This document shows, one piece after another, positions 1-64,000 of a DNA stretch of 64,000 nt. This DNA comes from Candidatus Saccharimonadota bacterium (GTDB lineage Bacteria; Patescibacteriota; Saccharimonadia; Saccharimonadales; UBA4665), in assembly GCA_036743655.1 (NCBI GenBank), contig DAINPB010000004.1:15788-79787 (forward strand), in the 5' to 3' direction. The notes below the pieces were generated by a model. The model was not told where the DNA came from, did no database searches, and saw only the letters and a list, made by a program, of their open reading frames with translations. Within the stretch, counting starts at the first letter, position 1. Every line of letters starts with the position of its first letter. The position numbers were made by a program, and so were the translations under genes.

Positions 1-242
1 TGACCCATTCTAAAGAGGTCAATTCGCCATAGTGGGCTGCCATCGTCGCCAGTTGATCCGGGCTCGCCTCGGACTGCGCCGAAGGGTTCAATGTAGTCTG
101 GCCCTTTTGCTACCCTGGAGAGCACGCCAAAGGGCCGCTCGAGGGTTGCTAGCGGTAGCTCCGCGCGGGCTATAAAAGCGTAGCTGATAATTCCGGTGTC
201 TCTGATGCCTTCCTCGGGTACCACTGCTAAAATCTCGGCCAT
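1..242 (-). CDS. hypothetical protein, N-terminal part only (ORF runs off the left edge)
   Basis: Own minus-strand reading: ATG at 242-240 with AGGAG 5 nt upstream, then 80 sense codons (MAEILAVVPEEGIRDTGIISYAF...) with no stop before position 1. Absent from the ORF track because no stop lies in the window. Confidence 0.4.
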   Translation of the reverse strand, partial: MAEILAVVPEEGIRDTGIISYAFIARAELPLATLERPFGVLSRVAKGPDYIEPFGAVRGEPGSTGDDGSPLWRIDLFRMG

Positions 243-305
243 ACCTACTCCTAAACCTATATTTAGGATGATTTTACCCTAAAACCCGCCTAAAAGCAAC
301 TCAGC

Positions 306-734
306 CTAGCGTCGTTGGTGACGGCGCTTCAGGCCAGCGACCTGCAGACGGACTTCTTGACGATCAACAATGCTTTGGGCGTGCTCCAGGCTTATTTGAT
401 CCTTGGCTTCGACTTTCATCTTCTGGGCTCGTTCGAGCGCTTTTTGGGCTTCTGCCTCGTTAATCTCATCAGCATGATCAGCCTCATCGACCAGTACGCG
501 CAGAGTGTTATTGGACACTTCAACCACGCCGCCATTAGTGGCGAAGTGCTCGAGTTGGGCGTCAGAATCTTTGGGGTTGCGGCGCACGGCAATTGCGCCC
601 GTGGTAGCTACACTGACCAGTGGCATGTGATCTTGCAAGACGCCGATCTGGCCATCCAGCGTCGGCAGGATAACCTCATAGACTTCTTCGTCGAACTTCT
701 TGCCGCTCAAGGCGACCAGCTGGAAGTGAATCAC
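306..734 (-). CDS. atpC: F0F1 ATP synthase subunit epsilon
   Basis: 142-aa ORF 2 nt downstream of atpD. Typical epsilon N-terminal sequence (GKKFDEEVYEVILPTLDGQIGVLQDHMPLV) and helical C-terminus. Operon position fits. Confidence 0.92.
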   Translation of the reverse strand: MIHFQLVALSGKKFDEEVYEVILPTLDGQIGVLQDHMPLVSVATTGAIAVRRNPKDSDAQLEHFATNGGVVEVSNNTLRVLVDEADHADEINEAEAQKALERAQKMKVEAKDQISLEHAQSIVDRQEVRLQVAGLKRRHQRR

Positions 735-736
735 GC

Positions 737-2429
<1,693 letters not shown>

Positions 2430-2453
2430 AGATCACTCCTTTCTCATCAAAAT

Positions 2454-2918
2454 TCATACCTGCACCTCCGCGCCGCCCGAAGTTTCGGCTAATCTCTTCT
2501 TTATAATATCGATATCGTTGCCAAACACGACAATTTCCACGCCTTTGACAACTTGGCCTACTTCGGTTCGTTCATCCACGAGCTCAATCGGCTGCGTTCG
2601 GTCTTCGCCCAATTCGTAATAGCCGACATCCTCCAGCGCCCACTGGCTAAACACCGGTTTTCCTAGCTTTGCCACAGCATTAACGCCGTTCAGAATGACG
2701 CGGTCCCAGCCTGCAAAATCCTTAACATTCATAGCGCCCACCAGCAGACCACCAATGTCGCGCATACTTTCTTCGTACCTAGTGGTTGGCTGATGCGTGA
2801 AGTCTTCTACATTAAGCCCATTATGTTCCAAAGCATCCCACCAAAATGTAGCCAAACAAAGACGTGAAATAGCAGCATCAGGAGAGCGAGAGGTAATTAG
2901 CCCGATCTTTTCACTCAT
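2454..2918 (-). CDS. hypothetical protein embedded in the atp operon, ending in a gamma-subunit-like tail (LAETSGGAEVQV)
   Basis: 154-aa ORF. Its ATG (2918-2916) overlaps the stop of the upstream ORF as ATGA. The C-terminus mimics the AtpG C-terminus LAEISGGAEALNG. Confidence 0.6.
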   Translation of the reverse strand: MSEKIGLITSRSPDAAISRLCLATFWWDALEHNGLNVEDFTHQPTTRYEESMRDIGGLLVGAMNVKDFAGWDRVILNGVNAVAKLGKPVFSQWALEDVGYYELGEDRTQPIELVDERTEVGQVVKGVEIVVFGNDIDIIKKRLAETSGGAEVQV

Positions 2919-3127
2919 CCGTTCAATGCCTCCGCGCCACTCATTCGTGGATCATTATTAATCAAATCCTGAGCAACCGGCTCCAGATACCACAGACTGT
3001 CTGGATGACAGCCGACATTGATGGCGATAGAACCCAGCATATCTTCGACGGTAACAACTTCGGGTTGGAAATCAAATAACGCTTCGACTAGATAATCGGC
3101 TGGCTCGAGGGACTTTATATCAACCAT
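2915..3127 (-). CDS. small hypothetical protein embedded in the atp operon, ending in a gamma-subunit-like tail (SGAEALNG)
   Basis: The ORF track gives 2915..3202 (95 aa). I prefer the internal ATG at 3127, which overlaps the atpG stop (AATGGTTGA) and gives 70 aa (MVDIKSLEPADYL...). The last 8 residues are identical to the AtpG C-terminus apart from one missing Gly. Confidence 0.5.
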   Translation of the reverse strand: MVDIKSLEPADYLVEALFDFQPEVVTVEDMLGSIAINVGCHPDSLWYLEPVAQDLINNDPRMSGAEALNG

Positions 3128-3986
3128 TGAGGGCCTCCGCACCACCTGAAATTTCGGCCAGCTGCTGGGTGATGTCCGCTTGACGTGCGGTGTTGAGCTC
3201 AAGCGTGTAGTCTTTGATCAGGTCGTTGGCATTGTCGGTGGCATTCTTGGTGGCCACCATGCGCATGGCGTGTTCGGAGGCTAGGCTTTCTAGCACCGCT
3301 TGCCAGATTTGAGCCTCGACGAGACGTGTGGTGACCTGTTCGATAACGGTTTCGACATCGGGCTCAAAGTTGCTGATAGCTGGTGCATCTGCATCGGCTG
3401 CTGGTGCCGGAGCGGGCAAGAGCTGTAAGCTCTGCGATTCCTGCACAATAGTAGATTTGAAAACAGTGTAGAGCACCTGGACATCGTCGACAGCGCCTGA
3501 CTCATACTGCTCGATAACGGTGTTCAGGATTGGTCGGATGTCATTGGCGGTCGGGTGATCACCGAATGGCTGATAGGCCGCTAACAGATCAACATCGTGC
3601 AGGCGACGGACGAATTGAGCGCCTTTGCTGCCAATGGTAATCACATGACTCTTAACCTTATCGTCGCGGTCACGGCGCAGGCCGGTGGTCAGCAGCTTCA
3701 GCGTATTGGCATTATAGGCACCTGCTAGGCCGGTGTTACTGGTCACAATGATGTAGAGGCGATTCTTGATCGGGCGTTTGCGGAATAACGGCTGCTGCTC
3801 AACCTCACCAATAGCGTTGAGCCGCTTCAGTAGGTCATAGGCCAAATCGCGGTAATCACGACTGCGCTGCGCATACTCCTGGGCACGCCGCAGCTTACTA
3901 GCCGAAACCAGCTCCATAGCCTTAGTAATCTGTCGCGTACTGCGAACAGAGCTAATACGGCGTTTGAGGACAATGGTGCTAGCCAC
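3120..3986 (-). CDS. atpG: F0F1 ATP synthase subunit gamma
   Basis: 288 aa with a GTG start. Typical gamma N-terminus (RRISSVRSTRQITKAMELVSASKLRRAQ) and C-terminal helix (ADITQQLAEISGGAEALNG). Confidence 0.93.
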   Translation of the reverse strand: MASTIVLKRRISSVRSTRQITKAMELVSASKLRRAQEYAQRSRDYRDLAYDLLKRLNAIGEVEQQPLFRKRPIKNRLYIIVTSNTGLAGAYNANTLKLLTTGLRRDRDDKVKSHVITIGSKGAQFVRRLHDVDLLAAYQPFGDHPTANDIRPILNTVIEQYESGAVDDVQVLYTVFKSTIVQESQSLQLLPAPAPAADADAPAISNFEPDVETVIEQVTTRLVEAQIWQAVLESLASEHAMRMVATKNATDNANDLIKDYTLELNTARQADITQQLAEISGGAEALNG

Positions 3987-4479
3987 GTCGCTCCTTTGTA
4001 GCCTGTACTTCTTGGCTGTATGTCCGGATAGCCTCCAACTCCCTCATTGCCATCGCGAAGGTTAGCGGTGGCGTCATGCCTGCTGGCCACTGGGCATCAG
4101 GAAGTTCAAGCGCCCTCATGAGCGGCCGAAACCATCCACTAACAGCGAGCTGAGCTACCTTATAAGCATACTGCGGCGCGGAATCGAAGGGCATATTTAT
4201 GCCCTCATCCACGGTCGTCTCCAGTCTTTTATTGGCAAATGTAGCTGGAAGCGATTCATGATCACTTCGAAACTTCAGGGCGATATACGAGCAGATATCA
4301 CCGGCCAGCCAGTCATTTTTTTTGAGCCGTTCTTTCAAGGCTATGATTTGCTCATCCGTTAGCCGTTCTGGATCATCTTCGTTCAGCGGCGCTAGCACGA
4401 ATTCTGACGTCCACCAGGCAAGACTGTCAGGCGTATTTCCGTCTCTTATACTTATAACCGCTGGTAATATTTCACTCAT
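3979..4479 (-). CDS. hypothetical protein inserted between atpA and atpG (166 aa)
   Basis: ORF track. Same strand as the operon. Its TAG overlaps the atpG GTG start by 8 nt and its 3' end contains the atpG SD (AAGGAG). No domain recognised. Confidence 0.55.
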   Translation of the reverse strand: MSEILPAVISIRDGNTPDSLAWWTSEFVLAPLNEDDPERLTDEQIIALKERLKKNDWLAGDICSYIALKFRSDHESLPATFANKRLETTVDEGINMPFDSAPQYAYKVAQLAVSGWFRPLMRALELPDAQWPAGMTPPLTFAMAMRELEAIRTYSQEVQATKERRG

Positions 4480-4506
4480 AGCTAAACTCTTGAGCTTTCT
4501 CCCACC

Positions 4507-6057
4507 TTATTGCGCTACCTTAGGTTTGGCCGTCTTGTAGGTCTCAGCGATAGCTTTGGCGACCTGGAGGACGGTTTCGTTCTGGGGATCGGTGGGTTTA
4601 TCACCGGTGTTGAGCTCTTCTGTTAGCTTGGCGTGCTTGCTCTTGAGCTCGCGGTGCAGGGCTTCTTCGGCGGGTTTGATCTTCTCTATTGGTACTTCGT
4701 CGAACGCGCCTTGGGTGGCGGCATACAGGCTGGTGTACATTTCCCAAACTGAGTAAGGGCTGTACTGGTGCTGCTTGAGCAGTTCGGTCAGGCGTTGGCC
4801 GCGCTCGATGGTGTGACGAGTTTCCGGATCCAGATCAGTCGAGAATTGGCTGAAAGCCGCCAGCTCACGGAACTGCGCTAGACTCAACTTCAAACCACCG
4901 CCGGCGGCCTTGATGGCCTTGGTCTGGGCAGCACCACCCACACGCGACACCGACAGACCAACCGAAATAGCCGGGCGAATACCCTGGTAGAACAGATTGG
5001 TTTCGAGGAAAATCTGACCATCGGTAATCGAAATAACGTTGGTTGGAATGTATGCGCTGATGTCGCCAGCCTGCGTCTCAATAATCGGCAGCGCGGTCAG
5101 TGAACCAGCACCGAGCTTATCGCTCAGCTTAGCAGCACGTTCCAGCAAACGAGAGTGCAGGTAGAAAACATCGCCTGGATAAGCTTCGCGGCCTGGTGGG
5201 CGGCGCAGCAATAGTGACATTTGACGATAGGCCGCAGCGTGCTTGGTCAAGTCATCGTAAATGATGAGGGCATGCTGCTTGTTGTCACGGAAGTACTCAC
5301 CCATGGCGCAGCCAGCATAGGGCGCTAGGAAGAGCAGGGCGGCTGGATCAGCGGGGCTGGTAGCGATGATGATGGTTTGATCCATGACGCCTTCGCGCTT
5401 CAGACGCTCTTGGAGGGCTGCAATCTTGGATAGCTTCTGGCCAATGGCTACGTAGACGTTGATGACGCCGGTTTTCTGGCGGGCCTGGTTGACCATGGTA
5501 TCGACGGCAATGGCCGTTTTGCCGGTCTGGCGGTCACCGATGATCAATTCACGCTGGCCGCGGCCGATTGGCACGATGGCGTCAATGGCAGTCAAACCGG
5601 TCATCAACGGCTCATGCACACTCTTACGAGCCAATACATCGGGGGCTTGGCGCTCGACACGGCTGGTGAGCTTGGCCTTGATAGGATCGCCGCCGTCCAA
5701 GGGATTACCCAGCGGGTCGACTACACGGCCGACTAGCTCTGGGCCAACGGGGACTTCGAGTACTTTGCCGCTGAGGCGAACGGTGGCACCGGCTTTAACT
5801 TCGGTGTCTTCACCGAGTAGCACGGCGCCGATTTCGTCCTCGCCGAGGCTGAGGGCAAAGGCAGTGACTTTTTGGCCGTTAACACCGTCGATTTCGAGCA
5901 TTTCGTTATAACCGGCGGCGCTGAGGCCGTAAATCCAGGCCACGCCGTCACCGACGCGGGTAACTACGCCGACGCTTTCAATCTCCGGTCGCTGTTTGAG
6001 CTCGGCAATAGCCGCCCGGATATCATCTGATAATTCTGTAATTGATAGTTCTGGCAC
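4507..6057 (-). CDS. atpA: F0F1 ATP synthase subunit alpha
   Basis: 516 aa with Walker A GDRQTGKT. Full-length F1-alpha-like sequence. Confidence 0.97.
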
Positions 6058-6464
6058 TAAAAATCCTTTCCTGAAGCGGTTAACTGCTTGAACTTGTTTA
6101 ATTTGGCTTCGATGCTAAGGTCGAGCTGCTGGTTTGGTAGGCTTAGCTGCACACCCCCGATGACTGCCGGGTCGATTGCCTCAGTGATAGCTATCTGTTT
6201 GGCCTCAGGATAAAGCTTCCTTATCTGGCTCACGATGTCGTGCTTGACAGCCGCCGTCAGTGGATAAGCGCTGGAGGCGATCACTTCGACGTAACCGGCT
6301 TCGGCCCAGTCGGCCTGGACATCGCGCAGAACAGAGTCCAGCTCGTTGACACGGCGTTCGCTGAGCAGGTAGGCGGCGATTTCTTGGCTGAAGCGCTTGG
6401 AAACACCACTCTTCAGGGTTTTGTCAGCAATAGCGCTGGCGATTTTGGTGCGGGGCTGCTTCAT
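6057..6464 (-). CDS. atpH: F0F1 ATP synthase subunit delta (OSCP), short form
   Basis: 135-aa ORF between atpF and atpA, overlapping both neighbours by 1-4 nt. Assigned from operon position and a delta-like C-terminal part. Confidence 0.8.
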
Positions 6465-6997
6465 GCCGCTTGCCGCTCCTTGAGGGCGCGTTCGATTAAG
6501 GCAGCGTCCTTCTTGGCGTCAACTTTCTCGTCGATAACTGCTTCGGTAACATCGGAGATTAAGCCTACTAGTTCGCCTTCTAACTGCTTGCGAGCACGAG
6601 CCGTGTCTTGGACTATCCGCGACTCGGCGTCTTTTAAGATACCGGTGGCTTTGTCGCGAGCCTTGTCTTCGGCTTCACGGATGGTCTGACGACCGGTATC
6701 TTGGGCGCTGGCGATAATGCTGTCGGCTTCTTGTCGGGTTTCTTGCAAGGTTTTGGCAACCTTGGCTTCCAGCTCGGTTTTTTCGCGCTGCATCTGTTCG
6801 CCAAGCTTCACTCCCTGGTCAATCGCCTCGCGCCGCTCGCGCAACACCTTAATAATCGGCCCGAACGCATAGCGCCGCAGCACCAGGTAAGCCAAGATAA
6901 AGGTAATCAGCTGAATAACAAACGCCTTACCATCAACGCCAAGGGCGCCAAGGCCAGACGAACTATCGCCGAATTGTGTAAGTAGAGTATGTGTCAT
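6461..6997 (-). CDS. atpF: F0F1 ATP synthase subunit b
   Basis: 178 aa with one N-terminal TM helix (FVIQLITFILAYLVL) followed by a long charged helix. Operon position fits. Confidence 0.85.
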   Translation of the reverse strand: MTHTLLTQFGDSSSGLGALGVDGKAFVIQLITFILAYLVLRRYAFGPIIKVLRERREAIDQGVKLGEQMQREKTELEAKVAKTLQETRQEADSIIASAQDTGRQTIREAEDKARDKATGILKDAESRIVQDTARARKQLEGELVGLISDVTEAVIDEKVDAKKDAALIERALKERQAA

Positions 6998-7149
6998 GCT
7001 GTTGTGTTGCTTAGCTCCCGGTACAGGGACGTTTGTAGATGCGTGCAGTTTGGCGAAATGTCGAGCACCGCAAAGGAGCCGTACTCAGTGGTACGGTGAG
7101 TGCGGAGCGCAGAGATTACGTCAAAATGTGCCATATACAAACGTTCCTC

Positions 7150-7377
7150 CTATTTAACGATGAAGATTGATGCGAAGGCTAATAGACCAAATAACTCTAC
7201 AATAGCCACAAAGATCAGGGCTTGTCCCAAGAATTTAGCCGCCTCCGGATTACGCCCCACGGCCTGCAAGTAGTTGCCGCCGATCAGACCAATGCCAATG
7301 CCCGGCCCGATAAAACCGCCACCGATCATGAGCCCCTTACCAATAATTGCTGTGTTAACTGCGTCTGCGATTACCAT
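7150..7377 (-). CDS. atpE: F0F1 ATP synthase subunit c
   Basis: 75-aa hairpin proteolipid with a Gly-rich helix 1 (GGGFIGPGIGIGLIGG), the RNPE loop and a carboxylate in helix 2 (VAIVELFGL). Confidence 0.92.
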   Translation of the reverse strand: MVIADAVNTAIIGKGLMIGGGFIGPGIGIGLIGGNYLQAVGRNPEAAKFLGQALIFVAIVELFGLLAFASIFIVK

Positions 7378-7433
7378 ATTATTCGCTTAACTCCTTATAT
7401 TTACTTGCGTTATTACTTCGTTCCAAACCAAAC

Positions 7434-8297
7434 TTAAGCCTGCCCATGCACACTCCCGGTTGTTGGTACCCCTATTGTTTCAGGAACATCATCTTCGGTC
7501 AAGTCCTCGTCGGCAGCGTGTTCCTCCGCATGGTTAACCGCGATAGCCAAGTACATGGTGGCCAAGATAGTGAAGATATACGCCTGCAAGGCCGCTACCA
7601 GTATCTCTAACAGAGTAAACGGCAGAGCAGTCAACGGCGCAATAACGTGACCCAGATACGAGAAGACGGCAATTACAATCTCACCAATCGTTATATTCAG
7701 GAAAAGTCGCAGCGACAAGCTGAGCACCCGAGTTAGGTCAGTAAACATTTCGAGCAGCCCGATGACGAAATACAGAGGATTCTTAGGACTCCCCACGAAG
7801 AAATGACGCAAATACTTCAGCGGGCCACCAGCCTCCCTGATAGAAGCGCCGTAGACCAATGTCATCGTAACCACCCCGAGCGCCAGCGTGCCGTTGAGAT
7901 CACCGGTGAACGGTCGTAGCAGCGGGAAACCATGCCCTCGGAAGCCTTCGCCGACAATCGGTAATAGCCCGAGCCAGTTATTGAAGAGAATAAAGAAAAA
8001 CAGTGTCACGAAGAAAGGCACATACTTGCGTCCCACTTCCTTATTATCAAAAGCGTTCTCTACCAGATTAGTGATGAAATCAACGCCGACTTCGACAACC
8101 TGCACAAAACCGCCTTTGGGCTTAACCGTCACCCGGCGCGCCGTCCAAACAAACACTATGATAATAAACAGGGCGCAAGCCCAACCGTACAGTATAGAGT
8201 TGGTAACAGTAAAACCGCCCAGTTGCAGCACATGAGCCGGCGCCACATGAACTGTCGGGCCGCTGTCGGCTAGGGTGCGTAGTACTGCACTGATCAC
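7434..8297 (-). CDS. atpB: F0F1 ATP synthase subunit a
   Basis: 287-aa polytopic protein with the conserved Arg region (LSLSLRLFLNITIGE). GTG start overlaps the upstream ORF. Confidence 0.92.
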   Translation of the reverse strand: MISAVLRTLADSGPTVHVAPAHVLQLGGFTVTNSILYGWACALFIIIVFVWTARRVTVKPKGGFVQVVEVGVDFITNLVENAFDNKEVGRKYVPFFVTLFFFILFNNWLGLLPIVGEGFRGHGFPLLRPFTGDLNGTLALGVVTMTLVYGASIREAGGPLKYLRHFFVGSPKNPLYFVIGLLEMFTDLTRVLSLSLRLFLNITIGEIVIAVFSYLGHVIAPLTALPFTLLEILVAALQAYIFTILATMYLAIAVNHAEEHAADEDLTEDDVPETIGVPTTGSVHGQA

Positions 8298-8611
8298 GAG
8301 CGATGTCCTTTGCTACTAGGTGGTAAAGGCGGGCTGAACAGCTGTAACTGTCGCCAAACAACGGCGCCCATACCGACCATGGCCATCACGAAACCGACAA
8401 TTGTCAGAGCGGGCAGGGTATTAAGTTTCTTGTCCAGCTCAAAGCCGCCAATAATCGGTACCAGGACTACAATCGCTAATTGCCAGCTCATATTAAAAGC
8501 TGCTGCAAAGAACTCATTCCGCGGGTCTTTGCCACGTCCCACCGCTGTATCTGGCTTCGTTTCTCCACCGTTTGGCGAGGGCGTCTTGCTGGGCGCTATC
8601 GTCTTCTTCAT
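8294..8611 (-). CDS. AtpI/AtpZ-like small membrane protein (first gene of the atp operon)
   Basis: The ORF track gives 8294..8620 with a TTG start. The ATG at 8611 (MKKTIAPS...) lies 8 nt after a TATACT -10 box. Two TM helices. Position upstream of atpB is typical of AtpI/AtpZ. Confidence 0.55.
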   Translation of the reverse strand: MKKTIAPSKTPSPNGGETKPDTAVGRGKDPRNEFFAAAFNMSWQLAIVVLVPIIGGFELDKKLNTLPALTIVGFVMAMVGMGAVVWRQLQLFSPPLPPSSKGHRS

Positions 8612-8619
8612 TCTTCTCA

Positions 8620-8649
8620 AGTATAACAGATGTGACCTATATCACGCAA
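8620..8649 (-). promoter_or_regulatory. putative atp operon promoter
   Basis: Minus strand reads TTGCGT (8649-8644), an 18-nt spacer, TATACT (8625-8620), then 8 nt to the ATG at 8611. Confidence 0.45.
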
Positions 8650-8703
8650 GAGGTGCGACGTACTTGCCAATAATTCGTCACTTCGAGCAGCTACCTTGCA
8701 GAC

Positions 8704-9333
8704 TTACTTCTCTGATTGGGGAATATTCGATATGGCGTAATTCTGTCCGGCGAACTTGCAATACACGACGTTGGAGGGGATTTTGGTATGCGGGAGGATT
8801 CTTTGTATATATTGGTCGCTCGAGACAGCACTAGTGAATTTGCAACTATCGATTGGCAATATCTGCACGACGGGCACGGGGAGCTCAGCAGCACTCCACG
8901 CGGAACCACCAAAAACAGCAGCGACACAGAGTAGGCCGAACCTGTATCTGCGCGCCTTCTTGGTGATACGCTCGTGTCTTTTTGTCGCCTCTGGCGTCCG
9001 AGCCAGGTCAAACACTGCGTCAAAACGAGATCCTTCTGGGCCGAGCAATCGCTTGTCGACCACTTCTAGACTTTCCAGCAGTTGATCCTCGCGAGTTATA
9101 TGTTGCGTACCTACATCCGTCGGTGCGAAAGGCGACTTTCCTAAGTAATAATACGCATCGGTTTCAACGGTTGCGTAGCCCGGTTCGTCAACCGGTGTTA
9201 ACGTATCGGCCGGTACAGCCACCTTGTCTTGTCGTTTGCTGTAAACCCGCTCGCGAACTTGCGGCGAGAAAGCCACTTCGTCCTCGCGTACCGGTGTTCG
9301 GGCGTCGAGCCATTTTTCAATTCGTTGTGCCAT
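8704..9333 (-). CDS. hypothetical membrane-anchored protein
   Basis: The ORF track gives 8704..9390. The ATG at 9333 (MAQRIEKW...) has an AGGGAG SD 7 nt upstream. One TM segment (FGLLCVAAVFGGSAW). Confidence 0.55.
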   Translation of the reverse strand: MAQRIEKWLDARTPVREDEVAFSPQVRERVYSKRQDKVAVPADTLTPVDEPGYATVETDAYYYLGKSPFAPTDVGTQHITREDQLLESLEVVDKRLLGPEGSRFDAVFDLARTPEATKRHERITKKARRYRFGLLCVAAVFGGSAWSAAELPVPVVQILPIDSCKFTSAVSSDQYIQRILPHTKIPSNVVYCKFAGQNYAISNIPQSEK

Positions 9334-9456
9334 ACTACTGCTCCCTGATCTATTTGTAGCGATAATACACTTTTTGTAAGGAGTAAACAAAAGCGTATTT
9401 GATCTTATCCCTCGGTTTCTACTTTACAAAGTATAGTGCTAAAATATATACAGATT

Positions 9457-9714
9457 ATGAGCACCGCAGCCCCAGCCATTACCGTCTACAGCACCACCTG
9501 GTGCGCTTTCTGCCATGCAGCCAAGGATTACTTCGATAAACTCGGGGTCAAATACACGGACAAAGATGTCGAAAAAGACCCCGCCGCCGGCCTAGAAGCC
9601 GTCGACAAATCCGGCCAACGCGGCATCCCCGTCATCGACATTGCCGGTGACATCATTGTCGGCTTCGATCGCGGCAAGATTGACGCCGCCCTTAAGACGC
9701 ACAAGCTAGCTTAA
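9457..9714 (+). CDS. glutaredoxin-like / NrdH-like redoxin
   Basis: CxxC motif (TWCAFCH) in a thioredoxin-fold context (ITVYS...GIPVIDIAGDIIVGFD). ATG at 9457 preferred over the upstream GTG at 9436. Confidence 0.8.
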   Translation: MSTAAPAITVYSTTWCAFCHAAKDYFDKLGVKYTDKDVEKDPAAGLEAVDKSGQRGIPVIDIAGDIIVGFDRGKIDAALKTHKLA

Positions 9715-10002
9715 TACTTCATACTCCTGGATATTTCTGGCGACCTTCGGCCGCTACACGTGCTCCCTCGATGGCAGCTTCTCCGCAAAAATCCTTGAGT
9801 CTCTGGTCGCGAAAACCATCCTCAAACTCACTAACGTCCATTACTGCGCAGGAGCTGCTCTCCCCAGGGGTAACTTGCGCTTCATCAATCGTCAAAATAT
9901 GTGGCGCCTCAGGCGGTAGCGAAGCAGCTAATTCTATTGTTCCCCGGTTAAGTCATTCGTTTGCCATAATTAATTATCCTCTCTTAGCAGTTGTTGCGTT
10001 AA

Positions 10003-10191
10003 TCAGCCCTCGCCGTCTGACGGCAGAGAAGGACCATATAGGCGTTCGAACTCCTCAACCTCGGTGGCAGTCGCTGGACGACTTCCATTCCGCCGGTGCA
10101 CATCACTCATGACCGTATAAGTAGGTTCCACTTCAGCCGGTGATTCGGCCTCTGGTTGGAACACTGATCCCGAAGTCTCTCCATTTGCCAT
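10003..10191 (-). CDS. small acidic hypothetical protein
   Basis: 62-aa ORF with a GAGGA SD 7 nt upstream of the ATG. No similarity recognised. Confidence 0.35.
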   Translation of the reverse strand: MANGETSGSVFQPEAESPAEVEPTYTVMSDVHRRNGSRPATATEVEEFERLYGPSLPSDGEG

Positions 10192-10236
10192 GACAATATC
10201 CTCGTTTATCTACGGGTATAGTACCATAATAAGACT

Positions 10237-10806
10237 ATGGCATTTGAGGATTTTCAGACCAAGGATTCGGTGGTGGTGGTTTATACCGGAGAGGGGAAGG
10301 GCAAGACGACGGCGTCGCTGGGGCTGATGACGCGGGCGCTTGGCAATCGGTGGCGCGTGGCGTTTATCCAGTTCATTAAGTACTGGGGAGTTAGTGAGCA
10401 TGTCTTCATCCGCGATATTCAGCCGTTATTTAAAGATCAGCTGCACTTCTACAAGGGTGGCAAAGGCTTTTATCAAGCGGGTGAACTGAGCGAACAGCAC
10501 ATCACCAAGGAGCAACACCACCAGGCCGCGCTGGCCACCTACCAAGAAGCACTCGACTGTGTGTCCAGCGGCGAATATGATTTGGTCATCTGTGACGAAA
10601 TCAACAATGCGGTCAATGATGGCTTGCTTAGCAAGAAACAACTGCAGCAGCTTATCGCCCAACGTACTTCACAGACCAGCCTCTGTCTCACCGGCCGTGA
10701 TTTCCCCCCGGAACTACTCAAGTACGTAGACATCGCCACCGAGATGAAGAAGCTCAAACATCACTTCGATGATAAATTCCTGGCGAATAAGGGGATCGAC
10801 TTCTAG
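10237..10806 (+). CDS. cobO: cob(I)yrinic acid a,c-diamide (corrinoid) adenosyltransferase, CobO/BtuR family
   Basis: P-loop GEGKGKTTASLG, plus FIQFIK, CDEINNAV and LTGRDFPPELLKYVDIATEM. These are hallmarks of the family. Confidence 0.85.
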   Translation: MAFEDFQTKDSVVVVYTGEGKGKTTASLGLMTRALGNRWRVAFIQFIKYWGVSEHVFIRDIQPLFKDQLHFYKGGKGFYQAGELSEQHITKEQHHQAALATYQEALDCVSSGEYDLVICDEINNAVNDGLLSKKQLQQLIAQRTSQTSLCLTGRDFPPELLKYVDIATEMKKLKHHFDDKFLANKGIDF

Positions 10807-11612
10807 CCGGATTTGCTGAATTCGAGGGGGTTGCTCATGACTTGCAGTTTTAGCTGGCGGCGGGCTCTTTCTCGCTTGGCGCTGCCGTGCAGGACGGAGC
10901 CACCGATTTTTTCTCGCTTGACTTGACGCAAGTAAAGGTCTTTGCGATAGCCCCACTCTGACGGAATATAGTCTCTAAGTGGTGCATCACGGAAAACTTC
11001 CCCCCCGTGGTACCGTTCATATCGCTTCTTATATTGGCGGAATGATTGCAGCTGGTATTTCTTGAATTCGCTGGCTGAACCGGTGGTGATTATGGGGGTG
11101 TACTCGTCAAACAAGTCACTATTCTGGAACGCCAGGCCGCATTCCCCACAGGGGTGCAGCGTGGCTGAGGCGACACCGGTCACTTTTTTGATGCGCAGCG
11201 GATTGATGGTCGCAGCCACGACAATGGCACCGACCCAACCGAAACCATCCTGTTCGGCCCGAATTAATATGTCCATCTCGGCACAGACTTTTGGGATATC
11301 GCTTAGATCATCCGGGCCGCGCTGATCATCGCGCAGCTTGGCCTTGAAGTTTCCGGCCGTGTAGACGCCGCGGCGCGGGTTTTCGTCAGATACGTCGTAG
11401 ACTACTGCTGAGGCAACGACCAGGAAACCTCGATGCGATTCCGGCAGGTAGCGTATGCCCTGGCGGCTTCTTCTGAAAAGCTCGGGAACGGTGGCGATGC
11501 TATCGGCATGCGGGTCTTGTTTGGTGAAGTCGAAGGCATTGCTTTCGACACTCTGCAAACCGGCAATAAACTGCTCGGTGTCCTCGTCAGGGGCGTGTTC
11601 ACGATGTGACAT
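10803..11612 (-). CDS. cytidine/deoxycytidylate deaminase-like zinc-binding protein
   Basis: CAE (KVCAEMDIL) and PCGEC motifs at the spacing typical of the deaminase fold, inside a larger protein of about 270 aa. ATG at 11612 preferred over the ORF-track start at 11693. Confidence 0.5.
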   Translation of the reverse strand: MSHREHAPDEDTEQFIAGLQSVESNAFDFTKQDPHADSIATVPELFRRSRQGIRYLPESHRGFLVVASAVVYDVSDENPRRGVYTAGNFKAKLRDDQRGPDDLSDIPKVCAEMDILIRAEQDGFGWVGAIVVAATINPLRIKKVTGVASATLHPCGECGLAFQNSDLFDEYTPIITTGSASEFKKYQLQSFRQYKKRYERYHGGEVFRDAPLRDYIPSEWGYRKDLYLRQVKREKIGGSVLHGSAKRERARRQLKLQVMSNPLEFSKSG

Positions 11613-11745
11613 ATAGTTATATTTTAAACTTATTTTGGTATTTTTGCAATCTCTATCACCTCTGGTGGGCCCGTTTGCAACAACTTGGGACACCTAAATT
11701 GCTGGAATTAGGCTCAGAATCTCACTGTTTTGCTAGAATAAGGTC

Positions 11746-12258
11746 ATGTCCAAACCGCAGTTATATCTCTTCGTCGGACACCCTGGTGCGGGCAAGACGA
11801 CAATCGCCCAGATTATCCAGCAAAAAACCGGCGCTGTTCACCTGTGGGCTGACGTTGAACGGCACCGTATGTTCGACCAGCCGACCCACTCCCTTCAAGA
11901 GAGTCAGCGGCTTTATGAACACCTCAATGATACTGCCGAGCAGCTGCTAGCCAGCGGCAAGAGCGTGGTCTTCGATACCAACTTCAACTTCTACGAAGAT
12001 CGCCAAAAACTCCGTGATATTGCCGACCGACAAGGGGCCGAGACCATAATTATCTGGGTAACCACGCCTCTGGAAGTCGCCAAGAGCCGAGCTGTGCACG
12101 CCCAAGTCATCCGCAACGGCTACGCCGTCATTATGAGCGAGGGGCAATTCGACGCCATAGCCGCCAAGCTGGAGCCGCCCACCGAAGCTGAAAAAGTTAT
12201 TAAAATTGATGGTACGAAACTTGACCAAGAAGAGCTGCTGCGGTTACTTAGTCTGTAA
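11746..12258 (+). CDS. P-loop ATPase / kinase (AAA_33-like)
   Basis: Walker A GHPGAGKTT in a 170-aa small-kinase architecture. A TGcTAGAAT -10 lies 6 nt before the ATG. Confidence 0.7.
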   Translation: MSKPQLYLFVGHPGAGKTTIAQIIQQKTGAVHLWADVERHRMFDQPTHSLQESQRLYEHLNDTAEQLLASGKSVVFDTNFNFYEDRQKLRDIADRQGAETIIIWVTTPLEVAKSRAVHAQVIRNGYAVIMSEGQFDAIAAKLEPPTEAEKVIKIDGTKLDQEELLRLLSL

Positions 12259-12260
12259 CC

Positions 12261-12848
12261 ATGCCCCGCAGACACCATCATCGCCCACGCTACATTTGGC
12301 TTGTCATAGTACTCGTTTTCCTCTGTTGTTCGCTCTTCTACGCCCAGCGCCGCGGGTGGCTGGACGGCATTGGCAAGACAGCTGAGAGTAATCAGCCAGG
12401 CCTGTACCGCATCGAGCACTTCGTTGATGGCGACACCATTGCGGTGAATATGCATGGACATAGTGAAAAAGTCCGTTTCATCGGTGTTGATACTCCTGAA
12501 ACACACAAGCCTAACACGCCTGTTCAATGCTATGGCCCGGCGGCCGCGGCCTTCACCAAGCAAACCATCGGCAAGCATCGGGTACGTCTGGTTTCAGACC
12601 CGTTGAGTACCAATCGCGATCGTTATAATCGGCTGTTGCGGTATGTGTATTTGCCGGATGGTACCGATGTCAATGAAGCCTTGGTTCGGACGGGGCACGG
12701 GTTTTACTATCCGTATTTTCCTTTTAGCAGGGCGCAGCAGTTCGCTGCCGACGAACACATTGCCATCAGCCAGCACCGGGGTCTTTGGGGCGTTTGTCAC
12801 CCCTCGCCAACAGATAGTGGCGGCTATGTTTCAAATCCTCAGGTTTAA
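12261..12848 (+). CDS. thermonuclease (staphylococcal nuclease homologue), membrane-anchored
   Basis: SNase motifs VDGDTI, RFIGVDTPE, RYNRLLRYVY and NEALVRTGHG. N-terminal TM helix. Confidence 0.85.
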   Translation: MPRRHHHRPRYIWLVIVLVFLCCSLFYAQRRGWLDGIGKTAESNQPGLYRIEHFVDGDTIAVNMHGHSEKVRFIGVDTPETHKPNTPVQCYGPAAAAFTKQTIGKHRVRLVSDPLSTNRDRYNRLLRYVYLPDGTDVNEALVRTGHGFYYPYFPFSRAQQFAADEHIAISQHRGLWGVCHPSPTDSGGYVSNPQV

Positions 12849-12854
12849 TTATTC

Positions 12855-13700
12855 TTAGGCGACGTTGGCAGTGGGATCAACGCGCGCAACCACCGGTTCG
12901 GCTGTCAGCAGCCGACTCCACGAGAATTTATCCTGCCGAGCGTCATATCCGCGATGTAGTACCCGGGCGGGCAAGTAGCCAACAGCGCATATGGCGACTA
13001 CTGAATACATATGCCAGCGCTGGCCAATACCATGCTGGGCGTAGGTACGTGGGCTGACCCAGACATATTGCATGAAGCTCCAGTAGCTGACGTCAATCCG
13101 TCTTGACGACACCTGTACCTGCAGCCGTTCGTCAAAAGCTACCACGCCACCAAGTTCCTGCAGGTGTATGGCAATATCATAATCTTCGTGCAGGCCGCCG
13201 CGTTTGCAGAGCGCTGGTTTAACACGCTGCCAAGCTTGACGGCGCATGGCCATATTGGCGCCCCAGAGGAAAACCCGATCGCCCAGCTGCCAACTCAGCC
13301 GACGTCGGAAGAACAGATCAATCGCATTAAAAATCCCGGCGGCGGCGACGTTATAATAGAGCGCCACCCCAGAAACCGCATCAATCGACGCATCGGCGAA
13401 CACTGCCTGCACCGACGCCAGCCAATCGGCCGGCAGCAAGCTATCCCCGTCAATCCGCGCAATAATATCACCGCTGGCCGCATCAAAACCGCGTGTTCGA
13501 GCGTGTATAACCCCCTGCGCAGGTTCATGCAGCACGGTTACAAAATCGTATGCTTGAGCCACAGCTACGGTGGCATCGCTGGAGTTATTATCAACGACAA
13601 TCACCTCATGCGGCACCACAGTCTGCTGCGCGATGGCCGCAAGACAGGCACCGAGGTGTTCGGCTTCGTTGTATACTGGGATGACAATGCTTATTTTCAT
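12855..13700 (-). CDS. glycosyltransferase family 2
   Basis: N-terminus ISIVIPVYNEAEHL, plus VVDNNSSD and a DGD motif. Confidence 0.85.
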   Translation of the reverse strand: MKISIVIPVYNEAEHLGACLAAIAQQTVVPHEVIVVDNNSSDATVAVAQAYDFVTVLHEPAQGVIHARTRGFDAASGDIIARIDGDSLLPADWLASVQAVFADASIDAVSGVALYYNVAAAGIFNAIDLFFRRRLSWQLGDRVFLWGANMAMRRQAWQRVKPALCKRGGLHEDYDIAIHLQELGGVVAFDERLQVQVSSRRIDVSYWSFMQYVWVSPRTYAQHGIGQRWHMYSVVAICAVGYLPARVLHRGYDARQDKFSWSRLLTAEPVVARVDPTANVA

Positions 13701-13720
13701 TAAATGCTGCTACTTAGTAT

Positions 13721-14821
13721 ATGCCAAAACAGCCCTCATCGTACACCAGCCAGCTGGCAATTAGCTTAAAGCGCTGGCCGGGGCGCTACTGGCGTCGCAA
13801 TTGGTGGCACAAGCTCATCTGTGTGCTGCTGGCCTTGGTTATTGTGCTGGTCGGGGCGATGTACGGTATCGCGCAGTGGTACATTCATAGCGAGTCGAGC
13901 AAGCCACTGCAACTTGGTGTCAGCTTCATCCCGGATTATGCGCAGAGTCTTGGGGTGAACCCCGAACAGACTATGGACGCTTTGCTCGGTATTGGAGTCA
14001 AACAATTTCGTCTGGTGAGTTATTGGAGCGACATGGAACCGAATCCCGGTCACTATGATTTCAGTCAGCTGGACTGGGAATTTCACAAAGCCGAAGCGGC
14101 TCATGCTAAGATCACGCTCACCTTGGGCTTGCGTCAGCCGCGCTGGCCGGAGTGCCATCCACCGTCTTGGGTTAACCTCAATCAGCCTGACAGCCAGTGG
14201 CAGCCGCAGCTGGAAACCTTCATGCAAAAGGTGGTGGAGCGCTACAAGAACTCGTCCAGTCTAGAGAATTATCAGGTGGAGAACGAATACTTCTTACAGG
14301 GCTTCGGCACCTGTACCAACTTCACGCGCGACCGCAGCCGCCTGGTTAGTGAGTATAATCTGGTCAAACACCTTGATCCTGCCCATCCGATCATCGTTAG
14401 CCGGAGCAATAATGCGATAGGCTTCCCAACTGGCCAGCCGCAGCCTGACGAATTCGGCATTTCCGTCTACAAACGCGTTTGGGATGCTGGCGTCACCCAT
14501 CGCTATATCGAATATCCGTTCCCGGCCTGGTTTTACGGCTTCCTGGCCGGCACCCAAAAAATCTTTCTGCACAAAGACATGATCATCGACGAGCTCCAAG
14601 CCGAAGCCTGGCCACCCCGCGGCCAAACCATCCCCCAGATCAATCTGGCCGAACAGAACAAATCCCTAGACGCCAGCCGCCTCAAAGCCCGCTTCAACTA
14701 CGGCCAAGCCACCGGCATGCGCACCATCAACCTTTGGGGCGCCGAGTATTGGTATTACCGCGCGCAAGTTCTACACGACCCCAGCCTCTGGAATGTGGCT
14801 AAGCAAGAGTTTCACCAATAG
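13721..14821 (+). CDS. membrane-anchored glycoside hydrolase (clan GH-A TIM barrel, GH35/GH42-like motifs)
   Basis: N-terminal TM helix. WSDMEPNPGHYDF and QVENEYF resemble beta-galactosidase-type catalytic regions. The family call is tentative. Confidence 0.55.
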   Translation: MPKQPSSYTSQLAISLKRWPGRYWRRNWWHKLICVLLALVIVLVGAMYGIAQWYIHSESSKPLQLGVSFIPDYAQSLGVNPEQTMDALLGIGVKQFRLVSYWSDMEPNPGHYDFSQLDWEFHKAEAAHAKITLTLGLRQPRWPECHPPSWVNLNQPDSQWQPQLETFMQKVVERYKNSSSLENYQVENEYFLQGFGTCTNFTRDRSRLVSEYNLVKHLDPAHPIIVSRSNNAIGFPTGQPQPDEFGISVYKRVWDAGVTHRYIEYPFPAWFYGFLAGTQKIFLHKDMIIDELQAEAWPPRGQTIPQINLAEQNKSLDASRLKARFNYGQATGMRTINLWGAEYWYYRAQVLHDPSLWNVAKQEFHQ

Positions 14822-14936
14822 CGCATTTTTGAACGAATCATAAGATGTTGGGTGGAAGTGACAGAGTAGAGAAGTATTGGCGAATAGGGTGTAAAAAAGC
14901 GAGCTAGTAGGCTCAAGCTATTTTATACCGCCGTAA

Positions 14937-14985
14937 AGGAGATAAATCATCAATGCCTATCTCCTGCTGAATAACAAATATTCAG
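14937..14985. terminator. two adjacent hairpins between convergent genes
   Basis: AGGAGATA(13 nt)TATCTCCT at 14937-14965, then CTGAATA(5 nt)TATTCAG at 14967-14985. No clear U-tract. Confidence 0.35.
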
Positions 14986-15257
14986 TCTCCAGCGCTGACC
15001 AGCATACACCAAGCAAGCCACAACATCATAGCCACAACAGCAAACGCAGCCGTTACCGGCGCAAATATCAGCGACAGTATCACTACTGCCCAGGACAGGG
15101 GCGGGCTGTCGCTCAACATCTCTTTGATTTCCCCTGAAACGATCAAGGCCATGAAGACACAGAGGACCCATGCTATGATCAAATTCGTCTCGTTAAGCCC
15201 CGTCAGGTTTTGCAAAAAAGTCATAGTTTCCTCCCGAAAAGTGATTGGAGCAATCAA
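14982..15257 (-). CDS. small membrane protein
   Basis: 91-aa ORF with 2-3 hydrophobic helices. Confidence 0.5.
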   Translation of the reverse strand: MIAPITFREETMTFLQNLTGLNETNLIIAWVLCVFMALIVSGEIKEMLSDSPPLSWAVVILSLIFAPVTAAFAVVAMMLWLAWCMLVSAGD

Positions 15258-15455
15258 CGGCTATTAATGCTTTAGCGCCTATCTCTCTACTCTGTCAATG
15301 GGCAATTCTCCAGATGAGAATGCGTATTCAAAAAATACACTCGTAACTTGTGCTTGTCAAATCAGCAACAGGGCTTCTTGTGATCCAGTACGAATCAATA
15401 CTATTTTTAATATTAATTGTCAAATATCAGAGCGTCAGCTACAATGAAAGCTGTT

Positions 15456-15920
15456 ATGGCTAAGAAGAAACCGAACCAGTCCAAACGCATTACCAACCGC
15501 CGCGCACGACACGATTACGAGCTCGGCGACTCTTTGGTGGTGGGTTTGGAGCTGACCGGAGCCGAGGCCAAGAGCCTACGCATGGGCCATGGGCAGCTGC
15601 GCGGCGCCTATGTAACCATTAAGGCCGAGGAACTTTACCTGATCAACGCCACCATTGCCGGCACCAGCGGCATTCCCATCAATGAATCCGACCAAACCCG
15701 AGCCCGCAAACTCCTAGCCAAACGCCGCCAAATCAACGCCCTCGTTGAAGCCAAGCAGCAGGGCAAGACCATCGTACCCCTTGAAATCCTAACCGCCGGC
15801 CGCTATATCAAACTCCGCATCTCTGTCGGCAAAGGCAAGAAACACTACGACAAACGCCAAACCCTCAAAGCCCGCGACGACACCCGCCGCACTCAAGCCG
15901 CCCTGAAATCTGCCCGCTAA
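15456..15920 (+). CDS. smpB: SsrA-binding protein SmpB
   Basis: Motifs NRRARHDYEL, GLELTGAEAKSLR, KLLAKRRQI and GKGKKHYDKR. Start MAKKK at 15456 chosen. The ORF track extends to a TTG at 15417 and an ATG also occurs at 15444. Confidence 0.9.
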   Translation: MAKKKPNQSKRITNRRARHDYELGDSLVVGLELTGAEAKSLRMGHGQLRGAYVTIKAEELYLINATIAGTSGIPINESDQTRARKLLAKRRQINALVEAKQQGKTIVPLEILTAGRYIKLRISVGKGKKHYDKRQTLKARDDTRRTQAALKSAR

Positions 15921-15924
15921 CTCC

Positions 15925-15953
15925 TTGCTTGATCTCCCACCTTTCGCTATAAT
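15925..15953 (+). promoter_or_regulatory. near-consensus sigma-70 promoter upstream of the tRNA-Asn leader
   Basis: TTGCTT, a 17-nt spacer, then TATAAT, immediately after the smpB stop. Confidence 0.6.
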
Positions 15954-15959
15954 GCCCCA

Positions 15960-16086
15960 AGTTCTCACAAATTTCCCACAGGCTGGAAAGAGTAGGCGCG
16001 GTCCCGCAAAGCGGGATTCGAATTCACTTCGAAAGCGCCGATGAGAAAACCGCGGTAGCGGTTGTCTCATGAGGCGAAGCCGTTAT
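15960..16086 (+). ncRNA. candidate structured leader or small RNA co-transcribed with tRNA-Asn (unidentified)
   Basis: Nested helices seen by eye: GGCGC/GCGCC (16095-99 / 16035-39) enclosing TCCCGC-aaa-GCGGGA (16002-16) and TTCGAA-ttcac-TTCGAA (16017-33). A hairpin ATGAGAaaACCGC-ggta-GCGGTtgTCTCAT follows at 16041-70. No credible ORF. Confidence 0.3.
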
Positions 16087-16161
16087 TCCGGGGTAGCTCA
16101 GCGGTAGAGCGGGGCGCTGTTAACGCCTAGGTCGCTGGTTCGAATCCAGTCCCCGGAGCCA
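16087..16161 (+). tRNA. tRNA-Asn (anticodon GTT), CCA encoded
   Basis: Cloverleaf folded by hand: acceptor TCCGGGG/CCCCGGA, D arm GCTC/GAGC, anticodon stem GGGCG/CGCCT with loop CTGTTAA, T arm GCTGG-TTCGAAT-CCAGT, discriminator G, then CCA. Confidence 0.93.
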
Positions 16162-16181
16162 AACCAAGCACCAACAGAGGT

Positions 16182-16216
16182 AGACCGGTGTCCATGACCG
16201 GTCTTTCTTTATTTTT
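16182..16216 (+). terminator. rho-independent terminator after tRNA-Asn
   Basis: 8-bp stem AGACCGGT/ACCGGTCT with a 7-nt loop, followed by TTCTTTATTTTT. Confidence 0.7.
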
Positions 16217-16250
16217 AAGACTTTCTTCTTAAAAACTCACCCCCCCGTTA

Positions 16251-16270
16251 GCGGTTCGAATCTAGTTCCC
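16251..16270 (+). repeat. degenerate copy of the tRNA-Asn T-arm
   Basis: GCGGTTCGAATCTAGTTCCC against tRNA CTGGTTCGAATCCAGTCCCC. Confidence 0.5.
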
Positions 16271-16420
16271 ATTATCGTCAGGATAGGTTGGAACCGTTGA
16301 AATGGCTAATTTCCTGGGGTTTACTCCTGTATTAAGTTCCGAGAATGATCAGTCAGCCCTGTGGCAACTGAGCAATGCAAAAAGCGACCGGGTTCCTAGA
16401 CCAAGCCATTATTATCTAAC

Positions 16421-16774
16421 TTACGCCTGTCCGTGCAATTTACGTATACGTTCCCGCACCGATTCTTGATACTGGGTAGGGTTTTGCATTTGGTGGTATG
16501 CACGAACGGCAATAACCTCAAAACGATCATCATCTACAATGTAAACAATTGCAACTTTGTGATTTTTCATCTGGATCTTACGTACATCCGGGTCATCCTT
16601 AAACACAGCGTTAGTTCGTGGCAAGTTTTGCAGGTTTGCAACAGTTTCCATAGCTTCATCGAAAAACTTCACTGCCGATTCAGCATCCACTAGCTCTTCA
16701 TAAAATGCCATCAACTCGGCAATATCGTTCTCAGCATCTTCTGTAAGATTGACGCTATACTTTTGCACCAGCAA
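16421..16774 (-). CDS. parE: type II toxin, RelE/ParE superfamily
   Basis: 117 aa with a ParE-like pattern (YSVNLTEDAENDIAEL..., IVYIVDDDRFEVIAVRAYH). Overlaps a small upstream ORF by 20 nt, as in toxin-antitoxin operons. Confidence 0.65.
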   Translation of the reverse strand: MLVQKYSVNLTEDAENDIAELMAFYEELVDAESAVKFFDEAMETVANLQNLPRTNAVFKDDPDVRKIQMKNHKVAIVYIVDDDRFEVIAVRAYHQMQNPTQYQESVRERIRKLHGQA

Positions 16775-16922
16775 GCTCCTGATATTTTTTTAGAATATCA
16801 TTCTTGGCTATGCTGAGCGGTATACGATTTTTAGGATTTTTAGCAAGTTTAATACGTCGTTCCAACTCAAGTAGGAATTCTGGGCTGTTTTCATCTACAT
16901 TAATAACTTTGCTGCTGTTCAT
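16755..16922 (-). CDS. putative cognate antitoxin (55 aa)
   Basis: ATG at 16922 (MNSSKVINVDENSPEF...) lies 6 nt after TGgTACAAT. The longer ORF-track form (to 17054) would translate the tRNA-derived repeat, so it is rejected. Confidence 0.5.
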   Translation of the reverse strand: MNSSKVINVDENSPEFLLELERRIKLAKNPKNRIPLSIAKNDILKKYQELAGAKV

Positions 16923-17028
16923 GCCCCTATTGTACCACATATCACCCATAAAATATACGCAAAAACTTGACAAATAACAGAGGTGGGTTAAAGTAAGGCG
17001 AGCCTGACTCTTAGGCGGTAGAAATGTT

Positions 17029-17052
17029 TGGTTCGAATCCAGTCCCCGGAGC
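17029..17052 (+). repeat. exact 24-nt direct repeat of the tRNA-Asn 3' end (att-like)
   Basis: TGGTTCGAATCCAGTCCCCGGAGC is identical to 16136-16159. Confidence 0.85.
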
Positions 17053-17127
17053 AAAACATAAGCACTTTAAAGAGATGTTGTTGCTATTTTCTGATATAAA
17101 GATCAGTATCTAGGATAAAATCTAGTC

Positions 17128-17601
17128 ATGAACGCCACCATTCTCCCTTTCGCTGAAGCCGATATTTCTACACAAGAAGTAGCTGACTTTTATTTGTCTG
17201 TACAGCAGGGAGTCGAGGCGGATGGCCAAAAAAAGTTTGTTGACATTAGGGAGGGGTGGAACGAACTAGTCCATCTTGATGATGTCTTTGTAGAACCAGG
17301 CAACTTTTGGGTTGCCCAAAAACAATTCCAACTTGTGGGCTGTATTGGACTGCGCCATTTGGAGGCTAATCTTGGATTGCTTGGAAGGTTCGGTGTTGAT
17401 AGAAGTGAACGCAGACAAGGAATTGGTAGCGCTTTGGTGTCAACCTTGATTGCCTGGGCACGACAGCAGAACTTTACCGAACTGATGCTCACAACCCAAC
17501 CAACACAAGACGGCATGCCTATATATAAAAGGGCCGGCTTCGCTGAGACTGAGGAATTTGATGAATACGATGGCGATGCCATCATGCGCATACGATTGTA
17601 A
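17128..17601 (+). CDS. GNAT family N-acetyltransferase
   Basis: Acetyl-CoA motif A (RRQGIGSALV) in a 157-aa protein. Confidence 0.85.
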   Translation: MNATILPFAEADISTQEVADFYLSVQQGVEADGQKKFVDIREGWNELVHLDDVFVEPGNFWVAQKQFQLVGCIGLRHLEANLGLLGRFGVDRSERRQGIGSALVSTLIAWARQQNFTELMLTTQPTQDGMPIYKRAGFAETEEFDEYDGDAIMRIRL

Positions 17602-17616
17602 TTTAGTTGTATCACA

Positions 17617-17691
17617 GTTCTAGCTTCCATCACTATGGAGAGCCAAGCATAAACACTATACAAATACCACTTTATGTGGTATTTTTAGTTT
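17617..17691 (+). promoter_or_regulatory. upstream module M1 (junction motif plus stereotyped promoter) for yvcK
   Basis: gttctagCTTCCATCACTATGGAGAGCCAAG, then TATACA, a 17-nt spacer holding a perfect inverted repeat AAATACCAC-tttat-GTGGTATTT, -10 TATTTT, 6 nt, ATG. Confidence 0.55.
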
Positions 17692-18678
17692 ATGGCAAAT
17701 GCTCCAGAGATTGCACTCATTGGTGGTGGCACCGGCAGTTTTACGCTCTTGCAGGAACTGAAAGGTTTCACCCCTAATATCTCAGCAATCGTAAACATGA
17801 GCGATGATGGCGGCTCGACAGGTGTATTGCGGGATGAGTTTGGCGTATTGCCCCCAGGCGACGTTCGGCAATGTCTGGTAGCACTGAGCGACACACCAGA
17901 TGTAAGAGATCTTTTCAACTATCGTTTTGGTGGCGACAGCGCATTAGCAGGCCACAGCCTTGGCAACTTAATACTGTCCGGTCTCGAAATGCAACGGGGT
18001 AGTTTTGACCAGGCACTCAAGGTGGCCAGTTCAATACTGCATATAACTGGCAAGGTTCTGCCAGTCACTCTAGAAAAACATTCATTGGTAATGCAGGATG
18101 GTGAGGAGAAGGTCGTAGGAGAGCATCTTATTGGAAATCGTCCGATTAATTATTCGGATGCAGTCGTTTCGTTGGAGCCACCTGCAATACTCAATCCTGA
18201 TGCTGCAGAAGCGATCAGAGGAGCCGATCTTGTTGTCGTTGCACCGGGTAATCTTTACGGCTCATTGCTTCCCGCCTTAGCTGTCGAGGGAATGTCGGAG
18301 GCGTTCGCTGAGGCATCTGGCAAGAAAGTACTTATTAGCAATCTCGTAACAAAGCCTGGGCAAACCGACGGCTGGCACGTTGCCGACTATGTGCGAGCAA
18401 TCGAGCGATACATTGGAGCAGATCAAATTGATGTCGCCCTACACAACCAAGACTTACCCGAAAAGGACCTACTTGAAAAATATGCTGCGGAGGGCGAATT
18501 TCCAGTAGCTACAGATATAGCGCGGTTTGCAGAAATTTCTGCTCGTCCGCTTGGAGCAAATCTTGTAGCAACAGACGTTGTAAAGCAAGATGAAAGTGAC
18601 AAGGCGATTCGTCGTACTTTAATTCGACACGATGCACGCCAAGTCGGCAGGCAATTGATGCGTATTTATTATGAATAG
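17692..18678 (+). CDS. yvcK: YvcK/CofD-family protein (gluconeogenesis factor, UPF0052)
   Basis: IGGGTGSFTLL and NMSDDGGSTGVLRDEFGVLPPGDVRQC are signature regions. Confidence 0.85.
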   Translation: MANAPEIALIGGGTGSFTLLQELKGFTPNISAIVNMSDDGGSTGVLRDEFGVLPPGDVRQCLVALSDTPDVRDLFNYRFGGDSALAGHSLGNLILSGLEMQRGSFDQALKVASSILHITGKVLPVTLEKHSLVMQDGEEKVVGEHLIGNRPINYSDAVVSLEPPAILNPDAAEAIRGADLVVVAPGNLYGSLLPALAVEGMSEAFAEASGKKVLISNLVTKPGQTDGWHVADYVRAIERYIGADQIDVALHNQDLPEKDLLEKYAAEGEFPVATDIARFAEISARPLGANLVATDVVKQDESDKAIRRTLIRHDARQVGRQLMRIYYE

Positions 18679-18686
18679 ATTAGTCT

Positions 18687-18751
18687 GGTTCTAACTTCCA
18701 TCACTCGGGGAGCCAGCCTTGACACTTTTAATTTTATGTTAATATTGCATA
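18687..18751 (+). promoter_or_regulatory. upstream module M2
   Basis: ggttctaaCTTCCATCACTCGGGGAGCCAGCC, TTGACA, spacer, TAATAT/ATATTG, then the ATG at 18752. Confidence 0.5.
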
Positions 18752-19168
18752 ATGGATTTCGAGCGAGGTGAAATTCTAGGTCGCCCAGCATTAGTTAATA
18801 AAGACGGGGTACGTTTCAGCCTCATTGATAATGAGCATGTTTCTTTCGGTGATGTTTGTCGTGGGCTAACACACCAGCAGGCTCAATATGGCAGCCGCTA
18901 TGTCAATGCGCATTTTGCTGACCAACACCCTTTTATAGGACAAGGCTTGCGAATCGTGGGAGACCCGAACGATTATCATGAGCTGGGCATACATCCGGAT
19001 GACATAGACGAGTTTGTCAAACGTTACGGTATTGCAAGGGCTTACGAAAGTGGCGTCGTCATAGAAGACGGCAGAACACGCGTACTAAGTGAACAAGAGA
19101 AGCTAGAAACGCACAATTATCTGGAGAGTATTGGTGCTTTCACCCCGTCCAACTCCTCAGACTTATAG
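18752..19168 (+). CDS. hypothetical protein (138 aa)
   Basis: ORF track. Preceded by module M2. No domain recognised. Confidence 0.6.
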   Translation: MDFERGEILGRPALVNKDGVRFSLIDNEHVSFGDVCRGLTHQQAQYGSRYVNAHFADQHPFIGQGLRIVGDPNDYHELGIHPDDIDEFVKRYGIARAYESGVVIEDGRTRVLSEQEKLETHNYLESIGAFTPSNSSDL

Positions 19169-19235
19169 TCGCGAAGTACGTCCACTAAAAGAAGCCAAGA
19201 TTGACATTAAGTGTCTATAGTGTTGTACTCTATAT
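19169..19235 (+). promoter_or_regulatory. upstream module M3
   Basis: tcGCGAAGTACGTCCACTAAAAGAAGCCAAGA, TTGACA, 17 nt, TACTCT-like -10, then the ATG at 19236. Confidence 0.5.
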
Positions 19236-19541
19236 ATGAGCGATGTGAGCGCTGAGTGTCCCGATTTTGAGAGCCCGCTTTGTGGGCTGAGTAATGTCCG
19301 CTCAAAACTAGCGTCTTATGGCGCATTCGTCCACGAGGGCAGATACAACAGTGTCGGCCCATTTGAAAATGGACTTGAACAAAAAGACGTTATCATAGGC
19401 CTAGCATCATCCGGCGAAGAAAGTATTTGGGATAGTGCAAATTTAGGGTGTTTGGCTTGCGGGAAATGCCTGACAGTCACACGCGAGATAGATGGGCATT
19501 TCGTCACAATACGTGATGATTTAAGCTTCAAGCGCGACTAA
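19236..19541 (+). CDS. hypothetical Cys-containing small protein (101 aa)
   Basis: ORF track. Preceded by module M3. Confidence 0.55.
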   Translation: MSDVSAECPDFESPLCGLSNVRSKLASYGAFVHEGRYNSVGPFENGLEQKDVIIGLASSGEESIWDSANLGCLACGKCLTVTREIDGHFVTIRDDLSFKRD

Positions 19542-19554
19542 CTCAGTCAAGATC

Positions 19555-19640
19555 GTTGCGAAGCTTGTCCACTAGGAGGAGCCACGTTGGACACTAAAGG
19601 CACCCGTGACGCTTGGCACGCAGTCACTCTTTTATGTTAG
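19555..19640 (+). promoter_or_regulatory. orphan module M4 (best motif copy, no downstream plus-strand gene)
   Basis: GTTGCGAAGCTTGTCCACTAGGAGGAGCCACG TTGGACA..., followed only by a decayed promoter-like stretch and then the 3' end of a minus-strand gene. Confidence 0.45.
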
Positions 19641-19657
19641 ACGCTAGCTCCTTGTTC

Positions 19658-19936
19658 TCAACGCGTTATAAGAATAAAAAACGCTTTCGGGAAAGGCTGC
19701 TTGTTGAAATACATTTCTTCGAGTCCATGCGCTAGGTAGAGCCCTAGCCCCAGGGCTATGGTTATTTTGTTTGCGTAAGCTAATCCGGCAGCTAGTATGA
19801 CCAGCCCCGTGACACTATGATGAACATGAACCTTGAGGTATCGTTTGTCATCAACCCTCTTGCTAACTTTCTTAGAAATCGGGTTGACTAACACTGTCAC
19901 AATAATGGTGAGAGCGGTAAGCAGAAAAATCTCCAT
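19658..19936 (-). CDS. small membrane protein (92 aa)
   Basis: ORF track. 2-3 TM helices. Lies in an AT-rich segment. Confidence 0.5.
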   Translation of the reverse strand: MEIFLLTALTIIVTVLVNPISKKVSKRVDDKRYLKVHVHHSVTGLVILAAGLAYANKITIALGLGLYLAHGLEEMYFNKQPFPKAFFILITR

Positions 19937-19945
19937 ACTAAATGA

Positions 19946-20797
19946 TTATAAGTAAATGGCCCAGATAATTATAGCCAGCAGGGCAGCGCTGGCTATGATC
20001 TGCTTGGGTAACACCTTTTCTTTGAGGACAAGGGAGCTGCCCGTATAGATCATTGCTGGGCCAAGTGCGAGCACCATGATGGTAAAGTTCAGCCCTAAAT
20101 GCTTTATGGAATAGAGCTGCAATAAGTTGCCGACGATATACATTACTCCCGCCCCGACGCCTAAAACGAGTTGATCATTTTTAATTCCTTTGAGCCGCGG
20201 CTTGAGAAAAACCCCCACCAATAGCAGGACGCCTGCCGACCGAAACAACAATAAATAAAACGGGCTGACGTGCTCCAGACTCACCTTATATACACTCGTT
20301 AAAACCGCCGACAACACTACGGCGACGAAAAGGTATGCCGTACCTTTATCGAATGCCAACTTGAGTTTCCGATTCGAATTGCTGGCGTACAAGATAGCCG
20401 TGCCAGCAATGATGGCAATAATGTACTTAGTATTTCTCTCCGAAGGGAAGAGCGCATACGCCAAAAAACCGGCCAAGATCGGTTGAAAATTACTGATGGG
20501 CTCACGCAAAGATAGATTCTTCGTGCGCAGCCCAACATAATCGAAGAAGTTCTGGCCAAAGGACACTATAATCATGAAAGCAATTAGACCAGCTGTCGCC
20601 AAGGTTATAGTCGGCATGGGCTGCCGGACAAAAACTGAGAATATGAGCAACCCAATCACCATCGTGACGAACAGCAGGAACAGGAGTCGATCAGGTAGAA
20701 TTTTGTTTTTTTGATAGTTGAGCTTGTCTGTGGTTTTGCCAATCGACTCCGCTACGGCAGAAAGCAAGGGATATATAAAGGTCATTGCCTCCATCAT
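19946..20797 (-). CDS. polytopic membrane protein, DMT/EamA-like transporter
   Basis: 283 aa with about 10 hydrophobic helices in two halves. The family call is tentative. Confidence 0.55.
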   Translation of the reverse strand: MMEAMTFIYPLLSAVAESIGKTTDKLNYQKNKILPDRLLFLLFVTMVIGLLIFSVFVRQPMPTITLATAGLIAFMIIVSFGQNFFDYVGLRTKNLSLREPISNFQPILAGFLAYALFPSERNTKYIIAIIAGTAILYASNSNRKLKLAFDKGTAYLFVAVVLSAVLTSVYKVSLEHVSPFYLLLFRSAGVLLLVGVFLKPRLKGIKNDQLVLGVGAGVMYIVGNLLQLYSIKHLGLNFTIMVLALGPAMIYTGSSLVLKEKVLPKQIIASAALLAIIIWAIYL

Positions 20798-20829
20798 ACT
20801 AGAACGAACGCTAATGCTACTATGTTATC

Positions 20830-21597
20830 GTGACCTTCTCCATCCTCTTCTGGAACATCTGGTATCTCAATCAGATCGATGCTACAAAACGTGAGCGCCT
20901 GCTGGATGAGCTCAAACGTTTAACCGATCTACACAAGCCAGACTTAGTAGCACTTGCCGAAGTCGTTAAACCGTCAGAAAAAACTACGGCTCCAGTAGTC
21001 GAATACTTACGTAAGTTAGGTTACGCCAATAGCCACTGCGCCAACATGGCGCAGCTTGACGACTATTGGATGTCCGGTGTTGCGCTGTGCTCCAAATTGC
21101 CGATGTGCAAGCAGCAACGCATCGTTATTAGCAAGAATGGTTTTGCTATAAAGCGCGGTTACGAGAACCTCAAGAAAGAAGTAATATCTGCACAAATTGC
21201 TCTTTCGGAAAAACAAAATTTTAATATTATCGTCGCGCATCCTACGGCCACAGTTGACTCACTGGAACAACATCAAATCGGCAAGAGCAGCCTTAATCGG
21301 CTCGTTCGATCCAAGCCCTATAGCAAAAATACGATCATGGTAGGCGATATGAACGAATGGCGCTTAATGCCCGGCTCTCTCAGGCACAAGGTTTCAGATG
21401 TGATGCGTGCACGAACTGGCTCAATCCTAAAACCAAGCTGGTACTATAACGCCCACCGCTTCACGCCGTTGCGCCTCAACTTAGACTACATATATTGGAG
21501 CAAGGGGAGTGATTTCTACCTGAAAGATTTTAAGGTGTTGTCGAGCACAATTTCAGACCACAGACCGCTTTTGGCTACGTTTGAGTACAACGCATAA
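20830..21597 (+). CDS. endonuclease/exonuclease/phosphatase (EEP) family protein
   Basis: N-terminal FWNIW, GDMNE, and the C-terminal SDHRPL signature. GTG start. Confidence 0.8.
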   Translation: MTFSILFWNIWYLNQIDATKRERLLDELKRLTDLHKPDLVALAEVVKPSEKTTAPVVEYLRKLGYANSHCANMAQLDDYWMSGVALCSKLPMCKQQRIVISKNGFAIKRGYENLKKEVISAQIALSEKQNFNIIVAHPTATVDSLEQHQIGKSSLNRLVRSKPYSKNTIMVGDMNEWRLMPGSLRHKVSDVMRARTGSILKPSWYYNAHRFTPLRLNLDYIYWSKGSDFYLKDFKVLSSTISDHRPLLATFEYNA

Positions 21598-21606
21598 GAT
21601 ATGTCT

Positions 21607-21649
21607 GTTAAGCAATGTGAGCTTCAAGACCGTTAGGCTAAGCCAAGCC
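21607..21649 (+). repeat. degenerate junction-motif copy M5
   Basis: GTTAAGCAATGTGAGCTTCAAGACCGTTAGGCTAAGCCAAGCC. The downstream gene at 21729 is SD-led (GAGGAGGAG). Confidence 0.35.
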
Positions 21650-21728
21650 TCTACTTAATGACTAGCCTATAGGACTTGTAAAAAATTCTAGAATGGTGCA
21701 TCCTTGATCTGATAGAGGAGGAGCTAAC

Positions 21729-22160
21729 ATGAGTACCAGACTAGAGTCAGACGGGCCAGCGGGTGAGGCACCTGGATTATTTGACCAACTTCAAGATGAG
21801 CAGCTACGGAAAAGCCTTGCTGTCCACTACAGCCGGGGTGCTTTTTACTCGGGACTTGATCTTGGAGATACATTCGATATCTCAGTCGACAGAGCATTAC
21901 ACTTAGTAATCATAAATAAAGAATGGTTAGACGGCATAGCTGAGCGTAGGGAGTTGACCGAAGGCACTACCGCCGAGGACGTCCAAGAAGCTATCAAAAT
22001 CGTGCAAGCTGGGGAGCGTGTTAGCGAACCAAACAATACCAGAAAGAAGATAGCCAGTGTGGCGCTTAGGCAAGAGCTACGGCCACCACACTCGGGATAC
22101 GTATGGCCTTTCAGCCTGCAGCGAGCTAGAGAGTTTTCTGCTCGCCGTCAACCAGCTTAA
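21729..22160 (+). CDS. hypothetical protein (143 aa)
   Basis: ORF track. Strong SD. Confidence 0.55.
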   Translation: MSTRLESDGPAGEAPGLFDQLQDEQLRKSLAVHYSRGAFYSGLDLGDTFDISVDRALHLVIINKEWLDGIAERRELTEGTTAEDVQEAIKIVQAGERVSEPNNTRKKIASVALRQELRPPHSGYVWPFSLQRAREFSARRQPA

Positions 22161-22204
22161 CGGCGTTAGAGCTGGCCAATTTTTCAGCGATTAGCGTAAA
22201 CGGC

Positions 22205-22927
22205 TCAATTTGGCGCACCAGTCAGCAATCTGCCCAGCTCTAACAATGTGTCCATAACGTCTGCTTCTGGTTTTTCAAAGTAGTGCGCTAAAGTACGCAT
22301 TTGGATTGCGCGCTGCCACTCAGGAGAGGCTTCAATGTAAGCATCGAGCAGTCGGGTGTGTTTAATTATTTGTCTCCGATGACTAGGAGCTGCTGCAGCT
22401 TGGTAAACTGTTAGTCCCTCTCGGTCAAGTCTTGTTGCCCAGGCTTGTCCCGCTCCTGCTGTGGAGTCTAATTCATTGTTAAGTTGGGTAACAGTAAGGT
22501 CGCGGCTCGTGGCAACTATAGCCACTACAGTTGCGTACTTGGTATCTGCGACAGTGGCACCATCACGACAGTTAACCTGATAAGCTGGAAGGCCGACCTC
22601 TGAAGACACATACGGAGTAAACAGCGTGCCGTGAGACGTTTGTTCGGGGATTGGGCCTGGTCGGACAGCTCCCACCTGCTGAGCAAGCCGAAAAATATAA
22701 GACAGACCCGCTCTATAACCTCGTTGGGCAGTTGATGCTAGAACATCATTAGCATGTTCATGAAGGTCATTGTCGCGAAATATGGTTGCTACTTCAGTCG
22801 CCGGCACCGGGTCTTCAGGCGACCACTGAAGATCACTTTCGGCTGCTCGTATAGCTTGGCGCAAGCCCCTGTCAACTACCAACGTCTCTTCGCCTGTCAA
22901 TAACTCGGCCGCCAGCTGTTGTTTCAC
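22205..22927 (-). CDS. hypothetical protein (240 aa)
   Basis: ORF track. GTG start. No domain recognised. Confidence 0.55.
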   Translation of the reverse strand: MKQQLAAELLTGEETLVVDRGLRQAIRAAESDLQWSPEDPVPATEVATIFRDNDLHEHANDVLASTAQRGYRAGLSYIFRLAQQVGAVRPGPIPEQTSHGTLFTPYVSSEVGLPAYQVNCRDGATVADTKYATVVAIVATSRDLTVTQLNNELDSTAGAGQAWATRLDREGLTVYQAAAAPSHRRQIIKHTRLLDAYIEASPEWQRAIQMRTLAHYFEKPEADVMDTLLELGRLLTGAPN

Positions 22928-23065
22928 AATATCTCTCCCTAATTACACCCTAAATATAACAGTATCTTTCTGGGCTGCAAGCATAAGGATTGCACGTTTG
23001 AGGCTATAAAATCTACTTGATCATTGTAGGTTTATTCTACCTTCAAGATGTTGAAAGCTTTTAAA

Positions 23066-23141
23066 GTTGCGGAGTGCGTCCAATAGGATGAGCCGGGCAT
23101 AAGCACCATGCAAATACCGCTTTTTGTGGTATTTTATTTTT
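23066..23141 (+). promoter_or_regulatory. upstream module M6
   Basis: GTTGCGGAGTGCGTCCAATAGGATGAGCCGGGC..., cATGCAA, AAATACCGC-ttttt-GTGGTATTT, -10 TATTTT, 6 nt, then the ATG at 23142. Confidence 0.55.
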
Positions 23142-23672
23142 ATGGAACACAGTGAGGCTCGGCCTGAATTGTCGTATATTCAACAAGCTAGACAAGAAAT
23201 ACCAAAATTGTTTGTCGATAAATATGAGTATGCTACCGCCCTGGCTGGGGCAGGCATTGCAGACCTATTGTTATCTGGGCAAGAACAAATTCTGCATATA
23301 GGCTCTACGGCAGAATTATTGGGGGGTTTCGCACTAAGCGCCGTTGGAGCGTTTGTGGATATAGCAAGCACTAGGAGACTATTCAGAACCAACGATGAGG
23401 CGCTAGCCAGTGGCATAGACATTGGACTATACGAATCCAATATGATGATGAACCGGCCCATGACAGCGCAAGATTTAGATGTTGCGCTTAAGAGAAAACG
23501 AACGGTGATCACGCAAGCAGGTGTTATTTTGACAAGTTTAGTGAGTCCCTATGTAGGTTTTGGCTTAGGGGGCGCAAGATTTACGGCAGCCTGGCTCAAC
23601 AGACGAAAAGAAAAGTTAGTTAAAAAAGCACTTGATTTTGCGTCCCAAGATCAATTGAATTCGTCGCGCTAG
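23142..23672 (+). CDS. hypothetical membrane protein (176 aa)
   Basis: The ORF track starts at a TTG at 23124, but its first six codons (MWYFIF) are the translated -10 box. The ATG at 23142 is preferred. Confidence 0.6.
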   Translation: MEHSEARPELSYIQQARQEIPKLFVDKYEYATALAGAGIADLLLSGQEQILHIGSTAELLGGFALSAVGAFVDIASTRRLFRTNDEALASGIDIGLYESNMMMNRPMTAQDLDVALKRKRTVITQAGVILTSLVSPYVGFGLGGARFTAAWLNRRKEKLVKKALDFASQDQLNSSR

Positions 23673-23674
23673 AA

Positions 23675-23743
23675 ATACGAAGGCGCTCAACAGGGGAGCC
23701 AGACTTAAGGTATCTTAGTTTTTATATTTTGGCTTATTCAAGG
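23675..23743 (+). promoter_or_regulatory. orphan module M7 (motif plus TATTTT box with no gene)
   Basis: ATACGAAGGCGCTCAACAGGGGAGCCAGAC, then ttaaggtatcttagtttttaTATTTT, running straight into the stop of the convergent kinase gene. Confidence 0.4.
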
Positions 23744-24934
23744 TTACGCGCCCGCATTAGTCGGGGTGGAAATTTCAAAATTCGATCCGACATTAGCCTT
23801 AGAAGTTACGTTGATAGTGCCTTGGTGCAAATCTAATATTTTCTTTGCCCAGTATAGACCGAGCCCTGTGCCTTTTGCTGAAGCTGAAAGGGGATTATCA
23901 ATTCTTGAAAATTTCTTAAATAATTTTTGCAGATCTTTTTTGCGTATTCCGACGCCATGATCCTGAATTGTGACTATCGTATGTGATTTGTCCTGGCGAA
24001 TATCAATAGTAATGTGCTTCCCGGCTTTGGAGTATTTCCCAGCATTGTCTAATACATTTTCCAGAACCATCAGCATGAGTTTGGGGTCAATACTAGCTAT
24101 CATTTTTGCCTTAGGCTTATTAAAAACGACCGTTTGTTCTCGGTTTTTGAATAAGATAGCTTGGCCTTTTATAGCTTTTTCGATCTGTATCGTCACGTCA
24201 CAAAAGGTTTTGTCCAAATAGACCTTACCAGCATCAACTTTTGCTACTCTGAGCAGATCCTCAATAATTTCAAGTTGTCGTTCGTTATTTCTGTAAGCAA
24301 CCCCGAGCATGTCAAGTTGATCCTTAGTTAACTGGCCAGCGTATCCCATTTGTAACATCCCGACATACTGCTTTACGGCAGTGGCAGGGGTACGAAGTTG
24401 ATGAGATGCCAATGATATAAATTCATCTTTCGCGTCGTTCAAACCTTGCAGCTGATCGCGTTGCTTAATTAAATTTTCTGTCAGCTCATCTGAGTCAAAT
24501 TTTAATTTCCACCGTTCGGTCACGTCTTCCATGGCCAGCAGGATTAGTTGCTTACTATCAACCTGTCGAGCATTGAGCAGTATGGTCTTTCGTCCAAGCG
24601 TTGGGAAGACGTGGGTTACGGCGTAGTTATTCAGAACCCTATGGGTGGGTAGAATGTTTTCGAGTAATAGGCGAAGTTCGGGTGCATCCCACTGGCTGTT
24701 GCCTAAGTCGTATATCCGTTTGCCTTCTGTATCTTTTTTGATTACTTTAAATTTAGTATAAAAGGATAAATTGGCAGTAACCACTCTCAAATCCTTATCG
24801 AGGATAATAAATGGCTCGCGGACGGTTTCTGTTATTTCTTTGTAGTAAATCATCTGCTTTTTTAACGCAGTGATACGATTGTCCTGATTTATCAACTTTT
24901 TTTGAGTGTTCTGGTCGTATCTGGTATTACTCAT
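23744..24934 (-). CDS. PAS-domain sensor histidine kinase (cytoplasmic)
   Basis: H-box SHQLRTP, N box NAGKYS, G boxes GVGI and GTGLGL, and a PAS-like N-terminal half. ATG at 24934 preferred to the GTG at 24943. AT-rich. Confidence 0.85.
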   Translation of the reverse strand: MSNTRYDQNTQKKLINQDNRITALKKQMIYYKEITETVREPFIILDKDLRVVTANLSFYTKFKVIKKDTEGKRIYDLGNSQWDAPELRLLLENILPTHRVLNNYAVTHVFPTLGRKTILLNARQVDSKQLILLAMEDVTERWKLKFDSDELTENLIKQRDQLQGLNDAKDEFISLASHQLRTPATAVKQYVGMLQMGYAGQLTKDQLDMLGVAYRNNERQLEIIEDLLRVAKVDAGKVYLDKTFCDVTIQIEKAIKGQAILFKNREQTVVFNKPKAKMIASIDPKLMLMVLENVLDNAGKYSKAGKHITIDIRQDKSHTIVTIQDHGVGIRKKDLQKLFKKFSRIDNPLSASAKGTGLGLYWAKKILDLHQGTINVTSKANVGSNFEISTPTNAGA

Positions 24935-25199
24935 GGCGCACACACTAATCCGATCTGGATTTGTTAAGACGATGCGGTTTTGATCAAATTATCTTCGATC
25001 GTGGGTAAACCGCCGTACCCTAATTGTGTTCCTTCCAAGCCACAATAGATGTAAGATATTCGTGTATTTACCATTAACGCTTATCGATTTGCATACATAC
25101 CGTTACATCATTGTGTTGATTGACCTCAAAGTTGCGAAATGCGCCAACAAAGGGGGACTATAGATTTACAGATATCATATTTTATGATATCTTACGCAT

Positions 25200-25526
25200 A
25201 TGATGAATAAAGATTTTCCTGAGGCTCCGTTCGATTCGAATGCTTCAAATGTTGAAAATGAAGGTTCGGCTCGCTCCCAAAGAATAGGCAATAAAACCTT
25301 GGCAGTTATTATAAGCGCTGGTTGTGGCGCTGTTTTCGTAGAAGCTGCTAATGGTTGGGCTGATTTCGTCACAGGGCACGAGGCATTTAAATATTCCTCT
25401 CCAAAAGAACAAGTCATTGCGTTAGCCATAGGCACAACATCCGGCCTGGTAGCTTTTGGTCGATTGGCATACAGAGACCTGCCCAAACAAGACGCGGCTA
25501 AAAATTCAAATCCGCCGCAGGCATAG
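25200..25526 (+). CDS. small membrane protein (108 aa)
   Basis: TTTACA, 17 nt, TATCTT, 6 nt, ATG. Two hydrophobic segments. Confidence 0.5.
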   Translation: MMNKDFPEAPFDSNASNVENEGSARSQRIGNKTLAVIISAGCGAVFVEAANGWADFVTGHEAFKYSSPKEQVIALAIGTTSGLVAFGRLAYRDLPKQDAAKNSNPPQA

Positions 25527-25533
25527 ACAGATA

Positions 25534-25568
25534 GTTGCGAAGTGCGCCCGCTATGGGAGCCCTAAGCA
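25534..25568 (+). repeat. junction-motif copy M8
   Basis: GTTGCGAAGTGCGCCCGCTATGGGAGCCCTAAGCA, 7 nt after the stop of the gene at 25200. Confidence 0.5.
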
Positions 25569-25684
25569 TTTAGCCTCTACTATTTCAATTATATTTATTA
25601 CGAAGCGCAGACATTGAAAAATTAAACTTCAACATTGTTGCGCGTATTTATCAAAAATGTTATGCTATCCTTCAAAGGAGCCAT

Positions 25685-26473
25685 ATGATTATTAGACCAG
25701 AGCTGGAAGTTGGTGGCATGCCGGTTATGACCGATGAAGTCGTTGAGCAGAATTGGGGTTACGAGTATTCAAGGCGCGAACAGCTGCAAGATGAACGGAC
25801 TCGATGGCGAATATTTGGCCCGCTTATTATAAATGTTCTTACAAGCGCTCTGCGCCATCCACGTCAGGCCCGTCAAGCCATATTGGATGCAGAAACTGAC
25901 GATGATTGGCCGGCACGGCGCTACCACATGACTGTTGTTACAGCCAATCGAGCCATCGATAGTTTCGTTACACATGACCAAGTTGCGTCGCACCTGGCGT
26001 TGGGTGGCCTCAAAGCTTACGCAAGCAAGGGCGATATCCTGCACACAGAAGACAATAGGCATATCGACGTCGGCCTCAAGACGGCACTCGACATACGCGT
26101 CACCGATCCAGAAACCTCGACGATGCAGTGGGACTTCATGTTCACCAACGGCTGGCCCGATACGGGCAATCACCAGTCGGCGCTCACCTTAACTACAGAG
26201 CTGCAGCGACCGGATCCAAAATTACCAGCCATGCATGTCATCAGCACTGTTGCCGCTCAAGACATTCGGACAGGTCAGCTCTACGCTGCTGCTGATTACA
26301 ATGCGCATACGCCAAATTCCGGTGAGCACCTTTATAGTCTTGTCAGCTCAAGCATTGGGCGCATGAATGCCTCACTGCAGCTTGACGATCTAAGACACCT
26401 CACGCTACTCGCCAGCGCCGATACGCCAACTTTGCAGTTGCAGCGCGAGTTACTGTCTGCACGGAGTTCATAA
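25685..26473 (+). CDS. hypothetical protein (262 aa)
   Basis: ORF track. SD AAGGAG. TGtTATGCT -10 upstream. Confidence 0.55.
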   Translation: MIIRPELEVGGMPVMTDEVVEQNWGYEYSRREQLQDERTRWRIFGPLIINVLTSALRHPRQARQAILDAETDDDWPARRYHMTVVTANRAIDSFVTHDQVASHLALGGLKAYASKGDILHTEDNRHIDVGLKTALDIRVTDPETSTMQWDFMFTNGWPDTGNHQSALTLTTELQRPDPKLPAMHVISTVAAQDIRTGQLYAAADYNAHTPNSGEHLYSLVSSSIGRMNASLQLDDLRHLTLLASADTPTLQLQRELLSARSS

Positions 26474-26585
26474 TTTGCCGTAGTCTTTGATCCGTCAGTG
26501 GAGCAGGGTAGGGGAATGCGATTTAAAGGCTTGCGGCAGCGCAGCAGCTAATTGAAGCCTGTCGGCACTAGACTCAAATTCTAGG
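26474..26585 (+). repeat. two degenerate junction-motif copies (M9)
   Basis: TTTGCCGTAGTCTTTGATCCGTCAGTGGAGCAGGG and ATTGAAGCCTGTCGGCACTAGACTCAAAT. Confidence 0.3.
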
Positions 26586-26664
26586 CTCGTCCAGAATGCG
26601 CGACCTCTGAGAAAATGTTTGATTTCTTTTTGCAATCAATATAATAGTATGTATAATTATATGT

Positions 26665-26937
26665 ATGGACTTTGAATGGAATGAGAGTAAGAACGCTGAA
26701 AATATTACTAAGCACCGTCTTTCATTCTACGAAGCCCAAGATGCCTTCTTTGATAAGAACCGGGTTATTTTGTTAGATACAAAACACTCTTCGAACGAAA
26801 AGAGATATTTCTGTATCGGTAAAACAACTAAGGGCGGCATCACCACCGTTAGGTTCACGATAAGAAATAGCCGTATCCGAATCATAGGCGCAGGATATTG
26901 GCGGAAAGGGAAGAAGATATATGAGCAACACAAGTAA
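26665..26937 (+). CDS. brnT: BrnT-family toxin (DUF497)
   Basis: FEWNESKNAENITKHRLSFYEAQDAFFD...RIIGAGYWRKGKKIYE. Overlaps the downstream antitoxin gene by 17 nt. Confidence 0.8.
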   Translation: MDFEWNESKNAENITKHRLSFYEAQDAFFDKNRVILLDTKHSSNEKRYFCIGKTTKGGITTVRFTIRNSRIRIIGAGYWRKGKKIYEQHK

Positions 26938-27181
26938 AGTTAACTACACCGACGCACCCCAGAAGATAGAGCAAGCCTTAGAGGATGCAACCATTGTTAC
27001 TGATTTCTTGCCATCTCCAGAAGAGCTTGTCCGTAAGACGGCGAAGGAAAAAATAACCATAGCTATCGATAAGCGCAGCCTTGACCTCTATAAGCGATAC
27101 GCCAAGAAGCATGATGCTAAGTATCAAACCATGATAAATGATGTGGTTGGTGCCTACGCCGATAAGTTTCTTGATCGGTAG
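26921..27181 (+). CDS. brnA: BrnA-family antitoxin
   Basis: Typical BrnA C-terminal region (ITIAIDKRSLDLYKRYAKKHDAKYQTMINDVV). Gene pairing with brnT. Confidence 0.75.
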   Translation: MSNTSKVNYTDAPQKIEQALEDATIVTDFLPSPEELVRKTAKEKITIAIDKRSLDLYKRYAKKHDAKYQTMINDVVGAYADKFLDR

Positions 27182-27309
27182 GCGTAAAGTCTTTAAGTAG
27201 CCCATTCATACCTCGAGTGTCACTAATGCTCTTGTCCTCTAAAGTTATGCTCCAGAGCTGAAGACCGAGTCAATACGCCTATGCTTAGTTGGTTTGTTAT
27301 GATTAAGAA

Positions 27310-27627
27310 ATGAAGCGAGCTCAAGTGCTGATTAATAAATATTTAAGTGCTCTGATAATTTTGATTATTGGCTTGTCTTTTATGACTTATGGAATGGTCG
27401 AAGCGCCTGTTATCGACAACAGCGCGGTTATTTATCAAAAGTATGATTGTTCCAGGGGTACTGCAGACGCCAGAAGTACTGATATATACTGCGGAAACCC
27501 AAAATTAGACTCAACTTACCGCTCGACTAAACACCACTTAGACAAGTGGACAAAAATTTCTGGAGTATTTATTGCGCTTGGCTTGCTAGATTTTGCCTAT
27601 CTATACCGCCAGAAGCGAGAATCGTAA
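27310..27627 (+). CDS. small membrane protein (105 aa)
   Basis: TGtTATGAT -10 lies 6 nt before the ATG. N- and C-terminal TM helices. Confidence 0.5.
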   Translation: MKRAQVLINKYLSALIILIIGLSFMTYGMVEAPVIDNSAVIYQKYDCSRGTADARSTDIYCGNPKLDSTYRSTKHHLDKWTKISGVFIALGLLDFAYLYRQKRES

Positions 27628-27663
27628 GCTTCCACATCTCCACCAGCTCAATTTGATCCGATT

Positions 27664-27756
27664 CGTTTTCGTCAAAGGGAGGAGAGCCAAGATTAAAACC
27701 AATATCTACAGGAGCATAAGGCCGCTATCTCCACCCTGGGGTAGTACAATATAACC
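27664..27756 (+). promoter_or_regulatory. upstream module M10
   Basis: CGTTTTCGTCAAAGGGAGGAGAGCCAAGATTAAAAC, then TACAAT 6 nt before the GTG start at 27757. Confidence 0.4.
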
Positions 27757-28356
27757 GTGGAACCATCTGCTAGTCCGATTATAGTTGTGGCGCTGCTGCA
27801 GGCTGGAATGATTGTGGCGCCTGGCAGTGACTATGCTCTGGTGATGCGAATTGTCGGGAAGCAAGGGAAGTCGGCTGGCACGCTGGCTGCTATAGGGTTG
27901 GGGCTGGGGGCATTTGCTTTACTTTTGCTGTCGGTTTTTGGCATTAACTCTCTCTTCATCCACTACCCGTCGCTGATCACTATAATTCGCTACGTTGGAG
28001 CGGTTTGGCTACTCTGGCAGGCGGTGCTGTGCTTCTTGCCGAAGCGCGGGGCGACGAAGTCGCGCAGCATTGGGCCATTTGGGGCTGGGTTCATCAATCA
28101 TTTTATTAATGTGGAGATGATTATTTTCTATATCGTAATCATCAGCCAGCTAAGTGCTCGAAACATTACAACCTCATTACAGCTCGTGGTGGCGGTCGAA
28201 ATGGCGCTCTTCACAGCGCTCTGGTTTATCCTAATTGCTCGCCTTGCAGTCAAGATACCGAACGCAGATAAGGTGCTTAATCACATCGCTGCACGGCTTA
28301 TATTTGGAGGGTTATTTTTGGTATCGGCGGTAACGCTACTTATTGTAATCAAGTAG
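27757..28356 (+). CDS. LysE/RhtB family amino-acid exporter
   Basis: 199 aa with about 6 TM helices and a LysE-like N-terminus (APGSDYALVM). GTG start. Confidence 0.7.
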   Translation: MEPSASPIIVVALLQAGMIVAPGSDYALVMRIVGKQGKSAGTLAAIGLGLGAFALLLLSVFGINSLFIHYPSLITIIRYVGAVWLLWQAVLCFLPKRGATKSRSIGPFGAGFINHFINVEMIIFYIVIISQLSARNITTSLQLVVAVEMALFTALWFILIARLAVKIPNADKVLNHIAARLIFGGLFLVSAVTLLIVIK

Positions 28357-28423
28357 CCTATTAAGCTGAGCTGACTTTGGCTTAAGTCAAAGCCGTCTTG
28401 AACCAAGACTCTAACTTCCTTTG

Positions 28424-29065
28424 CTACGCGGGAGCCAGTTTTTGAAAGTGCTGGTAATCTACATAGCCGTATTCTTCCTTCCAGTGTCCTCCCCATTCCC
28501 AACCGCAATCAAGAAATAAACGTACCGTTTTATCCCCATCGCTGATGGCACCTTTGGCACGAGGATCATAGTTTGGCCCGGCAGGTCTTACTACCCCGTT
28601 TTGAGTTATATATGGATTTATCAATGGGTTTATATCTATAGCTCTTCCGTAGGAATGGTTGGAAAGCCGTTTTGTGGCAAATACATTCCGGTAATTAAAA
28701 GCGGAGGTGTTATTATCCTTAATACTCCTGCGATCACTCCATCCGTAAGCAACGATTGGCACTGCCTTGAGGATGGGGAACTTATTAAGCAATAACTGTT
28801 TAAAAATATATGCTACTTCTGCTTGCAGATCCTTGTGTATTACTATTTGGCCTTCATGTATTTTATTATCGAAACCCAGATACTGTATGTCTACGATCCC
28901 GAGGGTTGCAATAATCTCTTCAGGCGCCGCTGAGCCATGTAGCGCCTCAGAAAAAGTCATTTTGCTATCTATGGTGATTCGCGTCATGACCAAATTATAC
29001 CCGAACTGTCCTGATAGTTTCGGAGAGCCCTGAAAAAATCTAACTTCCATCTTAGGAGGAGCCAC
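28424..29065 (-). CDS. M15-family zinc peptidase (VanY / D-Ala-D-Ala carboxypeptidase-like)
   Basis: SNHSYGRAIDINP (HxxxxxxD) and the C-terminal DYQHF. The start is uncertain (GTG at 29065 or ATG at 29050). Confidence 0.7.
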   Translation of the reverse strand: MAPPKMEVRFFQGSPKLSGQFGYNLVMTRITIDSKMTFSEALHGSAAPEEIIATLGIVDIQYLGFDNKIHEGQIVIHKDLQAEVAYIFKQLLLNKFPILKAVPIVAYGWSDRRSIKDNNTSAFNYRNVFATKRLSNHSYGRAIDINPLINPYITQNGVVRPAGPNYDPRAKGAISDGDKTVRLFLDCGWEWGGHWKEEYGYVDYQHFQKLAPA

Positions 29066-29104
29066 AATTTGCTACTTAATATATTTATGTTAGTGTACCA
29101 ACAT
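29040..29104 (+). promoter_or_regulatory. upstream module M11 (overlaps the start of the opposite-strand peptidase gene)
   Basis: CTAACTTCCATCTTAGGAGGAGCCACAATTTGCT, then ttatgttagtgt, then the ATG at 29105. Confidence 0.4.
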
Positions 29105-29428
29105 ATGCGCTGGCATCAACTATCTCAATTGCCCTCTATAGAAGCTCCCGAAGGGTGTGGGGGCGAAGCCCAACTGATAGTGTCTCGCCCAAAGAACTAT
29201 CACCTAACAACAGGAGTAGTTCTCAGTTGTGCCGGTATCGGTGGGGGCACACCCAATGTCATTTTTGAAGCAAAAACGCTGATACAAGATAACGAGGAGG
29301 AAAGCGCCTTCATCGAGCAGATGAAACCAATCGGCGAAATGTCATTACGGCAATTCTGCAAGAATTGCCCCTTGAATCCTGACTTTAGTCGCAACGGTGA
29401 GAGCACCCAAGGACAATTAAAAGCTTAG
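29105..29428 (+). CDS. hypothetical protein (about 107 aa)
   Basis: The ORF track gives 29069..29428. Start at 29105 (MRWHQLSQ...) chosen by analogy with the other modules. An ATG at 29087 is also possible. Confidence 0.4.
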   Translation: MRWHQLSQLPSIEAPEGCGGEAQLIVSRPKNYHLTTGVVLSCAGIGGGTPNVIFEAKTLIQDNEEESAFIEQMKPIGEMSLRQFCKNCPLNPDFSRNGESTQGQLKA

Positions 29429-29506
29429 TCCTTATTCCTGCGCCTAGGTCTATGCAGCTAAGCTAAAGCTGGCTGGGACTCCAAGGTTACGGGAGGCCAT
29501 GAAAAA

Positions 29507-29540
29507 GCGCCAACTCCGTCCGCTATCAGGAGCCAAGACT
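29507..29540 (+). repeat. junction-motif copy M12
   Basis: GCGCCAACTCCGTCCGCTATCAGGAGCCAAGAC. Confidence 0.45.
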
Positions 29541-29637
29541 AGCCCCAGCACAAAGTTGAGTAATAATTCGTACTCATGCATACTGCCGGTTTTGCTATTA
29601 TTAAGGTCTCAGAAAGTAGTTAGACGAAGGGGTTGTC

Positions 29638-30099
29638 ATGGGACGAAAAGTTACACCGAATCTGTGGTTTGACAATAATGCTAAGGAAGCCGTGGATTTT
29701 TACGTGTCGGTGTTTCCGGACAGCAAAGTAATTTCTACGATCTATTATCCTAAGAGCGCTGAGGAAGGTTTGGCTGATTTTCAACTCGATATGGCTGGCA
29801 AGGAGCTGGTGCTGGATTTTGAGCTTGGCGGACAGCGGTTTGCTGCCATTAATGCCGGGCCGCGGTTTAAGTTCAACGAGGCTGTGTCTTTCGCGGTAAC
29901 CTGTAAAGACCAGGCCGAGATTAACTACTTTTGGGAAAAACTCTCAAGCGTTCCAGAGTCGGAACAGTGCGGCTGGTGCAAAGACAAATACGGCCTCAGC
30001 TGGCAAATCGTGCCCGAAAACATGCGAGACCTGATAAAAAAGCCCGGTGCCTATGCCCATATGATGCAGATGAAGAAGATTGTAATCGAGGACTTCTAG
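29638..30099 (+). CDS. VOC-superfamily protein, PhnB / 3-demethylubiquinone-9 3-methyltransferase-like
   Basis: NLWFDNNAKEAVDFYVSVF and DKYGLSWQIVP are typical of this family. SD-led. Confidence 0.8.
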   Translation: MGRKVTPNLWFDNNAKEAVDFYVSVFPDSKVISTIYYPKSAEEGLADFQLDMAGKELVLDFELGGQRFAAINAGPRFKFNEAVSFAVTCKDQAEINYFWEKLSSVPESEQCGWCKDKYGLSWQIVPENMRDLIKKPGAYAHMMQMKKIVIEDF

Positions 30100-30140
30100 A
30101 AGACAAGACTGCTCCAAGCCACTAAATGGAGGCCGGCGGC

Positions 30141-30602
30141 TTACAACCCGATCTTTGCGACTATTCCCTCGACGTCTTCGAGGGCTTGGGCGGGCGTGAT
30201 GTCACTTTCGGCAGCTGACCATCCCTTGCGCCGTGAGTCGTATGCCAAGTTTGCAAGAGCGGCAGGACGTTCCAAGCGAGTTACGGCAATATCGAAATCT
30301 TTGGCGGAAGCAAATGCAAGCTTATACTCTGTGCACTCGCTTTCAGTTGCTACTCCCAGCTCCGGTCGAAGTAGAAGCCTCGTGTCAACTTTTAGTTTTC
30401 GAAGTCTTAGTGCAGCTAGGAGGCCAACTGGTCGATTTTCTTCAACCTCGTAATGAAAGAAAGCGTCGTTGTAGACTCCGATACCGTGCCAGCTCGTAAT
30501 TAAACTTCGGTCAAGCACGTTTTTTCCGATGGCGCGAGTCTGCGCCATGCTGTGATGTGATGCCAATATCTTCTCGCGCAAATGCTTTCCAGTTTCGCTC
30601 AT
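30141..30602 (-). CDS. hypothetical protein (153 aa)
   Basis: ORF track. No domain recognised. Confidence 0.5.
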   Translation of the reverse strand: MSETGKHLREKILASHHSMAQTRAIGKNVLDRSLITSWHGIGVYNDAFFHYEVEENRPVGLLAALRLRKLKVDTRLLLRPELGVATESECTEYKLAFASAKDFDIAVTRLERPAALANLAYDSRRKGWSAAESDITPAQALEDVEGIVAKIGL

Positions 30603-30718
30603 CGTTTCAGTACTCCTTGCTGTTGCAGTATGCTTTTTATACTACAGATTCATCATTTTTGAAAGGCCCCTCACTCGCAAGCCTCTATAAAATACTGGAG
30701 CAATACTTGAATCTTGGA

Positions 30719-30782
30719 GTCGTGAAGTGTACCCGCAGAGCTCCGACTTGACAGACGTTACACAGAGAAGCACTATTGTATT
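30719..30782 (+). promoter_or_regulatory. upstream module M13
   Basis: GTCGTGAAGTGTACCCGCAGAGCTCCGAC, TTGACA, 17 nt, CACTAT, 6 nt, then the ATG at 30783. Confidence 0.45.
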
Positions 30783-31028
30783 ATGCGAGCAGTCAACGAA
30801 ATCCCCTTATTAAGCGCGGAGGCCGTAAAGCAACCGTTAGTCTATGAGCGCAAGGTAGATACGGCCGTATTCCTCGGAGCATCAGGCCAAGAGCCCACCG
30901 ACACAGAGCGACTTGCTGTCGCTTATTACGTTCAAGACAGAACTTCCCAAATAACTGAGAATATCTCACTCACCGGCGTGCAAGTGGCTGAAAAAGTTGA
31001 AGACATTATCGCGTTTATGGAAAACTAA
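30783..31028 (+). CDS. hypothetical protein (81 aa), first gene of a two-gene unit with the nuclease-NTPase
   Basis: ORF track. Its stop lies 5 nt before the GTG of the next gene. Confidence 0.5.
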   Translation: MRAVNEIPLLSAEAVKQPLVYERKVDTAVFLGASGQEPTDTERLAVAYYVQDRTSQITENISLTGVQVAEKVEDIIAFMEN

Positions 31029-31033
31029 AGTTA

Positions 31034-33247
31034 GTGAAGAGATACAACTTTGAGTACTTAACGTGGCTCGACTTTGAAAATCTCAGTCGGGACGTCGTAG
31101 AGGCTCGAGAGCACTTGGCGCTAGAGAGCTTTTCTGTAGGCCGGGACAAGGGCATCGATTTCCGGCGGATCTATGATAAGAAGCGAAGCTTGGTGGTTCA
31201 ATGTAAGCATTACAAAGACTATAAAACTCTTTACTACAAACTTAAGAACGATGAGTTGCCAAAAGTAAAGCAGCTACAGCCTTCTAGATATATATTAATA
31301 GCTTCTGTCAATATGACTTCCGACCAGAAAGAAAAGATCGTGACCCTATTCAACCCATATATAGTTAATCCACTTGATGTTATTTGTGCAAGCGACATTG
31401 AGCAAGAAATAGATAAGAATGAACATATACTGAGGAAAAATCACAAGCTATGGCTTACGAGTTCAAAGGTTTTAGAGCTGGTACTTCAAAAAAAGATAAT
31501 AGGACGCTCAAACCGACTCGAGATCGACATGAAGCAAAAAGTAAAGCTTTACGTCGAGACGGCTGATGTAGGTCGAACACTTGAAATATTAGACAAGAAT
31601 CACTATGGAGTTATTTCGGGAGCACCCGGAGTAGGTAAGACCACCCTGGCACAAATACTCTCTTTGTACTACGTGAAGGACGGCTTCCAGCTAGCATATG
31701 TAACGAATATAGATGAAGCCGAAGACATTATCAATGAAGACACCAGGCAAATCATTTATTATGATGACTTTCTTGGCAATGTTAAATTCTCCCCTTATAA
31801 GAACGAGGACAAAAGACTCGTGAACCTTCTAAGAAGGGTACAGGCATCCAAGAAAACTAAACTTATCATGACAACAAGGGAGTACATTATTAGACAGGCG
31901 CGAAGTGACTATGAGGAGCTGGATCGAGTTAACATTGATATCTCAAAAGTGACAATAGAGCTTTCTAGCTATACAACTTTTCAACGCGCTCATATTTTAT
32001 ATAATCATCTATACTACTCATCGCTAGATAAGTCTTTCATTGAAAACATACTGCTAGGTAAAGGCTACGAGAAAATCATTCATCATAAAAACTATAATCC
32101 TAGACTGATTGAAGCCATGACAACGTCTGAGCATTTTTTAGGGACAATATCCAAAAACTTTACCAACGACTTCATTAATCTACTCGACAATCCAGCGAAA
32201 GTTTGGGAGAGAGCATTCGAAAAGCACATTAGCCAATTATCACGAGCGTTACTTTACGTACTTTTTACCTCTCCGGCTCAGGTTTCTATAGCTGATCTAG
32301 AACAAACCCTCCATAACTTTATAAAAATCTACGGCGTAAAGCTCGAAGGAGACGATTTCGCTACTTCGTTCAATATAGCCTTGAAGGAGCTGGACGGCAC
32401 ATTCATTAGAATTGATTTCAGCGAAGGGGAACGAGTTCTAGAGTTTGCCAACCCCTCGATAATAGATTTTCTAACGACATACATAAAAGATAGCGAGCGC
32501 GTTAAGCAGTCTTTAATAACTTCTTATGCGTACCTAGAGCCATTGCTGGAAAGATTTTCACTTGTAAAAAGACCTCATAGCGTACATGTAGGGGAAAACC
32601 TTCACGATTTATACATTGATACAATTACAAATAATATGTACGAACATAAGGATGTGGATATCGAAAACCCCCTCCTCACCCTGATGCAGCTAGATAAAAT
32701 ATACAACGAGTACAAAGGTTCCGACAATAAAAAGATAAAAGAGTTCTTATTGCAAAAAGTTCGAGTGTTTGAATTCCCTGACGACTTCACGGATTATCAC
32801 CTTGCTACATATTTAAGCCTTGTAATTGGCTTAAATGCAGTAGAGACACCTATAATTCGGACAATTATTGTTAAAACGCTCAGCAACGTTGATAATATAG
32901 ACGACCTAAAGAAGCTTGCTACATTACACACTTTCTATGAAGAAGAGCTCTTCGACATAGCCCTCCAGAATACGATAGACTTGCCTGAACTTTTCTCTGA
33001 GACGGTCGATAGCTACAGCTGGCATATTGAAGAGTCCAGCCCAGGAGAACTCGACGTTCTTATAGATGATATTCAGGAGTTAGAGATCGCAATGGGCTAT
33101 GACTTAAGTAGTAAGAAAGAACTTATAAGCGAGGCGATAGCTTTGAAAAACTTCAACATTGACGACTTAGAAGATATAGATCGTGGTGAACAACCCGATA
33201 CGCAGGACGATATCAACGACCTGTTTGATACTTTGATTGTTGGCTAG
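31034..33247 (+). CDS. Mrr-like restriction endonuclease domain fused to a P-loop (STAND-like) NTPase; candidate defence protein
   Basis: N-terminus GRDKGIDF...VVQCKHY (PD-(D/E)xK of Mrr type). Walker A GAPGVGKTT, Walker B IIYYDDFLG, then about 450 aa of helical region. The gene is clearly AT-rich relative to its neighbours. Confidence 0.7.
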   Translation: MKRYNFEYLTWLDFENLSRDVVEAREHLALESFSVGRDKGIDFRRIYDKKRSLVVQCKHYKDYKTLYYKLKNDELPKVKQLQPSRYILIASVNMTSDQKEKIVTLFNPYIVNPLDVICASDIEQEIDKNEHILRKNHKLWLTSSKVLELVLQKKIIGRSNRLEIDMKQKVKLYVETADVGRTLEILDKNHYGVISGAPGVGKTTLAQILSLYYVKDGFQLAYVTNIDEAEDIINEDTRQIIYYDDFLGNVKFSPYKNEDKRLVNLLRRVQASKKTKLIMTTREYIIRQARSDYEELDRVNIDISKVTIELSSYTTFQRAHILYNHLYYSSLDKSFIENILLGKGYEKIIHHKNYNPRLIEAMTTSEHFLGTISKNFTNDFINLLDNPAKVWERAFEKHISQLSRALLYVLFTSPAQVSIADLEQTLHNFIKIYGVKLEGDDFATSFNIALKELDGTFIRIDFSEGERVLEFANPSIIDFLTTYIKDSERVKQSLITSYAYLEPLLERFSLVKRPHSVHVGENLHDLYIDTITNNMYEHKDVDIENPLLTLMQLDKIYNEYKGSDNKKIKEFLLQKVRVFEFPDDFTDYHLATYLSLVIGLNAVETPIIRTIIVKTLSNVDNIDDLKKLATLHTFYEEELFDIALQNTIDLPELFSETVDSYSWHIEESSPGELDVLIDDIQELEIAMGYDLSSKKELISEAIALKNFNIDDLEDIDRGEQPDTQDDINDLFDTLIVG

Positions 33248-33287
33248 TCTTCCGGGTCAGATGTTTATGCCCCGCCTAGCGGTAGAG

Positions 33288-33363
33288 TTCCGAAGGTATA
33301 CTCACAGGGAGGGAGTTACATTTGTAAAATATCGCATTACATGGTATTTTTATAGTCATCATT
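33288..33363 (+). promoter_or_regulatory. upstream module M14
   Basis: TTCCGAAGGTATACTCACAGGGAGGGAGTTA, TTGTAA, 17 nt (AAATATCGC-attac-ATGGTATTT), TATTTT, then 13 nt to the ATG. Confidence 0.5.
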
Positions 33364-34227
33364 ATGGAAATATTAGGCAAGGGTCTTGGCGGCATCGTTA
33401 TCGGAGATAGTCCGGGCTCAGTTCAAAAATTTTATATCGCAGAGCGCAGCGGATGTGCAGAACAGGCGCATCTAGCGTTCTTGGGCAAGCAGCAAGAACA
33501 AGGCCTCAATATCCGGTGCATGATTCCAAAGCTTCTGGAAGTCGTCGGCAAGGGCGAGTGGGAAGTAGAGGGTCAAACCTACACGTATTGCAATCGCATG
33601 GAACGCGTCCCCGGCACAAGCGCCCGACGAATCATGTCTTCTTTCAACGAACCGGCGCATGAACGCTTGGGCAGAGCCTTGGGCGGTACGGCTTTTGCCA
33701 TGCACAGTCTTTGTAGAGCGTACACACGGCAATGGAAGGATGCGCGCGGAGGTCAAGATGTATTGCTCTCTCACATCATGGAGGACAAAGTGGGCCTCGT
33801 ACTAGCGGAGGAAGCTGATAAGGACGTCGTCAGGCGCGTTACCGATGCTGCCAACTATTTGAAAAACAATTGCAGGATCTCAGCCTCGAACAAGACGCTG
33901 AGCCATCTTGATTTCAGCCTCGCCAACACTCAGGCTGATGATGAAGGCCAATTTTATGGCCTGGTTGACTGGGGTGATTTCGGTCTTACCGATCCCTCGC
34001 TCAGCTTGTATCAGTTTGCCTATAGATCGGTCTGGCCTTATCTGGAAAATCAATACGAGAAACTCGGCGGAACCTTGAGAAAAGATATTATCTATGCGGC
34101 TGCAGCTATCCATCTCGCGTTTGGTCCGATAATTTGCGCTCAGCACAACTTTCCTTTGGACGCCGATGAAACGCCCGAACGTTTTGAAACAATGTACGCC
34201 AAATTCCAAAAGTACCGACAGGGCTAG
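33364..34227 (+). CDS. phosphotransferase (APH/choline-kinase-like protein kinase fold)
   Basis: Catalytic loop HLDFSLANT and the metal-binding VDWGDFG. Confidence 0.7.
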   Translation: MEILGKGLGGIVIGDSPGSVQKFYIAERSGCAEQAHLAFLGKQQEQGLNIRCMIPKLLEVVGKGEWEVEGQTYTYCNRMERVPGTSARRIMSSFNEPAHERLGRALGGTAFAMHSLCRAYTRQWKDARGGQDVLLSHIMEDKVGLVLAEEADKDVVRRVTDAANYLKNNCRISASNKTLSHLDFSLANTQADDEGQFYGLVDWGDFGLTDPSLSLYQFAYRSVWPYLENQYEKLGGTLRKDIIYAAAAIHLAFGPIICAQHNFPLDADETPERFETMYAKFQKYRQG

Positions 34228-34294
34228 CAGGAGATTCCAGCAAAAGTATTTTATTATAGAGGTCGTTTGGCCTCTTTTTGTTACAATGTCAAAC

Positions 34295-34879
34295 ATGCAG
34301 TTAGCATTTGTGCGGCATGGTCGAACAAATTCCAATGAGCTGGGTCGCAAAGGCTTATTCGGTCAAAACGATGGCCTGAATACGATTGGCCGAGAACAGA
34401 TAGAAAGAGCAGCCAATATCCTTGATAAACAGGCAAAGCCGGAGGTTATTATTTGCTCTCCCTATTTGCGAACGCGTGAGTCGGCAGATATATTAGCCGC
34501 GTTTTTTAAAGTCGCAGTGGAGATTGACGGCCGTATCCAAGAAACCGACGTCGGCGACTGGAAGGGTCAGGTTATTGAGAACTCTATTAAAGAATGGCTT
34601 GAAGTCCCGCCGGAACAAGTTCATAGCTACCGTCCGCCGAACGGTGAAACTTGGCTAGAAATCGGGCAACGGGTGGTAGCCTGCGTGGAAGACTGGGCTG
34701 AGAGGGAATACGAGTCAGTGCTTTTTGTGAGTCATCGTGAACCTATCCGCTGCGGGATCGGGGTGTTACTTGGCGAAGACCCGACCACCTGGACTGATGC
34801 TAGCTATGAGAACGGCTCCGTCTCACTGCTTCAAACCTCCGGTACTGGCTACCATGAAGTTTTTCTCAACAGAGCTTAG
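34295..34879 (+). CDS. histidine phosphatase family protein (phosphoglycerate mutase-like)
   Basis: RHGRTNSN (RHG motif) and SHREPIR. The ORF track extends to 34166. TGtTACAAT at 34279-34287 places the ATG at 34295 (or 34286) at the transcript start. Confidence 0.8.
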   Translation: MQLAFVRHGRTNSNELGRKGLFGQNDGLNTIGREQIERAANILDKQAKPEVIICSPYLRTRESADILAAFFKVAVEIDGRIQETDVGDWKGQVIENSIKEWLEVPPEQVHSYRPPNGETWLEIGQRVVACVEDWAEREYESVLFVSHREPIRCGIGVLLGEDPTTWTDASYENGSVSLLQTSGTGYHEVFLNRA

Positions 34880-34883
34880 TCCT

Positions 34884-34946
34884 AGCCTGCGCAACCAAGA
34901 GGAGCTCAATATTGTAAAATACCATATTTTGTGGTATCGTTTTCCT
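34884..34946 (+). promoter_or_regulatory. upstream module M15
   Basis: AGCCTGCGCAACCAAGAGGAGCTCAAT, TTGTAA, AAATACCAT-atttt-GTGGTAT, -10 TATCGT, 6 nt, ATG. Confidence 0.55.
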
Positions 34947-35333
34947 ATGAGTACTTCTAGTACATTTTATGAACAAGTAATACAGCCTCAGCAAGACGCA
35001 GAGGCGCATATTGCTAAAATCGGCGGCCTACCCGAGATCACTGCGGCAGCCGAGGGCTTGATGAGCGCACTGGCTCAAACCAAGACCGAAATCGCGACAG
35101 CGACGTTTGCCTCCAGGTTTCTTGGCCCCTCCAGCGATGTTACTGCGAGGATTCTCGAACAAGCCGCCTATTCAGCTCCTACCGTAACCGCGATAGAAGC
35201 AGAGGGAGAGGCAGGATTGAAGCGTGTGCAATTAACGAGTGACTATCTTACGGTTGAAAATGAAGTCAGGCTTGCGCTAGCGCACTTAGTTAGCCTTCGA
35301 GCTGACCTTACTTTAGCGCAGGAAGGGTTCTAA
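34947..35333 (+). CDS. hypothetical protein (128 aa)
   Basis: Internal ATG of ORF-track entry 34737..35333, positioned 6 nt after the -10 box. Confidence 0.55.
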   Translation: MSTSSTFYEQVIQPQQDAEAHIAKIGGLPEITAAAEGLMSALAQTKTEIATATFASRFLGPSSDVTARILEQAAYSAPTVTAIEAEGEAGLKRVQLTSDYLTVENEVRLALAHLVSLRADLTLAQEGF

Positions 35334-35344
35334 CTTATTATCAT

Positions 35345-35878
35345 ATGGCAAACAGATTAACTCTTGGTATGTACGGTGGGGAATTCGGGCGAGCATCGCA
35401 TGACTCGCGGCTTTTTGGTTTGCGAACCGGCCAGATACGAGAGAGTTTGGGTGATGATCGCCGGCTAGTAAAGGATGCCGGCTGGTACAACGCCGACGGT
35501 CACAAGCTAGGCTGGGGCGACATTGGCCCAGAGGATGTTAAGTCAATTTGCACCGAGCTGTTAGATACCGAGGTATTTGTTGTTCTGAATAGGGGTGATT
35601 CGTTCGACGAGTTTGTTGAAGAGTACGACACACTGAGCGGAATCGGCTCACTGGCTACCGTAGATAGCACGGCAGAATACCTACCAAGCCGGGCGTACAT
35701 CGCCAGCAAGGCCGTGCTCGCCCTCATGTCAGGAACCCTGATCGACACCGGGAAGTATGGTACGGTTGGCTCATTCCATGAGCTATACCCCGACTATTAT
35801 CCGGAGCTTGAAGTTGTCCAGCAGACAGAAGCCGAGCTTTATTTAACGCTGCAAGACATAGCTAGCCAACAAGGCTAA
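35345..35878 (+). CDS. hypothetical protein (177 aa)
   Basis: ORF track. Lies 11 nt after the previous gene. Confidence 0.55.
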   Translation: MANRLTLGMYGGEFGRASHDSRLFGLRTGQIRESLGDDRRLVKDAGWYNADGHKLGWGDIGPEDVKSICTELLDTEVFVVLNRGDSFDEFVEEYDTLSGIGSLATVDSTAEYLPSRAYIASKAVLALMSGTLIDTGKYGTVGSFHELYPDYYPELEVVQQTEAELYLTLQDIASQQG

Positions 35879-35879
35879 A

Positions 35880-35965
35880 GTTGCGGAGTACGTCTAGTAG
35901 GGGGCTTAATACCTTCGCTCAAAGTACTCCTTCGGAGGTGTTTTTGTTTTGCTATACTTAAGCCC
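35880..35965 (+). promoter_or_regulatory. upstream module M16
   Basis: GTTGCGGAGTACGTCTAGTAGGGGGCTTA, a weak hairpin CTCC-ttcg-GGAG plus a T-run, TATACT, 7 nt, ATG. Confidence 0.5.
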
Positions 35966-36283
35966 ATGAAAAGCGTTGACACTCTATCTATTTCTGAGCT
36001 CGCCCAAATGGCTGGAAACATGTTCGGCAATTTAGTAAAAGCAGTTGTTGACGTAGACCAAAACCTTCTCGTGATTGATGCAGAACTTCATGCCGATCAG
36101 GAACAATTTCTACTTGAAAACGGTTCAAAACAAGCCAATCTATGGGGTATCAATCTATACCCTGAGAAGTTTGGGACTGATGAATTCATTGAGTTTGACT
36201 CGATGATCAATATTCGCCCTAAGCAAAACAATAGATCACGAGATGTTGAAGATAAAGCATTAAGGAGAGGGTTACTGCTATAG
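35966..36283 (+). CDS. hypothetical protein (105 aa)
   Basis: ORF track. Leaderless-type promoter upstream. Confidence 0.5.
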   Translation: MKSVDTLSISELAQMAGNMFGNLVKAVVDVDQNLLVIDAELHADQEQFLLENGSKQANLWGINLYPEKFGTDEFIEFDSMINIRPKQNNRSRDVEDKALRRGLLL

Positions 36284-36302
36284 TAGAGCTGAAGATTACA
36301 TC

Positions 36303-36629
36303 ATGAGCAAACAATACACAATCGATCGAACACGCTGGGCAAAGCTTGGCATATTCGACCAAATGGGCAATATCTACAGTGAGGTTGGTCGATCATTCAA
36401 GGCTAACGACAGGAGCAGTCAGGAACAAGCTATCGCACGCGCAAGAGATTTATTTAATGCCACTATTTATGTCTTGAGCAAGACAGAATCACCACGTGCA
36501 AAGGAAGTGCGGCGAGCGAAACAGCAATTCTTGGAGATAGTCTCTGACAAACATGCCAGCCAGGAATCCATTCAAAGCCTGGATCGTTATTTTTTGCAGT
36601 TCGCTATTGCGGCTCGGCTCCATCGCTAA
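36303..36629 (+). CDS. hypothetical protein (108 aa)
   Basis: ORF track. Confidence 0.5.
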   Translation: MSKQYTIDRTRWAKLGIFDQMGNIYSEVGRSFKANDRSSQEQAIARARDLFNATIYVLSKTESPRAKEVRRAKQQFLEIVSDKHASQESIQSLDRYFLQFAIAARLHR

Positions 36630-36708
36630 AGCTCGAAGCCTGTCAACCAAGGGGAGCCAAGTATAAGCGCTCTAGAGGAAGTGTCTTCTTATTTGGTATA
36701 GTTAAATC
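36630..36708 (+). promoter_or_regulatory. upstream module M17
   Basis: AGCTCGAAGCCTGTCAACCAAGGGGAGCCAAGTATAAGC, then TGgTATAGT, 6 nt, ATG. Confidence 0.5.
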
Positions 36709-36960
36709 ATGACCAAAAAAGATATCGCCACCGGTGTAGTACACGAAGTGCCGCCAGACCTGCGCAAAGCCCTGCTAGCCGACGAATCCGCCCTAGAAAG
36801 ATGGGAAGACCTGACGCCGCTGGCCCGCAATGAGTGGATTTGTTGGGTGACTTACCCCAAGAAAGCCGAGACCAGAAAAGACCATCTCGAGCGGACAATT
36901 ACCGAGTTGCTTCAAGGTGTCCGCCGCCCCTGTTGCTGGGTCGGCTGCATGCATCGTTGA
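36709..36960 (+). CDS. YdeI/OmpD-associated family protein
   Basis: LTPLARNEWICWV...ETR...RRPCCWVGCMHR is the C-terminal signature of this family. Confidence 0.65.
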   Translation: MTKKDIATGVVHEVPPDLRKALLADESALERWEDLTPLARNEWICWVTYPKKAETRKDHLERTITELLQGVRRPCCWVGCMHR

Positions 36961-37215
36961 CGAAGCCGTCGGCGAAACAGCTAACGTTGCGTTGCGCCCG
37001 TCATTGCCTAGTTTTACAAGGACTCGTGAAGCGCGCCTTTGCATCGCCGGAACCCGCGCCCACGCCAAGGCCAAAGTCCGACAAAAGCGCCCGCAGTTAC
37101 TGCCAAAACTTGCGTTATCCCCCGCCAGGCATTAGGCAAGCATTTTCACCGCATCGCTTAATCATCAGTACCCATCTGCTTGTGTTATATGCCCAGATAT
37201 GTGAATATTATAATT

Positions 37216-37707
37216 ATGAAACTCTCAGCCGTAGCGGAAGTTCTTCATGCTCGGGCCGAACGCCGGCAGCGTGAACCCACCCCAGAAGAAGCCCATCGAG
37301 AAGAGCGATTCAAGCGATTGGGTGAACGTATAATCGCCTTGCGTCAATCGGGCAGACCAGAAATCGAGCCATACGAAACAGATGAGCGAGCAACGTTCCC
37401 GAAACTAGGAGTCTACGCCCTATTCCGAGCTGACGAAAACCGCACGCGAGACATGGCTCTCGAGCTCGTTGCCACCTATGCAGGAAAACGAATCGATCCC
37501 CGCATGCCCCTGTCTTCGGTAACAGCCAAATGGTGGGAGACCGGCACACTAGATTTTCTCGATATGAAAGTAAGCCGTGGGGAGCTATACGATTTTCCCG
37601 AGGACAGCCAGCGAAATCTATCCCGGCTAGAGCAGTCCGTGGAAGAACTAGAAACAGCCGCTCCAGAAGCTTTGGTATCTACGCCCGAGACATACTGGAA
37701 AGAATAG
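37216..37707 (+). CDS. hypothetical protein (163 aa)
   Basis: Internal ATG of ORF-track entry 37180..37707, directly after an AT-rich -10-like TATTAT. Confidence 0.5.
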   Translation: MKLSAVAEVLHARAERRQREPTPEEAHREERFKRLGERIIALRQSGRPEIEPYETDERATFPKLGVYALFRADENRTRDMALELVATYAGKRIDPRMPLSSVTAKWWETGTLDFLDMKVSRGELYDFPEDSQRNLSRLEQSVEELETAAPEALVSTPETYWKE

Positions 37708-37721
37708 AGCGCGTTGTAACC

Positions 37722-37786
37722 GCACGGCACAACAGCAACAAGAGGCAGACCTTGTAAAATGTTCTGGTTATGATATTCTATTTTTC
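37722..37786 (+). promoter_or_regulatory. upstream module M18
   Basis: GCACGGCACAACAGCAACAAGAGGCAGAC, TTGTAA, 16 nt, TATTCT, 7 nt, ATG. Confidence 0.45.
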
Positions 37787-38266
37787 ATGAACACCGTTGT
37801 CGAAAGAGTGCACACATCATTCAGCCGACCAAACCAAGGTATTGAAGTGGATTGGGGCGATTGGGAAATCGGGGAAGATCCACGCGTATTGTATACGCTC
37901 CATCTCGGGGCATGTATTGGCATTGCGATCTATGACACCTCTGCAAGGATTGGCCACATGGCACACATGTACGCCACCCACTCCTCGCAAGATAAAATAA
38001 TTGATCCGTTAATTCGATCAGTCCAAGAACATAATGTAGACCCCTCGAACTTATTAGGCTGGATAACTGGTGGCTCAACAGTAAAACGAGATCCCGAAGG
38101 TCACAAGCAAGGCCTCGAACTTCGCCAGAGAGTGCTTCAACAACTTGAGCGTCTTAACCTGCCAGCAGATAACTTCTGTGCTACATGGAACGATGAGTCC
38201 ATCCCCACCTTTAACATGGTGCTGGATTGTAGAACTGGCGCCTGCCAGATTAGTTCGCGCGCGTAG
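37787..38266 (+). CDS. CheD-like (Cys-His deamidase fold) protein
   Basis: LGACIGIAIYDTSARIGHMAHM resembles the CheD catalytic region (GSC...GGMAH). Tentative call. Confidence 0.4.
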   Translation: MNTVVERVHTSFSRPNQGIEVDWGDWEIGEDPRVLYTLHLGACIGIAIYDTSARIGHMAHMYATHSSQDKIIDPLIRSVQEHNVDPSNLLGWITGGSTVKRDPEGHKQGLELRQRVLQQLERLNLPADNFCATWNDESIPTFNMVLDCRTGACQISSRA

Positions 38267-38278
38267 TTCAAGTTAGTA

Positions 38279-38379
38279 GTTGAGCGGGCACCCCGTCAGC
38301 AGATATCCAAAGCTGCAGAGCATGCTTACACAGAGCACCATACCTTTACAGATATTGCTTTTTGTGGTATTTTTGTTTT
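38279..38379 (+). promoter_or_regulatory. upstream module M19
   Basis: Degenerate motif GTTGAGCGGGCACCCCGTCAGCAG, then TTTACA, 17 nt, GTGGTATTT, 6 nt, ATG. Confidence 0.45.
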
Positions 38380-38877
38380 ATGAGTCACTGTACTTCACGC
38401 AGACAGCTACGAATTGCCAATAGCAATCAGCTTTTACACCCCAGCCAGATTGAAGAGGGGATAGAGATTGGCGTAGTTAACCTAATTAAGCCGACGCCAC
38501 AAAGGGAACGCACCCTTCAAGCCGTTGCCGCACTTGCATTTTCGTATGGAAGAAACGCTGGGGAAGGGCGCTTTGCGGCTGGAAAACGCGGGTGGCAGTT
38601 CAGTACGCCTCACGGCTTACTACCCGACTGGCGAGGGATTGTAAATAGCGTCGGAGGGCATGGAGTCTGGGTAGACCTCACGGGGACTCGAGGTGATAAC
38701 AACGATCCATTTAGCTATATGGATCAAAGCCTAGAGGCTCTCCCTGACGTCGTACACCCCATCCGACAGCATTGCACATTACAAAGCATAGGATTAGCTG
38801 CGCTTGCTTCAACCAATAGCGCACTCAGAGAAGAAGCAGGTCGCTGGATTCCAGCTGCAACCATTCGCTTGTCTTAG
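38380..38877 (+). CDS. hypothetical protein (165 aa)
   Basis: The ORF track starts at a TTG at 38362 (MWYFCF is the translated -10 box). The ATG at 38380 is preferred. Confidence 0.55.
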   Translation: MSHCTSRRQLRIANSNQLLHPSQIEEGIEIGVVNLIKPTPQRERTLQAVAALAFSYGRNAGEGRFAAGKRGWQFSTPHGLLPDWRGIVNSVGGHGVWVDLTGTRGDNNDPFSYMDQSLEALPDVVHPIRQHCTLQSIGLAALASTNSALREEAGRWIPAATIRLS

Positions 38878-38944
38878 CTCTAAGTACACCAAATAGTGAG
38901 AGTCAGAATTTGCAAAATACTGACTTATATGTTATTATGCATCT
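38878..38944 (+). promoter_or_regulatory. upstream module M20
   Basis: CTCTAAGTACACCAAATAGTGAGAGTCAGAA, TTGCAA, 17 nt, TGtTATTAT, 6 nt, ATG. Confidence 0.5.
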
Positions 38945-39409
38945 ATGTCCTCTGCGCATACTCACTCTCAAGAAGTAGCCCGATTGGTGCCACTCATATA
39001 TGAGGCCTCAATTGGGGAGTTCGGGCTGCACCCCAACACAGACATGTCTCGCAGCAATAAATGTCATACCCTGACAAAGGACATGCTGCTTGCATTACGA
39101 TGCGAAGAGATTGCCGTGCGTCGTGAGCTGCACAAAGACGCCTCAGGCCTTTGGCATTACATTATTGCCCACACCGATGTAGAAACCCCGCCATCCGACG
39201 AAGATATTATTACAGATATAAATCCCTGGTGCTTTTCTGGCGGAGAGGCCTACACAGGCTACCTGCATGCCCCTAGGCAGGAAGTAATGGCCACATTAGC
39301 TGCTGCAGATTTATCTGCCGAGCAAGTTTCACTCAGAGGCCTAAGCACTATCGTGCTTGCACACACAGAAGATCTTCTCACGTCACACACGCACCCTCCT
39401 ATACTTTAA
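38945..39409 (+). CDS. hypothetical protein (154 aa)
   Basis: ORF track. Confidence 0.55.
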   Translation: MSSAHTHSQEVARLVPLIYEASIGEFGLHPNTDMSRSNKCHTLTKDMLLALRCEEIAVRRELHKDASGLWHYIIAHTDVETPPSDEDIITDINPWCFSGGEAYTGYLHAPRQEVMATLAAADLSAEQVSLRGLSTIVLAHTEDLLTSHTHPPIL

Positions 39410-39415
39410 ATATGC

Positions 39416-39484
39416 TTTGCCAAACGTGTTCTCTGGGGGAAAACCAAGTTTGTAAAATATTAATTTTCGTGGTATTTTATTTTT
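39416..39484 (+). promoter_or_regulatory. upstream module M21
   Basis: TTTGCCAAACGTGTTCTCTGGGGGAAAACCAAG, TTGTAA, 17 nt, cGTGGTATTTT, 6 nt, ATG. Confidence 0.55.
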
Positions 39485-39928
39485 ATGTTCAATTCTGCCG
39501 GTACGGGAGAAAAAACGCCTAAGCCCAGCGCGCTAAAATATTTGCATCGAAGTATTGGAACGCTTGCTGTAACCAGTGTCGCTATCGCCGGAATTTATTT
39601 TGGAGAAAAAGCCATCATGAATGCCACCAGCGACAGAAGCGCAGTTGTAGCAGGCGTGCCAGGTCTAGTAATCGCCCATAAGTCTCAAAATGACTCATCG
39701 TTATTATTTAATAAGATACAGCACTGGCTAAAGGTCGAGCAGTGTCCGCACAACGGCGTCGCGACCAAAGAAGGTGGCAGCAACGCCTTATACGGCCCTA
39801 GCCCTGCCTTGCTAAAGGCTGGCTGTTACGAAGACTGGGCGCTTGTCACTGCTAAGACAGCGACTCAGTTCGCAGACGGAGATAGTGTCGTCTTTAACGG
39901 ATCGCCTCAGGATCACTTGACCAAATAG
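39485..39928 (+). CDS. hypothetical protein with an N-terminal TM helix (147 aa)
   Basis: ORF track. Confidence 0.55.
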   Translation: MFNSAGTGEKTPKPSALKYLHRSIGTLAVTSVAIAGIYFGEKAIMNATSDRSAVVAGVPGLVIAHKSQNDSSLLFNKIQHWLKVEQCPHNGVATKEGGSNALYGPSPALLKAGCYEDWALVTAKTATQFADGDSVVFNGSPQDHLTK

Positions 39929-39966
39929 GGTGCTCGTCATATGTGGTGCACAGCGGAGCTAGAACT

Positions 39967-40031
39967 GCACGGCGTGCTCATCGGGTAGAGCCATGTTTGT
40001 CAGGAACCGAGTTTTATAGTACGTTAACCTT
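39967..40031 (+). promoter_or_regulatory. upstream module M22
   Basis: GCACGGCGTGCTCATCGGGTAGAGCCATG, TTTGTC, 18 nt, TACGTT, 6 nt, ATG. Confidence 0.45.
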
Positions 40032-40595
40032 ATGTCAGAGACGCTCTTATATGCTATGCGACCGCTGGGTTCATGCCAGCACGGGGAACTTCGGGCGCAT
40101 ATTCCGGAGCTCAATAGATACCTTGATGTTTTTCCTTCGACATCCTTGAAATGGCGTCCACTGGGCAAAGCCGGCCTGATGCTGATGGAGCGGGGCGAGT
40201 TCGCGATGGCGCAGAATTTTCCTGGGAGCAAGCTCAACGGCAAAGAGATGTCGGCTACGAAGGCTCGTCTTCGCGCTGCGCTCATCACCCAAAACGATCA
40301 ACATCGCATGCAGCCTGCCAAGACGGTGAGGACTTCGTATATGGGCAAGGGACGTCTTGGACTCCGGAGCATAGTTTACATGCTTGATCCTGAGGCTTTT
40401 ATCGAAGATCGCGCCGACGTCATTGATACTATGAACGAGGAAGCAGGCGTAGAAATCGGCTGGCGAAACTTCAAGCCCCACGTTACTGTTGCCACTGTCG
40501 ATAAACGAAGTGCCACGCCTGAACTGCTGCGACATTTCGAGCGTTTCAGACCAGACAGCTTGAGCTTCATGGGCGTAAAAGTTGAGGCTAGCTGA
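40032..40595 (+). CDS. hypothetical protein (187 aa)
   Basis: The plus-strand ORF is chosen over the fully overlapping minus ORF (40071..40631) because of the upstream module and its more protein-like composition. A single HVT motif is not enough to call a 2H phosphoesterase. Confidence 0.45.
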   Translation: MSETLLYAMRPLGSCQHGELRAHIPELNRYLDVFPSTSLKWRPLGKAGLMLMERGEFAMAQNFPGSKLNGKEMSATKARLRAALITQNDQHRMQPAKTVRTSYMGKGRLGLRSIVYMLDPEAFIEDRADVIDTMNEEAGVEIGWRNFKPHVTVATVDKRSATPELLRHFERFRPDSLSFMGVKVEAS

Positions 40596-40669
40596 TCCAG
40601 AGCGGCTAAGGGCGCCTGCTAGCCTTACCAAGTTTTGACAGGTACTATTAATTATGCTATTTTTACTTT
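40596..40669 (+). promoter_or_regulatory. upstream module M23
   Basis: Degenerate motif, then TTGACA, 17 nt, TATTTT, 6 nt, ATG. Confidence 0.5.
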
Positions 40670-42484
40670 ATGTCGAATTTTGAGGAAGGTGCCTCTGAAC
40701 TAGGTCGTTTGGACGGCCCGAATATTTTAGATGGAGACACGCTGTTTGCTCTCTTGGCGTCCTCCGGAATTGCTGAGTTGAGCTCCGGTGACGCCCTGAC
40801 GACAGTCTACGTCGATAGCACGCCCAAAGACGAGGGGGAGCTATACGTGAACCCTGACGGAAGAACCGTGCACGGCTTTATGACGAAATTCTCACCCGAC
40901 TTTACTGGCTGGGGGCAGGGCGATCTGGTGCGCGCACGTTTTGTGATTAATCCAAAGGCCGACCAAGTATCATTGCTCGTGGCCGATAGTTTCGTCGGCG
41001 ATATCCGTCACGCTGACGAATTTGTACTAGAAGGCGATCAGGCAGAATTAGCAAAATTACGCGGCCTCGGCATTACCGAGCTTGACCTAGACGTGGAAGT
41101 TACCAGCGAGGAGCGCGAGTACATTGTTAGTAATATGTTCAAATACTCAGCCCGGGTTGATCGGATAAATAACATCCTGACAGCCTGGGACGGCAAGAGC
41201 GAATTAACTCCGGGCCAGGTTCTCCTACAAGGCGAAGTAACAGAGTATATTGCAGACGAACGTGGTGCTCCTGACAATAAGAAGCCCACGCACATGACGC
41301 TAGACGTCAACGGAGAGTCCGTAGTCATCAATATGAACGCTGGGCACGTTCGGTACGAAGGCGGCCCTTACGAGAAACTCCTCAGCGACGTTCCTGAAAT
41401 CGGAGACGTCGTCCAGGTGCTCGCCCACTACAATCCGGATTTCAAACAGCAGCCACACTACAGACCGCGGGTAAGCGCCTTCGATGCTAGCTGGTGCAGG
41501 TCTACGTACTGTTTGGCGGTTAACGCTGAGCGGGCAGCGGAGCAAGAAGCGTTCAGCGTGGCGTTAGATAATGCGATTGATGAGCTGGCAACAATCACTG
41601 AGCATCCAAGATTTCGCCAGCAATACGGCAGAATTATTGAGCAGTCACTCGTTGATTCAGCTGGCAAGGACTGTCGTAGCCGTGCCCAGCAAGAACGTAT
41701 GGCCAAGCTGGTGGAGGCTATATTCCCCGAAGATCAACACCTGAGAAAACCACTACTTGCCATCGGCAAAGACTTTCCGTCAGTCTATGCCACCTTCAAG
41801 GAGTCGTACGGCATCGATATCTACTCGATGAGCGTGTCAGAGGTATGCGCTGTCGTCATGGGAATCGCCCAAGATCCCTCAAAACTCGATCCTAAAACCA
41901 GGGAGACCGATTACCTTTTCCGGGTTGTTAACGATGCGCTATCGCCAGAGCAGATGAGCACGCTTGCAACAACCATACTAAGCACGTACTACCCGATCAC
42001 CGTAAGGAAGGATGCCTCGTACGACAAAGACTATACGCCAGAGCACGGGAAAGTACCCTACTGCCAGCGTTCCTTAACCGAAGCAGCAATTTCGCACCTT
42101 GGTTCAACTGGGCTGGAACGTGATATCGAGACACTCACCGCATTGTTCGAAAGCTCAATAGCAAACGATCAATTCTCCCAAATCCGCAGAGAAAACGACT
42201 ATATGACCGCGATTACTAATAGCCTCCACCACGCCCTCTGCGAAACAGGCACTTGGTCGGCCGACAAGGGTTGGCATGGGGTTACTGATATTGACGTTTT
42301 GCAGCGCTTCCAGCAGGTAGTTATCCCTCGATTGACCGCCGCCATGGGCATCTACACGGCAAAGGTTAATGCGCTCCCTTATGTGAACGACGAAAAGTAC
42401 GCCGCGTTCAACCACAGCTTCACGCTGGATCACTTGCAGAAAATGGTAGAACTCGCCAGCGAACTTGAAGCGCTAGCTGCCTAA
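40670..42484 (+). CDS. large hypothetical protein (604 aa)
   Basis: ORF track. No motif recognised. Confidence 0.65.
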   Translation: MSNFEEGASELGRLDGPNILDGDTLFALLASSGIAELSSGDALTTVYVDSTPKDEGELYVNPDGRTVHGFMTKFSPDFTGWGQGDLVRARFVINPKADQVSLLVADSFVGDIRHADEFVLEGDQAELAKLRGLGITELDLDVEVTSEEREYIVSNMFKYSARVDRINNILTAWDGKSELTPGQVLLQGEVTEYIADERGAPDNKKPTHMTLDVNGESVVINMNAGHVRYEGGPYEKLLSDVPEIGDVVQVLAHYNPDFKQQPHYRPRVSAFDASWCRSTYCLAVNAERAAEQEAFSVALDNAIDELATITEHPRFRQQYGRIIEQSLVDSAGKDCRSRAQQERMAKLVEAIFPEDQHLRKPLLAIGKDFPSVYATFKESYGIDIYSMSVSEVCAVVMGIAQDPSKLDPKTRETDYLFRVVNDALSPEQMSTLATTILSTYYPITVRKDASYDKDYTPEHGKVPYCQRSLTEAAISHLGSTGLERDIETLTALFESSIANDQFSQIRRENDYMTAITNSLHHALCETGTWSADKGWHGVTDIDVLQRFQQVVIPRLTAAMGIYTAKVNALPYVNDEKYAAFNHSFTLDHLQKMVELASELEALAA

Positions 42485-42503
42485 TATCGGTTAAGCGATC
42501 AAA

Positions 42504-42571
42504 GCCGCAAAGTACCCCCCCGGAGAGCGCAGAGCTTTACAGATACACGGCTTTATGATACTATCGTCTTT
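42504..42571 (+). promoter_or_regulatory. upstream module M24
   Basis: GCCGCAAAGTACCCCCCCGGAGAGCGCAGAGC, TTTACA, 17 nt, TACTAT, 7 nt, ATG. Confidence 0.5.
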
Positions 42572-42916
42572 ATGGCAGCAGAATTTTCACGCGAGGAACT
42601 AGCTGAATACTCAGCACAAAATAAGCACGGCTACGAAACCCTTGCACTCATGGCGCCCTATTGGCGATCTTTCCTTCTAGACAAGGCCGAGAAAGCCCGC
42701 CTGGAGATGCTGGACAGGAACACGCGCCGATTAGGCTCTAACGCAATCTATTTTTCCTTTGCAGCAAAAGTCACAGGCATCGCTGTTGAACAGATTGAAA
42801 GCGTGGGTCACACCGGCGACTTCATCACCATCGTACCGACACCCGATGTTTGCACATTCCAAGAATTCCTCAGGGAAAAATTTCCCGCAACAACTCCGCT
42901 CCAACCCGCAGGCTAA
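42572..42916 (+). CDS. hypothetical protein (114 aa)
   Basis: ORF track. Confidence 0.55.
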   Translation: MAAEFSREELAEYSAQNKHGYETLALMAPYWRSFLLDKAEKARLEMLDRNTRRLGSNAIYFSFAAKVTGIAVEQIESVGHTGDFITIVPTPDVCTFQEFLREKFPATTPLQPAG

Positions 42917-42920
42917 CAGT

Positions 42921-42980
42921 CTCCACCGCCCAACAGGGAAAGTCCGGCACCCTTTGAGCCAATCCTGCTATCATTAACCA
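42921..42980 (+). promoter_or_regulatory. upstream module M25 (degenerate)
   Basis: CTCCACCGCCCAACAGGGAAAGTCCGGC, then TATCAT, 6 nt, ATG. Confidence 0.35.
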
Positions 42981-43706
42981 ATGCATGAGCTGCTCCTTCT
43001 CGTCGTCGGATTTATCGTAGCCTTCATCGGTACTATGTCGGGTGGCGGTGCTGGCCTCTTGGCGGTGGCTACGCTGCTTTATTTCGGGCTGCCCATCAAT
43101 CAAGCCATTGCCACCAACAAATTTGGCGACCTGGGCTTCTTCCTGCCGGCCTTGCGCAATCTCATCAAAGCCAAACAGATCGAGAAAAAAGCGCTGCCAC
43201 CCATTATCATGATCAATGTCGTTGGCGTAGTTATCGGCACCCTCCTGATTACGCATCTGGACAGAAACACCTTCAAGAAGCTAGTTGCAGGAATCCTCGT
43301 GATAATACTGATCTCCAGCCTTATCAAGAGAAACTATGCGCTCAAGGAGCGCTCCGCTCGCTGGTACTGGCCGTTTATATACTTCGGGACTTCCATTTCG
43401 TCTGGGGCGGTCGGAGCAGGGACGGGCATTTTGTCTACGCTGACACTGATGTACTTCCGCGGCTTTACGGCGCTGCGAGCAATGGCACATAGTTTTTATG
43501 CGGGCGCACTCGGCTCGCTGATCAGCGTCAGCATGCTGCTGTTCACCAGCCTCATAAATTACCGCTACGCCGTCTGCCTATTAGCTGGCAATATCATCGG
43601 CTCACATCTAGGCTCAAAAATCGCCATCAAAAAAGGCAACGCGTTCGTACGCATCATGATCATAATCCTCGCCATTTGCGTTATGTTGCAGCTGATACTC
43701 TTCTGA
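42981..43706 (+). CDS. TauE/SafE (TSUP, DUF81) family anion exporter
   Basis: 241-aa polytopic protein with N-terminus GTMSGGGAGLLAV...TNKF, typical of TSUP. Confidence 0.8.
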   Translation: MHELLLLVVGFIVAFIGTMSGGGAGLLAVATLLYFGLPINQAIATNKFGDLGFFLPALRNLIKAKQIEKKALPPIIMINVVGVVIGTLLITHLDRNTFKKLVAGILVIILISSLIKRNYALKERSARWYWPFIYFGTSISSGAVGAGTGILSTLTLMYFRGFTALRAMAHSFYAGALGSLISVSMLLFTSLINYRYAVCLLAGNIIGSHLGSKIAIKKGNAFVRIMIIILAICVMLQLILF

Positions 43707-43817
43707 TATTCGGACCTTCGCAGGAACCGAGCAGTGATGACGAGGAGCGATAAGCCTCTCCCTGGCGTACAAGACGCTGCAGCAGTTATGTAACGTGCTT
43801 ATCGAAGACAGCACGTC

Positions 43818-43852
43818 TTTGCAAAAACAGCTTTTTGTGGTATTTTATACTT
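43818..43852 (+). promoter_or_regulatory. stereotyped promoter M26
   Basis: TTTGCA, 17 nt (..ctttttGTGG), TATTTT, 6 nt, ATG. Confidence 0.55.
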
Positions 43853-44146
43853 ATGAGCACTCCTGAGCGATCGGCCAACGGCGATAATGCGGATATCAGG
43901 CCCTTGGCCGACTTCGAACGGCGACGCCTGTCGCTTGGTGACTGCCCAGAACCAGTACACCAAGCGCTCGACATCCTCCACGAAAAAGCAGATGAGTTGG
44001 ACTTACAAACCAGCCGAACCGAAATAGTTGCCGCACTTATAATGGACGTGATGCGGAATGATGCCGACGCCAACTATATGGCCAGGCTAATCCTGCGACA
44101 TCGTAAAATACGCATTCGCTACCTTGATCCCGGCGAAGAAGATTAG
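43853..44146 (+). CDS. hypothetical protein (97 aa)
   Basis: The ORF track starts at a TTG at 43835 (MWYFIL is the translated -10 box). The ATG at 43853 is preferred. Confidence 0.55.
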   Translation: MSTPERSANGDNADIRPLADFERRRLSLGDCPEPVHQALDILHEKADELDLQTSRTEIVAALIMDVMRNDADANYMARLILRHRKIRIRYLDPGEED

Positions 44147-44158
44147 GCAACAGTTCGT

Positions 44159-44193
44159 TTTATATTTACGTTGTTATATGGTATTTTAATCTT
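44159..44193 (+). promoter_or_regulatory. stereotyped promoter M27
   Basis: atATGGTATTTT, 6 nt, ATG. The -35 is weak. Confidence 0.45.
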
Positions 44194-44616
44194 ATGAGCC
44201 GCGAGGACTACCCAGAGAAGGAGCCACCCGTCGGGAGAGAGCATCCTGAGTTCGTGGCAGCCTATGCGCACATCAATCGTGATACAGGGGAGTCCTGTAC
44301 GGTGCCTTTCCCAGCCGCCGTATTCGGTATTCACCACGAGTTCTTCGGCGTCGGCAAGGTTATCGGGAGCATTGAAGATAACCCCGTTATAGAGGTAGAA
44401 GATCGGGATGACGGCGAGCCATACTGCATTATGGGTTACGACTCCTGGTGGACACACCCCGTACCACAAGAGATATTGGACAAAATGGCCAGCGGCGAGC
44501 TGACTATCGACAGCGTCGCCTCGTACAAGACAAGACTGGATGATGACCTGGAAGCGACAGAGAGCGCCGACAGGGACTTCCTCGAAGATTGCGATATCGA
44601 TCCCGATTCGCTGTAG
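44194..44616 (+). CDS. acidic hypothetical protein (140 aa)
   Basis: ORF track. Confidence 0.55.
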   Translation: MSREDYPEKEPPVGREHPEFVAAYAHINRDTGESCTVPFPAAVFGIHHEFFGVGKVIGSIEDNPVIEVEDRDDGEPYCIMGYDSWWTHPVPQEILDKMASGELTIDSVASYKTRLDDDLEATESADRDFLEDCDIDPDSL

Positions 44617-44622
44617 CTGCAC

Positions 44623-44685
44623 GCCCGCTCTTGAGGAGCACCTATTTACAAATATGGTTATATATGGTATTTTTAGCTTAATATT
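44623..44685 (+). promoter_or_regulatory. upstream module M28
   Basis: CGCCCGCTCTTGAGGAGCACC, TTTACA, 17 nt, atATGGTATTTT, then 12 nt to the ATG of the helicase. Confidence 0.5.
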
Positions 44686-47600
44686 ATGTCTGTTGAAGCC
44701 CCTGTTTATGATACCGAACGTGCTGCGCTACGCGAAAACGTAGCACTATTCATTCAAAGTAACCTACAGCCCGTCGGCCACATCCTTACAGAACCCGACG
44801 AAGAGCAAGAATTTGAATTCCGTGATTACCAACTCGATGCCTGGGAAGCGCTGTGGGAAGCCCGCGAACAGGGAGAAATGAGCGCCCTGGTAACGCTCGC
44901 CACCGGTCTTGGCAAAACATCGGTGGGAGTGTTCGATGTCATAAAGTTTCGTCAGGAGCTCAGGGAGCAAGAAGGCCGCGATCCAAAGGTGCTTTTCGTC
45001 TGTCATCAGGACAAGATTTTGGAGCAGGCTGCCAAGCGTTTCAACAGATTCGCGCCGGATTTATCGCAAGGCTACTATACCGGGGAGACGAAAGATCGGG
45101 ATCAAGACATAACCTTCGGAACATTTCAGTCACTTGAGAAGAATTTGGATCAGTTTGACCCGTTTGAGTTTGACTATATCGTCTACGACGAGGCCCACCA
45201 TAGCCAAGCAGATACATGGCACCGCGTGGTCAAGCACTTCAATCCAACTTTCCAACTGGCGCTCACTGCCACCCCTGAGCGCATGGATGGGCTAGAGATC
45301 AAGGATTTGTTCGGCCGAGAGGTGTACGCCAAGGGGTTGGGCGAAGCTCTGGCTGAAGGATTGCTGGCAGATATTGATTACCACATTGTGTTTGACGAGG
45401 CAGTCAAGCAGGCACTGGAGGCAGGCTTTCATCCGAAGAACCTTAGAGAGCTCAAAGAGCTGCTGGAAGTACCGCGCCGTAACGATGTGATTGCCAAAAA
45501 CATCCGAGAAGAGATGGAAAAAATCGGTGCCGAGAGCGCCAAAACAATTATTTTTTGTAACGATATTGCGCACACCCAAGTGATGGCCAAATTGCTCGGG
45601 GGCAAGGCCTACCACTCTGATATGAAGCGTAGTGAGCGAGATGAAGTATTGGATGATTTCCGCGACGGCGACTTGCAGATTATCTGTGTTAGAGATATGT
45701 TCAACGAAGGCATCGACATTCCGGAAGCAAACCTTCTGGTATTCCTGCGTAGCACCCAGAGTAAAACTGTGTTTGAGCAACAGCTCGGCAGAGGCCTACG
45801 TAGGCACAAGGACAAGACGCATGTCAGCGTACTCGACTTCGTAGGCAACATAAAACGACTGCAAGAGATATTGGATTTGAGCAACGCCATATCGGCGTTA
45901 ACCTCCGAGAATGACCTTGATAAGCTTGTATCGGATGGCGATAGACCGCGCGAGGGCGGGAGCTTCAACGTCAGCACTAATCACACGAACTTTGACTTTG
46001 ATAAAATGGCGATTGATATTCTTAACACCTATCAAAGCCTTATCTTCGAGCCTGCGCCCGAAGGCTATGTGAGCGTCGACGCCTTTGCCCGTGAACTCGG
46101 CGTCACCTACAGCACGTTGAAAGCACTTATCGCGCACCATCAGATAGAAACCGGAAGGCATCGGTTCAAGACGAATGTTGGAACCAGTTTGAGTCCCGAT
46201 GCCCAGGATTACATACGAGAGCTTGGCGGCTTTCTTGATCCGGCACCTGAGGGATATCTCAGCGCGCATATGTTCGGAAAGGAATTTGGCATAACTGCTC
46301 CTTATCTCATGAAAGCGCTCAAAGGGCACAAAATTCCCGTAGAAAGACACCGGTTTGGCTCTATGGCTTCCATAAGTTTTAGTCCGGAAGCCCAGAAAAT
46401 GGTACGAGAACAGGTTACTTTTATCGGGAAAGCGCCAGAAGGCTATGCCAGCGTTCAGGCCTTCGCAGATGCGCTCGGCATCAGTCATGGGTACCTGACA
46501 AGAGCTATTGCCAAGCATGGCGTCCCGACCGGTAGCCATAGATTCGGTGTTGCACCGGCCGTGAGCTTAAGCCCCGAGGCACAGGAACAAATTATTGACC
46601 TGAACATTGTTGGCGTGCCGCTGCCCGAGGGGTACGCCAGTGTCACCGCGTTTTCAAAAGCCGTCAACACAACCTATCAGACTCTTATGAAGCGCATGAA
46701 GGAGCTTGGCATCAAACCAGGCAGATATCATCATGGAACAGGTTTTGCTTCTGGATTAAGCCCCGAAGATCAAGAGAAAATTAGACAGAAGTATTATCCA
46801 AACCTAAAACCTGCCCCTGAAGGCTATGTTAGTGTTAGCGAATTCAGGCGCAGAGTGGGCGGCATAGGCAATACGGCGCTGCTCAAGATTATGTCCGAGA
46901 ATGACATAGAGCCAGAGCTCGTTCGATTCCGAGGAAATAGTCAAGGAAAAGGTCTGAGCCCTGAGGCTCAAGAGCGACTGAGCAAACTCGTAAACGCAGC
47001 CCCGCCATTGCCGGAGGGCTATATCAGCATCACCATGTTTGCAAAACAAATAAAATCATCCGTGCCGACCCTCACGCAGCTCATAGAGGCGAACAGCGTT
47101 GAGACGGGTGAGCATCGGCTCAGGACACACACCGTAATCAGCTTAAGTCCTGAGGCTCAAGAAAAAATACATGAGGTCAGAGCGAAGGGCGTTCCAGTTG
47201 CCCCTGAAGGCTACATGAGCGTACCGGTCTTTGCGAAGACCTTAGGGGTAGCTCCGAAGACAGTTTTCAATTTGGTCAAGAAACATGGTGTCGAAACCGG
47301 CGAGCATGTGTTCGGCATCAACAGAGTAGGTGCCAGCCTAAGCCCAGAAGCACAGGAACAGATACGCACCATACGCGAAGCGGGCATTCTGCCTCCGCCA
47401 GCAGGCTACAAGAGCGTATCGGCCGTTGCAGAAGAGCTGGACACGCATTGGAGTCTTTTGACTAAGCTTATTAAGAAGCACAAGATCGCAACAAGCGAGC
47501 ATCAGTTCAACCGAGTCGGGCTGAGCCTCAGCCCTGAAGCGCAAGAAGCGCTCCGGCCTCTCGTCCAAACCCATAAAGTCCCTAACGCCCCTAAGGGCTA

Positions 47601-47964
47601 CGTAGCTATCAGCGAATTTCTTAGGACACATGAGGTAGGGAGCGGAAGGTTGAACAGCATTATGGAAGAAAACAAAATCGAAGCTCGCGCCTACAAATTT
47701 GATCGCGTTAGAGGCAAGGGACTCAGCCCCGCCGACCAAGCAAGGATACTGCAGGTTTTGGATGAACAAGCGGCGCCAGAAGGCTACGTAAGTGCGGCTG
47801 TCTTGGCACAGGAACTCCACACTACTCGTGAGGTTATTGAAAAGCTCGCGGGAAAACACGGCATCGAAACGAGTAGGCACTTCCACACAACCAGGCTGAC
47901 TACCAGCCTCAGCCCCGGAGCACAACGCCAAATTCGCGAACTTCGCGCTGGTCAAACTCAGTAG
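44686..47964 (+). CDS. SF2 (DEAH, type III restriction Res-like) helicase fused to ten tandem HTH-like repeats
   Basis: Helicase motifs I ATGLGKT, II YDEAHH, III TATPER, V-VI EGIDIPE...QQLGRGLR. The C-terminal 640 aa is built from 63-65-aa repeats. Confidence 0.85.
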   Translation: MSVEAPVYDTERAALRENVALFIQSNLQPVGHILTEPDEEQEFEFRDYQLDAWEALWEAREQGEMSALVTLATGLGKTSVGVFDVIKFRQELREQEGRDPKVLFVCHQDKILEQAAKRFNRFAPDLSQGYYTGETKDRDQDITFGTFQSLEKNLDQFDPFEFDYIVYDEAHHSQADTWHRVVKHFNPTFQLALTATPERMDGLEIKDLFGREVYAKGLGEALAEGLLADIDYHIVFDEAVKQALEAGFHPKNLRELKELLEVPRRNDVIAKNIREEMEKIGAESAKTIIFCNDIAHTQVMAKLLGGKAYHSDMKRSERDEVLDDFRDGDLQIICVRDMFNEGIDIPEANLLVFLRSTQSKTVFEQQLGRGLRRHKDKTHVSVLDFVGNIKRLQEILDLSNAISALTSENDLDKLVSDGDRPREGGSFNVSTNHTNFDFDKMAIDILNTYQSLIFEPAPEGYVSVDAFARELGVTYSTLKALIAHHQIETGRHRFKTNVGTSLSPDAQDYIRELGGFLDPAPEGYLSAHMFGKEFGITAPYLMKALKGHKIPVERHRFGSMASISFSPEAQKMVREQVTFIGKAPEGYASVQAFADALGISHGYLTRAIAKHGVPTGSHRFGVAPAVSLSPEAQEQIIDLNIVGVPLPEGYASVTAFSKAVNTTYQTLMKRMKELGIKPGRYHHGTGFASGLSPEDQEKIRQKYYPNLKPAPEGYVSVSEFRRRVGGIGNTALLKIMSENDIEPELVRFRGNSQGKGLSPEAQERLSKLVNAAPPLPEGYISITMFAKQIKSSVPTLTQLIEANSVETGEHRLRTHTVISLSPEAQEKIHEVRAKGVPVAPEGYMSVPVFAKTLGVAPKTVFNLVKKHGVETGEHVFGINRVGASLSPEAQEQIRTIREAGILPPPAGYKSVSAVAEELDTHWSLLTKLIKKHKIATSEHQFNRVGLSLSPEAQEALRPLVQTHKVPNAPKGYVAISEFLRTHEVGSGRLNSIMEENKIEARAYKFDRVRGKGLSPADQARILQVLDEQAAPEGYVSAAVLAQELHTTREVIEKLAGKHGIETSRHFHTTRLTTSLSPGAQRQIRELRAGQTQ
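46051..47961 (+). repeat. ten in-frame tandem coding repeats (period 186-195 nt) within the helicase gene
   Basis: Each unit follows (A)PEGY-x-S-x3-F-x3-LG-x12-20-(IE)TGEHRF-x6-8-SLSPEAQE-x-I. The PEGY codons start near 46054, 46243, 46432, 46621, 46813, 47008, 47200, 47395, 47587 and 47773. Confidence 0.8.
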
Positions 47965-47986
47965 CCGCCCGTTACATTGAGAAGTT

Positions 47987-49780
47987 CTACTTAGTCTTGT
48001 CGCGGCGTTTAATAGCCGTCGGGGGCGCTTTCATTAACTCATGTTTGGTGATTATCAGCGCTTCCTTGGGTGGTTTTTCGCCCGGCGTGTTTTGGACGCT
48101 TTTGAAGCTTTCGATTGCGGCTCCGAGGGTTGAGTAGTGCGGGGACATTTCAAAATCCCTGGAGAGATGCTCGCTTCGAGCAGTGATTGCCCGGATGGAG
48201 CCCTTCATACGGGCCACCGCAAACACCACCTGCTTGGCTTGCAAATCCTGGAATAGTCGATCGAGCATTTTGCCCGCCGTGGAATCGATGGTGGTAACCG
48301 TTTCGGCATCCCACAAGAACCACTGGACTGGTTCATCGGCAGTCTCTATTAAGCGCAAGACCCGTGTTCGGAAAAAGTTGGCGTTCGCAAAATACAGCGG
48401 CGCATCGAACCGATACATCAGTAAGCCTGGGATGGGCGTCGTTTTGGGTGGACGGTTCATATCACGTATCGATCCATTGGCCGCCACGCCGAGCACTGCG
48501 TCATAGGGCGTGGCGCTTTGCCGTATAAGATTAGCGATTGCCAAGAAAACTGCTAGCAGCAAGCCTTGCGTTATGCCCAATACGGCAACCCCGACAGCTG
48601 TGGCGACCGCCAACCAGGCTTCGGTGCGCCAAGCATGCCAAATAGATCGTAATTCTGCAAAGTCAAACAACCTAGAAATAGCCATAATTATAATAACGGC
48701 CAGTGCACAGACTGGCAGGTCGCGCAGCAAAGGCGCCAGCACTACCAATGTAATAGCTACCGTCAGCGCCGCAAACAATTGCGAAACCTGCGTCTTGGCA
48801 TGGGCAGCGTGGTTAACTGCCGTTTGCGTACCGCTGGCAGCTACGGGAATACCCCCAAATATACCTGATGCCATATTAGCGATGCCCAGCCCGAGAAAAT
48901 CCTGCGTGGCGCGCACTTCCTCATTGACCTTGGCAGCAAATGAGCGCGTCGTCGTGATGGTATTGACGTAGCAGATTATCATTATAGCCACCGCTGGGAC
49001 GACAAGGCTCTGGATATCAACGAGGCTGATACCGGTCAGTCTCGGTATTGGCAAACCGGCCGGGATACTGCCCATGGTTGCTACCCCGTGACTACCGAAG
49101 TGAAAAATGCTCGAAGCAAGTGTCGCCCCGACCAGTACAACCAGCGAAGCTGGCACGCGTGATGACTTAAATTGCAACGTTAGTATTACCGCGACTAGCA
49201 CCAGACTCAGCACGATGGTCGCCCCGTTCGCTGCACCGAGATGACCAAAGAAATACGAGATATTACTAATGAAGTTAATCCTGCCCGAAGCGTGAATCCC
49301 CAGTAGTTTTGGAGCCTGAAAGGCAATTACCGTCAGCGCCAACCCAGCCATATAGCCGAGCAGTATCGGGCGAGACAAGAACTCAGCAATAAACCCAATA
49401 CGCGCAACAACACCGACCAGGCAGGCGCAGCCTATAAGAATCGAGAGTATCGCCACCAGTGCCGCCGCCGTCCCAGCATGACCATGCGCCAGCGGAAAGA
49501 TCGTTGCCCCCGCCAAAGCCGCCACTGCCGAGTCAGTACCCAGGATTACATGACGCGAAGATGAAAACAGCGCAAACACAATCATTGCAACAAGCGCTGC
49601 GTAGAGACCAGCGGTCAGCGGTGCACCAGCCAGCTGGGCGCATGCAATAGCTTGCGGAATAGCTACAGCCGTCACCGTAACGCCGGCAATCAGGTCACGC
49701 GACAACCACGCTCGCTGGTAGGTTTTAAGCGTCTTCAAGAGCGGTAAACTGACGCGCAACCGCTGCATTTGAGGAAACAT
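47987..49780 (-). CDS. SulP family inorganic anion transporter with a C-terminal STAS domain
   Basis: 597 aa with the typical SulP N-terminus (YQRAWLSRDLIAGVTV...IPQAIA) and a STAS-like C-terminal domain. Confidence 0.9.
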   Translation of the reverse strand: MFPQMQRLRVSLPLLKTLKTYQRAWLSRDLIAGVTVTAVAIPQAIACAQLAGAPLTAGLYAALVAMIVFALFSSSRHVILGTDSAVAALAGATIFPLAHGHAGTAAALVAILSILIGCACLVGVVARIGFIAEFLSRPILLGYMAGLALTVIAFQAPKLLGIHASGRINFISNISYFFGHLGAANGATIVLSLVLVAVILTLQFKSSRVPASLVVLVGATLASSIFHFGSHGVATMGSIPAGLPIPRLTGISLVDIQSLVVPAVAIMIICYVNTITTTRSFAAKVNEEVRATQDFLGLGIANMASGIFGGIPVAASGTQTAVNHAAHAKTQVSQLFAALTVAITLVVLAPLLRDLPVCALAVIIIMAISRLFDFAELRSIWHAWRTEAWLAVATAVGVAVLGITQGLLLAVFLAIANLIRQSATPYDAVLGVAANGSIRDMNRPPKTTPIPGLLMYRFDAPLYFANANFFRTRVLRLIETADEPVQWFLWDAETVTTIDSTAGKMLDRLFQDLQAKQVVFAVARMKGSIRAITARSEHLSRDFEMSPHYSTLGAAIESFKSVQNTPGEKPPKEALIITKHELMKAPPTAIKRRDKTK

Positions 49781-49919
49781 ACGTTTCTAGTATAAGCCCA
49801 TTCTCGAAAAAGCTTATCGTTCTCTTAGTTTTAACTATACATCGCCTTGTCACCGCAGTCTTTGCAGCCTTCGCAGCCAAGGACTTTACATACTGTTACT
49901 CTTGTGTCATTATACTAAT

Positions 49920-50198
49920 ATGGCACGTGAATGTATCCGTAACTGCTGGCGTATCCAGCAAATCTTGAAAAACATGGACAGCGATAACATGTGGGCTGGT
50001 CCAATGGCTTTTCATCCTGACCTATTCTCTGGAGATGACAGTGAGGCCAATCGCTTGCTCGCTGTCTGCGAAGCCAGCTATGAGTGCCCCGGCCCATCCA
50101 CTACCGAAGTTGAAGTTGTGAAGGGTTTTATCAGGAAGCACGCGGAGATGGAGCAGCAGCCTACCTGCCAAATCCCCGATAGATACCTGCAAGACTAA
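49920..50198 (+). CDS. hypothetical protein (92 aa)
   Basis: Internal ATG of ORF-track entry 49902..50198. Confidence 0.4.
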   Translation: MARECIRNCWRIQQILKNMDSDNMWAGPMAFHPDLFSGDDSEANRLLAVCEASYECPGPSTTEVEVVKGFIRKHAEMEQQPTCQIPDRYLQD

Positions 50199-50255
50199 AA
50201 TCACTCTTTAGCCCTACAGGATAAACTGGTTGTGGGGAATGATGCCGGATAGCCG

Positions 50256-50744
50256 TTAGACGGTGTTCTCCTGCAGAATTTCTTTGAGTTTGTAGCCGTA
50301 GTCGGATAGGACTTTTTTGGTGCGCGCTATGAGCTCTTCGTCTTGCACGGATTTATGGATGTAATCATCTGCTCCCTGTTGCTTGAGGAGGGCTTCTGAT
50401 TCCTGGGACATGTCGGTGCTCGTCAGAATAATAATTGGAATGTGCTTGGTTGGCTGTTCGGCCTTGAGCCTGGCGGTGACCTCATAGCCGTCCATGATTG
50501 GCAAGGTGAGATCGAGTAGAATAATATCTGGTTGGAGACGACGAGCTGTTTCGCGGCCTTCGTTTCCGTCATGGGCATACAGCACTTCGAAGCCGGCTTT
50601 TTGTAAATATCCTCCGAAGAGCCTGAGCAGCGCTTCATCGTTATCAATCAATAATGCGTGGACTTGCTTGGAGCCGTTCATCAGTATACGTGCGGCGCCG
50701 CCAGTGTTCTGTTGAGAGTTGAGGTTAGGTGCGTCTTCCATCAC
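50256..50744 (-). CDS. stand-alone response-regulator receiver protein
   Basis: DD...ILLDLTLPIMDG...ILTS...K pattern. No output domain. Confidence 0.85.
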   Translation of the reverse strand: MMEDAPNLNSQQNTGGAARILMNGSKQVHALLIDNDEALLRLFGGYLQKAGFEVLYAHDGNEGRETARRLQPDIILLDLTLPIMDGYEVTARLKAEQPTKHIPIIILTSTDMSQESEALLKQQGADDYIHKSVQDEELIARTKKVLSDYGYKLKEILQENTV

Positions 50745-51187
50745 GATGGTGACTTATTTACGACTGTCCAGTACAGGCCGGCATCAGAAATAGCTTGCAT
50801 GAAATTATCAAACTCGATTGGTTTTTGAATAAAGCTGTTCGCGCCCAACCGATAACATTCTTGGATGTCTTGCGCTTCTTGGCTGGAGGTAACTATTACA
50901 ATGGGGATGGTTTTGGCCTTGTTATTGGTTTTTATTTTCTTGAGCACTTCCAGGCCGTCTATTTTCGGGAGCTTCAGGTCTAAGAAGACGACTTTTGGCG
51001 GAGATTTTGTGCCCCGAGAAGCGTATGAGCCTTGGGAAAAAATGAAATCAAGTGCCTCCTGACCGTCACGCACCACATGCAGGGCACTATCCAAATGGTT
51101 CTTACTGAGAGCGCGTAGCGTTAGCTCCACATCATTAACATTATCTTCAACCAGTAAAATTTCGCACAAACTAAGATCGGTCGTCAT
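50741..51187 (-). CDS. stand-alone response-regulator receiver protein
   Basis: LLVEDN...VFLDLKLPKIDG...VTSS...KP. 4-nt overlap with the next gene. Confidence 0.85.
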   Translation of the reverse strand: MTTDLSLCEILLVEDNVNDVELTLRALSKNHLDSALHVVRDGQEALDFIFSQGSYASRGTKSPPKVVFLDLKLPKIDGLEVLKKIKTNNKAKTIPIVIVTSSQEAQDIQECYRLGANSFIQKPIEFDNFMQAISDAGLYWTVVNKSPS

Positions 51188-51226
51188 GGTATCTGTAATC
51201 CTTCCTGCGATAATGAAAAAATCGAT

Positions 51227-52759
51227 TCATGGCGCAACTCCACTTAGACGAGGAAAGGAGAAATAAAAAGTCGCACCCTTGTCGACCTCGCCCTTAGCCC
51301 AAACCCTACCACCATGCTTGGCAACAATGCGCGCCACAATGGCCAGGCCGACGCCGGTACCTTCGAAATCTTCCGGGCTGTGCAGTCTTTGAAATACCCC
51401 AAACAATTTGTCCACGTACTTCATGTCAAAGCCAACTCCATCGTCGTTGACATAGTAGATCTTTTCATCGCTCGTCGTTTTGCCGCTAACAGTGATGGTG
51501 GCTATGAGTTTTTTCTTAGTATATTTAACGGCGTTGGCGAGTAGGTTGACCCACACCTCTCGAATAAGCGAGGCATCAACTTGTGCGTTGGGCAATGCTT
51601 CACAGCAGAAGCGTATGTCCCGCCCGGGATTAGCAAGCTTGAGATCATCAAAAACCGTCTTCGCCAGCTCGGTCATGTTAGTATCTTCTGCTTTGATTGG
51701 CTGGCGACCTAGGCGAGAAAACGCCAGTAAGTCATCGATCAGTTCTCCCATCTGCTCTGTGCTATGACGAATTGTCGCAATCACGTGCTGGCCATCATCG
51801 TCCAACTTATCGGCATAATCTTCACTCAAAATTTTGGAGAAGCCATCAATGGCGCGCAGCGGTGCCCGTAAATCGTGTGAGACTGAGTACGAGAAGGCTT
51901 CCAGCTCTTTGTTAGCGGCTTGCAGGGCAGTGACCAATTGCAGCTTGGCCTCGGCGGCCTCTAATTTTTTGCGCTCCGTGACATCCCGTGCTATAGTCGC
52001 GGCACCGACAATTGTGCCTTTTGCGCTCCTGATCGGCGAGATTGAGAGTGAAACAGTAATGCGTGTACCGTCTTTTCTGACGCGCACTGTCTCAAAATGT
52101 TTAATCGACGTTCCGCGCCGAATTTTCTTGAGAATCTCCGGCACCTCATCAGGGTGATCCGGCGGCACGATCGTGCTTATGGAGTTGCCGATCATTTCGT
52201 GCGGAGCGTAACCGTACATTCTCTCTGCGCTTCTATTCCAGCTGGTCACCACGCCATCCAAAGTTTTCCCGATAATGGCGTCCTCAGAAGATTCGACAAT
52301 TGCGGCTAATGCTGCTTGTTCTTTGTCATACGCCGCTTCCTTCGCCGTCAGCTTCTTGCTATCAGCAATGCTGAGCGAGAGTATCAGTAGGCCTTCCGGT
52401 ATAGGATGCATTGTCACTTCGAACCATTCTTTGCTGGCATCAGGGAAAGTAAACTCATACTCCATATTGTGGGTAGTGCGTTGCTCCATGCAGTCTCGAA
52501 TCCTAGCAAATAGTTCAGTCGACTCAATGCCCGGATAACTTTCCATCATGGTGTGCCCCATGAGTCGTTGTTTGTCGATGCGATCTTGCTTGGAGGCTAC
52601 ATCATTTATGTATAAGTATCGATAATTGGTGTCGATTATCTGGCAACCTTCTAGGATGTTGTCGAGTATATGCTCGTACTGCAATCGTAAAACAGTACTG
52701 CCTTGCTGCGGAAGCGTCGCTGCTGCTTCATCCGGTTCAGTTACGAGTGTGTTCACCAT
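51227..52759 (-). CDS. cytoplasmic PAS-PAS sensor histidine kinase
   Basis: Two PAS-like regions. H-box SHDLRAPL. HATPase N/G boxes (NAVKYT, DDGVGF, GTGVGLAI). Confidence 0.9.
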   Translation of the reverse strand: MVNTLVTEPDEAAATLPQQGSTVLRLQYEHILDNILEGCQIIDTNYRYLYINDVASKQDRIDKQRLMGHTMMESYPGIESTELFARIRDCMEQRTTHNMEYEFTFPDASKEWFEVTMHPIPEGLLILSLSIADSKKLTAKEAAYDKEQAALAAIVESSEDAIIGKTLDGVVTSWNRSAERMYGYAPHEMIGNSISTIVPPDHPDEVPEILKKIRRGTSIKHFETVRVRKDGTRITVSLSISPIRSAKGTIVGAATIARDVTERKKLEAAEAKLQLVTALQAANKELEAFSYSVSHDLRAPLRAIDGFSKILSEDYADKLDDDGQHVIATIRHSTEQMGELIDDLLAFSRLGRQPIKAEDTNMTELAKTVFDDLKLANPGRDIRFCCEALPNAQVDASLIREVWVNLLANAVKYTKKKLIATITVSGKTTSDEKIYYVNDDGVGFDMKYVDKLFGVFQRLHSPEDFEGTGVGLAIVARIVAKHGGRVWAKGEVDKGATFYFSFPRLSGVAP

Positions 52760-52927
52760 AAGCTTTTCTCTTGTTTTGACGCATATGTTAGCCGTACTTA
52801 ATCGCAGATTACCATGCAGAAGTTAAATGCGCATTAAATATACGCGCATTAAAAATCTGCGGCACAACCACACAACTGTGTTGTTAGCACCACTAAATTT
52901 GTTACGTTTGAGCTAGTTCAGTTCTGG

Positions 52928-53344
52928 CTATACGATAGGTCGCTGTGGACTGCTGGCCGGACCAGACGCTGCCAAAACCTGAGTAATAGTCTTCGATAAA
53001 TCACGCAGTGTAATGTTCGCCTTGGTTATGTAGCCACTGACGCCGAGGTTCTTGGCAGAGTCGACATCCTGCTTACTTTCCAGATTACTGATGACAATTA
53101 CTGGGGTCTTCTTATTGAGTTTGAGCCGCAATTCTTGCAGGACATCAAAGCCGTTTTTGATCGGCAAAATAATGTCGAGCAAAATTAAATCAGGATCTTT
53201 GCTCCTGATAACTTCTAAAGCTTCCTGGCCGTCGTTGGCAGTAAATATTTGGTATCCTAGGTCGCTAATTCGGCGTACCAATACTTTTTGAATTGACAAT
53301 TCGTCTTCGGCGACGAGAACTTTTTTGGTTGCAATAGTTGACAT
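52928..53344 (-). CDS. stand-alone response-regulator receiver protein
   Basis: VAEDE...ILLDIILPIKNG...ISNL...TKA. Confidence 0.85.
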   Translation of the reverse strand: MSTIATKKVLVAEDELSIQKVLVRRISDLGYQIFTANDGQEALEVIRSKDPDLILLDIILPIKNGFDVLQELRLKLNKKTPVIVISNLESKQDVDSAKNLGVSGYITKANITLRDLSKTITQVLAASGPASSPQRPIV

Positions 53345-53417
53345 AATTATAGTTTCGGCGTTAGCTTAATGAATAGTGCTTAGCATAAGCAGTATACAAC
53401 AAAAGGCAAGTGTGAAA

Positions 53418-54911
53418 ATGAAAAAGCATACAAGCATTGTGGTGCGGGTGGTCGGCGGTTACCGCTTCAATCCCTTCAATCGTTTGGCCGTCATAGCGCT
53501 GGCAACAAACGCATTATATCTCGTCTGGTTAGCCTTGAATGTGCATGGAAGTCTCGGTGTTTTATTCTTCTTCTTGGAGTGTTTAGTATCTCTAGTCTTG
53601 GTCGTCTTTACCTTCAATCATTGGACTAGAAGTTATCAATTATTGGGCGGTGACTATTCTATGCGCGCCTCGGTCGACGTGTTCATACCGACTGTCGACG
53701 AGCCACTGAGCATGCTCAGAAAAACCGTCGAAGCAGCCGTCAACATCGACTATGCACGCAAAACCGTGTATGTACTTGATGACGGTGCACGTGAGTCAGT
53801 ACGCAAACTTGCCGAAGCATACGGCTGCACATATCTAGCGCGTACTAAGACGCCTGACAAAAAATACAAGGCCGCCAACCTCAACCACGCCCTAGAACAT
53901 TCAAACGGTGACTTCGTTCTGACAATTGATGCCGATAATATTGTGGCGCCGACTATTCTGGATGATCTGATGGGGCATTTCAGTAATGACAAAATTGCCA
54001 TTGTCGCATCACGCCAAGTTTTCACGGTCGAGAAAGATGACTTCAACCACGACCACCTATTCTACCTCTATATGCAGAGTGGCAAAAACAGCGACGGCGC
54101 TGCTATTAGTTGCGGGTCGGGTGTTGTCTATCGGCGGGCGGCACTGAATGATATCGGCGGCTTCAGTGAGTGGAACCTCGTCGAGGATTTGCACACCACC
54201 TACGTCATGAACAGTCGCGGCTATCGCTCGGTCTATGTTTCGCAAGCCTATGTTCGGGGGCATGCGCCGACTGACGTGAGTATGATTTACAAGCAGCGCG
54301 GCACCTGGGCGCTCGACACGCTCCGCATTTTCTTCTGGCAGCATCCATTGCTACGCAAAGGCCTAAGTTTCCGGCAACGGCTACACTATTTCGAAATGGG
54401 CTACTGCTATCTTGTCAGCGGCATTATTCTGCCGGCGATTTATATCATCAACTTCTACGTACTATTTAGCGCAGCGCCAATGCTTTCGGGAGGCTGGTGG
54501 TATGTGGCGTTTCGATTGCCGGCTTTGATTGGTATGTTGGCGTTTTTCGGACGTTTCAGCCAAGGGCAGTTGACGTCACGAGTGTGGTTTGGTCTGTTTC
54601 CGGTCTATGCCAGGGCCACGGTATTGGCGCTGCTCCACCGGCGCACCAAGCCGGTTTACCGCGTGACGAGTAAGATCGATACTGGCCGCCGGGAGGTGCA
54701 TTTATTAATTCCGCAAATGACGTTCATGGTGATTGGCTACAGCAGCCTGGTCTTTCATCTCGCACACTATGGCGCCACTAGAATGTTCTGGTTCGGCTCG
54801 TTCTGGACAGTGCTCATGAGTTACTGGCTGTGGCCAATTGTCAAAATGGGTTTTGCGCCCAAAACTCCTAAGCCCGAATTCGCTGCCGAGCCCCAAATTG
54901 TCACAGGTTAG
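53418..54911 (+). CDS. membrane-embedded GT2 processive glycosyltransferase (cellulose-synthase-like)
   Basis: D, D, D, Q(R)xxW pattern: VLDDGARE, TIDADN, EDL and QRGTWALD. TM helices lie before and after the catalytic domain. No PilZ domain recognised. ATG at 53418 preferred to the GTG at 53376. Confidence 0.7.
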   Translation: MKKHTSIVVRVVGGYRFNPFNRLAVIALATNALYLVWLALNVHGSLGVLFFFLECLVSLVLVVFTFNHWTRSYQLLGGDYSMRASVDVFIPTVDEPLSMLRKTVEAAVNIDYARKTVYVLDDGARESVRKLAEAYGCTYLARTKTPDKKYKAANLNHALEHSNGDFVLTIDADNIVAPTILDDLMGHFSNDKIAIVASRQVFTVEKDDFNHDHLFYLYMQSGKNSDGAAISCGSGVVYRRAALNDIGGFSEWNLVEDLHTTYVMNSRGYRSVYVSQAYVRGHAPTDVSMIYKQRGTWALDTLRIFFWQHPLLRKGLSFRQRLHYFEMGYCYLVSGIILPAIYIINFYVLFSAAPMLSGGWWYVAFRLPALIGMLAFFGRFSQGQLTSRVWFGLFPVYARATVLALLHRRTKPVYRVTSKIDTGRREVHLLIPQMTFMVIGYSSLVFHLAHYGATRMFWFGSFWTVLMSYWLWPIVKMGFAPKTPKPEFAAEPQIVTG

Positions 54912-55039
54912 CCCCCATTAACCTAGCGACTTCTTAATAAGCATTTAATATTTGTATAGTATTCTGCGAGCAGCCCAGCTTACATGAATGATCAGACAAA
55001 GCTCTACGTTCGCACCTGCGGGCCCTAAAGTGGGATGGT

Positions 55040-56206
55040 ATGCAAGATTTATTAGAGAATAAAACACCTGCGGTGGGAGCCGAAAACATCTGTGGTCACA
55101 GTCTCGACGAAGAAACAGCAACGGCAGTCTTACAATCAGCCGGCCATGGCCTGATAGTATCAATCGGTACCGATCGAGGCGGTCGAATAACGTACGTCAA
55201 CGAAGCCTTTGAAGCAATGACTGGCTGGAAGGCCAGCGAGGTACTGGGCAAAGACCTGGTTGAGGCCATGCCGCGACAGGGCAGAAACGGCGAACCCGTG
55301 CCCTACGAAGACCAGATTATGACCAGCATCCTCGACGGGGAAAAGGTTGTAGCCGATTTGTACGACCCTTTTTACTTCGTACGCCGCGATAAAACCAAAT
55401 TCCCGGTTGCCAGCATCATAAGCCCGTTGCGACTAGATAATCAGATAATCGGCACCGTGGAAACATTCAGAGATATCACCAAAGAAAGTGCAGCCGACAA
55501 AGTCAAAACCGAGTTTGCATCTCTGGTATCTCATCAACTCCGCACGCCATTCTCCACCATCAACTGGTACATCGAACTGCTGCTCTCCGGTGATGCCGGC
55601 AAACTGAGTCCTAAGCAAACGGACTACCTCAACGAAGTCTACCAAGCCAGCAAACGAATGGTCGATCTGGATAATTTACTCTTGAATAGCTCGAGGATCG
55701 AGATGGGGCTGTCCACCGGTGATACTGAGCAAGTTAATATTGTCTCCTTGGCCGAGGTTATATTAAAGGAGCGCAGGCTGGAGAGCCGCCAAAAGAAACT
55801 CACCATTCGTAAGAAATTTGACAAAAACATCCCCCTAATCCGAGCAGACTCTAAGCAGCTCTTCATGATCTTCCAAAACTTACTTTCCAACGCCATCAAG
55901 TACACGCCTCAAGGTGGAAAAATAACCCTGGGCATAGCCTGCAAAAAAAGCATTGTATCGATCACTGTCGCCGACACCGGTATTGGCATTCCAGAAGGCG
56001 ATCAGTCGAAGATTTTTAGCAGATTCTTCAGAGCCGAAAACGCTAAAGCTGAGCAACAGGAAGGCGTTGGAGGGCTCGGGCTCTACATCCTAAAAGCCAT
56101 TGTCGACCAAATGGATGGCAAGATCTGGTTTGAATCGCAGGAGCATCGAGGTACGACCTTTCACATAACGTTTCCCCTAAAGCCGAAGGATGCAGTACAT
56201 GCCTGA
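55040..56206 (+). CDS. PAS sensor histidine kinase
   Basis: PAS region. H-box SHQLRTPF. N/G boxes NAIKYT, DTGIGI and GGLGLYI. Confidence 0.9.
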   Translation: MQDLLENKTPAVGAENICGHSLDEETATAVLQSAGHGLIVSIGTDRGGRITYVNEAFEAMTGWKASEVLGKDLVEAMPRQGRNGEPVPYEDQIMTSILDGEKVVADLYDPFYFVRRDKTKFPVASIISPLRLDNQIIGTVETFRDITKESAADKVKTEFASLVSHQLRTPFSTINWYIELLLSGDAGKLSPKQTDYLNEVYQASKRMVDLDNLLLNSSRIEMGLSTGDTEQVNIVSLAEVILKERRLESRQKKLTIRKKFDKNIPLIRADSKQLFMIFQNLLSNAIKYTPQGGKITLGIACKKSIVSITVADTGIGIPEGDQSKIFSRFFRAENAKAEQQEGVGGLGLYILKAIVDQMDGKIWFESQEHRGTTFHITFPLKPKDAVHA

Positions 56207-56600
56207 CACCAAGCGGCATTTTACCCTGTTATTGATAGAGGACGAGGGGCCACTTCGGGCGATCATCAAGTCTAAGCTAGAAACAGAGGGCTTCACGGTA
56301 GCAACCGCCAGAACCGCCCAACAAGCTCTGGACTATCTGCGAGAAAAGATCAAAGTGGACGGAATTTGGCTTGATCACTACTTGTCCAACGAAGAAAGTG
56401 GCCTGGACTTTGTCGTGAAGCTAAAAAAAGAGCCGCGATGGAAGAACTTACCAGTATTCGTCGTCTCGAATACGGCATCGCAGGAGACCCTTGAAGCCTA
56501 CACCAACCTAAAAGTCCGAAAACGCTACAACAAAGTAGACTATAGGCTCGATCGCATTGTCAAAGATATCAAAAAAACGCTGACGGACGGAGCATCATGA
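56190..56600 (+). CDS. stand-alone receiver-domain protein (divergent)
   Basis: LLIEDE...IWLDHYL...VVSN. Overlaps the kinase gene by 17 nt. Confidence 0.7.
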   Translation: MQYMPDTKRHFTLLLIEDEGPLRAIIKSKLETEGFTVATARTAQQALDYLREKIKVDGIWLDHYLSNEESGLDFVVKLKKEPRWKNLPVFVVSNTASQETLEAYTNLKVRKRYNKVDYRLDRIVKDIKKTLTDGAS

Positions 56601-56974
56601 ATACCGCCAAAAGAATACTTATTATCGAAGATGAGATACCGCTGTTGAACATACTGAGCAGTAAGCTCCTGCACGAAGGTTTCGTTGTTCTGGAAGCCCA
56701 AAACGGCAAAGACGGGTTGGCAATGGCGCTCTCTAAGCATCCGGATCTTATTTTGCTCGATATTGTCTTGCCAATCATGGATGGGGTCACTATGCTCAAG
56801 CAGTTGCATACTGACTCGTGGGGGAAGCGCGCCAAGGTCATCATGCTAACCAATTTGAGCGATAATCAAAGCGTCGTGCAAGCCCTAGCCCTTGGCTCTC
56901 ACGATTTCCTAGTGAAGTCTGATTGGAAGATTGAAGATATTGTGAGAGTAATCCATGATGAATTGAAGACGTAA
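56597..56974 (+). CDS. stand-alone response-regulator receiver protein
   Basis: LIIEDE...ILLDIVLPIMDG...LTNL...VKS. 4-nt overlap with the previous gene. Confidence 0.85.
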   Translation: MNTAKRILIIEDEIPLLNILSSKLLHEGFVVLEAQNGKDGLAMALSKHPDLILLDIVLPIMDGVTMLKQLHTDSWGKRAKVIMLTNLSDNQSVVQALALGSHDFLVKSDWKIEDIVRVIHDELKT

Positions 56975-57116
56975 TCTTTATGCGCCCGGCAACTCCTGGC
57001 TGTCGACCAGTAGGCTGGCTCAACAGCTCAGGAACACCTCGGATGACAAAAGACGTCAGCACCGCAACATTGCTACTCTGGGAGTATAAGCCTATAGTTA
57101 GATTAGGAGCCGCACC

Positions 57117-57761
57117 ATGCCTTCGGTCACAGATAAAGTAGATCGATACTTTTCCAAATATCCCAAGCGTATCTATCCTAAGGGGCAGATCCTGGTTTTT
57201 GCCGACGAGAACCCCGATAACATTTTCTACATAGTCCGTGGTCAGGTTCGCAAGTACGATGTCACCTATAGAGGCGATGAGGTTATTGTAAATATTTTCA
57301 AGCCCCCGGCTTTCTTTCCCATGTCATGGGCGATCAACCATACGCCGAACCGCTATTTTTACAAGACGGAGACCGAGACGGAAATCCATGCCGTTCCAAC
57401 TAATGATGCTCTGGAGTTCCTAAAAGCCAATCCGGATGTCATGCTGGACTTGCTTAGCCGTATTTACAGAGGTATGGACGGCTTACTCGGTCGGGTGGTT
57501 CACCTTATGTCCGGGACTGCCAGAAGTCGACTTATCTACGAGTTAATTATCGAGTGCCGACGTTTTGGCGCAGCAAGTGGCAATAAATATACGCTCAGCA
57601 TTACCGAAACCGACCTTGCGGCCCGTTCGGGCCTGTCAAGAGAAACCATCAGTCGAGAAATGCGCAAGCTGAAAGACCGCGGCTGGATTATCATAGCCAG
57701 TAAGTCAATCACGATTACCGATATTTCAGCTCTGGAAAAAGCCCTTGGTGGTGAGCTTTAA
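57117..57761 (+). CDS. Crp/Fnr family transcriptional regulator
   Basis: N-terminal cNMP-binding-like beta-roll and a C-terminal HTH (LSRETISREMRKLKDRGWI). Confidence 0.85.
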   Translation: MPSVTDKVDRYFSKYPKRIYPKGQILVFADENPDNIFYIVRGQVRKYDVTYRGDEVIVNIFKPPAFFPMSWAINHTPNRYFYKTETETEIHAVPTNDALEFLKANPDVMLDLLSRIYRGMDGLLGRVVHLMSGTARSRLIYELIIECRRFGAASGNKYTLSITETDLAARSGLSRETISREMRKLKDRGWIIIASKSITITDISALEKALGGEL

Positions 57762-58294
57762 TCTTGCTGCCCTAGATCAAACGACTCAATCGACTCAAAC
57801 AATTCCTCGTAATCGCCATGGCCGGGTCGAGCGTACACAGCCATCCGAATCAGTACCGGGTCAATTCTGAAGGCTACGAAATCGCCCGCTTCCAGTTTGG
57901 AACTCGGGGGCAAGCCGCCGTCGCTTGTTTTGAGACTCGTCGCTAGCGTAGCGCCCGCTACTTTGTTGATTTCATCGCTGCCTGTCAGCTCAACGGCTTT
58001 TCCGGTAATCTGAACCGTAGTTTGGGTCTTTAGATCAAATACAGTGAGCATGACATGGTTGCGGTGCTTCAAGTTATCATACTTGTGCGTCTGGGATCGA
58101 GTCAGAAACGTGGCCTTGAAGTTCTTGTCAATATCGTAGTAAATCACTACGCCGTGGGGGTCGCCATCAGGGGTAACCGTCGATAATACCCCGACACGTT
58201 GCTCACGCAGGAAACTATATATTCGCTGCTGACGGTCGGAGAACTTCGGCTCCGAAGTAGCGCTATGTTTTCTGTGTGTAATGCGCCTGAGCAT
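57758..58294 (-). CDS. pyridoxamine 5'-phosphate oxidase-like (FMN-binding split barrel) protein
   Basis: VGVLSTVTPDGDPHGVVIYY pattern typical of the PNPOx-like fold. Confidence 0.65.
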   Translation of the reverse strand: MLRRITHRKHSATSEPKFSDRQQRIYSFLREQRVGVLSTVTPDGDPHGVVIYYDIDKNFKATFLTRSQTHKYDNLKHRNHVMLTVFDLKTQTTVQITGKAVELTGSDEINKVAGATLATSLKTSDGGLPPSSKLEAGDFVAFRIDPVLIRMAVYARPGHGDYEELFESIESFDLGQQD

Positions 58295-58437
58295 GCTGTA
58301 ATTCTCCTTATTCTACTACTGTTAGTTTGAGCTTTTTACTGATGAAAATCTATCGGCTTTATCACAGCCGCTGTGTGACTTGAATCAATGCTCACCCATT
58401 TAACAATGATTTAACATATTAAATGTTGGGAGTGTCA

Positions 58438-58956
58438 ATGCCGCGCAAAGTGACAGGTAATGCTGCACACAACACCAAAGCCGACTCGCCGAGCTACAAA
58501 AGGGTGGCCTACGATGTTATTAGACGCAATCGAGCAGCTGCTCTAGCCACTGTCGACGCACACGGCATCCCCCATGTGGCTACGGTGTACTGTTTGGCTA
58601 AGCGAGGTTTTACTGTTTATTTTGTAACCCGGGTTGAGGCTCGAAAGTACCACAACATCTTGTTCCAGCCAATCGTGGCCATGACCTTTACGAATGAAGG
58701 CAAGCTGGAATCAGTACAGCTTACGGGACGAGCTGAACGGGTCGAGTCACTCCAAGATGAGCAGGCTATTTTATATGAACTCATGTCGCTCCGGCACGAG
58801 GGACAGGATTGGCCATTGCCGCCGATCAAACAATACGAGCGTGGCGCTGCAAGCGAGTTAGCCGTCATCAAGGTAATCCCTACTGAGTTAACGTACGCCA
58901 ACTTCACTCCCGCTGCCGCGGGCAAGTATCAGCCGTTCTTCCATCAAGTTATTTAG
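58438..58956 (+). CDS. pyridoxamine 5'-phosphate oxidase-like protein
   Basis: AALATVDAHGIPHVATVY. The ATG at 58438 has a GGGAG SD. The ORF track starts at 58423. Confidence 0.65.
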   Translation: MPRKVTGNAAHNTKADSPSYKRVAYDVIRRNRAAALATVDAHGIPHVATVYCLAKRGFTVYFVTRVEARKYHNILFQPIVAMTFTNEGKLESVQLTGRAERVESLQDEQAILYELMSLRHEGQDWPLPPIKQYERGAASELAVIKVIPTELTYANFTPAAAGKYQPFFHQVI

Positions 58957-59068
58957 CGCTATCTGAGTGCACTCAACGTATTCGCGAGTCCGAGCCTGGC
59001 GTCGATTGGCTTAATTTTACGCCTGGTGAGACTTGTATTTATTATGTTTTTTATGTATAGTTAGCTTA

Positions 59069-59284
59069 ATGGAACAAGGAAAAATGCACGAAGACCACTA
59101 TACTGAGCGCCTTTTAGCCATTGACGACACCGTCAAAGGTGCACTTGTCACCGTGGGTGCGTTTGCGTTACAGGCAATTTTTAAGCTCCCTCCTGCATTT
59201 GAGGCTGGTGATTTGGCTGTTGTCGGTGGCGGCGCCTTGTACACAGCGATACATGGACATACTGTATGGTCGTACAGTCGCTAG
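59069..59284 (+). CDS. small hydrophobic protein (71 aa)
   Basis: Internal ATG of ORF-track entry 59033..59284. Low information. Confidence 0.3.
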   Translation: MEQGKMHEDHYTERLLAIDDTVKGALVTVGAFALQAIFKLPPAFEAGDLAVVGGGALYTAIHGHTVWSYSR

Positions 59285-59841
59285 AGCAAGCTAAGTCCGA
59301 GACCGTCTCGGAAGTTGACCTAACGGTCAACACCATAACAGAGCCGCTTGATTCGTATCGGGTTGGTGAAGGCTACTTCGCAGTCGCCGAATATAGCCGC
59401 GAGCGGCCCTACATTATTACCTATGGACTGAGCGTTTGTAAGGGTATCGTCATGTATGACCCCGACAAGAAGCGCGGCTTAGTGGCGCATCTAGCTTGGG
59501 CTGAAGATGCCGAAACCTCTTTGAGCGGCATAGTTGACAGCTACGAAGACAGCTTGCAGTCTTCTGATGTGCTTACAGTACAGACATCTACTGAGGGTAA
59601 TCCGGAGTATTGGCCAACGCTAGAATCAGTTACAGAGCTCTTGCTTCGTCATAATCCGCGCAGCCTAGCAATCGACAAGAATACGCAGGGCACATGGGTC
59701 AGGGGTATCGCGCTCCATCTAGGAAATGGCCAAGTTAGCGAGATTGACCCCACCAAAGCCTGGCGCTGGAGCAAAGAGCAAGACACATCACGCAATCTGT
59801 GGATACCCGCAGCCGGTACCCCCTTTAGTCCTTGTGCTTGA
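59266..59841 (+). CDS. CheD-like (Cys-His deamidase fold) protein, second copy
   Basis: YGLSVCKGIVMYDPDKKRGLVAHLAW parallels the motif in the gene at 37787. Tentative call. Confidence 0.4.
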   Translation: MVVQSLEQAKSETVSEVDLTVNTITEPLDSYRVGEGYFAVAEYSRERPYIITYGLSVCKGIVMYDPDKKRGLVAHLAWAEDAETSLSGIVDSYEDSLQSSDVLTVQTSTEGNPEYWPTLESVTELLLRHNPRSLAIDKNTQGTWVRGIALHLGNGQVSEIDPTKAWRWSKEQDTSRNLWIPAAGTPFSPCA

Positions 59842-59983
59842 GTAAACGTGCTAAATGATTCACTATTATAGAGACGGGTATGGTCGTTCGGGTAGTAGGC
59901 GACTGGCTGTGAGCCGGTAGGCTTGGGCTACACCACGCGATTAGTCAAAAGTTTTAAGTTGGTATTCAGTAAAGGAGATCCCC

Positions 59984-60385
59984 ATGAGTAGATTAAAGTC
60001 AGCATCTCGAGAACGCAAACGAGATCAAGCTAATTACGGTATTCTGACGTTGGCAGCCACCGGTGTCGCGCTTGCCTACAGGGCAGGGGCACGTCGCCGC
60101 GAAGAGAGGCAAGAAGCGCTTAATCACATGCCGACCGAAGCTCAAGTTAGGCGTGGCACCATAGCATTAGTGCCTTTTGTGCAGGAGTGGAAGCTGCCGC
60201 TTAACCCAGAGAGTTTAGACTTTATGGCCTTCGTAGTGCTGCAACATGCCGGTGCACCGGGTAACATTGACACCGTGACCGAACAAGAGCATGACAATAT
60301 TGATGACAGCGTTCGTAGTATGATAATGCAAGACGCTCGGGCCCAGCGCCGCATGTCTGAGACGCAAGAACGTTCAGCTGCGTAA
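59984..60385 (+). CDS. hypothetical protein (133 aa)
   Basis: ORF track. SD AAGGAG. Confidence 0.45.
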   Translation: MSRLKSASRERKRDQANYGILTLAATGVALAYRAGARRREERQEALNHMPTEAQVRRGTIALVPFVQEWKLPLNPESLDFMAFVVLQHAGAPGNIDTVTEQEHDNIDDSVRSMIMQDARAQRRMSETQERSAA

Positions 60386-60407
60386 TAGCCCATAACACTC
60401 ACTTAGG

Positions 60408-61478
60408 CTAGACAGACCCCGCAGCTGCTATACGAGTGAGCGCGTCACTCGTACTGACCATACTAGACTCGAGTACATTGTCGGCATCATCCATTTGGCG
60501 TGCCAACCCCAAACGCACAATCCTGAGTATCATAGCCTCATAGTCTATGCCGCTGTTCAGCATACAGGCTTTTGGAAATGAGCCGTAACCACTGATCAAA
60601 CTAGGGATAAGATTTGCTTCCAGGAACTGTGGAACGCCAGCAGCGTCTAGGCGAATATCTATTCGTCCATAGTCGCGCGCGCCAAGTGCCCTGAAGGCTT
60701 TGGCGGCGAGTGTAATAATCTGGCTCTTGAGTATAGGGTCGGTCACAGGGGCGACCTCTTCGGTGTTTGACGACTTCAGATTGCCGCTCAACACACGCAT
60801 ACCGTGTTGATCGGGTGGGGCAATCAGCTCTATTGGCAAGACTGCTAGATCGGGCGAAAACTCGTTCTTGAGCAAGGCCACGCTGAATTCGCGTCCTGGT
60901 AAATACTCTTCAATAAGTGAGTCTGAGTGCAGTTCATCGGCAATTGATCGAACTTTTACGCGCAGTTGATCAAAGTTATGAACAAGGGAACCGTCATCAA
61001 TACCGAGACCGCCGCCACGATCGGTCGGCTTGACGAACAGCGGGAAGGCAAGCGGCAACGTATCTTTAATCTGCTGCTGGCTCTGAGCGATAACGCAAAA
61101 ATTCGGCGTCTTCAAGCGAGCATCCAGAACGCGCTGCTTGGCCAAGGGCTTAATAAGTTCGAGCTGATGGGCCCTTTGGCCTGAGCCCGTGTAGGCAATG
61201 CCGTGCTCATCAAGATAGTCAGCCAACCATATAGCCGGCGGGCTCTGAGGGTTTGTAGCCCCAGCATCGGGTACGAATTTCATACCCAAGAAAACCAGGT
61301 CTGGCTGACAGGCAACCAAGGCCTCAAGATCGTGCACTGTGTTGACAATAGTCACCCCGACCGTCGTGTAGTGCTGAGCCAGCACAGCCAAAAGCGCCTC
61401 ACATGATCGTTGACTCATGGAGCTCAGCCAGCTCTTAGTAGAGCGTGCAATTTCAATATGCTTATCGATTTTTGCCAC
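60408..61478 (-). CDS. ATP-grasp enzyme, D-alanine--D-alanine ligase-like
   Basis: The C-terminal half has ATP-grasp features (FPLFVKPTDRGGGLGI, IEEYLPGREFSV, GRIDIRLD...FLEANL). The N-terminus is atypical for Ddl. GTG start. Confidence 0.7.
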   Translation of the reverse strand: MAKIDKHIEIARSTKSWLSSMSQRSCEALLAVLAQHYTTVGVTIVNTVHDLEALVACQPDLVFLGMKFVPDAGATNPQSPPAIWLADYLDEHGIAYTGSGQRAHQLELIKPLAKQRVLDARLKTPNFCVIAQSQQQIKDTLPLAFPLFVKPTDRGGGLGIDDGSLVHNFDQLRVKVRSIADELHSDSLIEEYLPGREFSVALLKNEFSPDLAVLPIELIAPPDQHGMRVLSGNLKSSNTEEVAPVTDPILKSQIITLAAKAFRALGARDYGRIDIRLDAAGVPQFLEANLIPSLISGYGSFPKACMLNSGIDYEAMILRIVRLGLARQMDDADNVLESSMVSTSDALTRIAAAGSV

Positions 61479-61543
61479 GTGATAACACCGTTCAGAAGCC
61501 CGGATTCAACCGGGCTTCGGTTTAAAGATTTAGAGCGCGAATC

Positions 61544-61837
61544 CTAGTAGGATTTTCGGAAACCACCGCCACCACCAGAGCGTCGGTCTTCTTGAGGTCG
61601 AGCCTCGTTGACCATGATTGCACGGCCGCTAAGCTCTTTGCCGTTGAGTTCCTTGATGGCTTTCTGCGCATCTTTCTCATCAGCCATTTCGACGAAACCA
61701 AAGCCTTTGGACTGTCCGCTGTCTCGATCCTTGATAACTGCTACGCTGACGACCTGGCCTATTGCTGCAAACAGCTCTTCAAGTTCTTTTTCCGTCACAC
61801 TGTAAGCTAAGCCGCCTACATAAAGTTTCGTTGCCAT
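61544..61837 (-). CDS. RRM-type RNA-binding protein with a Gly-rich tail
   Basis: RNP-2 LYVGGL, RNP-1 KGFGFVEM, and a C-terminal RRSGGGGGFRKSY. Confidence 0.9.
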   Translation of the reverse strand: MATKLYVGGLAYSVTEKELEELFAAIGQVVSVAVIKDRDSGQSKGFGFVEMADEKDAQKAIKELNGKELSGRAIMVNEARPQEDRRSGGGGGFRKSY

Positions 61838-62192
61838 GTTGTTTGTCCTTCTTTATTAACTAATATCGCTCGCGTGTAACACTGTCTGACCGCGATGATA
61901 GTAAGTCTTTTGAAGAAACGAATTATAACAACGGAGAGGTTGGAGTAACCACTTGCGTACTGTTACTGTAACACACTTGTCACTAATTTCGTAATGCATG
62001 CCGGTTGTTTGCAAACTTTAGCATTCAAGACCTCGGCCAAAACAACCTTTATTAGGCCGAGGCGAGCCTATCTTCGTTATTGCTGACCAAAGATGCTCAT
62101 CAGCGAATACCAGCCCAACCGCTGCCAGTAACACCTGCAGCTATGTCGGCCGGTCGAGACAACAGCCCGAAGTCGTGCTCAACTACTCCTCT

Positions 62193-62693
62193 CTAAGTAA
62201 CGCTGTCGCTTCTCTTGGCAATAGGGCTATCAGCCTGCAAACACTTGGCCTCGATGTACTCAACAAAGTTAACCGCGTTCTTATGGTTCAAAGTCCGAAG
62301 GCTAAAATCCCCTAAACGCGTGTGCAGCGTCAGTGACCCCACCGGGCCGGTTCGGGTGTAGGTGACGCCGCCGACGATGGCAAAATTTAGCTCGTCGCAG
62401 TGCAGGAAGAGCGGCTTCTTATCAATAAACAGCACCCGTTGATCAGTGGCGACCAATGCGCCGCGTCCATCTTTGTAGCGACCGTAAACCGAGCCCATAA
62501 TATGCTCATCTTTGTGCAGGATAAACGGCAGGTAATGCGTTTCTGGCAGCCACATATTATAGAGCATGGCGCCTCGTTGGCGCAGCTCAGCCTTCACTCG
62601 CAGCAAAGCCTCTCGTGGTGGCGGGCCACGGTGACGAAAATGCTTGGTTTGAGCCGTTGTGCGCTTGGAAAAGTCATCTACTGATTGCGTCAT
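62193..62693 (-). CDS. bacterial PH-domain-like protein
   Basis: ALVATDQRVLFIDKKPLF...GSLTLHT resembles bPH_2/YdbT-type domains. Tentative call. Confidence 0.45.
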   Translation of the reverse strand: MTQSVDDFSKRTTAQTKHFRHRGPPPREALLRVKAELRQRGAMLYNMWLPETHYLPFILHKDEHIMGSVYGRYKDGRGALVATDQRVLFIDKKPLFLHCDELNFAIVGGVTYTRTGPVGSLTLHTRLGDFSLRTLNHKNAVNFVEYIEAKCLQADSPIAKRSDSVT

Positions 62694-62936
62694 AGCGTCC
62701 TCCTATACTCTATTTAAGCATAGTCTGACGCCTGGGCTGTCTGATATACCCTTGCGTAGGTGTGATTTGACGCACACCAGATGAGGGCAAATGCTTCCGC
62801 CCGCACGCTGTGCAATGTTCAGCTCTGCGAAATGACAGGTCCAGGGTACCGCAAAAGGTTTGTATGCTGCACGCGTCCACACGTCATTAAAAGTTCATGA
62901 AACGTTGATCATACGAATAAACAAGCAGCCAGTCTA

Positions 62937-63944
62937 TCAAGATGCCCGACGTCGCAGCGCACGCACATCTTTCTGTAGCTGTTTGAGCGCGGCCGCTTCT
63001 ATGTCGCTGATTCTGTCCGAGCTAAGCTCGAATATTTTTCCTACTACGGCTTGTGTGAGGCCTTTGGCGGTGGTCATTTGTTTGATGATTTCGGTGTAGC
63101 GCTTCTTGCCTTGAGCCGTATTGACAGAAGCCCTTGCCAGCGACTTGACATAGACGCCGTGGCGCAGACTGAGAATCACCAGATCGCGTATGTCCAGAGA
63201 GGAGTGCTGAAATATTTCCGAAATCTCTTCTTCGTTAGAGAACTTTTCTATTTCGGCATCGATAGTATTAGAGTCCGCCAGAAGATCACCAAGCTCATCT
63301 TCGTCCTCACCAACTTCCATATTAAGGGATAGCAAGTATCGGGCACCGATGCGCTGCAGCTTTTCCACCTCTGAAAGTTCCATACGAGCTGCCGCTGCAA
63401 TCTCTTCGGCTGTGGGCTTGTGGCTCAGCTCGTCTTCGAGTCTTAGGGCATGACCTCTCATGGCCGACCAACGCTCATGGATGTTTTTCGGCAGTCGTAT
63501 GGCGCGCCCTTTGTCGGCAATAGCACGCGTGATGTGCTGACGGATCCATGGGGTGGCGTAGGTCGAGAACTTATAACCTTTACTGATGTCGAATCTCCGC
63601 ACCGCTACGGCCAGGCCCAGATTACCTTCCTGCACGAGGTCGAGGAATGGTAGCATTTTGTACGAATCATAACTCCTGGCAATAGACACCGCCAAACGCA
63701 GATTTGAAGTGTAGGCTATCTTATGCGCCGCCGCCAATTTGATAAATGTCCTCTCTTGATCAGGACTGACATCCTCCAAGTTGCCATCAAGTTCTTGGTA
63801 GAGCGCCAATCCGGTCTCAACATGCGAGAAAAGCTCGACTTCATCGGCCGGAGTAAGCAGTTTGTACTGCCGTATTTCGCGCATGTAGCGCTCCTCAATA
63901 TCTTCCGGATCATCTTCCGCTTCTGCGCTGGGCGCGCCCTTCAT
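62937..63944 (-). CDS. rpoD: RNA polymerase sigma-70 family factor (primary-like)
   Basis: Region 1.2 YMREIRQYKLLT. Region 2 DLVQEGNLGLAVAVRRFD...YKFSTYATPWIRQ. Region 3, and a region 4 HTH. The frame stays open to the window edge, so the true start may be the ATG at 63944, the TTG at 63959, or beyond 64000. Confidence 0.85.
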   Translation of the reverse strand: MKGAPSAEAEDDPEDIEERYMREIRQYKLLTPADEVELFSHVETGLALYQELDGNLEDVSPDQERTFIKLAAAHKIAYTSNLRLAVSIARSYDSYKMLPFLDLVQEGNLGLAVAVRRFDISKGYKFSTYATPWIRQHITRAIADKGRAIRLPKNIHERWSAMRGHALRLEDELSHKPTAEEIAAAARMELSEVEKLQRIGARYLLSLNMEVGEDEDELGDLLADSNTIDAEIEKFSNEEEISEIFQHSSLDIRDLVILSLRHGVYVKSLARASVNTAQGKKRYTEIIKQMTTAKGLTQAVVGKIFELSSDRISDIEAAALKQLQKDVRALRRRAS

Positions 63945-64000
63945 TATCCGGTAACGCAAGGCGATGCGTTCTGCTTGGGGATGGTGTTTGTACTTCTCGA

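Follow-up and report, generated by a model that had tools for sequence, protein, structure and literature searches.

Copies of the AtpG tail in the ATP synthase operon of a Saccharibacteria bacterium are probably scars of successive cassette insertions

Why would the C-terminal peptide of a core ATP synthase subunit reappear at the ends of two small neighboring ORFs, spelled in different codons? The question is raised by a 64,000-nucleotide stretch of DNA (the window) from a Saccharimonadales (Saccharibacteria) bacterium, in which an F1Fo operon is present on the minus strand. The earlier note on this DNA had described gamma-like tails in three successive genes; this layout was confirmed on the minus strand, where the two ORFs that follow atpG end in SGAEALNG and LAETSGGAEVQV, each directly before its stop codon. 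Sequence comparisons make it probable, though well short of certain, that the tail copies are scars of successive cassette insertions that carry the ribosome-binding site of the next gene and are not mimics of the gamma subunit. The features concerned are as follows.

737..2134, minus strand: atpD (F1 beta subunit), from its ORF and tblastn, 72-94% to related loci
2118..2429, minus strand: ORF103, orphan cassette ORF with its own Shine-Dalgarno sequence AAAGGAG (2442-2436)
2422..2457, minus strand: mini-ORF of 11 codons, read from the sequence; its ATG overlaps the ORF154 stop (ATGA)
2454..2918, minus strand: ORF154, member of a small uncharacterized protein family, with a native body to ..KKRL and then AETSGGAEVQV
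2454..2492, minus strand: tail C, putative relic of an atpG 3' end (LAETSGGAEVQV and stop), ~30-39 nt, from its weight-matrix score
2915..2940, minus strand: tail B, putative atpG 3'-end relic with the stop codon included, 26 nt, found as direct repeat D1
2915..3127, minus strand: ORF70, orphan cassette ORF, given 70 aa by gene callers
3120..3161, minus strand: tail A, the functional gamma C-terminus (LAEISGGAEALNG and stop), with GGAGG at 3138-3134
3120..3986, minus strand: atpG (F1 gamma subunit), complete at 288 aa with its own tail kept (Pfam PF00231, E=3.6e-84)
3979..4479, minus strand: ORF166, cassette in the atpA-atpG gap, from clustering; its stop lies within atpG codons 2-3
4507..6057, minus strand: atpA (F1 alpha subunit), from its ORF and tblastn against related loci

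The AtpG protein of the window is 91-44% identical to those of 80 Saccharibacteria loci and ends in ..QQLAEISGGAEALNG. Only atpG gives a full-length match to the PF00231 profile, and ORF70 and ORF154 do not match it even at E<=1; thus, atpG is the sole member of the gamma family here. The 985 nt inserted between atpG and atpD contain the ORFs of 70, 154, and 103 aa. The ATG of ORF70 (3127) falls within the AAT GGT TGA that closes atpG, and its product ends in ..PRMSGAEALNG at 2915, the final eight residues being SGAEALNG. ORF154 starts at ATG 2918, in an ATGA overlap with the ORF70 stop, and ends in ..KRLAETSGGAEVQV at 2454. The mini-ORF that follows stops 3 nt within ORF103 and could represent what is left of a lost cassette, or else a coupling ORF; the 3' end of ORF103 in turn overlaps the start of atpD by 17 nt. 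The arrangement is not an assembly artefact: it is found again in two further contigs, one from Logan (100% identical) and one from ENA (a single mismatch over 1081 nt), and the identity common to the tails, only ~8 nt, is too short to mis-join assembly graphs.

Tails A and B (3120-3145 and 2915-2940) form a 26-nt repeat that includes the stop codon, is 77% identical, and is the best direct repeat in 2000-4600, its longest identical run being ~8 nt. At the peptide level the identity to the gamma tail is 8/8 for ORF70 and 8/9 over LAExSGGAE for ORF154. The codon comparison in the earlier note is correct for ORF70, where six of the eight codons differ and all differences are synonymous; for LAExSGGAE the differences are there, but they number 6 in 27 nt and not the 7 that had been counted. 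That all eight residues are kept in tail B is also what selection on the peptide would be expected to produce. In tail C the body of ORF154 joins the relic between TTAG and CCGAA, and the "L" of LAE probably is native to ORF154, judging from family members, in which ..RL is followed by a few more residues before the stop. At its peptide end tail C reads ..AEVQV in place of ..AEALNG, and its Shine-Dalgarno part is intact.

These matches are not due to chance. When each tail was locally aligned with that of the upstream gene, ORF154 scored 42 and ORF70 scored 35, above the maximum of 33 in 1620 shuffles; among the other gap ORFs of the 80 loci the same score never exceeded 27. The atpG/ORF154 pair also ranks first of the 27,031 pairs of ORF C-termini in the window. 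A DNA weight matrix made from the atpG tails of other species gave tail C a score of 19.1 (maximum of 500 shuffles, 4.3), and its 21-nt version gave tail B a score of 20.0 (shuffle maximum, 15.3). Two further candidates were rejected. A fourth relic in ORF103 (SGQRAEAF, near 2387, from repeat D11) scored -7.4 with the weight matrix, within the shuffle range, and a mirror-image "atpD head" relic at the start of ORF103 (AAAGGAGTGAT..ATGG..GCAGTAAC) reached a best local score of 26, which is not significant (shuffle mean 22.5, maximum 33). A protein HMM of the gamma tail, run on three-frame translations of the gaps, returned the window tails and a weak match in L031 at the top, although the method is too insensitive for motifs this short.

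What the three tails have in common beyond the peptide is a translation signal. The tail codons GCG GAG GC contain GGAGG, a Shine-Dalgarno sequence, and all three window tails retain GCGGAGG 6-10 nt upstream of an ATG: the GGAGG of tail A lies 6 nt upstream of the ORF70 start at 3127, that of tail B (2933-2929) 10 nt upstream of the ORF154 start at 2918, and that of tail C (2469-2465) 7 nt upstream of the ATG at 2457. Where a cassette comes after atpG, its start normally lies on or within the atpG stop codon. Of the 33 loci with a cassette that starts at the atpG stop, 29 have GGAGG, versus 6 of the 46 without one (Fisher p=1e-11, a value that ignores phylogenetic non-independence). Because the Shine-Dalgarno sequence of the cassette comes from gamma-tail codons, the last ~25-40 nt of atpG are the translation start region of the cassette.

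Cassettes at this position are common among relatives. Our comparison set consisted of 80 species-level loci and the window, out of at least 557 atpG loci, and an insert was counted if a gap held at least 120 nt. The atpG-atpD gap carries an insert in 35 of 79 related species, in the form of small unrelated ORFs that are mostly orphans. Inserts were also found in the atpA-atpG gap (18/80) and in the atpD-atpC gap (15 of ~73); the F-H and H-A gaps had none of at least 120 nt in the 80 loci and the window. The ORFs occupy the gaps, nearly all are singletons by BLASTP, and DNA homology to relatives ends at the gene borders. Even the nearest relative (L001, AtpG 91% identical) has cassettes unrelated to those of the window. 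Members of the ORF166 family occupy the same place in L001, L004, L011, and L016 with only 26-33% amino acid identity, whereas the genes that flank them are ~90% identical. In cassettes with homologues pN is lower than pS, and GC1 exceeds GC2 in all four cassette ORFs of the window; by these sequence criteria, the cassettes are genes. ORF70 matches only itself among 5.8e9 proteins, and ORF103 likewise has only a self match in the protein database. Searches for the function of ORF70, ORF154, ORF103, and ORF166 yielded nothing usable in Pfam, PHROGs, PADLOC, NCBIfam, PDB sequence profiles, or viral contigs, and the AlphaFold2 model of ORF154, built from a three-sequence alignment, had a pLDDT of 45.8. 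We found no paper in the literature on inserts in the atp operon of Saccharibacteria.

ORF154 is the one cassette of the insert whose original ending can be compared. Its homologue P0003 (42% identical) ends in ..FGNDIDVIRNRLG, that is, ..RNRLG, while P0004 ends in ..DRLSSASN and P0006 in ..ARLQSA, so that all three close with ..RL and 1-6 further residues. When the three-sequence family alignment was used as the query, L087 was the only locus added. The gamma-like tail is absent from P0003, P0004, P0006, and the L087 gene, and hence does not belong to the ORF154 family. Both P0004 and the gene in L087 lie outside the atp operon. P0003, in L083, sits directly between atpG, with which it has an ATGA overlap, and atpD; this is the context that tail B recreates before ORF154. 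ORF147 of L010 (..RRLSAVSIGAA) was considered as a carrier of a decayed gamma tail and rejected, the family alignment showing the native ..RL-plus ending.

If the tails are relics, from which atpG did they come? Between the window and its nearest relative pS is 0.74. Tail B matches the best atpG allele at 24/27 nt, compared with 20/27 for the atpG of the window, and tail C is closest to the L001 atpG tail, from which it differs at 3/27 nt, compared with 6/27 from the window atpG; a stretch of 27 nt is too short to assign tails to donor lineages, and the 3/27 and 24/27 are suggestive and not individually significant. Compared with the atpG end of the window itself, those of L011 and L003 fit tail B better, 29 nt being 93% identical to the L011 end. 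Together, these comparisons suggest that the tails resemble atpG alleles of other lineages at least as closely as they resemble the atpG of the window. Neither a donor allele nor a donor array was found for them. The atpG gene itself carries a related signal. The distance between the window and L001, divided by the median distance between the window and the other loci, is 0.6-0.9 along atpA, the first 600 nt of atpG, and the 5' end of atpD, versus 1.04 in the 3' part of atpG, so that the close relationship is lost only over the final ~270 nt of that gene. This loss of closeness could instead belong to the L001 lineage.

Traces of the same kind may exist elsewhere. With the window excluded, internal boundaries between cassettes resemble atpG 3' ends more than terminal boundaries do (Mann-Whitney p=0.007). 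Examples are ORF93 of L043 (..SEAIQ) and ORF155 of L042 (..GTEATR), each of which precedes a cassette with a homologue located directly after atpG in L045 or L040. These short L042 and L043 relics could be convergent Shine-Dalgarno contexts; the long, clear ones are confined to the window genome. The motif [IV]G[GC]AEAR in the cassettes of L045 and L043 was rejected as a relic, since it occupies an identical, conserved place within the two homologues and is therefore native.

The history that we propose runs as follows. Three gaps, the two that flank atpG and the one between atpD and atpC, are hotspots at which this group acquires and exchanges small, fast-evolving, mostly orphan ORFs. The array would grow stepwise, as DNA consisting of an atpG 3' end and a cassette arrives several times from other Saccharibacteria, one side joining by homology (in atpG or atpD) and the other by a join that is illegitimate or based on microhomology. 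Natural competence occurs in Saccharibacteria (PMC10633639). Every event would leave a second, non-identical copy of the atpG tail within the array, in the atpG frame and with the stop codon and overlapping start retained. Because such a relic is in frame, the upstream cassette ORF reads through it and gains a gamma-like C-terminus: ORF70 would have acquired ..SGAEALNG in this way, and the native ending of ORF154 would have given way to ..AETSGGAEVQV. That the tails differ synonymously would follow from the descent of the copies from separate atpG alleles, synonymous sites in this clade being saturated. The relic DNA would then be preserved as the Shine-Dalgarno sequence and coupled start of the next ORF, with the gamma-like peptides as by-products and not F1 ligands. 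The tails, the hotspot, the tail-less homologues, the link of the Shine-Dalgarno sequence with cassettes, and the break in relatedness toward the atpG 3' end are observed; we infer the mechanism (homology-facilitated illegitimate recombination once DNA has been taken up), the sequence of events and their direction, and the view that the peptides have no function. The downstream cassette may have brought a foreign tail with it, or the resident tail may have been displaced downstream; ORF70 and ORF103, being orphans, offer no native ends from which junction 2 could be rebuilt. In outline, this agrees with the serial cassette insertion with tail duplication put forward in the earlier note, by virtue of the insertion hotspot, the ATGA context of P0003, the match to foreign alleles, and the break in the atpG 3' part.

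Several other explanations deserve consideration. The tails might have arisen in place: within this lineage the atpG 3' end would have been duplicated in tandem or by slippage, ORFs would have arisen de novo or expanded between the copies, and a long divergence would have followed. The repeats are indeed direct and in the same frame, and the three cassettes are all orphans or nearly so. However, ORF154 stems from a pre-existing family that is also found elsewhere, tail B is nearer to the atpG ends of other species than to the window's own, and the peptide would have had to be under selection during the synonymous divergence, against which the tail-less homologues speak. We therefore regard an origin in place as unlikely. 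A broader proposal is that the hypervariable ORFs found in many Saccharibacteria in the gaps beside atpG and in the atpD-atpC gap encode F1 accessory or regulatory proteins specific to a lineage, or else factors for host interaction whose expression keeps pace with that of ATP synthase, that the atpG tail, through its internal Shine-Dalgarno sequence and start overlap, acts as a recombinase-free capture site for promoter-less genes, and that the fused tails could lend ORF70 and ORF154 of the window some added affinity for alpha3-beta3; taken as a whole, it seems to us a distinctly long shot.

The earlier note had also offered functional mimicry, in which ORF70 and ORF154 are F1-binding regulators, inhibitors, or assembly factors whose tails are selected for the gamma site in alpha3-beta3. 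On the one hand, peptide identity is high in spite of the synonymous differences, both ORFs are embedded among F1 genes and translationally coupled to them, and inserts cluster only around F1 genes. On the other hand, different allelic origin accounts for the synonymous differences, and tail C has kept its Shine-Dalgarno sequence while its peptide end diverged. None of the ~45 other atpG-atpD gap ORFs in related loci has a comparably clear gamma tail. The note itself had held that relatives of these ORFs without the tail would refute the idea, and the ORF154 homologues, inside and outside the atp operon, are of just this kind. The cassettes matched no family of F1 regulators or inhibitors (epsilon CTD, IF1, zeta). 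The gamma C-terminus acts within a long coiled coil, and 8-11 of its residues on an unrelated body make an unlikely ligand. Docking on F1 thus has little to commend it, and we hold it to be very improbable.

Equally improbable, in our view, are site-specific mobile cassettes, moved by an integron-like, integrase, or homing-endonuclease system that targets the conserved atpG tail. Insertions recur in many species at precisely one point, at or within the atpG stop codon, and in the window there is a repeat at each boundary, but the exact start position is explained by the tail Shine-Dalgarno sequence with its overlapping start. The cassettes have no recombinase or nuclease match in Pfam, NCBIfam, PHROG, or PADLOC, the boundaries carry no attC-like inverted repeats of the integron type, the boundary repeats are only 77% identical, and the multi-cassette arrays of L004, L040, and L070 include internal boundaries at which no tail copy is present. 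Finally, although the contig is metagenome-assembled and the region varies between strains, a chimera of operon strain variants is hardly credible given the two further assemblies (100% and 99.9% identical), the mere ~8 identical nt common to the tails, and ORFs that are continuous and coupled across every junction.

Successive cassette insertion, the reading that we prefer, resembles two known situations in a new setting. In Rhs, CdiA, and T6SS effector-immunity systems, C-terminal displacement yields arrays of orphan modules (Jackson 2009; Poole 2011; Kirchberger 2017, PMC5361080). There, as here, the conserved upstream gene is the homology anchor, incoming modules push residents downstream, arrays differ between close relatives, and homology-facilitated illegitimate recombination is the proposed mechanism. 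Fragments of the conserved gene lie at the boundaries of displaced modules in the window as well (tail B, 26 nt; tail C, ~30-39 nt), and the array content is variable and horizontally acquired, with unrelated cassettes in L001 and ORF154 homologues in other contexts. In contrast to those systems, the anchor here is the housekeeping gene atpG, its function fully retained, and not a toxin scaffold; the modules are orphans of 70-215 aa without a toxin or immunity signature, and none of the cassettes matched a Pfam, NCBIfam, PADLOC, or PHROG family. The displaced fragment, only 26-39 nt long, forms an in-frame extension of the cassette before it and serves the next one as Shine-Dalgarno sequence and overlapping start.

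The second likeness is to e14 and phage 21 in E. coli icd, where the insert gives a housekeeping gene a substitute 3' end and the original stays on the far side as the icdC 3' pseudogene, the copies differing mostly by synonymous changes (Hill 1989; PMC13626634). The window likewise has an intact atpG with tail A and, downstream, tails B and C. Unlike at icd, there is no integrase, prophage, or identical att core, the inserts measure 0.2-0.5 kb, and the event is serial, with two relics translated as C-termini of other ORFs. Islands at tRNA and tmRNA 3' ends, to which the earlier note had compared the locus, also duplicate the 3' end of their target and preserve its function, but they use a tyrosine integrase and identical direct repeats. 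No tyrosine or serine integrase or other recombinase match was found among the ORFs of the 985-nt insert, and the boundary repeat (77% over 26 nt) is not an identical att core; thus, the analogy is valid for the outcome and not for the machinery. Translational coupling in atp and ribosomal-protein operons similarly places Shine-Dalgarno sequences in the last codons of the upstream gene and uses ATGA or TAATG overlaps. What differs from ordinary coupling is that the state of the tail Shine-Dalgarno sequence varies with an accessory cassette, and that the tail bearing it is copied with cassettes.

The locus shows that, in the reduced genomes of Saccharibacteria, orphan genes with a fast turnover can land in an operon that ranks among the most conserved of bacteria. 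It would provide a sequence-level record of gene stacking, in which displaced gene ends are reused as translation start regions, and the link between the tail Shine-Dalgarno sequence and cassettes is a clear case of an accessory neighbor shaping the synonymous sites of a core gene. An odd signal, the same peptide in different codons, may be explained without selection on the peptide, which calls for caution in motif-based inference of function. Should the cassettes prove to act on F1 or in host interaction, this phylum, which has become amenable to genetics, would contain a new class of lineage-specific proteins linked to ATP synthase.

An F1Fo ATP-synthase operon lies on the minus strand at the start of the window and takes up its first 8.3 kb. 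It comprises the conserved atp genes and four inserted open reading frames:

7434-8297, minus, atpB
7150-7377, minus, atpE
6461-6997, minus, atpF
6057-6464, minus, atpH
4507-6057, minus, atpA
3979-4479, minus, ORF166
3120-3986, minus, atpG
2915-3127, minus, ORF70
2454-2918, minus, ORF154
2118-2429, minus, ORF103
737-2134, minus, atpD
306-734, minus, atpC

The best relatives of AtpG come from Saccharimonadales metagenome-assembled genomes (91-75% identity); thus, the window belongs to a Saccharibacteria genome. The atpE-atpF spacer is unusually long, both here (152 nt) and in the related locus L076 (143 nt), and holds a 44-48-aa ORF in each (window 6994-7140, minus; L076, 4398-4532), the two being similar by BLASTP.

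The atpG region of Saccharibacteria is a widespread hotspot of orphan cassettes, which, together with the link between synonymous sites of the atpG tail and cassette translation, we consider more interesting than the shared C-terminal tails that first drew attention to it; we found no earlier description of this hotspot in the literature. We surveyed 80 species-level loci and the window for inserts of at least 120 nt. They are present in the atpG-atpD gap of 35 of 79 loci (up to 1.2 kb, with one to four ORFs), in the atpA-atpG gap of 18 of 80 and in the atpD-atpC gap of 15 of about 73; none was detected in the atpF-atpH or atpH-atpA gaps of these loci and the window. The gaps are filled by the inserted ORFs, which usually start at or within the stop of atpG and are nearly all singletons by BLASTP. 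ORF70, ORF154 and ORF103 each matched only themselves among 5.8 billion proteins, and the cassettes had no match in Pfam, PHROG, PADLOC, NCBIfam families, PDB sequences or viral contigs. Their GC3 in the window (2118-4479) is 0.35-0.51, versus 0.58-0.66 in the atp genes. Where cassettes have homologues, pN is lower than pS; therefore, they are real, fast-evolving genes. Even L001, the nearest relative of the window, has unrelated cassettes, and DNA homology between the two ends exactly at the borders of conserved genes. The GC content of the whole window is 0.496.

Two further observations concern the atpA-atpG gap. An ORF166 family is found there in five genomes (window 3979-4479; L001, 1370-1792; L004, 6646-7008; L011, 6682-7008; L016, 4104-4493), its members merely 26-33% identical next to atpA and atpG at approximately 90%. 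Of about 17 cassettes in this gap, 9 have their stop codon 8 nt into atpG (xTG GCT AGC read as ..TAG), so that these cassettes are terminated by the conserved atpG head.

The earlier note had observed that three consecutive genes share the gamma-subunit tail in different codons, and we confirm this. AtpG ends in ..QQLAEISGGAEALNG, ORF70 in ..PRMSGAEALNG and ORF154 in ..KRLAETSGGAEVQV; as described there, ORF70 starts at ATG 3127, within AAT GGT TGA of atpG, and ORF154 at ATG 2918, with an ATGA overlap. In the LAExSGGAE stretch of ORF154, 6 of the 27 nt differ from those of atpG, rather than the 7 counted previously. When the last 25 residues of every gap ORF were aligned with the tail of the upstream gene, the scores were 42 for ORF154 and 35 for ORF70; 1620 shuffles reached 33 at most, and all other gap ORFs in the 80 related loci scored 27 or less. 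In pairwise comparison of the window's ORF C-termini (27,031 pairs), atpG/ORF154 ranks first, and a 26-nt pair (2915-2940 and 3120-3145, 77% identity) is the best direct repeat within 2000-4600. A weight matrix built on atpG tails of other species gave the tail DNA of ORF154 (2454-2492) a score of 19.1 (maximum of 500 shuffles, 4.3), and a 21-nt matrix gave that of ORF70 (2915-2940) a score of 20.0 (shuffle maximum, 15.3). The match is well beyond chance.

An exhaustive HMMER search identified three homologues of ORF154:

P0003, 146 aa, 42% identity, ends ..EIVVFGNDIDVIRNRLG
P0004, 161 aa, 43% identity, ends ..IIIDRLSSASN
P0006, 164 aa, 39% identity over the aligned stretch, ends ..ARLQSA

According to the family alignment, the native C-terminus lies a few residues beyond ..RL, and ORF154 is thus ..KKRL with 11 extra residues, AETSGGAEVQV. 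Comparison with P0003 (AGA TTA G/GA TGA) and L001 atpG (CTA G/CC GAA) places the junction at AGA TTA G/CC GAA, with TAG as microhomology. In locus L083, P0003 directly follows atpG with an ATGA overlap and precedes the Shine-Dalgarno sequence and start of atpD; atpG there ends in ..GAVEAMSS, with GGAGG upstream. The ORF70 tail, ..GGC GCG GAG GCA TTG AAC GGA TGA, recreates this exact context before ORF154. P0004 and a gene in L087 lie outside the atp operon, adjoin an LssY_C gene and lack the tail, so members of the family occur both as ordinary genes of the chromosome and as atp cassettes. Family genes outside the operon (L084, 2630-3115; L085, 2514-2999; L087, 45-374) have an LssY_C-domain gene upstream and an ORF of about 200 aa downstream. 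In P0005, a protein of 1548 aa, five stretches match residues 82-130 in the middle of ORF154 (E=8e-7), which may point to a repeat unit common to this large protein and the cassette family.

Between the window and its nearest relative, synonymous sites of atpG are saturated (pS 0.74, dN/dS 0.016), and the AtpG tail peptide is nearly invariant across the phylum; therefore, copies of different atpG alleles share the peptide and differ synonymously without selection in their new place. The ORF70 tail shares 24 of 27 nt with the end of atpG in L011 and L003, versus 20 of 27 with the window's own, and 29 nt, including the GGATGA stop context, are 93% identical to a foreign atpG end. The ORF154 tail is closest to L001 atpG (3 of 27 differences versus 6 of 27 for the window's own). 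Given such short segments, these affinities to particular lineages are suggestive only. Duplication in situ followed by de novo emergence of ORFs is improbable, because the ORF154 family existed beforehand and the ORF70 tail is nearer to foreign alleles. Taken relative to the median distance between the window and the other loci, the distance between the window and L001 stays at 0.6-0.9 in atpA, in atpG up to nt 600 and at the 5' end of atpD. Over the final ~270 nt of atpG this ratio reaches 1.04, and the nearest sequences there are those of L004 and L011. This apparent breakpoint fits the trace expected from homology-anchored import of an atpG 3' end with its cassette, in the lineage of either the window or L001. 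Elsewhere, the first cassettes of L043 (ORF93, 7864-8145, ..PRDSEAIQ) and L042 (ORF155, 7864-8331, ..PGTEATR) probably end in older, decayed gamma-tail relics, weaker than those in the window; homologues of the cassettes that follow them lie directly after atpG in L045 and L040, respectively. Internal array boundaries are more similar to atpG 3' ends than terminal ones (Mann-Whitney p=0.001; 0.007 without the window).

The gamma-tail codons GCG GAG GC contain GGAGG, and each of the three window tails keeps GCGGAGG with a workable spacing to an ATG:

3138-3134, minus, GGAGG in the atpG tail, 6-nt spacer to ATG 3127 (ORF70)
2933-2929, minus, GGAGG in the ORF70 tail, 10-nt spacer to ATG 2918 (ORF154)
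2469-2465, minus, GGAGG in the ORF154 tail, 7-nt spacer to ATG 2457 (mini-ORF)

The 11-codon mini-ORF (2422-2457, minus) connects ORF154 with ORF103: it starts with an ATGA overlap and runs 3 nt into ORF103 before stopping. It could be what is left of a deleted cassette, or an ORF for translational coupling. The ORF154 tail has an intact Shine-Dalgarno part, while its peptide end has diverged to ..AEVQV, as expected if the DNA signal, and not the peptide, is under constraint. The tail DNA thus appears to persist as the predicted ribosome-binding site of the next ORF. The earlier note's proposal that ORF70 and ORF154 mimic the gamma tail and dock on F1 is unsupported and very unlikely: P0003, P0004, P0006 and the L087 gene lack the tail, other cassettes have no clear one, and the ORF154 copy has decayed at its peptide end.

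We propose instead that cassettes are stacked by serial homology-facilitated illegitimate recombination; natural competence is known in Saccharibacteria (PMC10633639). A displaced atpG tail would remain after each event, at once in frame with atpG, closed by the atpG stop with its overlapping start, and equipped with the Shine-Dalgarno sequence for the ORF that follows. Translation of the upstream cassette would then run into the relic and give the cassette product a gamma-like end. The serial insertion at the atpG 3' end suggested earlier therefore stands in outline, without dedicated machinery. A site-specific mobile element is just as doubtful as mimicry, since no recombinase was found among the cassettes and no att or attC features at their boundaries, and some arrays have internal boundaries without tail copies. 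Assembly chimerism is negligibly probable, and the arrangement is no artefact, because two further assemblies show the identical layout (100% and 99.9% identity).

The same reasoning underlies published proposals on orphan immunity arrays at Vibrio T6SS loci and on "C-terminal displacement" at Rhs loci (PMC5361080). Insertion of e14 in icd has a parallel outcome, a replacement 3' end from the element with the displaced original kept as icdC, the differences being mainly synonymous (PMC13626634). Unlike these systems, the atpG case shows no integrase among its cassettes, no identical att core and no toxin or immunity content, and its relics are very short; besides being translated, they serve again as start regions for translation. 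By this comparison, the phenomenon appears to be a new form of two processes already known, displacement and the regeneration of 3' ends.

Across loci, GGAGG is present in the atpG tail of 29 of 33 with a cassette starting at or overlapping the atpG stop, versus 6 of 46 without one (Fisher's test, p=1e-11, ignoring phylogenetic kinship of the loci); in the latter, GAA or different Ala codons predominate. The choice between GCG GAG and GCN GAA thus varies with the cassette, and, judging from these sequences, an accessory gene appears to shape which codons a core gene uses.

What the first reader, a model, noticed from the sequence alone, without database searches (positions are those of the whole stretch)
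17617..44685. A conserved 30-40 nt GGAGCC-containing junction motif recurs about 25 times between genes of the array, always on the plus strand
Best copies of the motif:
- GTTGCGAAGCTTGTCCACTAGGAGGAGCCACG (19555)
- tcGCGAAGTACGTCCACTAAAAGAAGCCAAGA (19169)
- GTTGCGGAGTGCGTCCAATAGGATGAGCCGGG (23066)
- GTTGCGAAGTGCGCCCGCTATGGGAGCCCTAA (25534)
- GTTGCGGAGTACGTCTAGTAGGGGGCTTA (35880)

A second subtype reads CTTCCATCACTATGGAGAGCCAAG (17624), CTTCCATCACTCGGGGAGCCAGCC (18695) and CTTCCATCTTAGGAGGAGCCACAA (29045). Weaker copies lie at 21607, 23675, 26474, 27664, 29507, 30719, 33288, 34884, 36630, 37722, 38279, 38878, 39416, 39967, 40596, 42504, 42921 and 44623.

The motif starts 0-20 nt after the upstream stop codon and ends right at the -35 of the next promoter. 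A short central hairpin is kept by different sequences (TCC/GGA, TCCAT/ATGGA, CCC/GGG, CTTCC/GGAGG), which hints at covariation. In the best copies the first 18-21 nt read V-A-K/E-x-V-H/Q-stop in one frame (GTT GCG AAG CTT GTC CAC TAG; GTC GCG AAG TAC GTC CAC TAA; GTT GCG GAG TGC GTC CAA TAG). It could therefore be the fossil 3' end of a repeatedly duplicated coding sequence, the same logic as the atpG tails.

Alternatives: a cassette-boundary or recombination site, a 3'-UTR or termination element, or an activator/UP-type site at -40 to -75.

Caveat: related strings also precede the atp promoter (GCAAGTACGTCGCAC, minus strand 8667-8653) and the tRNA promoter (TCTGCCCGCTAACTCC, 15909-15924). 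It may be a genome-wide promoter-proximal element.
Basis: seen in the sequence. Interest (0 to 1): 0.7.

Follow-up and report, generated by a model that had tools for sequence, protein, structure and literature searches.

The report
Recombination scars of tRNA-Asn gene cassettes
The repeated ~32-45 nt GGAGCCA motif is the attachment-site arm left at the right end of each mobile gene cassette inserted, one after another, exactly behind the tRNA-Asn gene of a Saccharibacteria genome, most likely by large serine recombinases; together these insertions form an integron-like hotspot of accessory genes.

Summary
The motif is real, but there are about 14 solid copies, not about 25. A model trained only on relatives finds 11 copies of at least 10 bits in the window. 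All are on the + strand and lie at 17.0-36.7 kb; shuffles give 0.09.

It is conserved across Saccharimonadales: 83 of 83 hits are on the + strand, almost all downstream of smpB-tRNA-Asn.

It is not a coding fossil, a promoter element or an RNA hairpin (no covariation). Indels between near-identical relatives show that DNA is inserted exactly after the tRNA-Asn CCA. The motif is the right end of the insert, and G(G)AGCCA is the duplicated core.

In at least 10 relatives a large serine recombinase (LSR) gene abuts the tRNA 3' end. A divergent variant of the motif occurs in a circular 10.7 kb LSR element as P-core-P' (attP). Its integrated relative shows attL at the tRNA and attR 9.7 kb away. The distal subsite lies 5 bp further out in the motif than in the tRNA, as the LSR attP/attB rule predicts.

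The window has no LSR gene or remnant. Its cassettes are therefore either mobilised in trans or fossil scars. This is a new variant of a known kind.

The parts
16087..16161 (+). tRNA-Asn(GTT) with encoded CCA. Its 3' end (GGTTCGAATCCAGTCCCCGGAG-CC-A) is the chromosomal target (attB, B arm); inserts enter directly after position 16161.
   Evidence: ARAGORN; Rfam. Empty versus filled sites in relatives. smpB-tRNA-Asn synteny in relatives.
16162..17021 (.). First (newest) cassette. It holds a tRNA trailer/terminator, a ~240-nt conserved region and a ParE-like toxin/antitoxin pair on the minus strand.
   Evidence: Pfam. 92% amino-acid identity to L076/L077, whose SmpB is only about 57% identical.
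17022..17064 (+). tRNA-like ('type T') junction. It holds a 23-nt exact copy of the tRNA-Asn 3' end (GGTTCGAATCCAGTCCCCGGAGC), preceded by a conserved ~65-nt pseudo-tRNA arm.
   Evidence: Sequence; alignment A1; HMM hits.
17613..17655 (+). Junction motif, subtype B (GTTCTAGCTTCCATCACTATGGAGAGCCA|AGCATAAACA).
   Evidence: 21.3 bits with the independent model.
18684..18725 (+). Junction motif, subtype B.
   Evidence: 11.7 bits; 17.0 bits.
19165..19207 (+). Junction motif, subtype A.
   Evidence: 27.1 bits.
19552..19594 (+). Junction motif, subtype A, followed by minus-strand genes (19658-20797).
   Evidence: 31.3 bits; ORFs.
23063..23105 (+). Junction motif, subtype A, preceded by a minus-strand gene.
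   Evidence: 29.9 bits.
23671..23711 (+). Junction motif (weaker), followed by a minus-strand histidine kinase gene.
   Evidence: 7.7 bits; 13.2 bits.
25128..25170 (+). Junction motif, subtype A, with a decayed core (GGGGGACTA).
   Evidence: 21.0 bits.
25531..25568 (+). Junction motif, subtype A.
   Evidence: 20.3 bits.
27656..27696 (+). Marginal or decayed junction copy.
   Evidence: 5.6-6.2 bits.
28404..28447 (+). Junction motif, subtype B, followed by a minus-strand M15 peptidase cassette that is shared with L007.
   Evidence: 13.3-13.8 bits; shared cassette.
29033..29074 (+). Junction motif, subtype B.
   Evidence: 9.3 bits; 14.4 bits.
29503..29545 (+). Junction motif.
   Evidence: 12.5 bits; 20.7 bits.
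30717..30754 (+). Marginal or decayed junction copy.
   Evidence: 6.9 bits, and only with the seed-containing model.
35877..35919 (+). Junction motif, subtype A, with its core lost (GGGGGCTTAA).
   Evidence: 22.5 bits. Left boundary of a cassette shared with L035.
36627..36669 (+). Junction motif. It is the right boundary of the two-gene cassette 35921-36661 shared with L035.
   Evidence: 24.9 bits. The HSP ends +2 and +1 nt from the junction in the two genomes.
38877..38911 (+). Marginal or decayed junction copy.
   Evidence: 8.0 bits.

Best explanation
**What it is.** The motif is one half (the 'P arm' plus the short common core GAGCCA) of the attachment site of small mobile DNA elements. 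These elements integrate site-specifically at the very 3' end of the tRNA-Asn gene, after the encoded CCA.

**How the array forms.** A circular element carries P-core-P'. It recombines with the tRNA end (B-core-B'). This leaves tRNA|P' on the left and P|B' on the right. That right junction is the motif. Repeated insertions at the tRNA push older elements outward. The result is an array of cassettes, each ending in a plus-strand motif whatever the orientation of its genes.

**Likely enzyme.** The enzyme is most likely a large serine recombinase (LSR) of a family that, in relatives, sits directly against the tRNA 3' end.

**Shown**
- The motif is the right end of inserted DNA behind the tRNA CCA.
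- The core is duplicated at the two ends of the insert.
- LSR elements at this site have the attP, attL and attR configurations.

**Inferred**
- The same LSRs, acting in trans, placed the recombinase-less cassettes of this window. Alternatively, those cassettes are immobile scars.
- The crossover dinucleotide lies in CC/CA of the CCA end.
For: 1. **Statistics.** 11 window hits of at least 10 bits with a model trained only on relatives, against 0.09 in shuffles; all are on the + strand. Across the window plus 80 loci, 83 of 83 hits are on +. In relatives, 67 hits lie downstream of smpB against 2 upstream.
2. **Empty versus filled sites**.
   - L006/L008: the tRNA is 100% identical and the downstream flank 98.8%. 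L008 reads tRNA..GGAGCCA|[1.83 kb]..GCTGAGCCA|AGCATAAGCAC.
   - L050/L054 are 95% identical. L054 reads tRNA..GGAGCCA|[3.4 kb]..AGGTTGCTGATTGAGTTGTGCAGGGGGAGCCA|GAAATTTTG, which matches the L050 trailer.
   - L077/L078 lose all homology exactly at the tRNA end.
3. **Cassettes shared between genomes start and end at junctions**. The same TA cassette has 92% amino-acid identity in genomes whose SmpB is about 57% identical to the window's.
4. **Orientation.** The motif's orientation does not depend on the neighbouring genes.
5. **LSR genes at the site.** Genes with Resolvase, Recombinase and Zn_ribbon_recom domains abut the tRNA-Asn 3' end in 10 loci. C-terminal LSR remnants sit right after junctions in at least 7 more loci, including inside the L054 insert. 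The ORF ends inside the complement of the tRNA.
6. **Position in LSR loci.** The first motif copy lies 8.3-9.1 kb after the tRNA and is followed by a native-type tRNA trailer. In L141 a 33.9-bit type A copy lies 9.06 kb after the tRNA.
7. **All three site configurations.** The circular contig L091 (55-nt terminal overlap) carries P|P' next to the LSR gene. Its integrated relative L092 has tRNA|P' and, 9.7 kb away, P|trailer with the same P arm.
8. **Spacing rule.** The distal subsite GTT(G)CGAA lies 5 bp further from the core in the motif than in the tRNA. This is what is described for LSR attP versus attB (PMC3783163; sequences).
Against: - No LSR gene or remnant is in the 64-kb window, nor within 10 kb downstream of the tRNA in most relatives that carry arrays.
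- Across array junctions, the flank to the right of the core shows no inverted copy of the distal P subsite. The small cassettes therefore lack a recognisable P' arm.
- Canonical LSRs do not recombine attP with attL. Serial insertion at an already occupied tRNA end needs either trailer-mimicking cassette starts or a permissive enzyme of the Ccr type. This is unexplained.
- The only circular attP found (L091) has a divergent P-arm subtype, scoring 8.5 bits against the model.
- Two LSR clades only 23% identical to each other are both associated with type-A-like arms. Some 'right ends' may therefore belong to older cassettes.
- Near-identical contigs of the window's own strain show no cassette polymorphism.
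Confidence: 0.75

Rival explanations
1. The junctions are recombination scars, but not made by an LSR. They would come either from a tyrosine integrase targeting tRNA-Asn, or from homology-facilitated illegitimate recombination after natural transformation. In the second case the conserved tRNA acts as the anchor and GGAGCCA as the microhomology.
For: - tRNA genes are classic targets of tyrosine integrases (own knowledge).
- The 'type T' junctions carry 23 nt or more of tRNA identity plus a pseudo-tRNA arm. This is typical of such elements and points to a second integration mechanism at the same tRNA.
- The duplicated core is only 6-7 bp.
- No LSR is present in the window.
Against: - No tyrosine recombinase was found in the window ORFs tested, between smpB and the tRNA, or among 94 downstream ORFs.
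- Microhomology joining does not explain why 30 nt to the left of the core are conserved across genomes with 55-87% SmpB identity.
- It also does not explain the attP/attL/attR set next to LSR genes.
Confidence: 0.12
2. The motif is a promoter-proximal DNA element (an UP element or activator site) that boosts transcription of the downstream gene.
For: - Many copies end 0-10 nt before a -35-like hexamer, for example GGAGCCAAGATTGACA.
- The median distance from the CCA to the next + start codon is 76 nt.
Against: - 17 of 79 downstream neighbours are on the minus strand, yet the motif is never inverted.
- In the window, copies 19555, 23675 and 28405 have no plus-strand gene downstream.
- The motif is part of the upstream inserted segment, not of the downstream gene.
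- It is absent from promoters elsewhere in the window and upstream of smpB in 80 loci.
- Only 2 junctions are followed by a consensus-type promoter call.
Confidence: 0.04
3. The motif is an RNA element at the 3' end of the upstream transcript: a terminator, a stabiliser, or a tRNA-like processing signal ending in CCA.
For: - It starts a median of 14 nt after upstream stop codons.
- It ends in ..GGAGCCA, like the tRNA acceptor end.
Against: - The proposed hairpin shows no covariation and no consensus structure.
- There is no Rfam match and no T-run.
- 14 of 83 upstream neighbours are on the opposite strand.
Confidence: 0.04
4. The motif is the fossil 3' end of a repeatedly duplicated coding sequence.
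For:
- On the opposite strand, the core and P arm are read as the C-terminal tail of the LSR ORF in the circular form of L091.
Against: - Conservation continues beyond the supposed stop codon.
- The variable columns are not third codon positions.
- The copies lie outside the ORFs, and no paralogous gene family precedes them.
Confidence: 0.01

Closest known systems
Attachment sites of large serine recombinases/integrases (phiC31, Bxb1, A118/LI family)
   Same: - The recombinase has Resolvase, Recombinase and zinc-ribbon domains, and its gene lies next to the site.
- The sites are about 40-50 bp with a short common core.
- The circular form carries P-core-P', and the integrated form carries hybrid attL and attR.
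- The distal (ZD-type) subsite lies 5 bp further out in attP than in attB (PMC3783163).
   Different: - The target is the CCA end of a tRNA gene rather than a protein-coding gene.
- The integrase ORF is completed by the complement of the tRNA.
- In this window, many tandem junctions flank tiny cassettes that have no recombinase.
- No phage genes are involved. Only relatives of 31% identity or less occur in IMG/VR.
SCC / SCCmec composite islands at rlmH (orfX), built by Ccr large serine recombinases
   Same: (Comparison from established knowledge.)
- Serial insertion at the 3' end of one conserved housekeeping gene.
- Tandem arrays that include elements lacking the recombinase.
- Every element is bounded by direct repeats of the integration-site sequence, all in one orientation.
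- The cargo is accessory, resistance and defence genes.
   Different: - A different target (tRNA-Asn) and a different phylum (Saccharibacteria).
- The cassettes are mostly single genes of 0.4-1.2 kb.
- Orthology to Ccr was not tested.
Integrons (IntI, attI, attC cassette arrays)
   Same: - A fixed insertion point, with the newest cassette proximal.
- Long arrays of small, mostly single-gene cassettes, each ending in a same-orientation recombination site.
- Cargo rich in toxin-antitoxin pairs, acetyltransferases and proteins of unknown function.
- The recombinase is not part of the cassettes.
   Different: - No IntI tyrosine recombinase is present.
- The site is a conserved double-strand sequence of about 32-45 bp, not a 57-141 nt structured attC hairpin.
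- Cassettes appear to carry their own promoter-like sequences, and some are inverted.
- There is no evidence for a common Pc promoter.
Tandem accretion of tRNA-targeting integrative elements (tycheposons of Prochlorococcus; CIME/ICE accretion)
   Same: - Successive integrations at the same tRNA push older elements into a growing island.
- Partial-tRNA-like repeats separate the elements (bioRxiv 10.1101/2020.12.28.424599).
- Degenerate elements lacking an integrase accumulate.
   Different: - Those systems use tyrosine recombinases and true partial-tRNA repeats.
- Here the repeat is a distinct conserved arm that shares only the core and a displaced distal subsite with the tRNA.
- The associated enzyme is a serine recombinase.

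Membership tests
Large serine recombinase att sites | A large serine recombinase gene (Resolvase N-terminal, Recombinase and zinc-ribbon domains) is associated with the site. | tested here: met
   Met in relatives. Pfam domains were found in 7 of 8 ORFs tested. Ten loci have a full-length gene abutting the tRNA-Asn 3' end, and about 30 further metagenomic loci do so. Not met in the window itself: no LSR gene or remnant.
Large serine recombinase att sites | The circular element carries attP (P-core-P'). The integrated form has attL (B-core-P') and attR (P-core-B'). | tested here: met
   L091 is a circular contig with P|P'. L092 has tRNA|P' and P|trailer 9.7 kb apart, with the same arms. This was shown for one subtype only.
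Large serine recombinase att sites | The distal (zinc-ribbon) subsite lies about 5 bp further from the crossover in attP than in attB. | tested here: met
   CGAA to the core is 23 nt in the type A motif and 18 nt in the tRNA. In L091/L092, GTTCGCAG lies at positions 19-26 in P and GTTCGAGT at 14-21 in B. The rule is from PMC3783163. This is sequence-level evidence only.
Large serine recombinase att sites | Imperfect dyad symmetry of the two half-sites. | tested here: inconclusive
   The L091 attP has GTTSRYAG at 19-26 (P) and 18-25 (P', reverse complement). Across 63 array junctions there is no inverted distal subsite in the right flank.
Large serine recombinase att sites | A central 2-bp crossover and unidirectional integration controlled by an RDF. 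| not testable with these tools
   Only the shared core G(G)AGCCA could be delimited.
Integron | An IntI-type tyrosine recombinase next to the insertion point. | tested here: not met
   No integrase was found in the window ORFs tested or between smpB and the tRNA. There was no tyrosine-recombinase signature or probe hit in 84 sequences. None appeared among the listed Pfam families of 94 downstream ORFs.
Integron | attC sites are structured imperfect palindromes, conserved in structure rather than sequence. | tested here: not met
   No covariation and no consensus fold. The sequence itself is conserved.
Integron | An array of same-orientation recombination sites separating small cassettes at one fixed insertion point. 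| tested here: met
   In relatives the median spacing is about 980 bp.
tRNA-targeting tyrosine-integrase islands (tycheposon / CIME type) | A tyrosine recombinase, with true partial-tRNA direct repeats as att sites. | tested here: not met
   No tyrosine recombinase was found (see the integron rows). Only the 17030 junction and its relatives are true tRNA copies. The main motif shares only the core and a displaced subsite with the tRNA.
SCC-like composite island | Tandem elements, some lacking the serine recombinase, bounded by direct repeats at the 3' end of one conserved gene. | tested here: met
   This is an analogy. Orthology to Ccr and the rlmH target do not apply and were not tested.
Sigma-70 promoter UP/activator element | Fixed position and orientation relative to a downstream transcribed gene, and presence at promoters generally. 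| tested here: not met
   17 of 79 downstream neighbours are on the opposite strand. The motif is absent outside the array.

The most novel reading that the evidence does not exclude
The recombinase-less, promoter-bearing single-gene cassettes are not dead scars. They would be actively captured, excised and reshuffled in trans by tRNA-end-specific large serine recombinases. Saccharibacteria, and perhaps other CPR bacteria, would then own a serine-recombinase counterpart of the integron: tRNA-Asn plays the role of attI and the 32-45 bp motif the role of attC.
Probability: 0.3. Interest if true: 0.8.

Novelty: new variant of a known kind. Interest (0 to 1): 0.62.

Why it matters
- **A route for gene gain.** Saccharibacteria and other CPR bacteria have ~1 Mb genomes, few recognised mobile elements, and an epibiotic lifestyle. 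How they gain accessory genes is poorly understood.
- **A conserved hotspot.** The results point to one hotspot, the CCA end of tRNA-Asn, conserved across the order. Defence systems (type I and III R-M, nSTAND, DUF262), toxin-antitoxin pairs, APH phosphotransferases, transporters and many unknown genes accumulate there as discrete cassettes.
- **A likely enzyme family.** The associated recombinases also target tRNA-Gly, tRNA-Arg and tRNA-Ser.
- **A practical use.** LSRs with a short attB that is universally present could serve as integration tools for CPR bacteria, which have only recently become genetically tractable, and could add to the general LSR toolbox.
- **Literature.** No description of this system was found in the searchable literature. 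That search does not cover subscription journals.

Tried and rejected
- **RNA structure.** The proposed hairpin (columns 12-19 paired with 24-34 of A2) shows no covariation, and RNAalifold finds no structure. Rfam finds only the tRNA.
- **Integrase in or near the array.**
  - Pfam on 20 window proteins found none.
  - ORFs between smpB and the tRNA in 20 relatives encode glycosyltransferases, flavodoxin-like proteins and similar.
  - A crude tyrosine-recombinase signature and XerD/IntI1 C-terminal probes gave nothing.
  - A Pfam census of 94 downstream ORFs showed 99 families with at most 4 members each.
- **Phage origin.** A viral-contig scan for the motif gave one chance hit in a high-GC coding sequence. 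LSR relatives in IMG/VR are 31% identical or less.
nhmmer reports nothing there. Local-alignment scores are only marginally higher on + than on -.
- **General P/P' dyad symmetry at array junctions.** None was found.
- **Strain-level cassette polymorphism of the window's own array.** All near-identical contigs have the same gene order.
- **LSR alignment of all 11 clades.** It was too diverse for the metagenome scan, so a 4-member subset was used.

Full report
**Setting.** The window comes from a Saccharibacteria (Saccharimonadales) metagenome-assembled genome. The same arrangement is found on ENA contig ERZ27294354 k141_142759. The 80 best SmpB relatives are nearly all Saccharibacteria MAGs.
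- smpB (15417-15920) is followed by tRNA-Asn(GTT) at 16087-16161, which has an encoded CCA.
- Downstream lies a run of small, mostly plus-strand genes of unrelated function: a ParE-like TA pair, GNAT, CofD, EamA, an endonuclease/phosphatase-family protein, a histidine kinase, BrnT/BrnA, LysE, an M15 peptidase, nSTAND3, APH, His_Phos_1, OmdA and many proteins of unknown function.
- GC content rises from about 0.45 next to the tRNA to about 0.52 at 40-44 kb.

- GGAGCCA occurs 12 times on + and once on -; 11 of the 12 lie within 16-45 kb.
- To avoid circularity I built an HMM from relatives' copies only. It finds 11 window hits of at least 10 bits. All are on +, at 17.0-36.7 kb, and none is on the minus strand or elsewhere. 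100 dinucleotide shuffles give 0.09 per window.
These are the nine beyond 36.7 kb except 38878, plus 21607, 26474, 33288 and 34884. A few look like decayed copies by eye.
- The look-alike strings at the atp and tRNA promoters score nothing.

**Conservation.** In 80 loci around smpB from other Saccharimonadales (SmpB identity 52-87%), smpB-tRNA-Asn synteny is kept.
- The motif recurs downstream. All hits of at least 10 bits are on + (68; 83 of 83 including the window). 67 lie downstream of smpB and 2 upstream.
- 25 of 50 loci with at least 5 kb of downstream sequence have at least one copy. Arrays reach 6-7 copies, with a median spacing of about 980 bp.
- The consensus is AAAGTTGCGAAGTACGTCCACTAGGGGGAGCCA, followed by AGCATAAGCAC.. 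in many copies.
More tRNA-like variants also exist.

**What it is not.**
- Not an RNA or ssDNA hairpin. The proposed helix is 62.1% paired against 62.7% in column shuffles. There is no excess of compensatory changes, and RNAalifold predicts nothing.
- Not a coding fossil. Conservation continues past the 'stop codon', and variation is not at third codon positions.
- Not a promoter or 3'-UTR element. The motif never flips, yet 17 of 79 downstream and 14 of 83 upstream neighbouring genes are on the minus strand. In the window, copies 19555, 23675 and 28405 precede minus-strand genes.

**What it is: the right end of inserted DNA.** Three pairs of close relatives act as natural experiments.
- L006 and L008 have identical tRNAs and 98.8% identical downstream sequence. 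L008 carries 1.83 kb (one DUF262-like gene) inserted exactly after the CCA..CCCCGGAGCCA|GACCAAGC...GCTGAGCCA|AGCATAAGCACTTTG, where the last part is what follows the tRNA in L006.
- L050 and L054 are 95% identical. L054 has 3.4 kb inserted at the same point, ending ..AGGTTGCTGATTGAGTTGTGCAGGGGGAGCCA|GAAATTTTG, which matches the L050 trailer.
- L077 and L078 are 92% identical upstream and lose all homology at the last base of the tRNA.
- So the motif belongs to the insert, G(G)AGCCA is the duplicated core, and the insertion point is the tRNA 3' end.

Cassettes shared between genomes start and end at junctions.
- Window 35921-36661 matches L035 11756-12494; the ends lie +12/+2 nt from the window junctions and +1 nt in L035.
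- L008 4206-4865 matches L035 12939-13597.
- The minus-strand M15 peptidase cassette matches L007.
- The OmdA cassette follows a junction in three genomes.
- The first window cassette (the TA pair) is 92% identical at protein level to copies in genomes whose SmpB is about 57% identical to the window's. This indicates horizontal transfer of cassettes.

**The enzyme.** No integrase is present in the window or in the small cassettes. A resolvase probe, however, picked up ORFs of about 500 aa directly behind the tRNA in several relatives.
- Pfam shows the Resolvase, Recombinase and Zn_ribbon_recom domains of large serine recombinases.
- Full-length genes abut the tRNA-Asn 3' end in L010, L018, L029, L033, L037, L039, L043, L063, L071 and L075.
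- C-terminal LSR fragments sit right behind the tRNA or a junction in L052, L054 (inside the 3.4-kb insert), L055, L056, L058, L076 and L077.
- The ORF runs into the complement of the tRNA..WLRGLDSNQRPSG*, with 42 nt inside the tRNA in 7 of the 10 loci examined.
- In LSR-bearing loci with enough sequence, the first motif copy lies 8.3-9.1 kb from the tRNA and is followed by a native-type tRNA trailer/terminator. This holds for L018, L029, L033 and L063, and for L141 with a 33.9-bit type A copy.
- The L033 unit consists of the LSR, a small ORF and a type I R-M system, ending in the motif.

**attP, attL and attR.** A metagenome scan with the LSR returned 80 loci.
- The family sits at the 3' ends of tRNA genes: mostly tRNA-Asn, but also tRNA-Gly, tRNA-Arg and tRNA-Ser.
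- L091 is a 10,728-nt SPAdes contig with a 55-nt terminal overlap, so it is probably circular. It encodes the LSR, a DUF4238 protein and a type III R-M system.
- L091 carries ..CCGTTCGCAGTTCGTTTGCCACTGCGAGCCA|ATTTTGAGAAATAGTGCTATC.. next to the 3' end of the LSR gene.
- Its integrated relative L092 has tRNA-Asn..CCGGAGCCA|ATTTTGTGAATTAGTGCTAG. 9.7 kb further on it has ..ATTCGCAATTCGTTTGCCAGTGCGAGCCA|AGCTGAGCAG, a tRNA trailer.
- This is the full attP to attL plus attR relationship, for a P arm that is a divergent variant of the window motif.
- P|P' next to an LSR without a tRNA is also seen in L093, L116, L138 and L148.
- The distal subsite lies 5 bp further from the core in the motif than in the tRNA. 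CGAA to the core is 23 nt against 18 nt in the window; GTTCGCAG lies at 19-26 against GTTCGAGT at 14-21 in L091/L092. This matches the shifted zinc-ribbon motif that distinguishes attP from attB in serine integrases (PMC3783163).

**Mechanism proposed.**
- Shown: cassettes enter at the tRNA-Asn CCA end, and the motif is their right-end arm plus core.
- Shown for relatives: LSR elements use this site, with canonical att-site logic.
- Inferred: the window array was built by serial integrations, newest next to the tRNA. The GC gradient fits this, as does the fact that the only exact tRNA copy is the first junction.
- Inferred: the LSR-less cassettes were mobilised in trans or are what remains of decayed elements.

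**Open problems.**
- There is no LSR in the window.
- The cassette starts show no recognisable P' arm.
- Canonical LSRs do not recombine attP with attL, so re-use of an occupied tRNA end is unexplained.
- Many cassette starts mimic the native trailer (AGCATAAGCAC.. or RACCAAGCAC..), which might regenerate an attB.
- A second junction class exists (the ~100-nt 'type T' pseudo-tRNA arm). It probably reflects a different integration mechanism at the same tRNA.

**Comparison with known systems.**
- The site behaves like an LSR att site.
- The array resembles SCC composite islands at rlmH (established knowledge), tycheposon-type accretion at tRNAs, and, functionally, an integron.
- It fails the integron membership tests: no IntI and no structured attC.
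- Literature searches found no description of this system in Saccharibacteria or Patescibacteria.

**Verdict.**
- This is a new variant of a known kind.
- It is of moderate to high interest for mobile-element and CPR biology, and as a source of tRNA-targeting serine integrases.

Noticed in passing
L018 10603-10837; L038 934-1195; L047 12102-12377 (also L044 and L075 by sequence): In several relatives tRNA-Asn is interrupted in the anticodon loop by a ~235-275 nt group I intron (Rfam RF00028, 79-89 bits). ARAGORN therefore finds no tRNA there.
   Followed up: partly
window 17662-17684, 23112-23134; also about 34916, 38363, 39468, 43836, 44177, 44663: A second recurrent element lies just upstream of cassette start codons. 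It is the palindrome AAATACCACnnnnnGTGGTATTT overlapping a TGTGGTATTTT box. TGTGGTATTTT with up to 1 mismatch gives 10 matches against 1.1 expected, and 8 of them lie in the array (7 on the + strand). It may be a shared promoter/operator with very short leaders. It also occurs after junctions in L005, L007, L032 and L038.
   Followed up: partly
window 16960-17053; L008 6984-7076; L035 11654-11741; L060; L073 (two copies); L076; L077; L087: A conserved ~100-nt 'type T' junction: TTGACAAATAACAGAGGTAAGCTAAAGTAAAGCGAGCCTAAAAATTAGGTGGTAG..CTGGTTCGAATCCAGTCCCCGGAGCCA. It looks like a degenerate tRNA-Asn body with a promoter-like TTGACA-17-TAAAGT. It probably marks a second class of element integrating within the tRNA.
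   Followed up: partly
window 16162-16402: The ~240 nt after the tRNA hold a terminator and a second T-arm-like fragment (GCGGTTCGAATCTAGTTCCC, at about 16250). The region is conserved at 70-90% in L025, L035, L064, L073, L076 and L077. There is no Rfam match. Its function is unknown.
   Followed up: partly
L033 11389-12879 and nine other loci; L091 3891-4043: The LSR ORF is completed by the complement of the tRNA (..WLRGLDSNQRPSG*) when integrated. In the circular form it reads on through the P arm for about 30 more residues (WLAVANELRTASMDYADSEVRNIKG..). It is then in frame with a small ORF that starts just inside the element's right end. This could be an integration-state-dependent change of the recombinase C-terminus.
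   Followed up: partly
L102, L104, L108, L111, L117, L118, L127-L129, L131, L132, L136, L139, L140, L143, L144, L146, L149, L154, L158: Members of the same LSR family abut the 3' ends of tRNA-Gly, tRNA-Arg and tRNA-Ser genes in other metagenomic contigs. tRNA-end targeting is therefore a family trait with switching specificity.
   Followed up: no
window 16421-17054: The ParE-like toxin/antitoxin cassette is 92% (toxin) and 64-78% (antitoxin) identical in protein to copies in L076/L077. Their SmpB is only about 57% identical to the window's, which implies recent horizontal transfer.
   Followed up: partly
L007, L026-L028, L030, L033, L036, L039, L040, L042, L043, L045, L048, L051, L052, L055, L059: between smpB and tRNA-Asn: In many relatives 0.8-3.9 kb lie between smpB and tRNA-Asn. 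This DNA encodes glycosyltransferases, flavodoxin-like NAD(P)H reductases, a two-component system and other proteins. The upstream side of the tRNA is therefore also variable, but it has no motif copies.
   Followed up: no
window 44686-47964: The region of small genes ends at a 1092-aa ResIII/SNF2-type helicase with several HTH domains. It has no homologue within 10 kb downstream of smpB in the 80 relatives. It may mark the distal border of the island or be further cargo.
   Followed up: no

What the first reader, a model, noticed from the sequence alone, without database searches (positions are those of the whole stretch)
44686..47964. SF2 helicase carrying ten tandem 63-65-aa HTH-like modules
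After a complete DEAH helicase core (about 450 aa), the protein consists of ten consecutive repeats with period 186-195 nt. The repeat consensus is APEGY(V/A)S(V)xxFAxxLGVxxxTLxxLIxKHxIETGEHRFxxxxxxSLSPEAQExI.

The (Y-x-S/T-x3-A/F-x3-LGV-x4-L) part resembles excisionase/MerR-type HTH_17 DNA-binding domains. The invariant SLSPEAQE linker is unfamiliar to me. The repeats are diverged at DNA level, so the array is old and maintained.

A helicase with ten sequence-reading heads suggests recognition of an iterated DNA or RNA target. The window itself contains a 25-fold iterated motif. Any link between the two is speculation.
Basis: partly seen in the sequence, partly recalled or inferred. Interest (0 to 1): 0.65.

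Follow-up and report, generated by a model that had tools for sequence, protein, structure and literature searches.

The report
DNA motor with ten-module winged-helix tail
A Saccharibacteria-type gene encodes a restriction-enzyme-like DNA motor with no nuclease, fused to ten diverged copies of a small MerR/excisionase-type DNA-binding domain; this architecture is widespread in that lineage but has not been described or studied.

Summary
Window 44686-47964(+) is one 1092-aa ORF. It has an intact SF2 DEAH motor (aa 43-400), a family-conserved connector (to aa 456) and ten tandem 62-65-aa repeats (aa 457-1092). The repeats average 35% aa and 46% nt identity.

AlphaFold2 (pLDDT 88) gives strand-helix-turn-helix-β-hairpin-helix. 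Foldseek matches RacA-DNA (TM 0.69), phage Xis and MerR/excisionase HTHs. "SLSPEAQE" is not a linker: it is the hairpin end plus the N-cap of helix 3.

The motor is closest to the dsDNA translocases SauUSI and HsdR, but the protein has no nuclease, no SauUSI-type target-recognition domain and no conserved partner gene.

The array is basic (pI 9.4), under purifying selection, positionally orthologous across relatives, and has a tightly fixed 64-aa pitch.

The repeat matches no dedicated Pfam family, yet it occurs in about 2,100 protein clusters. All named carriers are Saccharibacteria. It sits on two helicase types and on a novel 275-aa N-domain. Sister helicases carry unrelated arrays (PF18780, DUF4817) in the same position.

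Best reading: a DNA-anchored translocase. The suggested link to the window's iterated motif is not supported, because that motif is a dispersed extended -10 promoter element.

Novelty: new variant of a known kind. Interest about 0.55.

The parts
44645..44673 (+). Putative promoter of the gene: -35-like TTTACA (44645-44650), 17-nt spacer, extended -10 TG (44665-44666) + TATTTT (44668-44673). The ATG follows 12 nt later, so the leader is very short.
   Evidence: Consensus scan; sequence read; the same TGGTATTTT element recurs before neighbouring genes. Consensus match only; not experimentally shown.
44686..47964 (+). Complete ORF, 1092 aa + stop: SF2 motor + connector + ten winged-HTH modules
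   Evidence: identical gene called on an independent assembly; full-length AF2 model with mean pLDDT 86.3.
44686..44811 (+). N-terminal extension, aa 1-42, low-confidence helices; too short to be a nuclease domain
   Evidence: pLDDT 41-76; no family hit; 63% identity to the orthologue versus 90% for the motor.
44812..45885 (+). SF2 DEAH ATPase/translocase motor, aa 43-400 (RecA1 = ResIII 43-199; RecA2 = Helicase_C 282-373)
   Evidence: Pfam; motifs intact; best relatives are SauUSI 7clg (E 3e-50) and HsdR 3h1t; PADLOC mREase_IV hit covers the motor region only.
45886..46053 (+). Connector, aa 401-456, including a β-hairpin + helix with the family-wide FDFDK motif (F436, F438)
   Evidence: AF2 elements E427-430, E434-438, H440-453; F436 98% and F438 100% conserved, also in relatives that carry other arrays.
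46054..46242 (+). Repeat 1 (aa 457-519)
   Evidence: 84% identity to the orthologous repeat in L082.
46243..46431 (+). Repeat 2 (aa 520-582)
   Evidence: 78% to the orthologue.
46432..46620 (+). Repeat 3 (aa 583-645)
   Evidence: 70% to the orthologue.
46621..46812 (+). Repeat 4 (aa 646-709)
   Evidence: 77% to the orthologue.
46813..47007 (+). Repeat 5 (aa 710-774)
   Evidence: 62% to the orthologue; sub-type shared with repeat 9 (41% identity).
47008..47199 (+). Repeat 6 (aa 775-838)
   Evidence: 53% to the orthologue.
47200..47394 (+). Repeat 7 (aa 839-903); the unit modelled on its own
   Evidence: AF2 pLDDT 87.7 with a 134-unit alignment; Foldseek.
47395..47586 (+). Repeat 8 (aa 904-967)
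   Evidence: 59% to the orthologue.
47587..47772 (+). Repeat 9 (aa 968-1029)
   Evidence: 40% to the orthologue, the least conserved.
47773..47961 (+). Repeat 10 (aa 1030-1092), ends at the C-terminus
   Evidence: 52% to the orthologue.

Best explanation
The gene encodes a stand-alone, nuclease-less, ATP-driven double-stranded-DNA translocase of the type I / type IV restriction-motor kind. A C-terminal array of ten MerR/excisionase-type winged helix-turn-helix modules, set at a fixed 64-residue pitch, holds the motor on DNA.

Proposed mechanism: the basic array lies along a long stretch of DNA. Helix 2 of each module sits in a major groove and the K/R-rich hairpin wing sits on the backbone or minor groove, as in RacA. 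This forms an anchor or loading platform. The acidic motor, joined through the conserved FDFDK connector, then hydrolyses ATP and pulls duplex DNA relative to that anchor. The outcome would be loop extrusion, displacement of bound proteins, or remodelling of the nucleoid. The principle is the same as in type I restriction enzymes (a bound specificity core plus the HsdR motor) or Chd1/ISWI (a motor plus a SANT-SLIDE DNA-binding domain), but within one polypeptide and without cleavage.

Shown here: the domain architecture, intact ATPase motifs, fold class of the module, regular pitch, charge pattern, purifying selection, absence of a nuclease domain and of a conserved partner gene, and lineage distribution.

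Inferred: DNA binding by the modules, dsDNA translocation, and the anchor-and-reel outcome.
For: Motor:
- Closest solved relatives are dsDNA translocases: SauUSI 7clg (E 3e-50), HsdR 3h1t (E 2e-25; rmsd 3.9 A over 366 columns), XPB, RadD, LlaBIII and Snf2 remodelers.
- The best PADLOC hit, mREase_IV (E 6e-56), covers the motor segment only.
- SauUSI's ATPase was shown to drive translocation on DNA (PMC7913695).
- Motifs I-VI are intact.

Modules:
- The AF2 single unit has pLDDT 87.7, and all ten units have the same fold in the full-length model, pLDDT 86.
- Foldseek gives RacA-DNA TM 0.69 with probability 1.0, plus Xis, RdfS, GlnR/MerR and the small-terminase DNA-binding domain. Phage MerR/excisionase/PrtN/Cox proteins reach TM 0.74.
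- The element order is the same as in RacA, whose helix 2 enters the major groove and whose wing contacts the minor groove and phosphates. Ten RacA domains coat DNA continuously.
- The array has pI 9.4 (net +12) while the motor has pI 4.8.
- Over 912 units, K/R is enriched at columns 13, 23-24, 35, 37 (76%), 39 and 41, and the wing is nearly free of acidic residues.
- The pitch is tightly fixed: median 64 aa, IQR 64-65.

Selection: pN is 0.215 in the array and 0.057 in the motor, with pS saturated. Positional orthology holds for R1-R6 and R8.

Family logic: sister helicases carry other small putative DNA-binding arrays (PF18780, 3-9 units; DUF4817 HTH) in the same position.

Context: there is no nuclease or methyltransferase partner in six neighbourhoods.
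Against: - No experiment or complex model shows DNA binding or translocation.
- Coordinates and PAE were not available, and pTM is only 0.52, so the inter-module geometry is unknown.
- Individual repeats R1 and R3 are net acidic (-2).
- The IF2 N-domain, whose function is not DNA binding, is also a good fold match (TM 0.66).
- No module reaches any Pfam HTH threshold on its own.
- The biological role (loop extrusion or protein displacement) rests on analogy only. The neighbourhoods give no functional hint.
Confidence: 0.5

Rival explanations
1. Sequence-specific composite-site reader. Each of the ten modules reads its own short subsite, so the array recognises a long or iterated DNA target and loads or orients the motor there. 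FtsK-gamma reading KOPS, or a zinc-finger array, would be the analogy. It differs from the best explanation mainly in specificity.
For: - The modules are not interchangeable. Positional orthology is strong for R1-R6 and R8, with diagonal identities of 50-84% as row maxima.
- The columns most variable between repeats but less so between orthologues are 18-21 and 23 (start of helix 2) and 40-44 (wing loop). By analogy with RacA these are the DNA-facing elements.
- The fixed pitch suggests register with a periodic substrate.
Against: - No tandemly iterated DNA target exists in the window.
- The recurrent TGGTATTTT motif is dispersed, one copy per promoter.
- Repeat number varies from 2 to 10 or more among close relatives, and the distal repeats drift fast (40-52% identity). 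That is hard to reconcile with one conserved long site.
- Lower entropy among orthologues may simply reflect their shorter divergence time.
- RacA-type domains bind largely through phosphate contacts and coat DNA non-specifically.
Confidence: 0.25
2. Defence or restriction-like sensor. A SauUSI/HsdR-type motor is used in anti-phage or anti-plasmid immunity, with the HTH array as the foreign-DNA sensor and a nuclease supplied in trans.
For: The best PADLOC matches are the type IV and type I restriction motors and PbeA. The motor also matches phage helicase family phrog_16 (E 2e-74). Genomes carry several paralogues, as is common for defence genes.
Against: - The matches cover only the motor (223-571 of 945). 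There is no PLD or PD-(D/E)xK nuclease and no SRA-like target-recognition domain.
- No nuclease, methyltransferase or other defence gene is adjacent in six contexts, and one homologue lies between ribosomal-protein operons.
- The motor is strongly conserved (90% aa identity to the orthologue), and the array order is stable rather than diversifying.
Confidence: 0.1
3. The array is not a DNA binder. It would be a protein- or RNA-interaction scaffold (IF2-N-like), and the enzyme would act on RNA or RNPs, for example in ribosome biogenesis in a lineage with few such factors.
For: The IF2 N-terminal domain is a fold match (4b48, TM 0.66, probability 0.99). Pfam IF2_N gives faint hits in homologues. 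Weak Pfam DEAD and DEAD-box PDB hits exist for RecA2.
Against: - All top motor relatives act on dsDNA. DEAD-box matches are 20 or more orders of magnitude weaker.
- Most fold matches are DNA-bound or DNA-binding MerR/Xis domains.
- The wing is K/R-rich and free of acidic residues.
- The alternative arrays on sister helicases are homing-endonuclease-associated or HTH modules.
Confidence: 0.1
4. The array targets the window's recurrent TGGTATTTT 'junction' motif, which the first reader raised as a speculative link.
For: The motif is over-represented: 11 sites at up to 1 mismatch against 3.2 expected. It also lies upstream of the helicase gene itself.
Against: The motif has the form and position of an extended -10 promoter element (TGnTATTTT, 8-12 nt before the ATGs, with a -35-like hexamer at 17 nt), so sigma/RNAP explains it. 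The sites are single and dispersed, kilobases apart. That cannot engage ten modules spaced 64 residues apart.
Confidence: 0.03

Closest known systems
SauUSI (type IV ATP-dependent restriction enzyme; PDB 7clg) and type I HsdR motors (PDB 3h1t; EcoAI family)
   Same: It has the same SF2 DExH motor sub-family (phmmer E 3e-50 and 2e-25; Foldseek top hits; NCBIfam restrict_EcoAI E 4e-39 but far below that model's cutoff). All ATPase motifs are present. The motor is joined to a separate DNA-recognition part.
   Different: It has no PLD or PD-(D/E)xK nuclease, no SRA-like/DUF3427 target-recognition domain and no HsdM/HsdS partners. The DNA-recognition part is instead a ten-fold wHTH array. The gene stands alone in non-defence contexts.
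RacA DNA-binding domain and the MerR / TnrA-GlnR / excisionase (Xis, HTH_17) winged-HTH class
   Same: It has the same element order: helix-turn-helix, two-strand wing, C-terminal helix. TM is 0.65-0.74 and the profile hit to RacA has E 0.005. The wing is basic. RacA domains also line up many-fold along DNA.
   Different: - It falls below every Pfam/NCBIfam HTH threshold (HTH_17 17.8 bits against a cutoff of 27).
- It has its own signature: PEGY before strand 1 and LSPEAQ capping helix 3.
- It is covalently iterated 2-14 times at a fixed pitch, not oligomerised through a coiled coil or on DNA.
- It is fused to enzymes.
Sister helicases with PF18780 (HNH_repeat, homing-endonuclease-associated repeat) or DUF4817 HTH arrays
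   Same: They share the motor and the FDFDK connector (46-58% identity over the motor) and carry a C-terminal tandem array of 3-9 small modules with a period of about 61 aa in the same position. Two proteins carry both repeat kinds.
   Different: The repeat families are unrelated at the sequence-profile level (hhalign probability 5%). The PF18780 type is spread over Patescibacteria and other phyla, whereas the wHTH type is found in Saccharibacteria.
Snf2-type remodelers with C-terminal HTH-like DNA-binding domains (Chd1, ISWI SANT-SLIDE) and FtsK with its winged-helix gamma domain
   Same: The design principle is the same: a dsDNA translocase tethered to or steered by an HTH-type DNA-binding appendage. 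Snf2 motors appear among the fold matches. This is a functional analogy drawn from established knowledge of those families.
   Different: The motor sub-family differs (not Snf2, not FtsK). There are ten modules instead of one or two, and there is no nucleosome or KOPS counterpart known. This is analogy only, not homology of the tails.
Modular DNA-reading repeat arrays (TALE, zinc-finger arrays)
   Same: It is a tandem array of small DNA-binding-type modules at a fixed pitch, with scaffold positions conserved and putative DNA-facing positions variable.
   Different: The repeats are only 35% identical, so they are not near-identical units with a hypervariable di-residue. The fold is different, and no recognition code or per-module base specificity has been shown.

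Membership tests
SF2 helicase/translocase superfamily (ResIII + Helicase_C) | Two RecA-like domains with motifs I (Walker A), II (DExH), III, V and VI | tested here: met
   Pfam ResIII 129 bits and Helicase_C 64 bits, both above cutoff. GLGKT, DEAH, TATP, NEGxD and QxxGRxxR are present and 96-100% conserved. AF2 pLDDT is about 90 over the core.
Type IV restriction enzyme, SauUSI type | N-terminal PLD-family nuclease domain | tested here: not met
   Only 42 residues precede the motor. There is no nuclease family hit, and the PADLOC match covers profile positions 223-571 of 945 only.
Type IV restriction enzyme, SauUSI type | C-terminal modification-sensing target-recognition domain (SRA-like/DUF3427) | tested here: not met
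   The C-terminus consists entirely of ten wHTH repeats. There is no such Pfam hit.
Type I restriction enzyme R subunit (HsdR) | PD-(D/E)xK nuclease domain, and hsdM/hsdS genes alongside | tested here: not met
   There is no nuclease domain. NCBIfam restrict_EcoAI scores 135 bits against a cutoff of 550, and hsdR 46 against 285. No methyltransferase or specificity genes appear in six neighbourhoods.
MerR/excisionase-type winged HTH (Pfam HTH_17 / NCBIfam excise; HTH clan) | Sequence-profile membership at the curated threshold | tested here: not met
   HTH_17 scores 17.8 bits against 27. TIGR01764 excise scores 19.3 against 28.8. Single repeats reach only E 0.005-0.2 for any HTH family.
MerR/excisionase-type winged HTH (Pfam HTH_17 / NCBIfam excise; HTH clan) | Fold: helix-turn-helix followed by a two-strand wing, packed with an N-terminal strand | tested here: met
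   AF2 elements are E6-7, H8-15, H19-29, E34-38, E42-47 and H49-60. Foldseek probability is 0.99-1.0 and TM 0.62-0.74 to RacA, Xis and MerR-type proteins.
MerR/excisionase-type winged HTH (Pfam HTH_17 / NCBIfam excise; HTH clan) | [quoted passage not shown] | not testable with these tools
   There is only indirect support: a basic array and a K/R-rich, acid-free wing.
PF18780 HNH_repeat (homing-endonuclease-associated repeat) | Profile similarity to the repeat found on sister helicases | tested here: not met
   hhalign of the 134-unit profile against a 352-unit PF18780-type profile gives probability 5% over 16 columns. There is no PF18780 hit on the window protein.
Snf2 family remodelers | Full SNF2-related N-lobe with Snf2-specific insertions | tested here: inconclusive
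   The SNF2-rel_dom hit is 35 bits, above the cutoff of 24.9, but covers only profile positions 1-170 of 290. Snf2 structures rank below SauUSI, HsdR, XPB and RadD.
TALE-like programmable repeat arrays | Near-identical repeats whose variation is confined to a few specificity residues | tested here: not met
   Mean pairwise identity is 35% (range 19-51%) and variation is spread over many columns.

The most novel reading that the evidence does not exclude
The PEGY...LSPEAQ module array is a natural modular DNA-reading device. Each winged-HTH module, held at a fixed pitch, would read a few base pairs through the hypervariable start of helix 2 and the wing loop. Arrays of 2-14 modules would then specify long composite sites that direct different effectors to defined chromosomal positions in Saccharibacteria. 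The effectors seen here are two helicase types and a novel 275-aa N-domain. That would be a new recognition scaffold alongside zinc fingers and TALEs, and a single-chain anchor-plus-motor loop extruder.
Probability: 0.1. Interest if true: 0.85.

Novelty: new variant of a known kind. Interest (0 to 1): 0.55.

Why it matters
Saccharibacteria have genomes of about 1 Mb, yet they keep one to several proteins of roughly 1,000 aa of this design under purifying selection. The function is therefore likely important, and it is entirely unstudied.

The protein joins a restriction-type dsDNA motor, stripped of its nuclease, to a very long DNA-binding array. If it anchors and reels DNA, it would be a minimal single-polypeptide model for loop extrusion or protein-displacement machines in bacteria.

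The repeat is a large family without a dedicated Pfam model (about 2,100 clusters at 50% identity). It is used as a plug-in array on at least three different N-terminal effectors. Defining it would improve the annotation of thousands of 'hypothetical' or generic 'DEAD/DEAH helicase' entries.

If the modules prove to be individually sequence-specific, the array would interest people who engineer DNA-binding proteins.

Tried and rejected
1. The profile search of the 63-column repeat alignment in the word-indexed protein database found nothing. This is a tool limitation for short profiles, because the exhaustive search and the whole-array query both worked.

It returned only 32-40%-identical motor-only relatives from many phyla. 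So it gave no species-level picture of the array and did not identify the window's genome.

3. Sequence searches of the repeat against the PDB gave only marginal hits. With the 10-unit profile they were MyD88 and L20, which I rejected as chance matches to the LSPEAQ segment. With the deeper profile RacA came first at E 0.005.

4. I considered that aa 427-453 (hairpin + helix) is a degenerate half-repeat and rejected it. Its FDFDK motif is conserved in relatives that have other arrays, so it is part of the family core.

5. I considered homology between this repeat and PF18780 and rejected it (hhalign probability 5%).

6. A defence-island reading was rejected for lack of any partner gene in six contexts.

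7. Literature searches for the architecture and for PF18780 found nothing relevant.

8. PHROGs and PADLOC gave no family for the repeat or for the 275-aa N-domain of the second architecture.

9. Model coordinates and PAE are not exposed. Inter-module packing could therefore not be analysed, and only DSSP strings and pTM 0.52 were available.

10. dN/dS could not be computed as a ratio because synonymous sites are saturated. I report pN against pS instead.

Full report
**1. Observation**

The ORF listing shows a single open frame at window 44686..47964 (+) of 1092 aa. No competing long ORF is better supported. The identical protein was called independently on another metagenome contig (ENA ERZ27294354).

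Anchoring on P-x-G-Y and (L/F)-S-P finds ten units. They start at aa 457, 520, 583, 646, 710, 775, 839, 904, 968 and 1030 and are 62-65 aa long, i.e. 186-195 nt.
- Alignment gives invariant P2, G4, Y5, S47, P48 and Q51.
- The consensus is APEGYxSVxxFAxxLGxxxxxLxKLxxxHxIETGxHRFxxxxGxSLSPEAQExIRxL.
- Mean pairwise identity is 35% for protein and 46% for codon-aligned DNA.
- Tandem Repeats Finder reports no DNA array there.
- A profile of repeat units scores this ORF at E 5e-226 with ten domains in a six-frame search, and nothing else in the window scores.

**2. The motor**

Pfam places ResIII at aa 43-199 and Helicase_C at aa 282-373. Motifs I, II (DEAH), III, V and VI are intact and 96-100% conserved in 58 homologues.

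By sequence, the nearest solved protein is 7clg (E 3e-50). It is followed by an HsdR fragment (3h1t), XPB and RadD.
- 7clg is SauUSI, whose SF2 ATPase drives directional movement on duplex DNA and resembles the type I and type ISP motors (PMC7913695).
- A Foldseek search with the full-length model ranks the same proteins first, then LlaBIII and Snf2 remodelers.
- The best PADLOC hits are type IV and type I restriction motors, but only over the motor segment, positions 223-571 of 945.
- NCBIfam restriction and repair equivalogs are all far below their cutoffs.

Only 42 low-confidence residues precede the motor. There is no nuclease domain and no modification-sensing domain. The protein has a restriction-type motor but is not a restriction enzyme.

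A connector (aa 401-456) contains a β-hairpin plus helix with an FDFDK motif. This motif is conserved across the whole helicase family, whatever follows it.

**3. The repeat module**

Sequence methods give only sub-threshold hits scattered over many HTH families: MarR_2, HTH_50, HTH_Tnp_ISL3, NUMOD1, HTH_17 and excise. A 134-unit profile finds RacA as its best PDB match at E 0.005.

AlphaFold2 on repeat 7 with that alignment is confident (pLDDT 87.7). It gives strand 6-7, helix 8-15, turn, helix 19-29, hairpin 34-38/42-47 and helix 49-60. The full-length model (pLDDT 86.3, pTM 0.52) reproduces this fold ten times.

Foldseek against the PDB returns:
- the RacA-DNA complex (TM 0.69, probability 1.0);
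- mycobacteriophage Xis;
- a small-terminase DNA-binding domain;
- RdfS excisionase;
- GlnR and MerR;
- the Mu transposase wHTH;
- the IF2 N-domain.

The viral library returns MerR-type, excisionase, PrtN and Cox proteins with TM up to 0.74. Foldseek E-values are modest (0.002-0.2), as expected for a 65-residue query, but the hits are unanimous in fold class.

RacA has the same order of elements. [quoted passage not shown] Ten RacA domains coat three 14-mers continuously (PMC4914108).

The 'SLSPEAQE' string is the end of the second wing strand plus the Ser-Pro-Glu N-cap of helix 3. The true linker is the roughly ten residues between helix 3 and the next PEGY.

**4. Properties of the array**

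- **Charge.** The array is basic (pI 9.4, net +12) and the motor is acidic (pI 4.8, net -31).
- **Charge pattern over 912 units from all carriers.** K/R is concentrated at columns 13, 23-24, 35, 37 (76%), 39, 41 and 55. The wing is almost free of acidic residues. Acidic residues cluster at column 3, in the turn after helix 2, and on helix 3.
- **Pitch.** Module-to-module spacing is tightly fixed and class-specific. The median is 64 aa (IQR 64-65) on helicases and 70 aa (IQR 68-70) on the non-helicase carriers. This argues for a regular geometry and against floppy beads on a string.
- **Positional orthology.** Against a 65%-identical orthologue, repeats R1-R6 and R8 are each most similar to the repeat at the same index (50-84%), so the array order is ancient.
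- **Selection.** Against orthologue DNA, synonymous sites are saturated (pS at least 0.75). Against L082, pN is 0.057 in the motor and 0.215 in the array. Conservation falls from R1-R4 (70-84% identity) to R9-R10 (40-52%).
- **Variable columns.** The columns most variable between repeats are 9, 18-21, 23 and 25 (start of helix 2), 40-44 (wing loop) and the linker. By analogy with RacA, the helix-2 and wing positions face DNA. Whether this reflects per-module specificity or merely exposed surface is not decided by these data.

**5. Distribution and family logic**

The helicase family is large: 2,707 hits at E no greater than 1e-5.

Among the best 120 hits:
- 47 carry this repeat, in 1 to 10 copies. 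The six closest carry 10, 10, 10, 10, 10 and 9.
- 69 instead carry 3-9 units of the unrelated PF18780 'homing endonuclease associated repeat' at the same place.
- Two carry both kinds, and others have DUF4817 HTHs.

An exhaustive profile search finds the repeat in 2,091 representative clusters: 583 at E no greater than 1e-10 and 196 at E no greater than 1e-30.

Of the 135 new top hits:
- only 31 have a helicase, and these include a second, distant helicase type;
- 75 share a novel N-terminal domain of about 275 aa, with motif LVCDEEGN(A/V)T(Y/F)VF, followed by 4-10 repeats; this domain has no Pfam, PHROG or PADLOC match.

Every carrier that has a source name is from Saccharimonadales, Ca. Microsaccharimonas or Ca. 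Saccharibacteria. They are labelled 'hypothetical protein' or 'DEAD/DEAH box helicase'. The motor alone has 32-40%-identical relatives in many phyla.

**6. Genomic context**

Neighbourhoods are not conserved.
- Here the neighbours include a TauE-family exporter and a convergent SulP sulfate permease, followed by two-component system genes.
- In homologues they are metal homeostasis genes, a PIN protein plus a tandem 906-aa paralogue, a peptide-binding protein and a histidine kinase, or ribosomal-protein operons.
- No nuclease, methyltransferase or defence gene recurs.
- Genomes often hold two paralogues close together.

The gene has its own promoter-like site: TTTACA, 17 nt, then TG-n-TATTTT ending 12 nt before the ATG.

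**7. The 'iterated motif'**

The only recurrent short motif I found is TGGTATTTT(A/T). It has 11 sites at up to one mismatch against 3.2 expected.

At three consecutive genes, including this one, it lies 8-12 nt upstream of the ATG. This is the form of an extended -10 element with leaderless or short-leader transcripts.

The sites are single and kilobases apart. They cannot be a register-matched target for ten tethered modules, so the speculative link is not supported.

**8. Interpretation**

The best-supported reading is a nuclease-less, HsdR/SauUSI-type dsDNA translocase anchored or loaded on DNA by a regular ten-module winged-HTH array. It would then move DNA relative to that anchor.
- **Shown:** architecture, motif integrity, fold class, regular pitch, charge pattern, selection, distribution, and the lack of partner genes.
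- **Inferred:** DNA binding, translocation and the biological outcome.

Rivals are a sequence-specific composite-site reader (0.25), a defence sensor with a nuclease in trans (0.1), a non-DNA scaffold or RNA enzyme (0.1), and promoter-motif targeting (0.03).

**9. Novelty**

The parts belong to known superfamilies. Three things are, as far as two literature searches and the family libraries show, undescribed:
- the repeat family itself;
- its 2-14-fold fixed-pitch arrays;
- its fusion to a restriction-type motor without a nuclease, and to two other effectors.

I rate this a new variant of a known kind with moderate interest (0.55). The interest would be much higher if the modules prove individually sequence-specific.

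Noticed in passing
window 43838-43847, 44179-44188, 44665-44674 (and 8 further sites: 11636, 16701, 17677, 23127, 33342, 34915, 38365, 39470): The recurrent motif is TGGTATTTT(A/T), with 11 sites at up to 1 mismatch against 3.2 expected. At three consecutive + strand genes it lies 8-12 nt upstream of the ATG. This suggests an extended -10 promoter with leaderless or very short-leader mRNAs as the common gene-start architecture of this genome.
   Followed up: partly
P0123-P0255 (e.g. P0149, P0128, P0124); loci L085 8001-10262 and L086 8001-10094: A second, more numerous architecture carries the same repeat. It has a novel, conserved N-terminal domain of about 275 aa (motif LVCDEEGN(A/V)T(Y/F)VF; no Pfam, PHROG or PADLOC hit) followed by 4-10 repeats at a 70-aa pitch. 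Sources annotate it 'hypothetical protein' in Saccharibacteria. The neighbourhoods are uninformative.
   Followed up: partly
L001 17195-19282 (paralogue, cut by the locus end); L082 11357-13783; proteins P0121, P0122, P0134: Genomes carry further repeat-bearing helicases close to the orthologue. L082 has a tandem 906-aa paralogue with 7 repeats, 78 nt downstream. L001 has a 1065-aa ResIII/Helicase_C protein with HTH-type hits 6 kb away. A second, distant helicase type (E about 1e-32 to this motor, 5-9 repeats; e.g. P0121) also exists among the representatives.
   Followed up: partly
P0028, P0031, P0087, P0094 and 65 other homologues; P0037, P0044, P0052: Sister helicases with the same motor and FDFDK connector carry C-terminal arrays of 3-9 PF18780 'homing endonuclease associated' repeats (period about 61 aa) or DUF4817 HTHs. 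P0017 and P0053 carry both PF18780-type and wHTH-type units. This suggests cassette-like exchange of array types.
   Followed up: partly
window 43853-44146 (+) and 44194-44616 (+): Two small ORFs (97 and 140 aa, the second very acidic) lie directly upstream of the helicase on the same strand. Each has its own TGGTATTTT element and neither has a Pfam match. They are not found upstream of the orthologues examined. The ORF listing reports the first from a TTG at 43835, but the ATG at 43853 fits the promoter and the independent gene call.
   Followed up: partly
window 40670-42484 (+): A 604-aa ORF has no Pfam family at E no greater than 1e-3. It was also called as a gene on the independent contig (L087 2267-4081).
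   Followed up: no
window ~50256-58300 (L087 11853-19358): There is a dense cluster of signalling genes: two PAS histidine kinases, about six stand-alone receiver-domain proteins, a cNMP-binding Crp-type regulator and a family-2 glycosyltransferase. This is unusual in density for a small genome.
   Followed up: no
window 16087-16158 (+): A single tRNA gene is the only Rfam match at gathering threshold in the 64-kb window.
   Followed up: no
window protein repeats R5 (aa 710-774) and R9 (aa 968-1029): R5 and R9 form a sub-type: 41% identity to each other against 19-29% for R9 with most other repeats. They share 'RGKGLSP' and 'SEF...IM.EN' features. This hints at an ancient block duplication within the array.
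   Followed up: no
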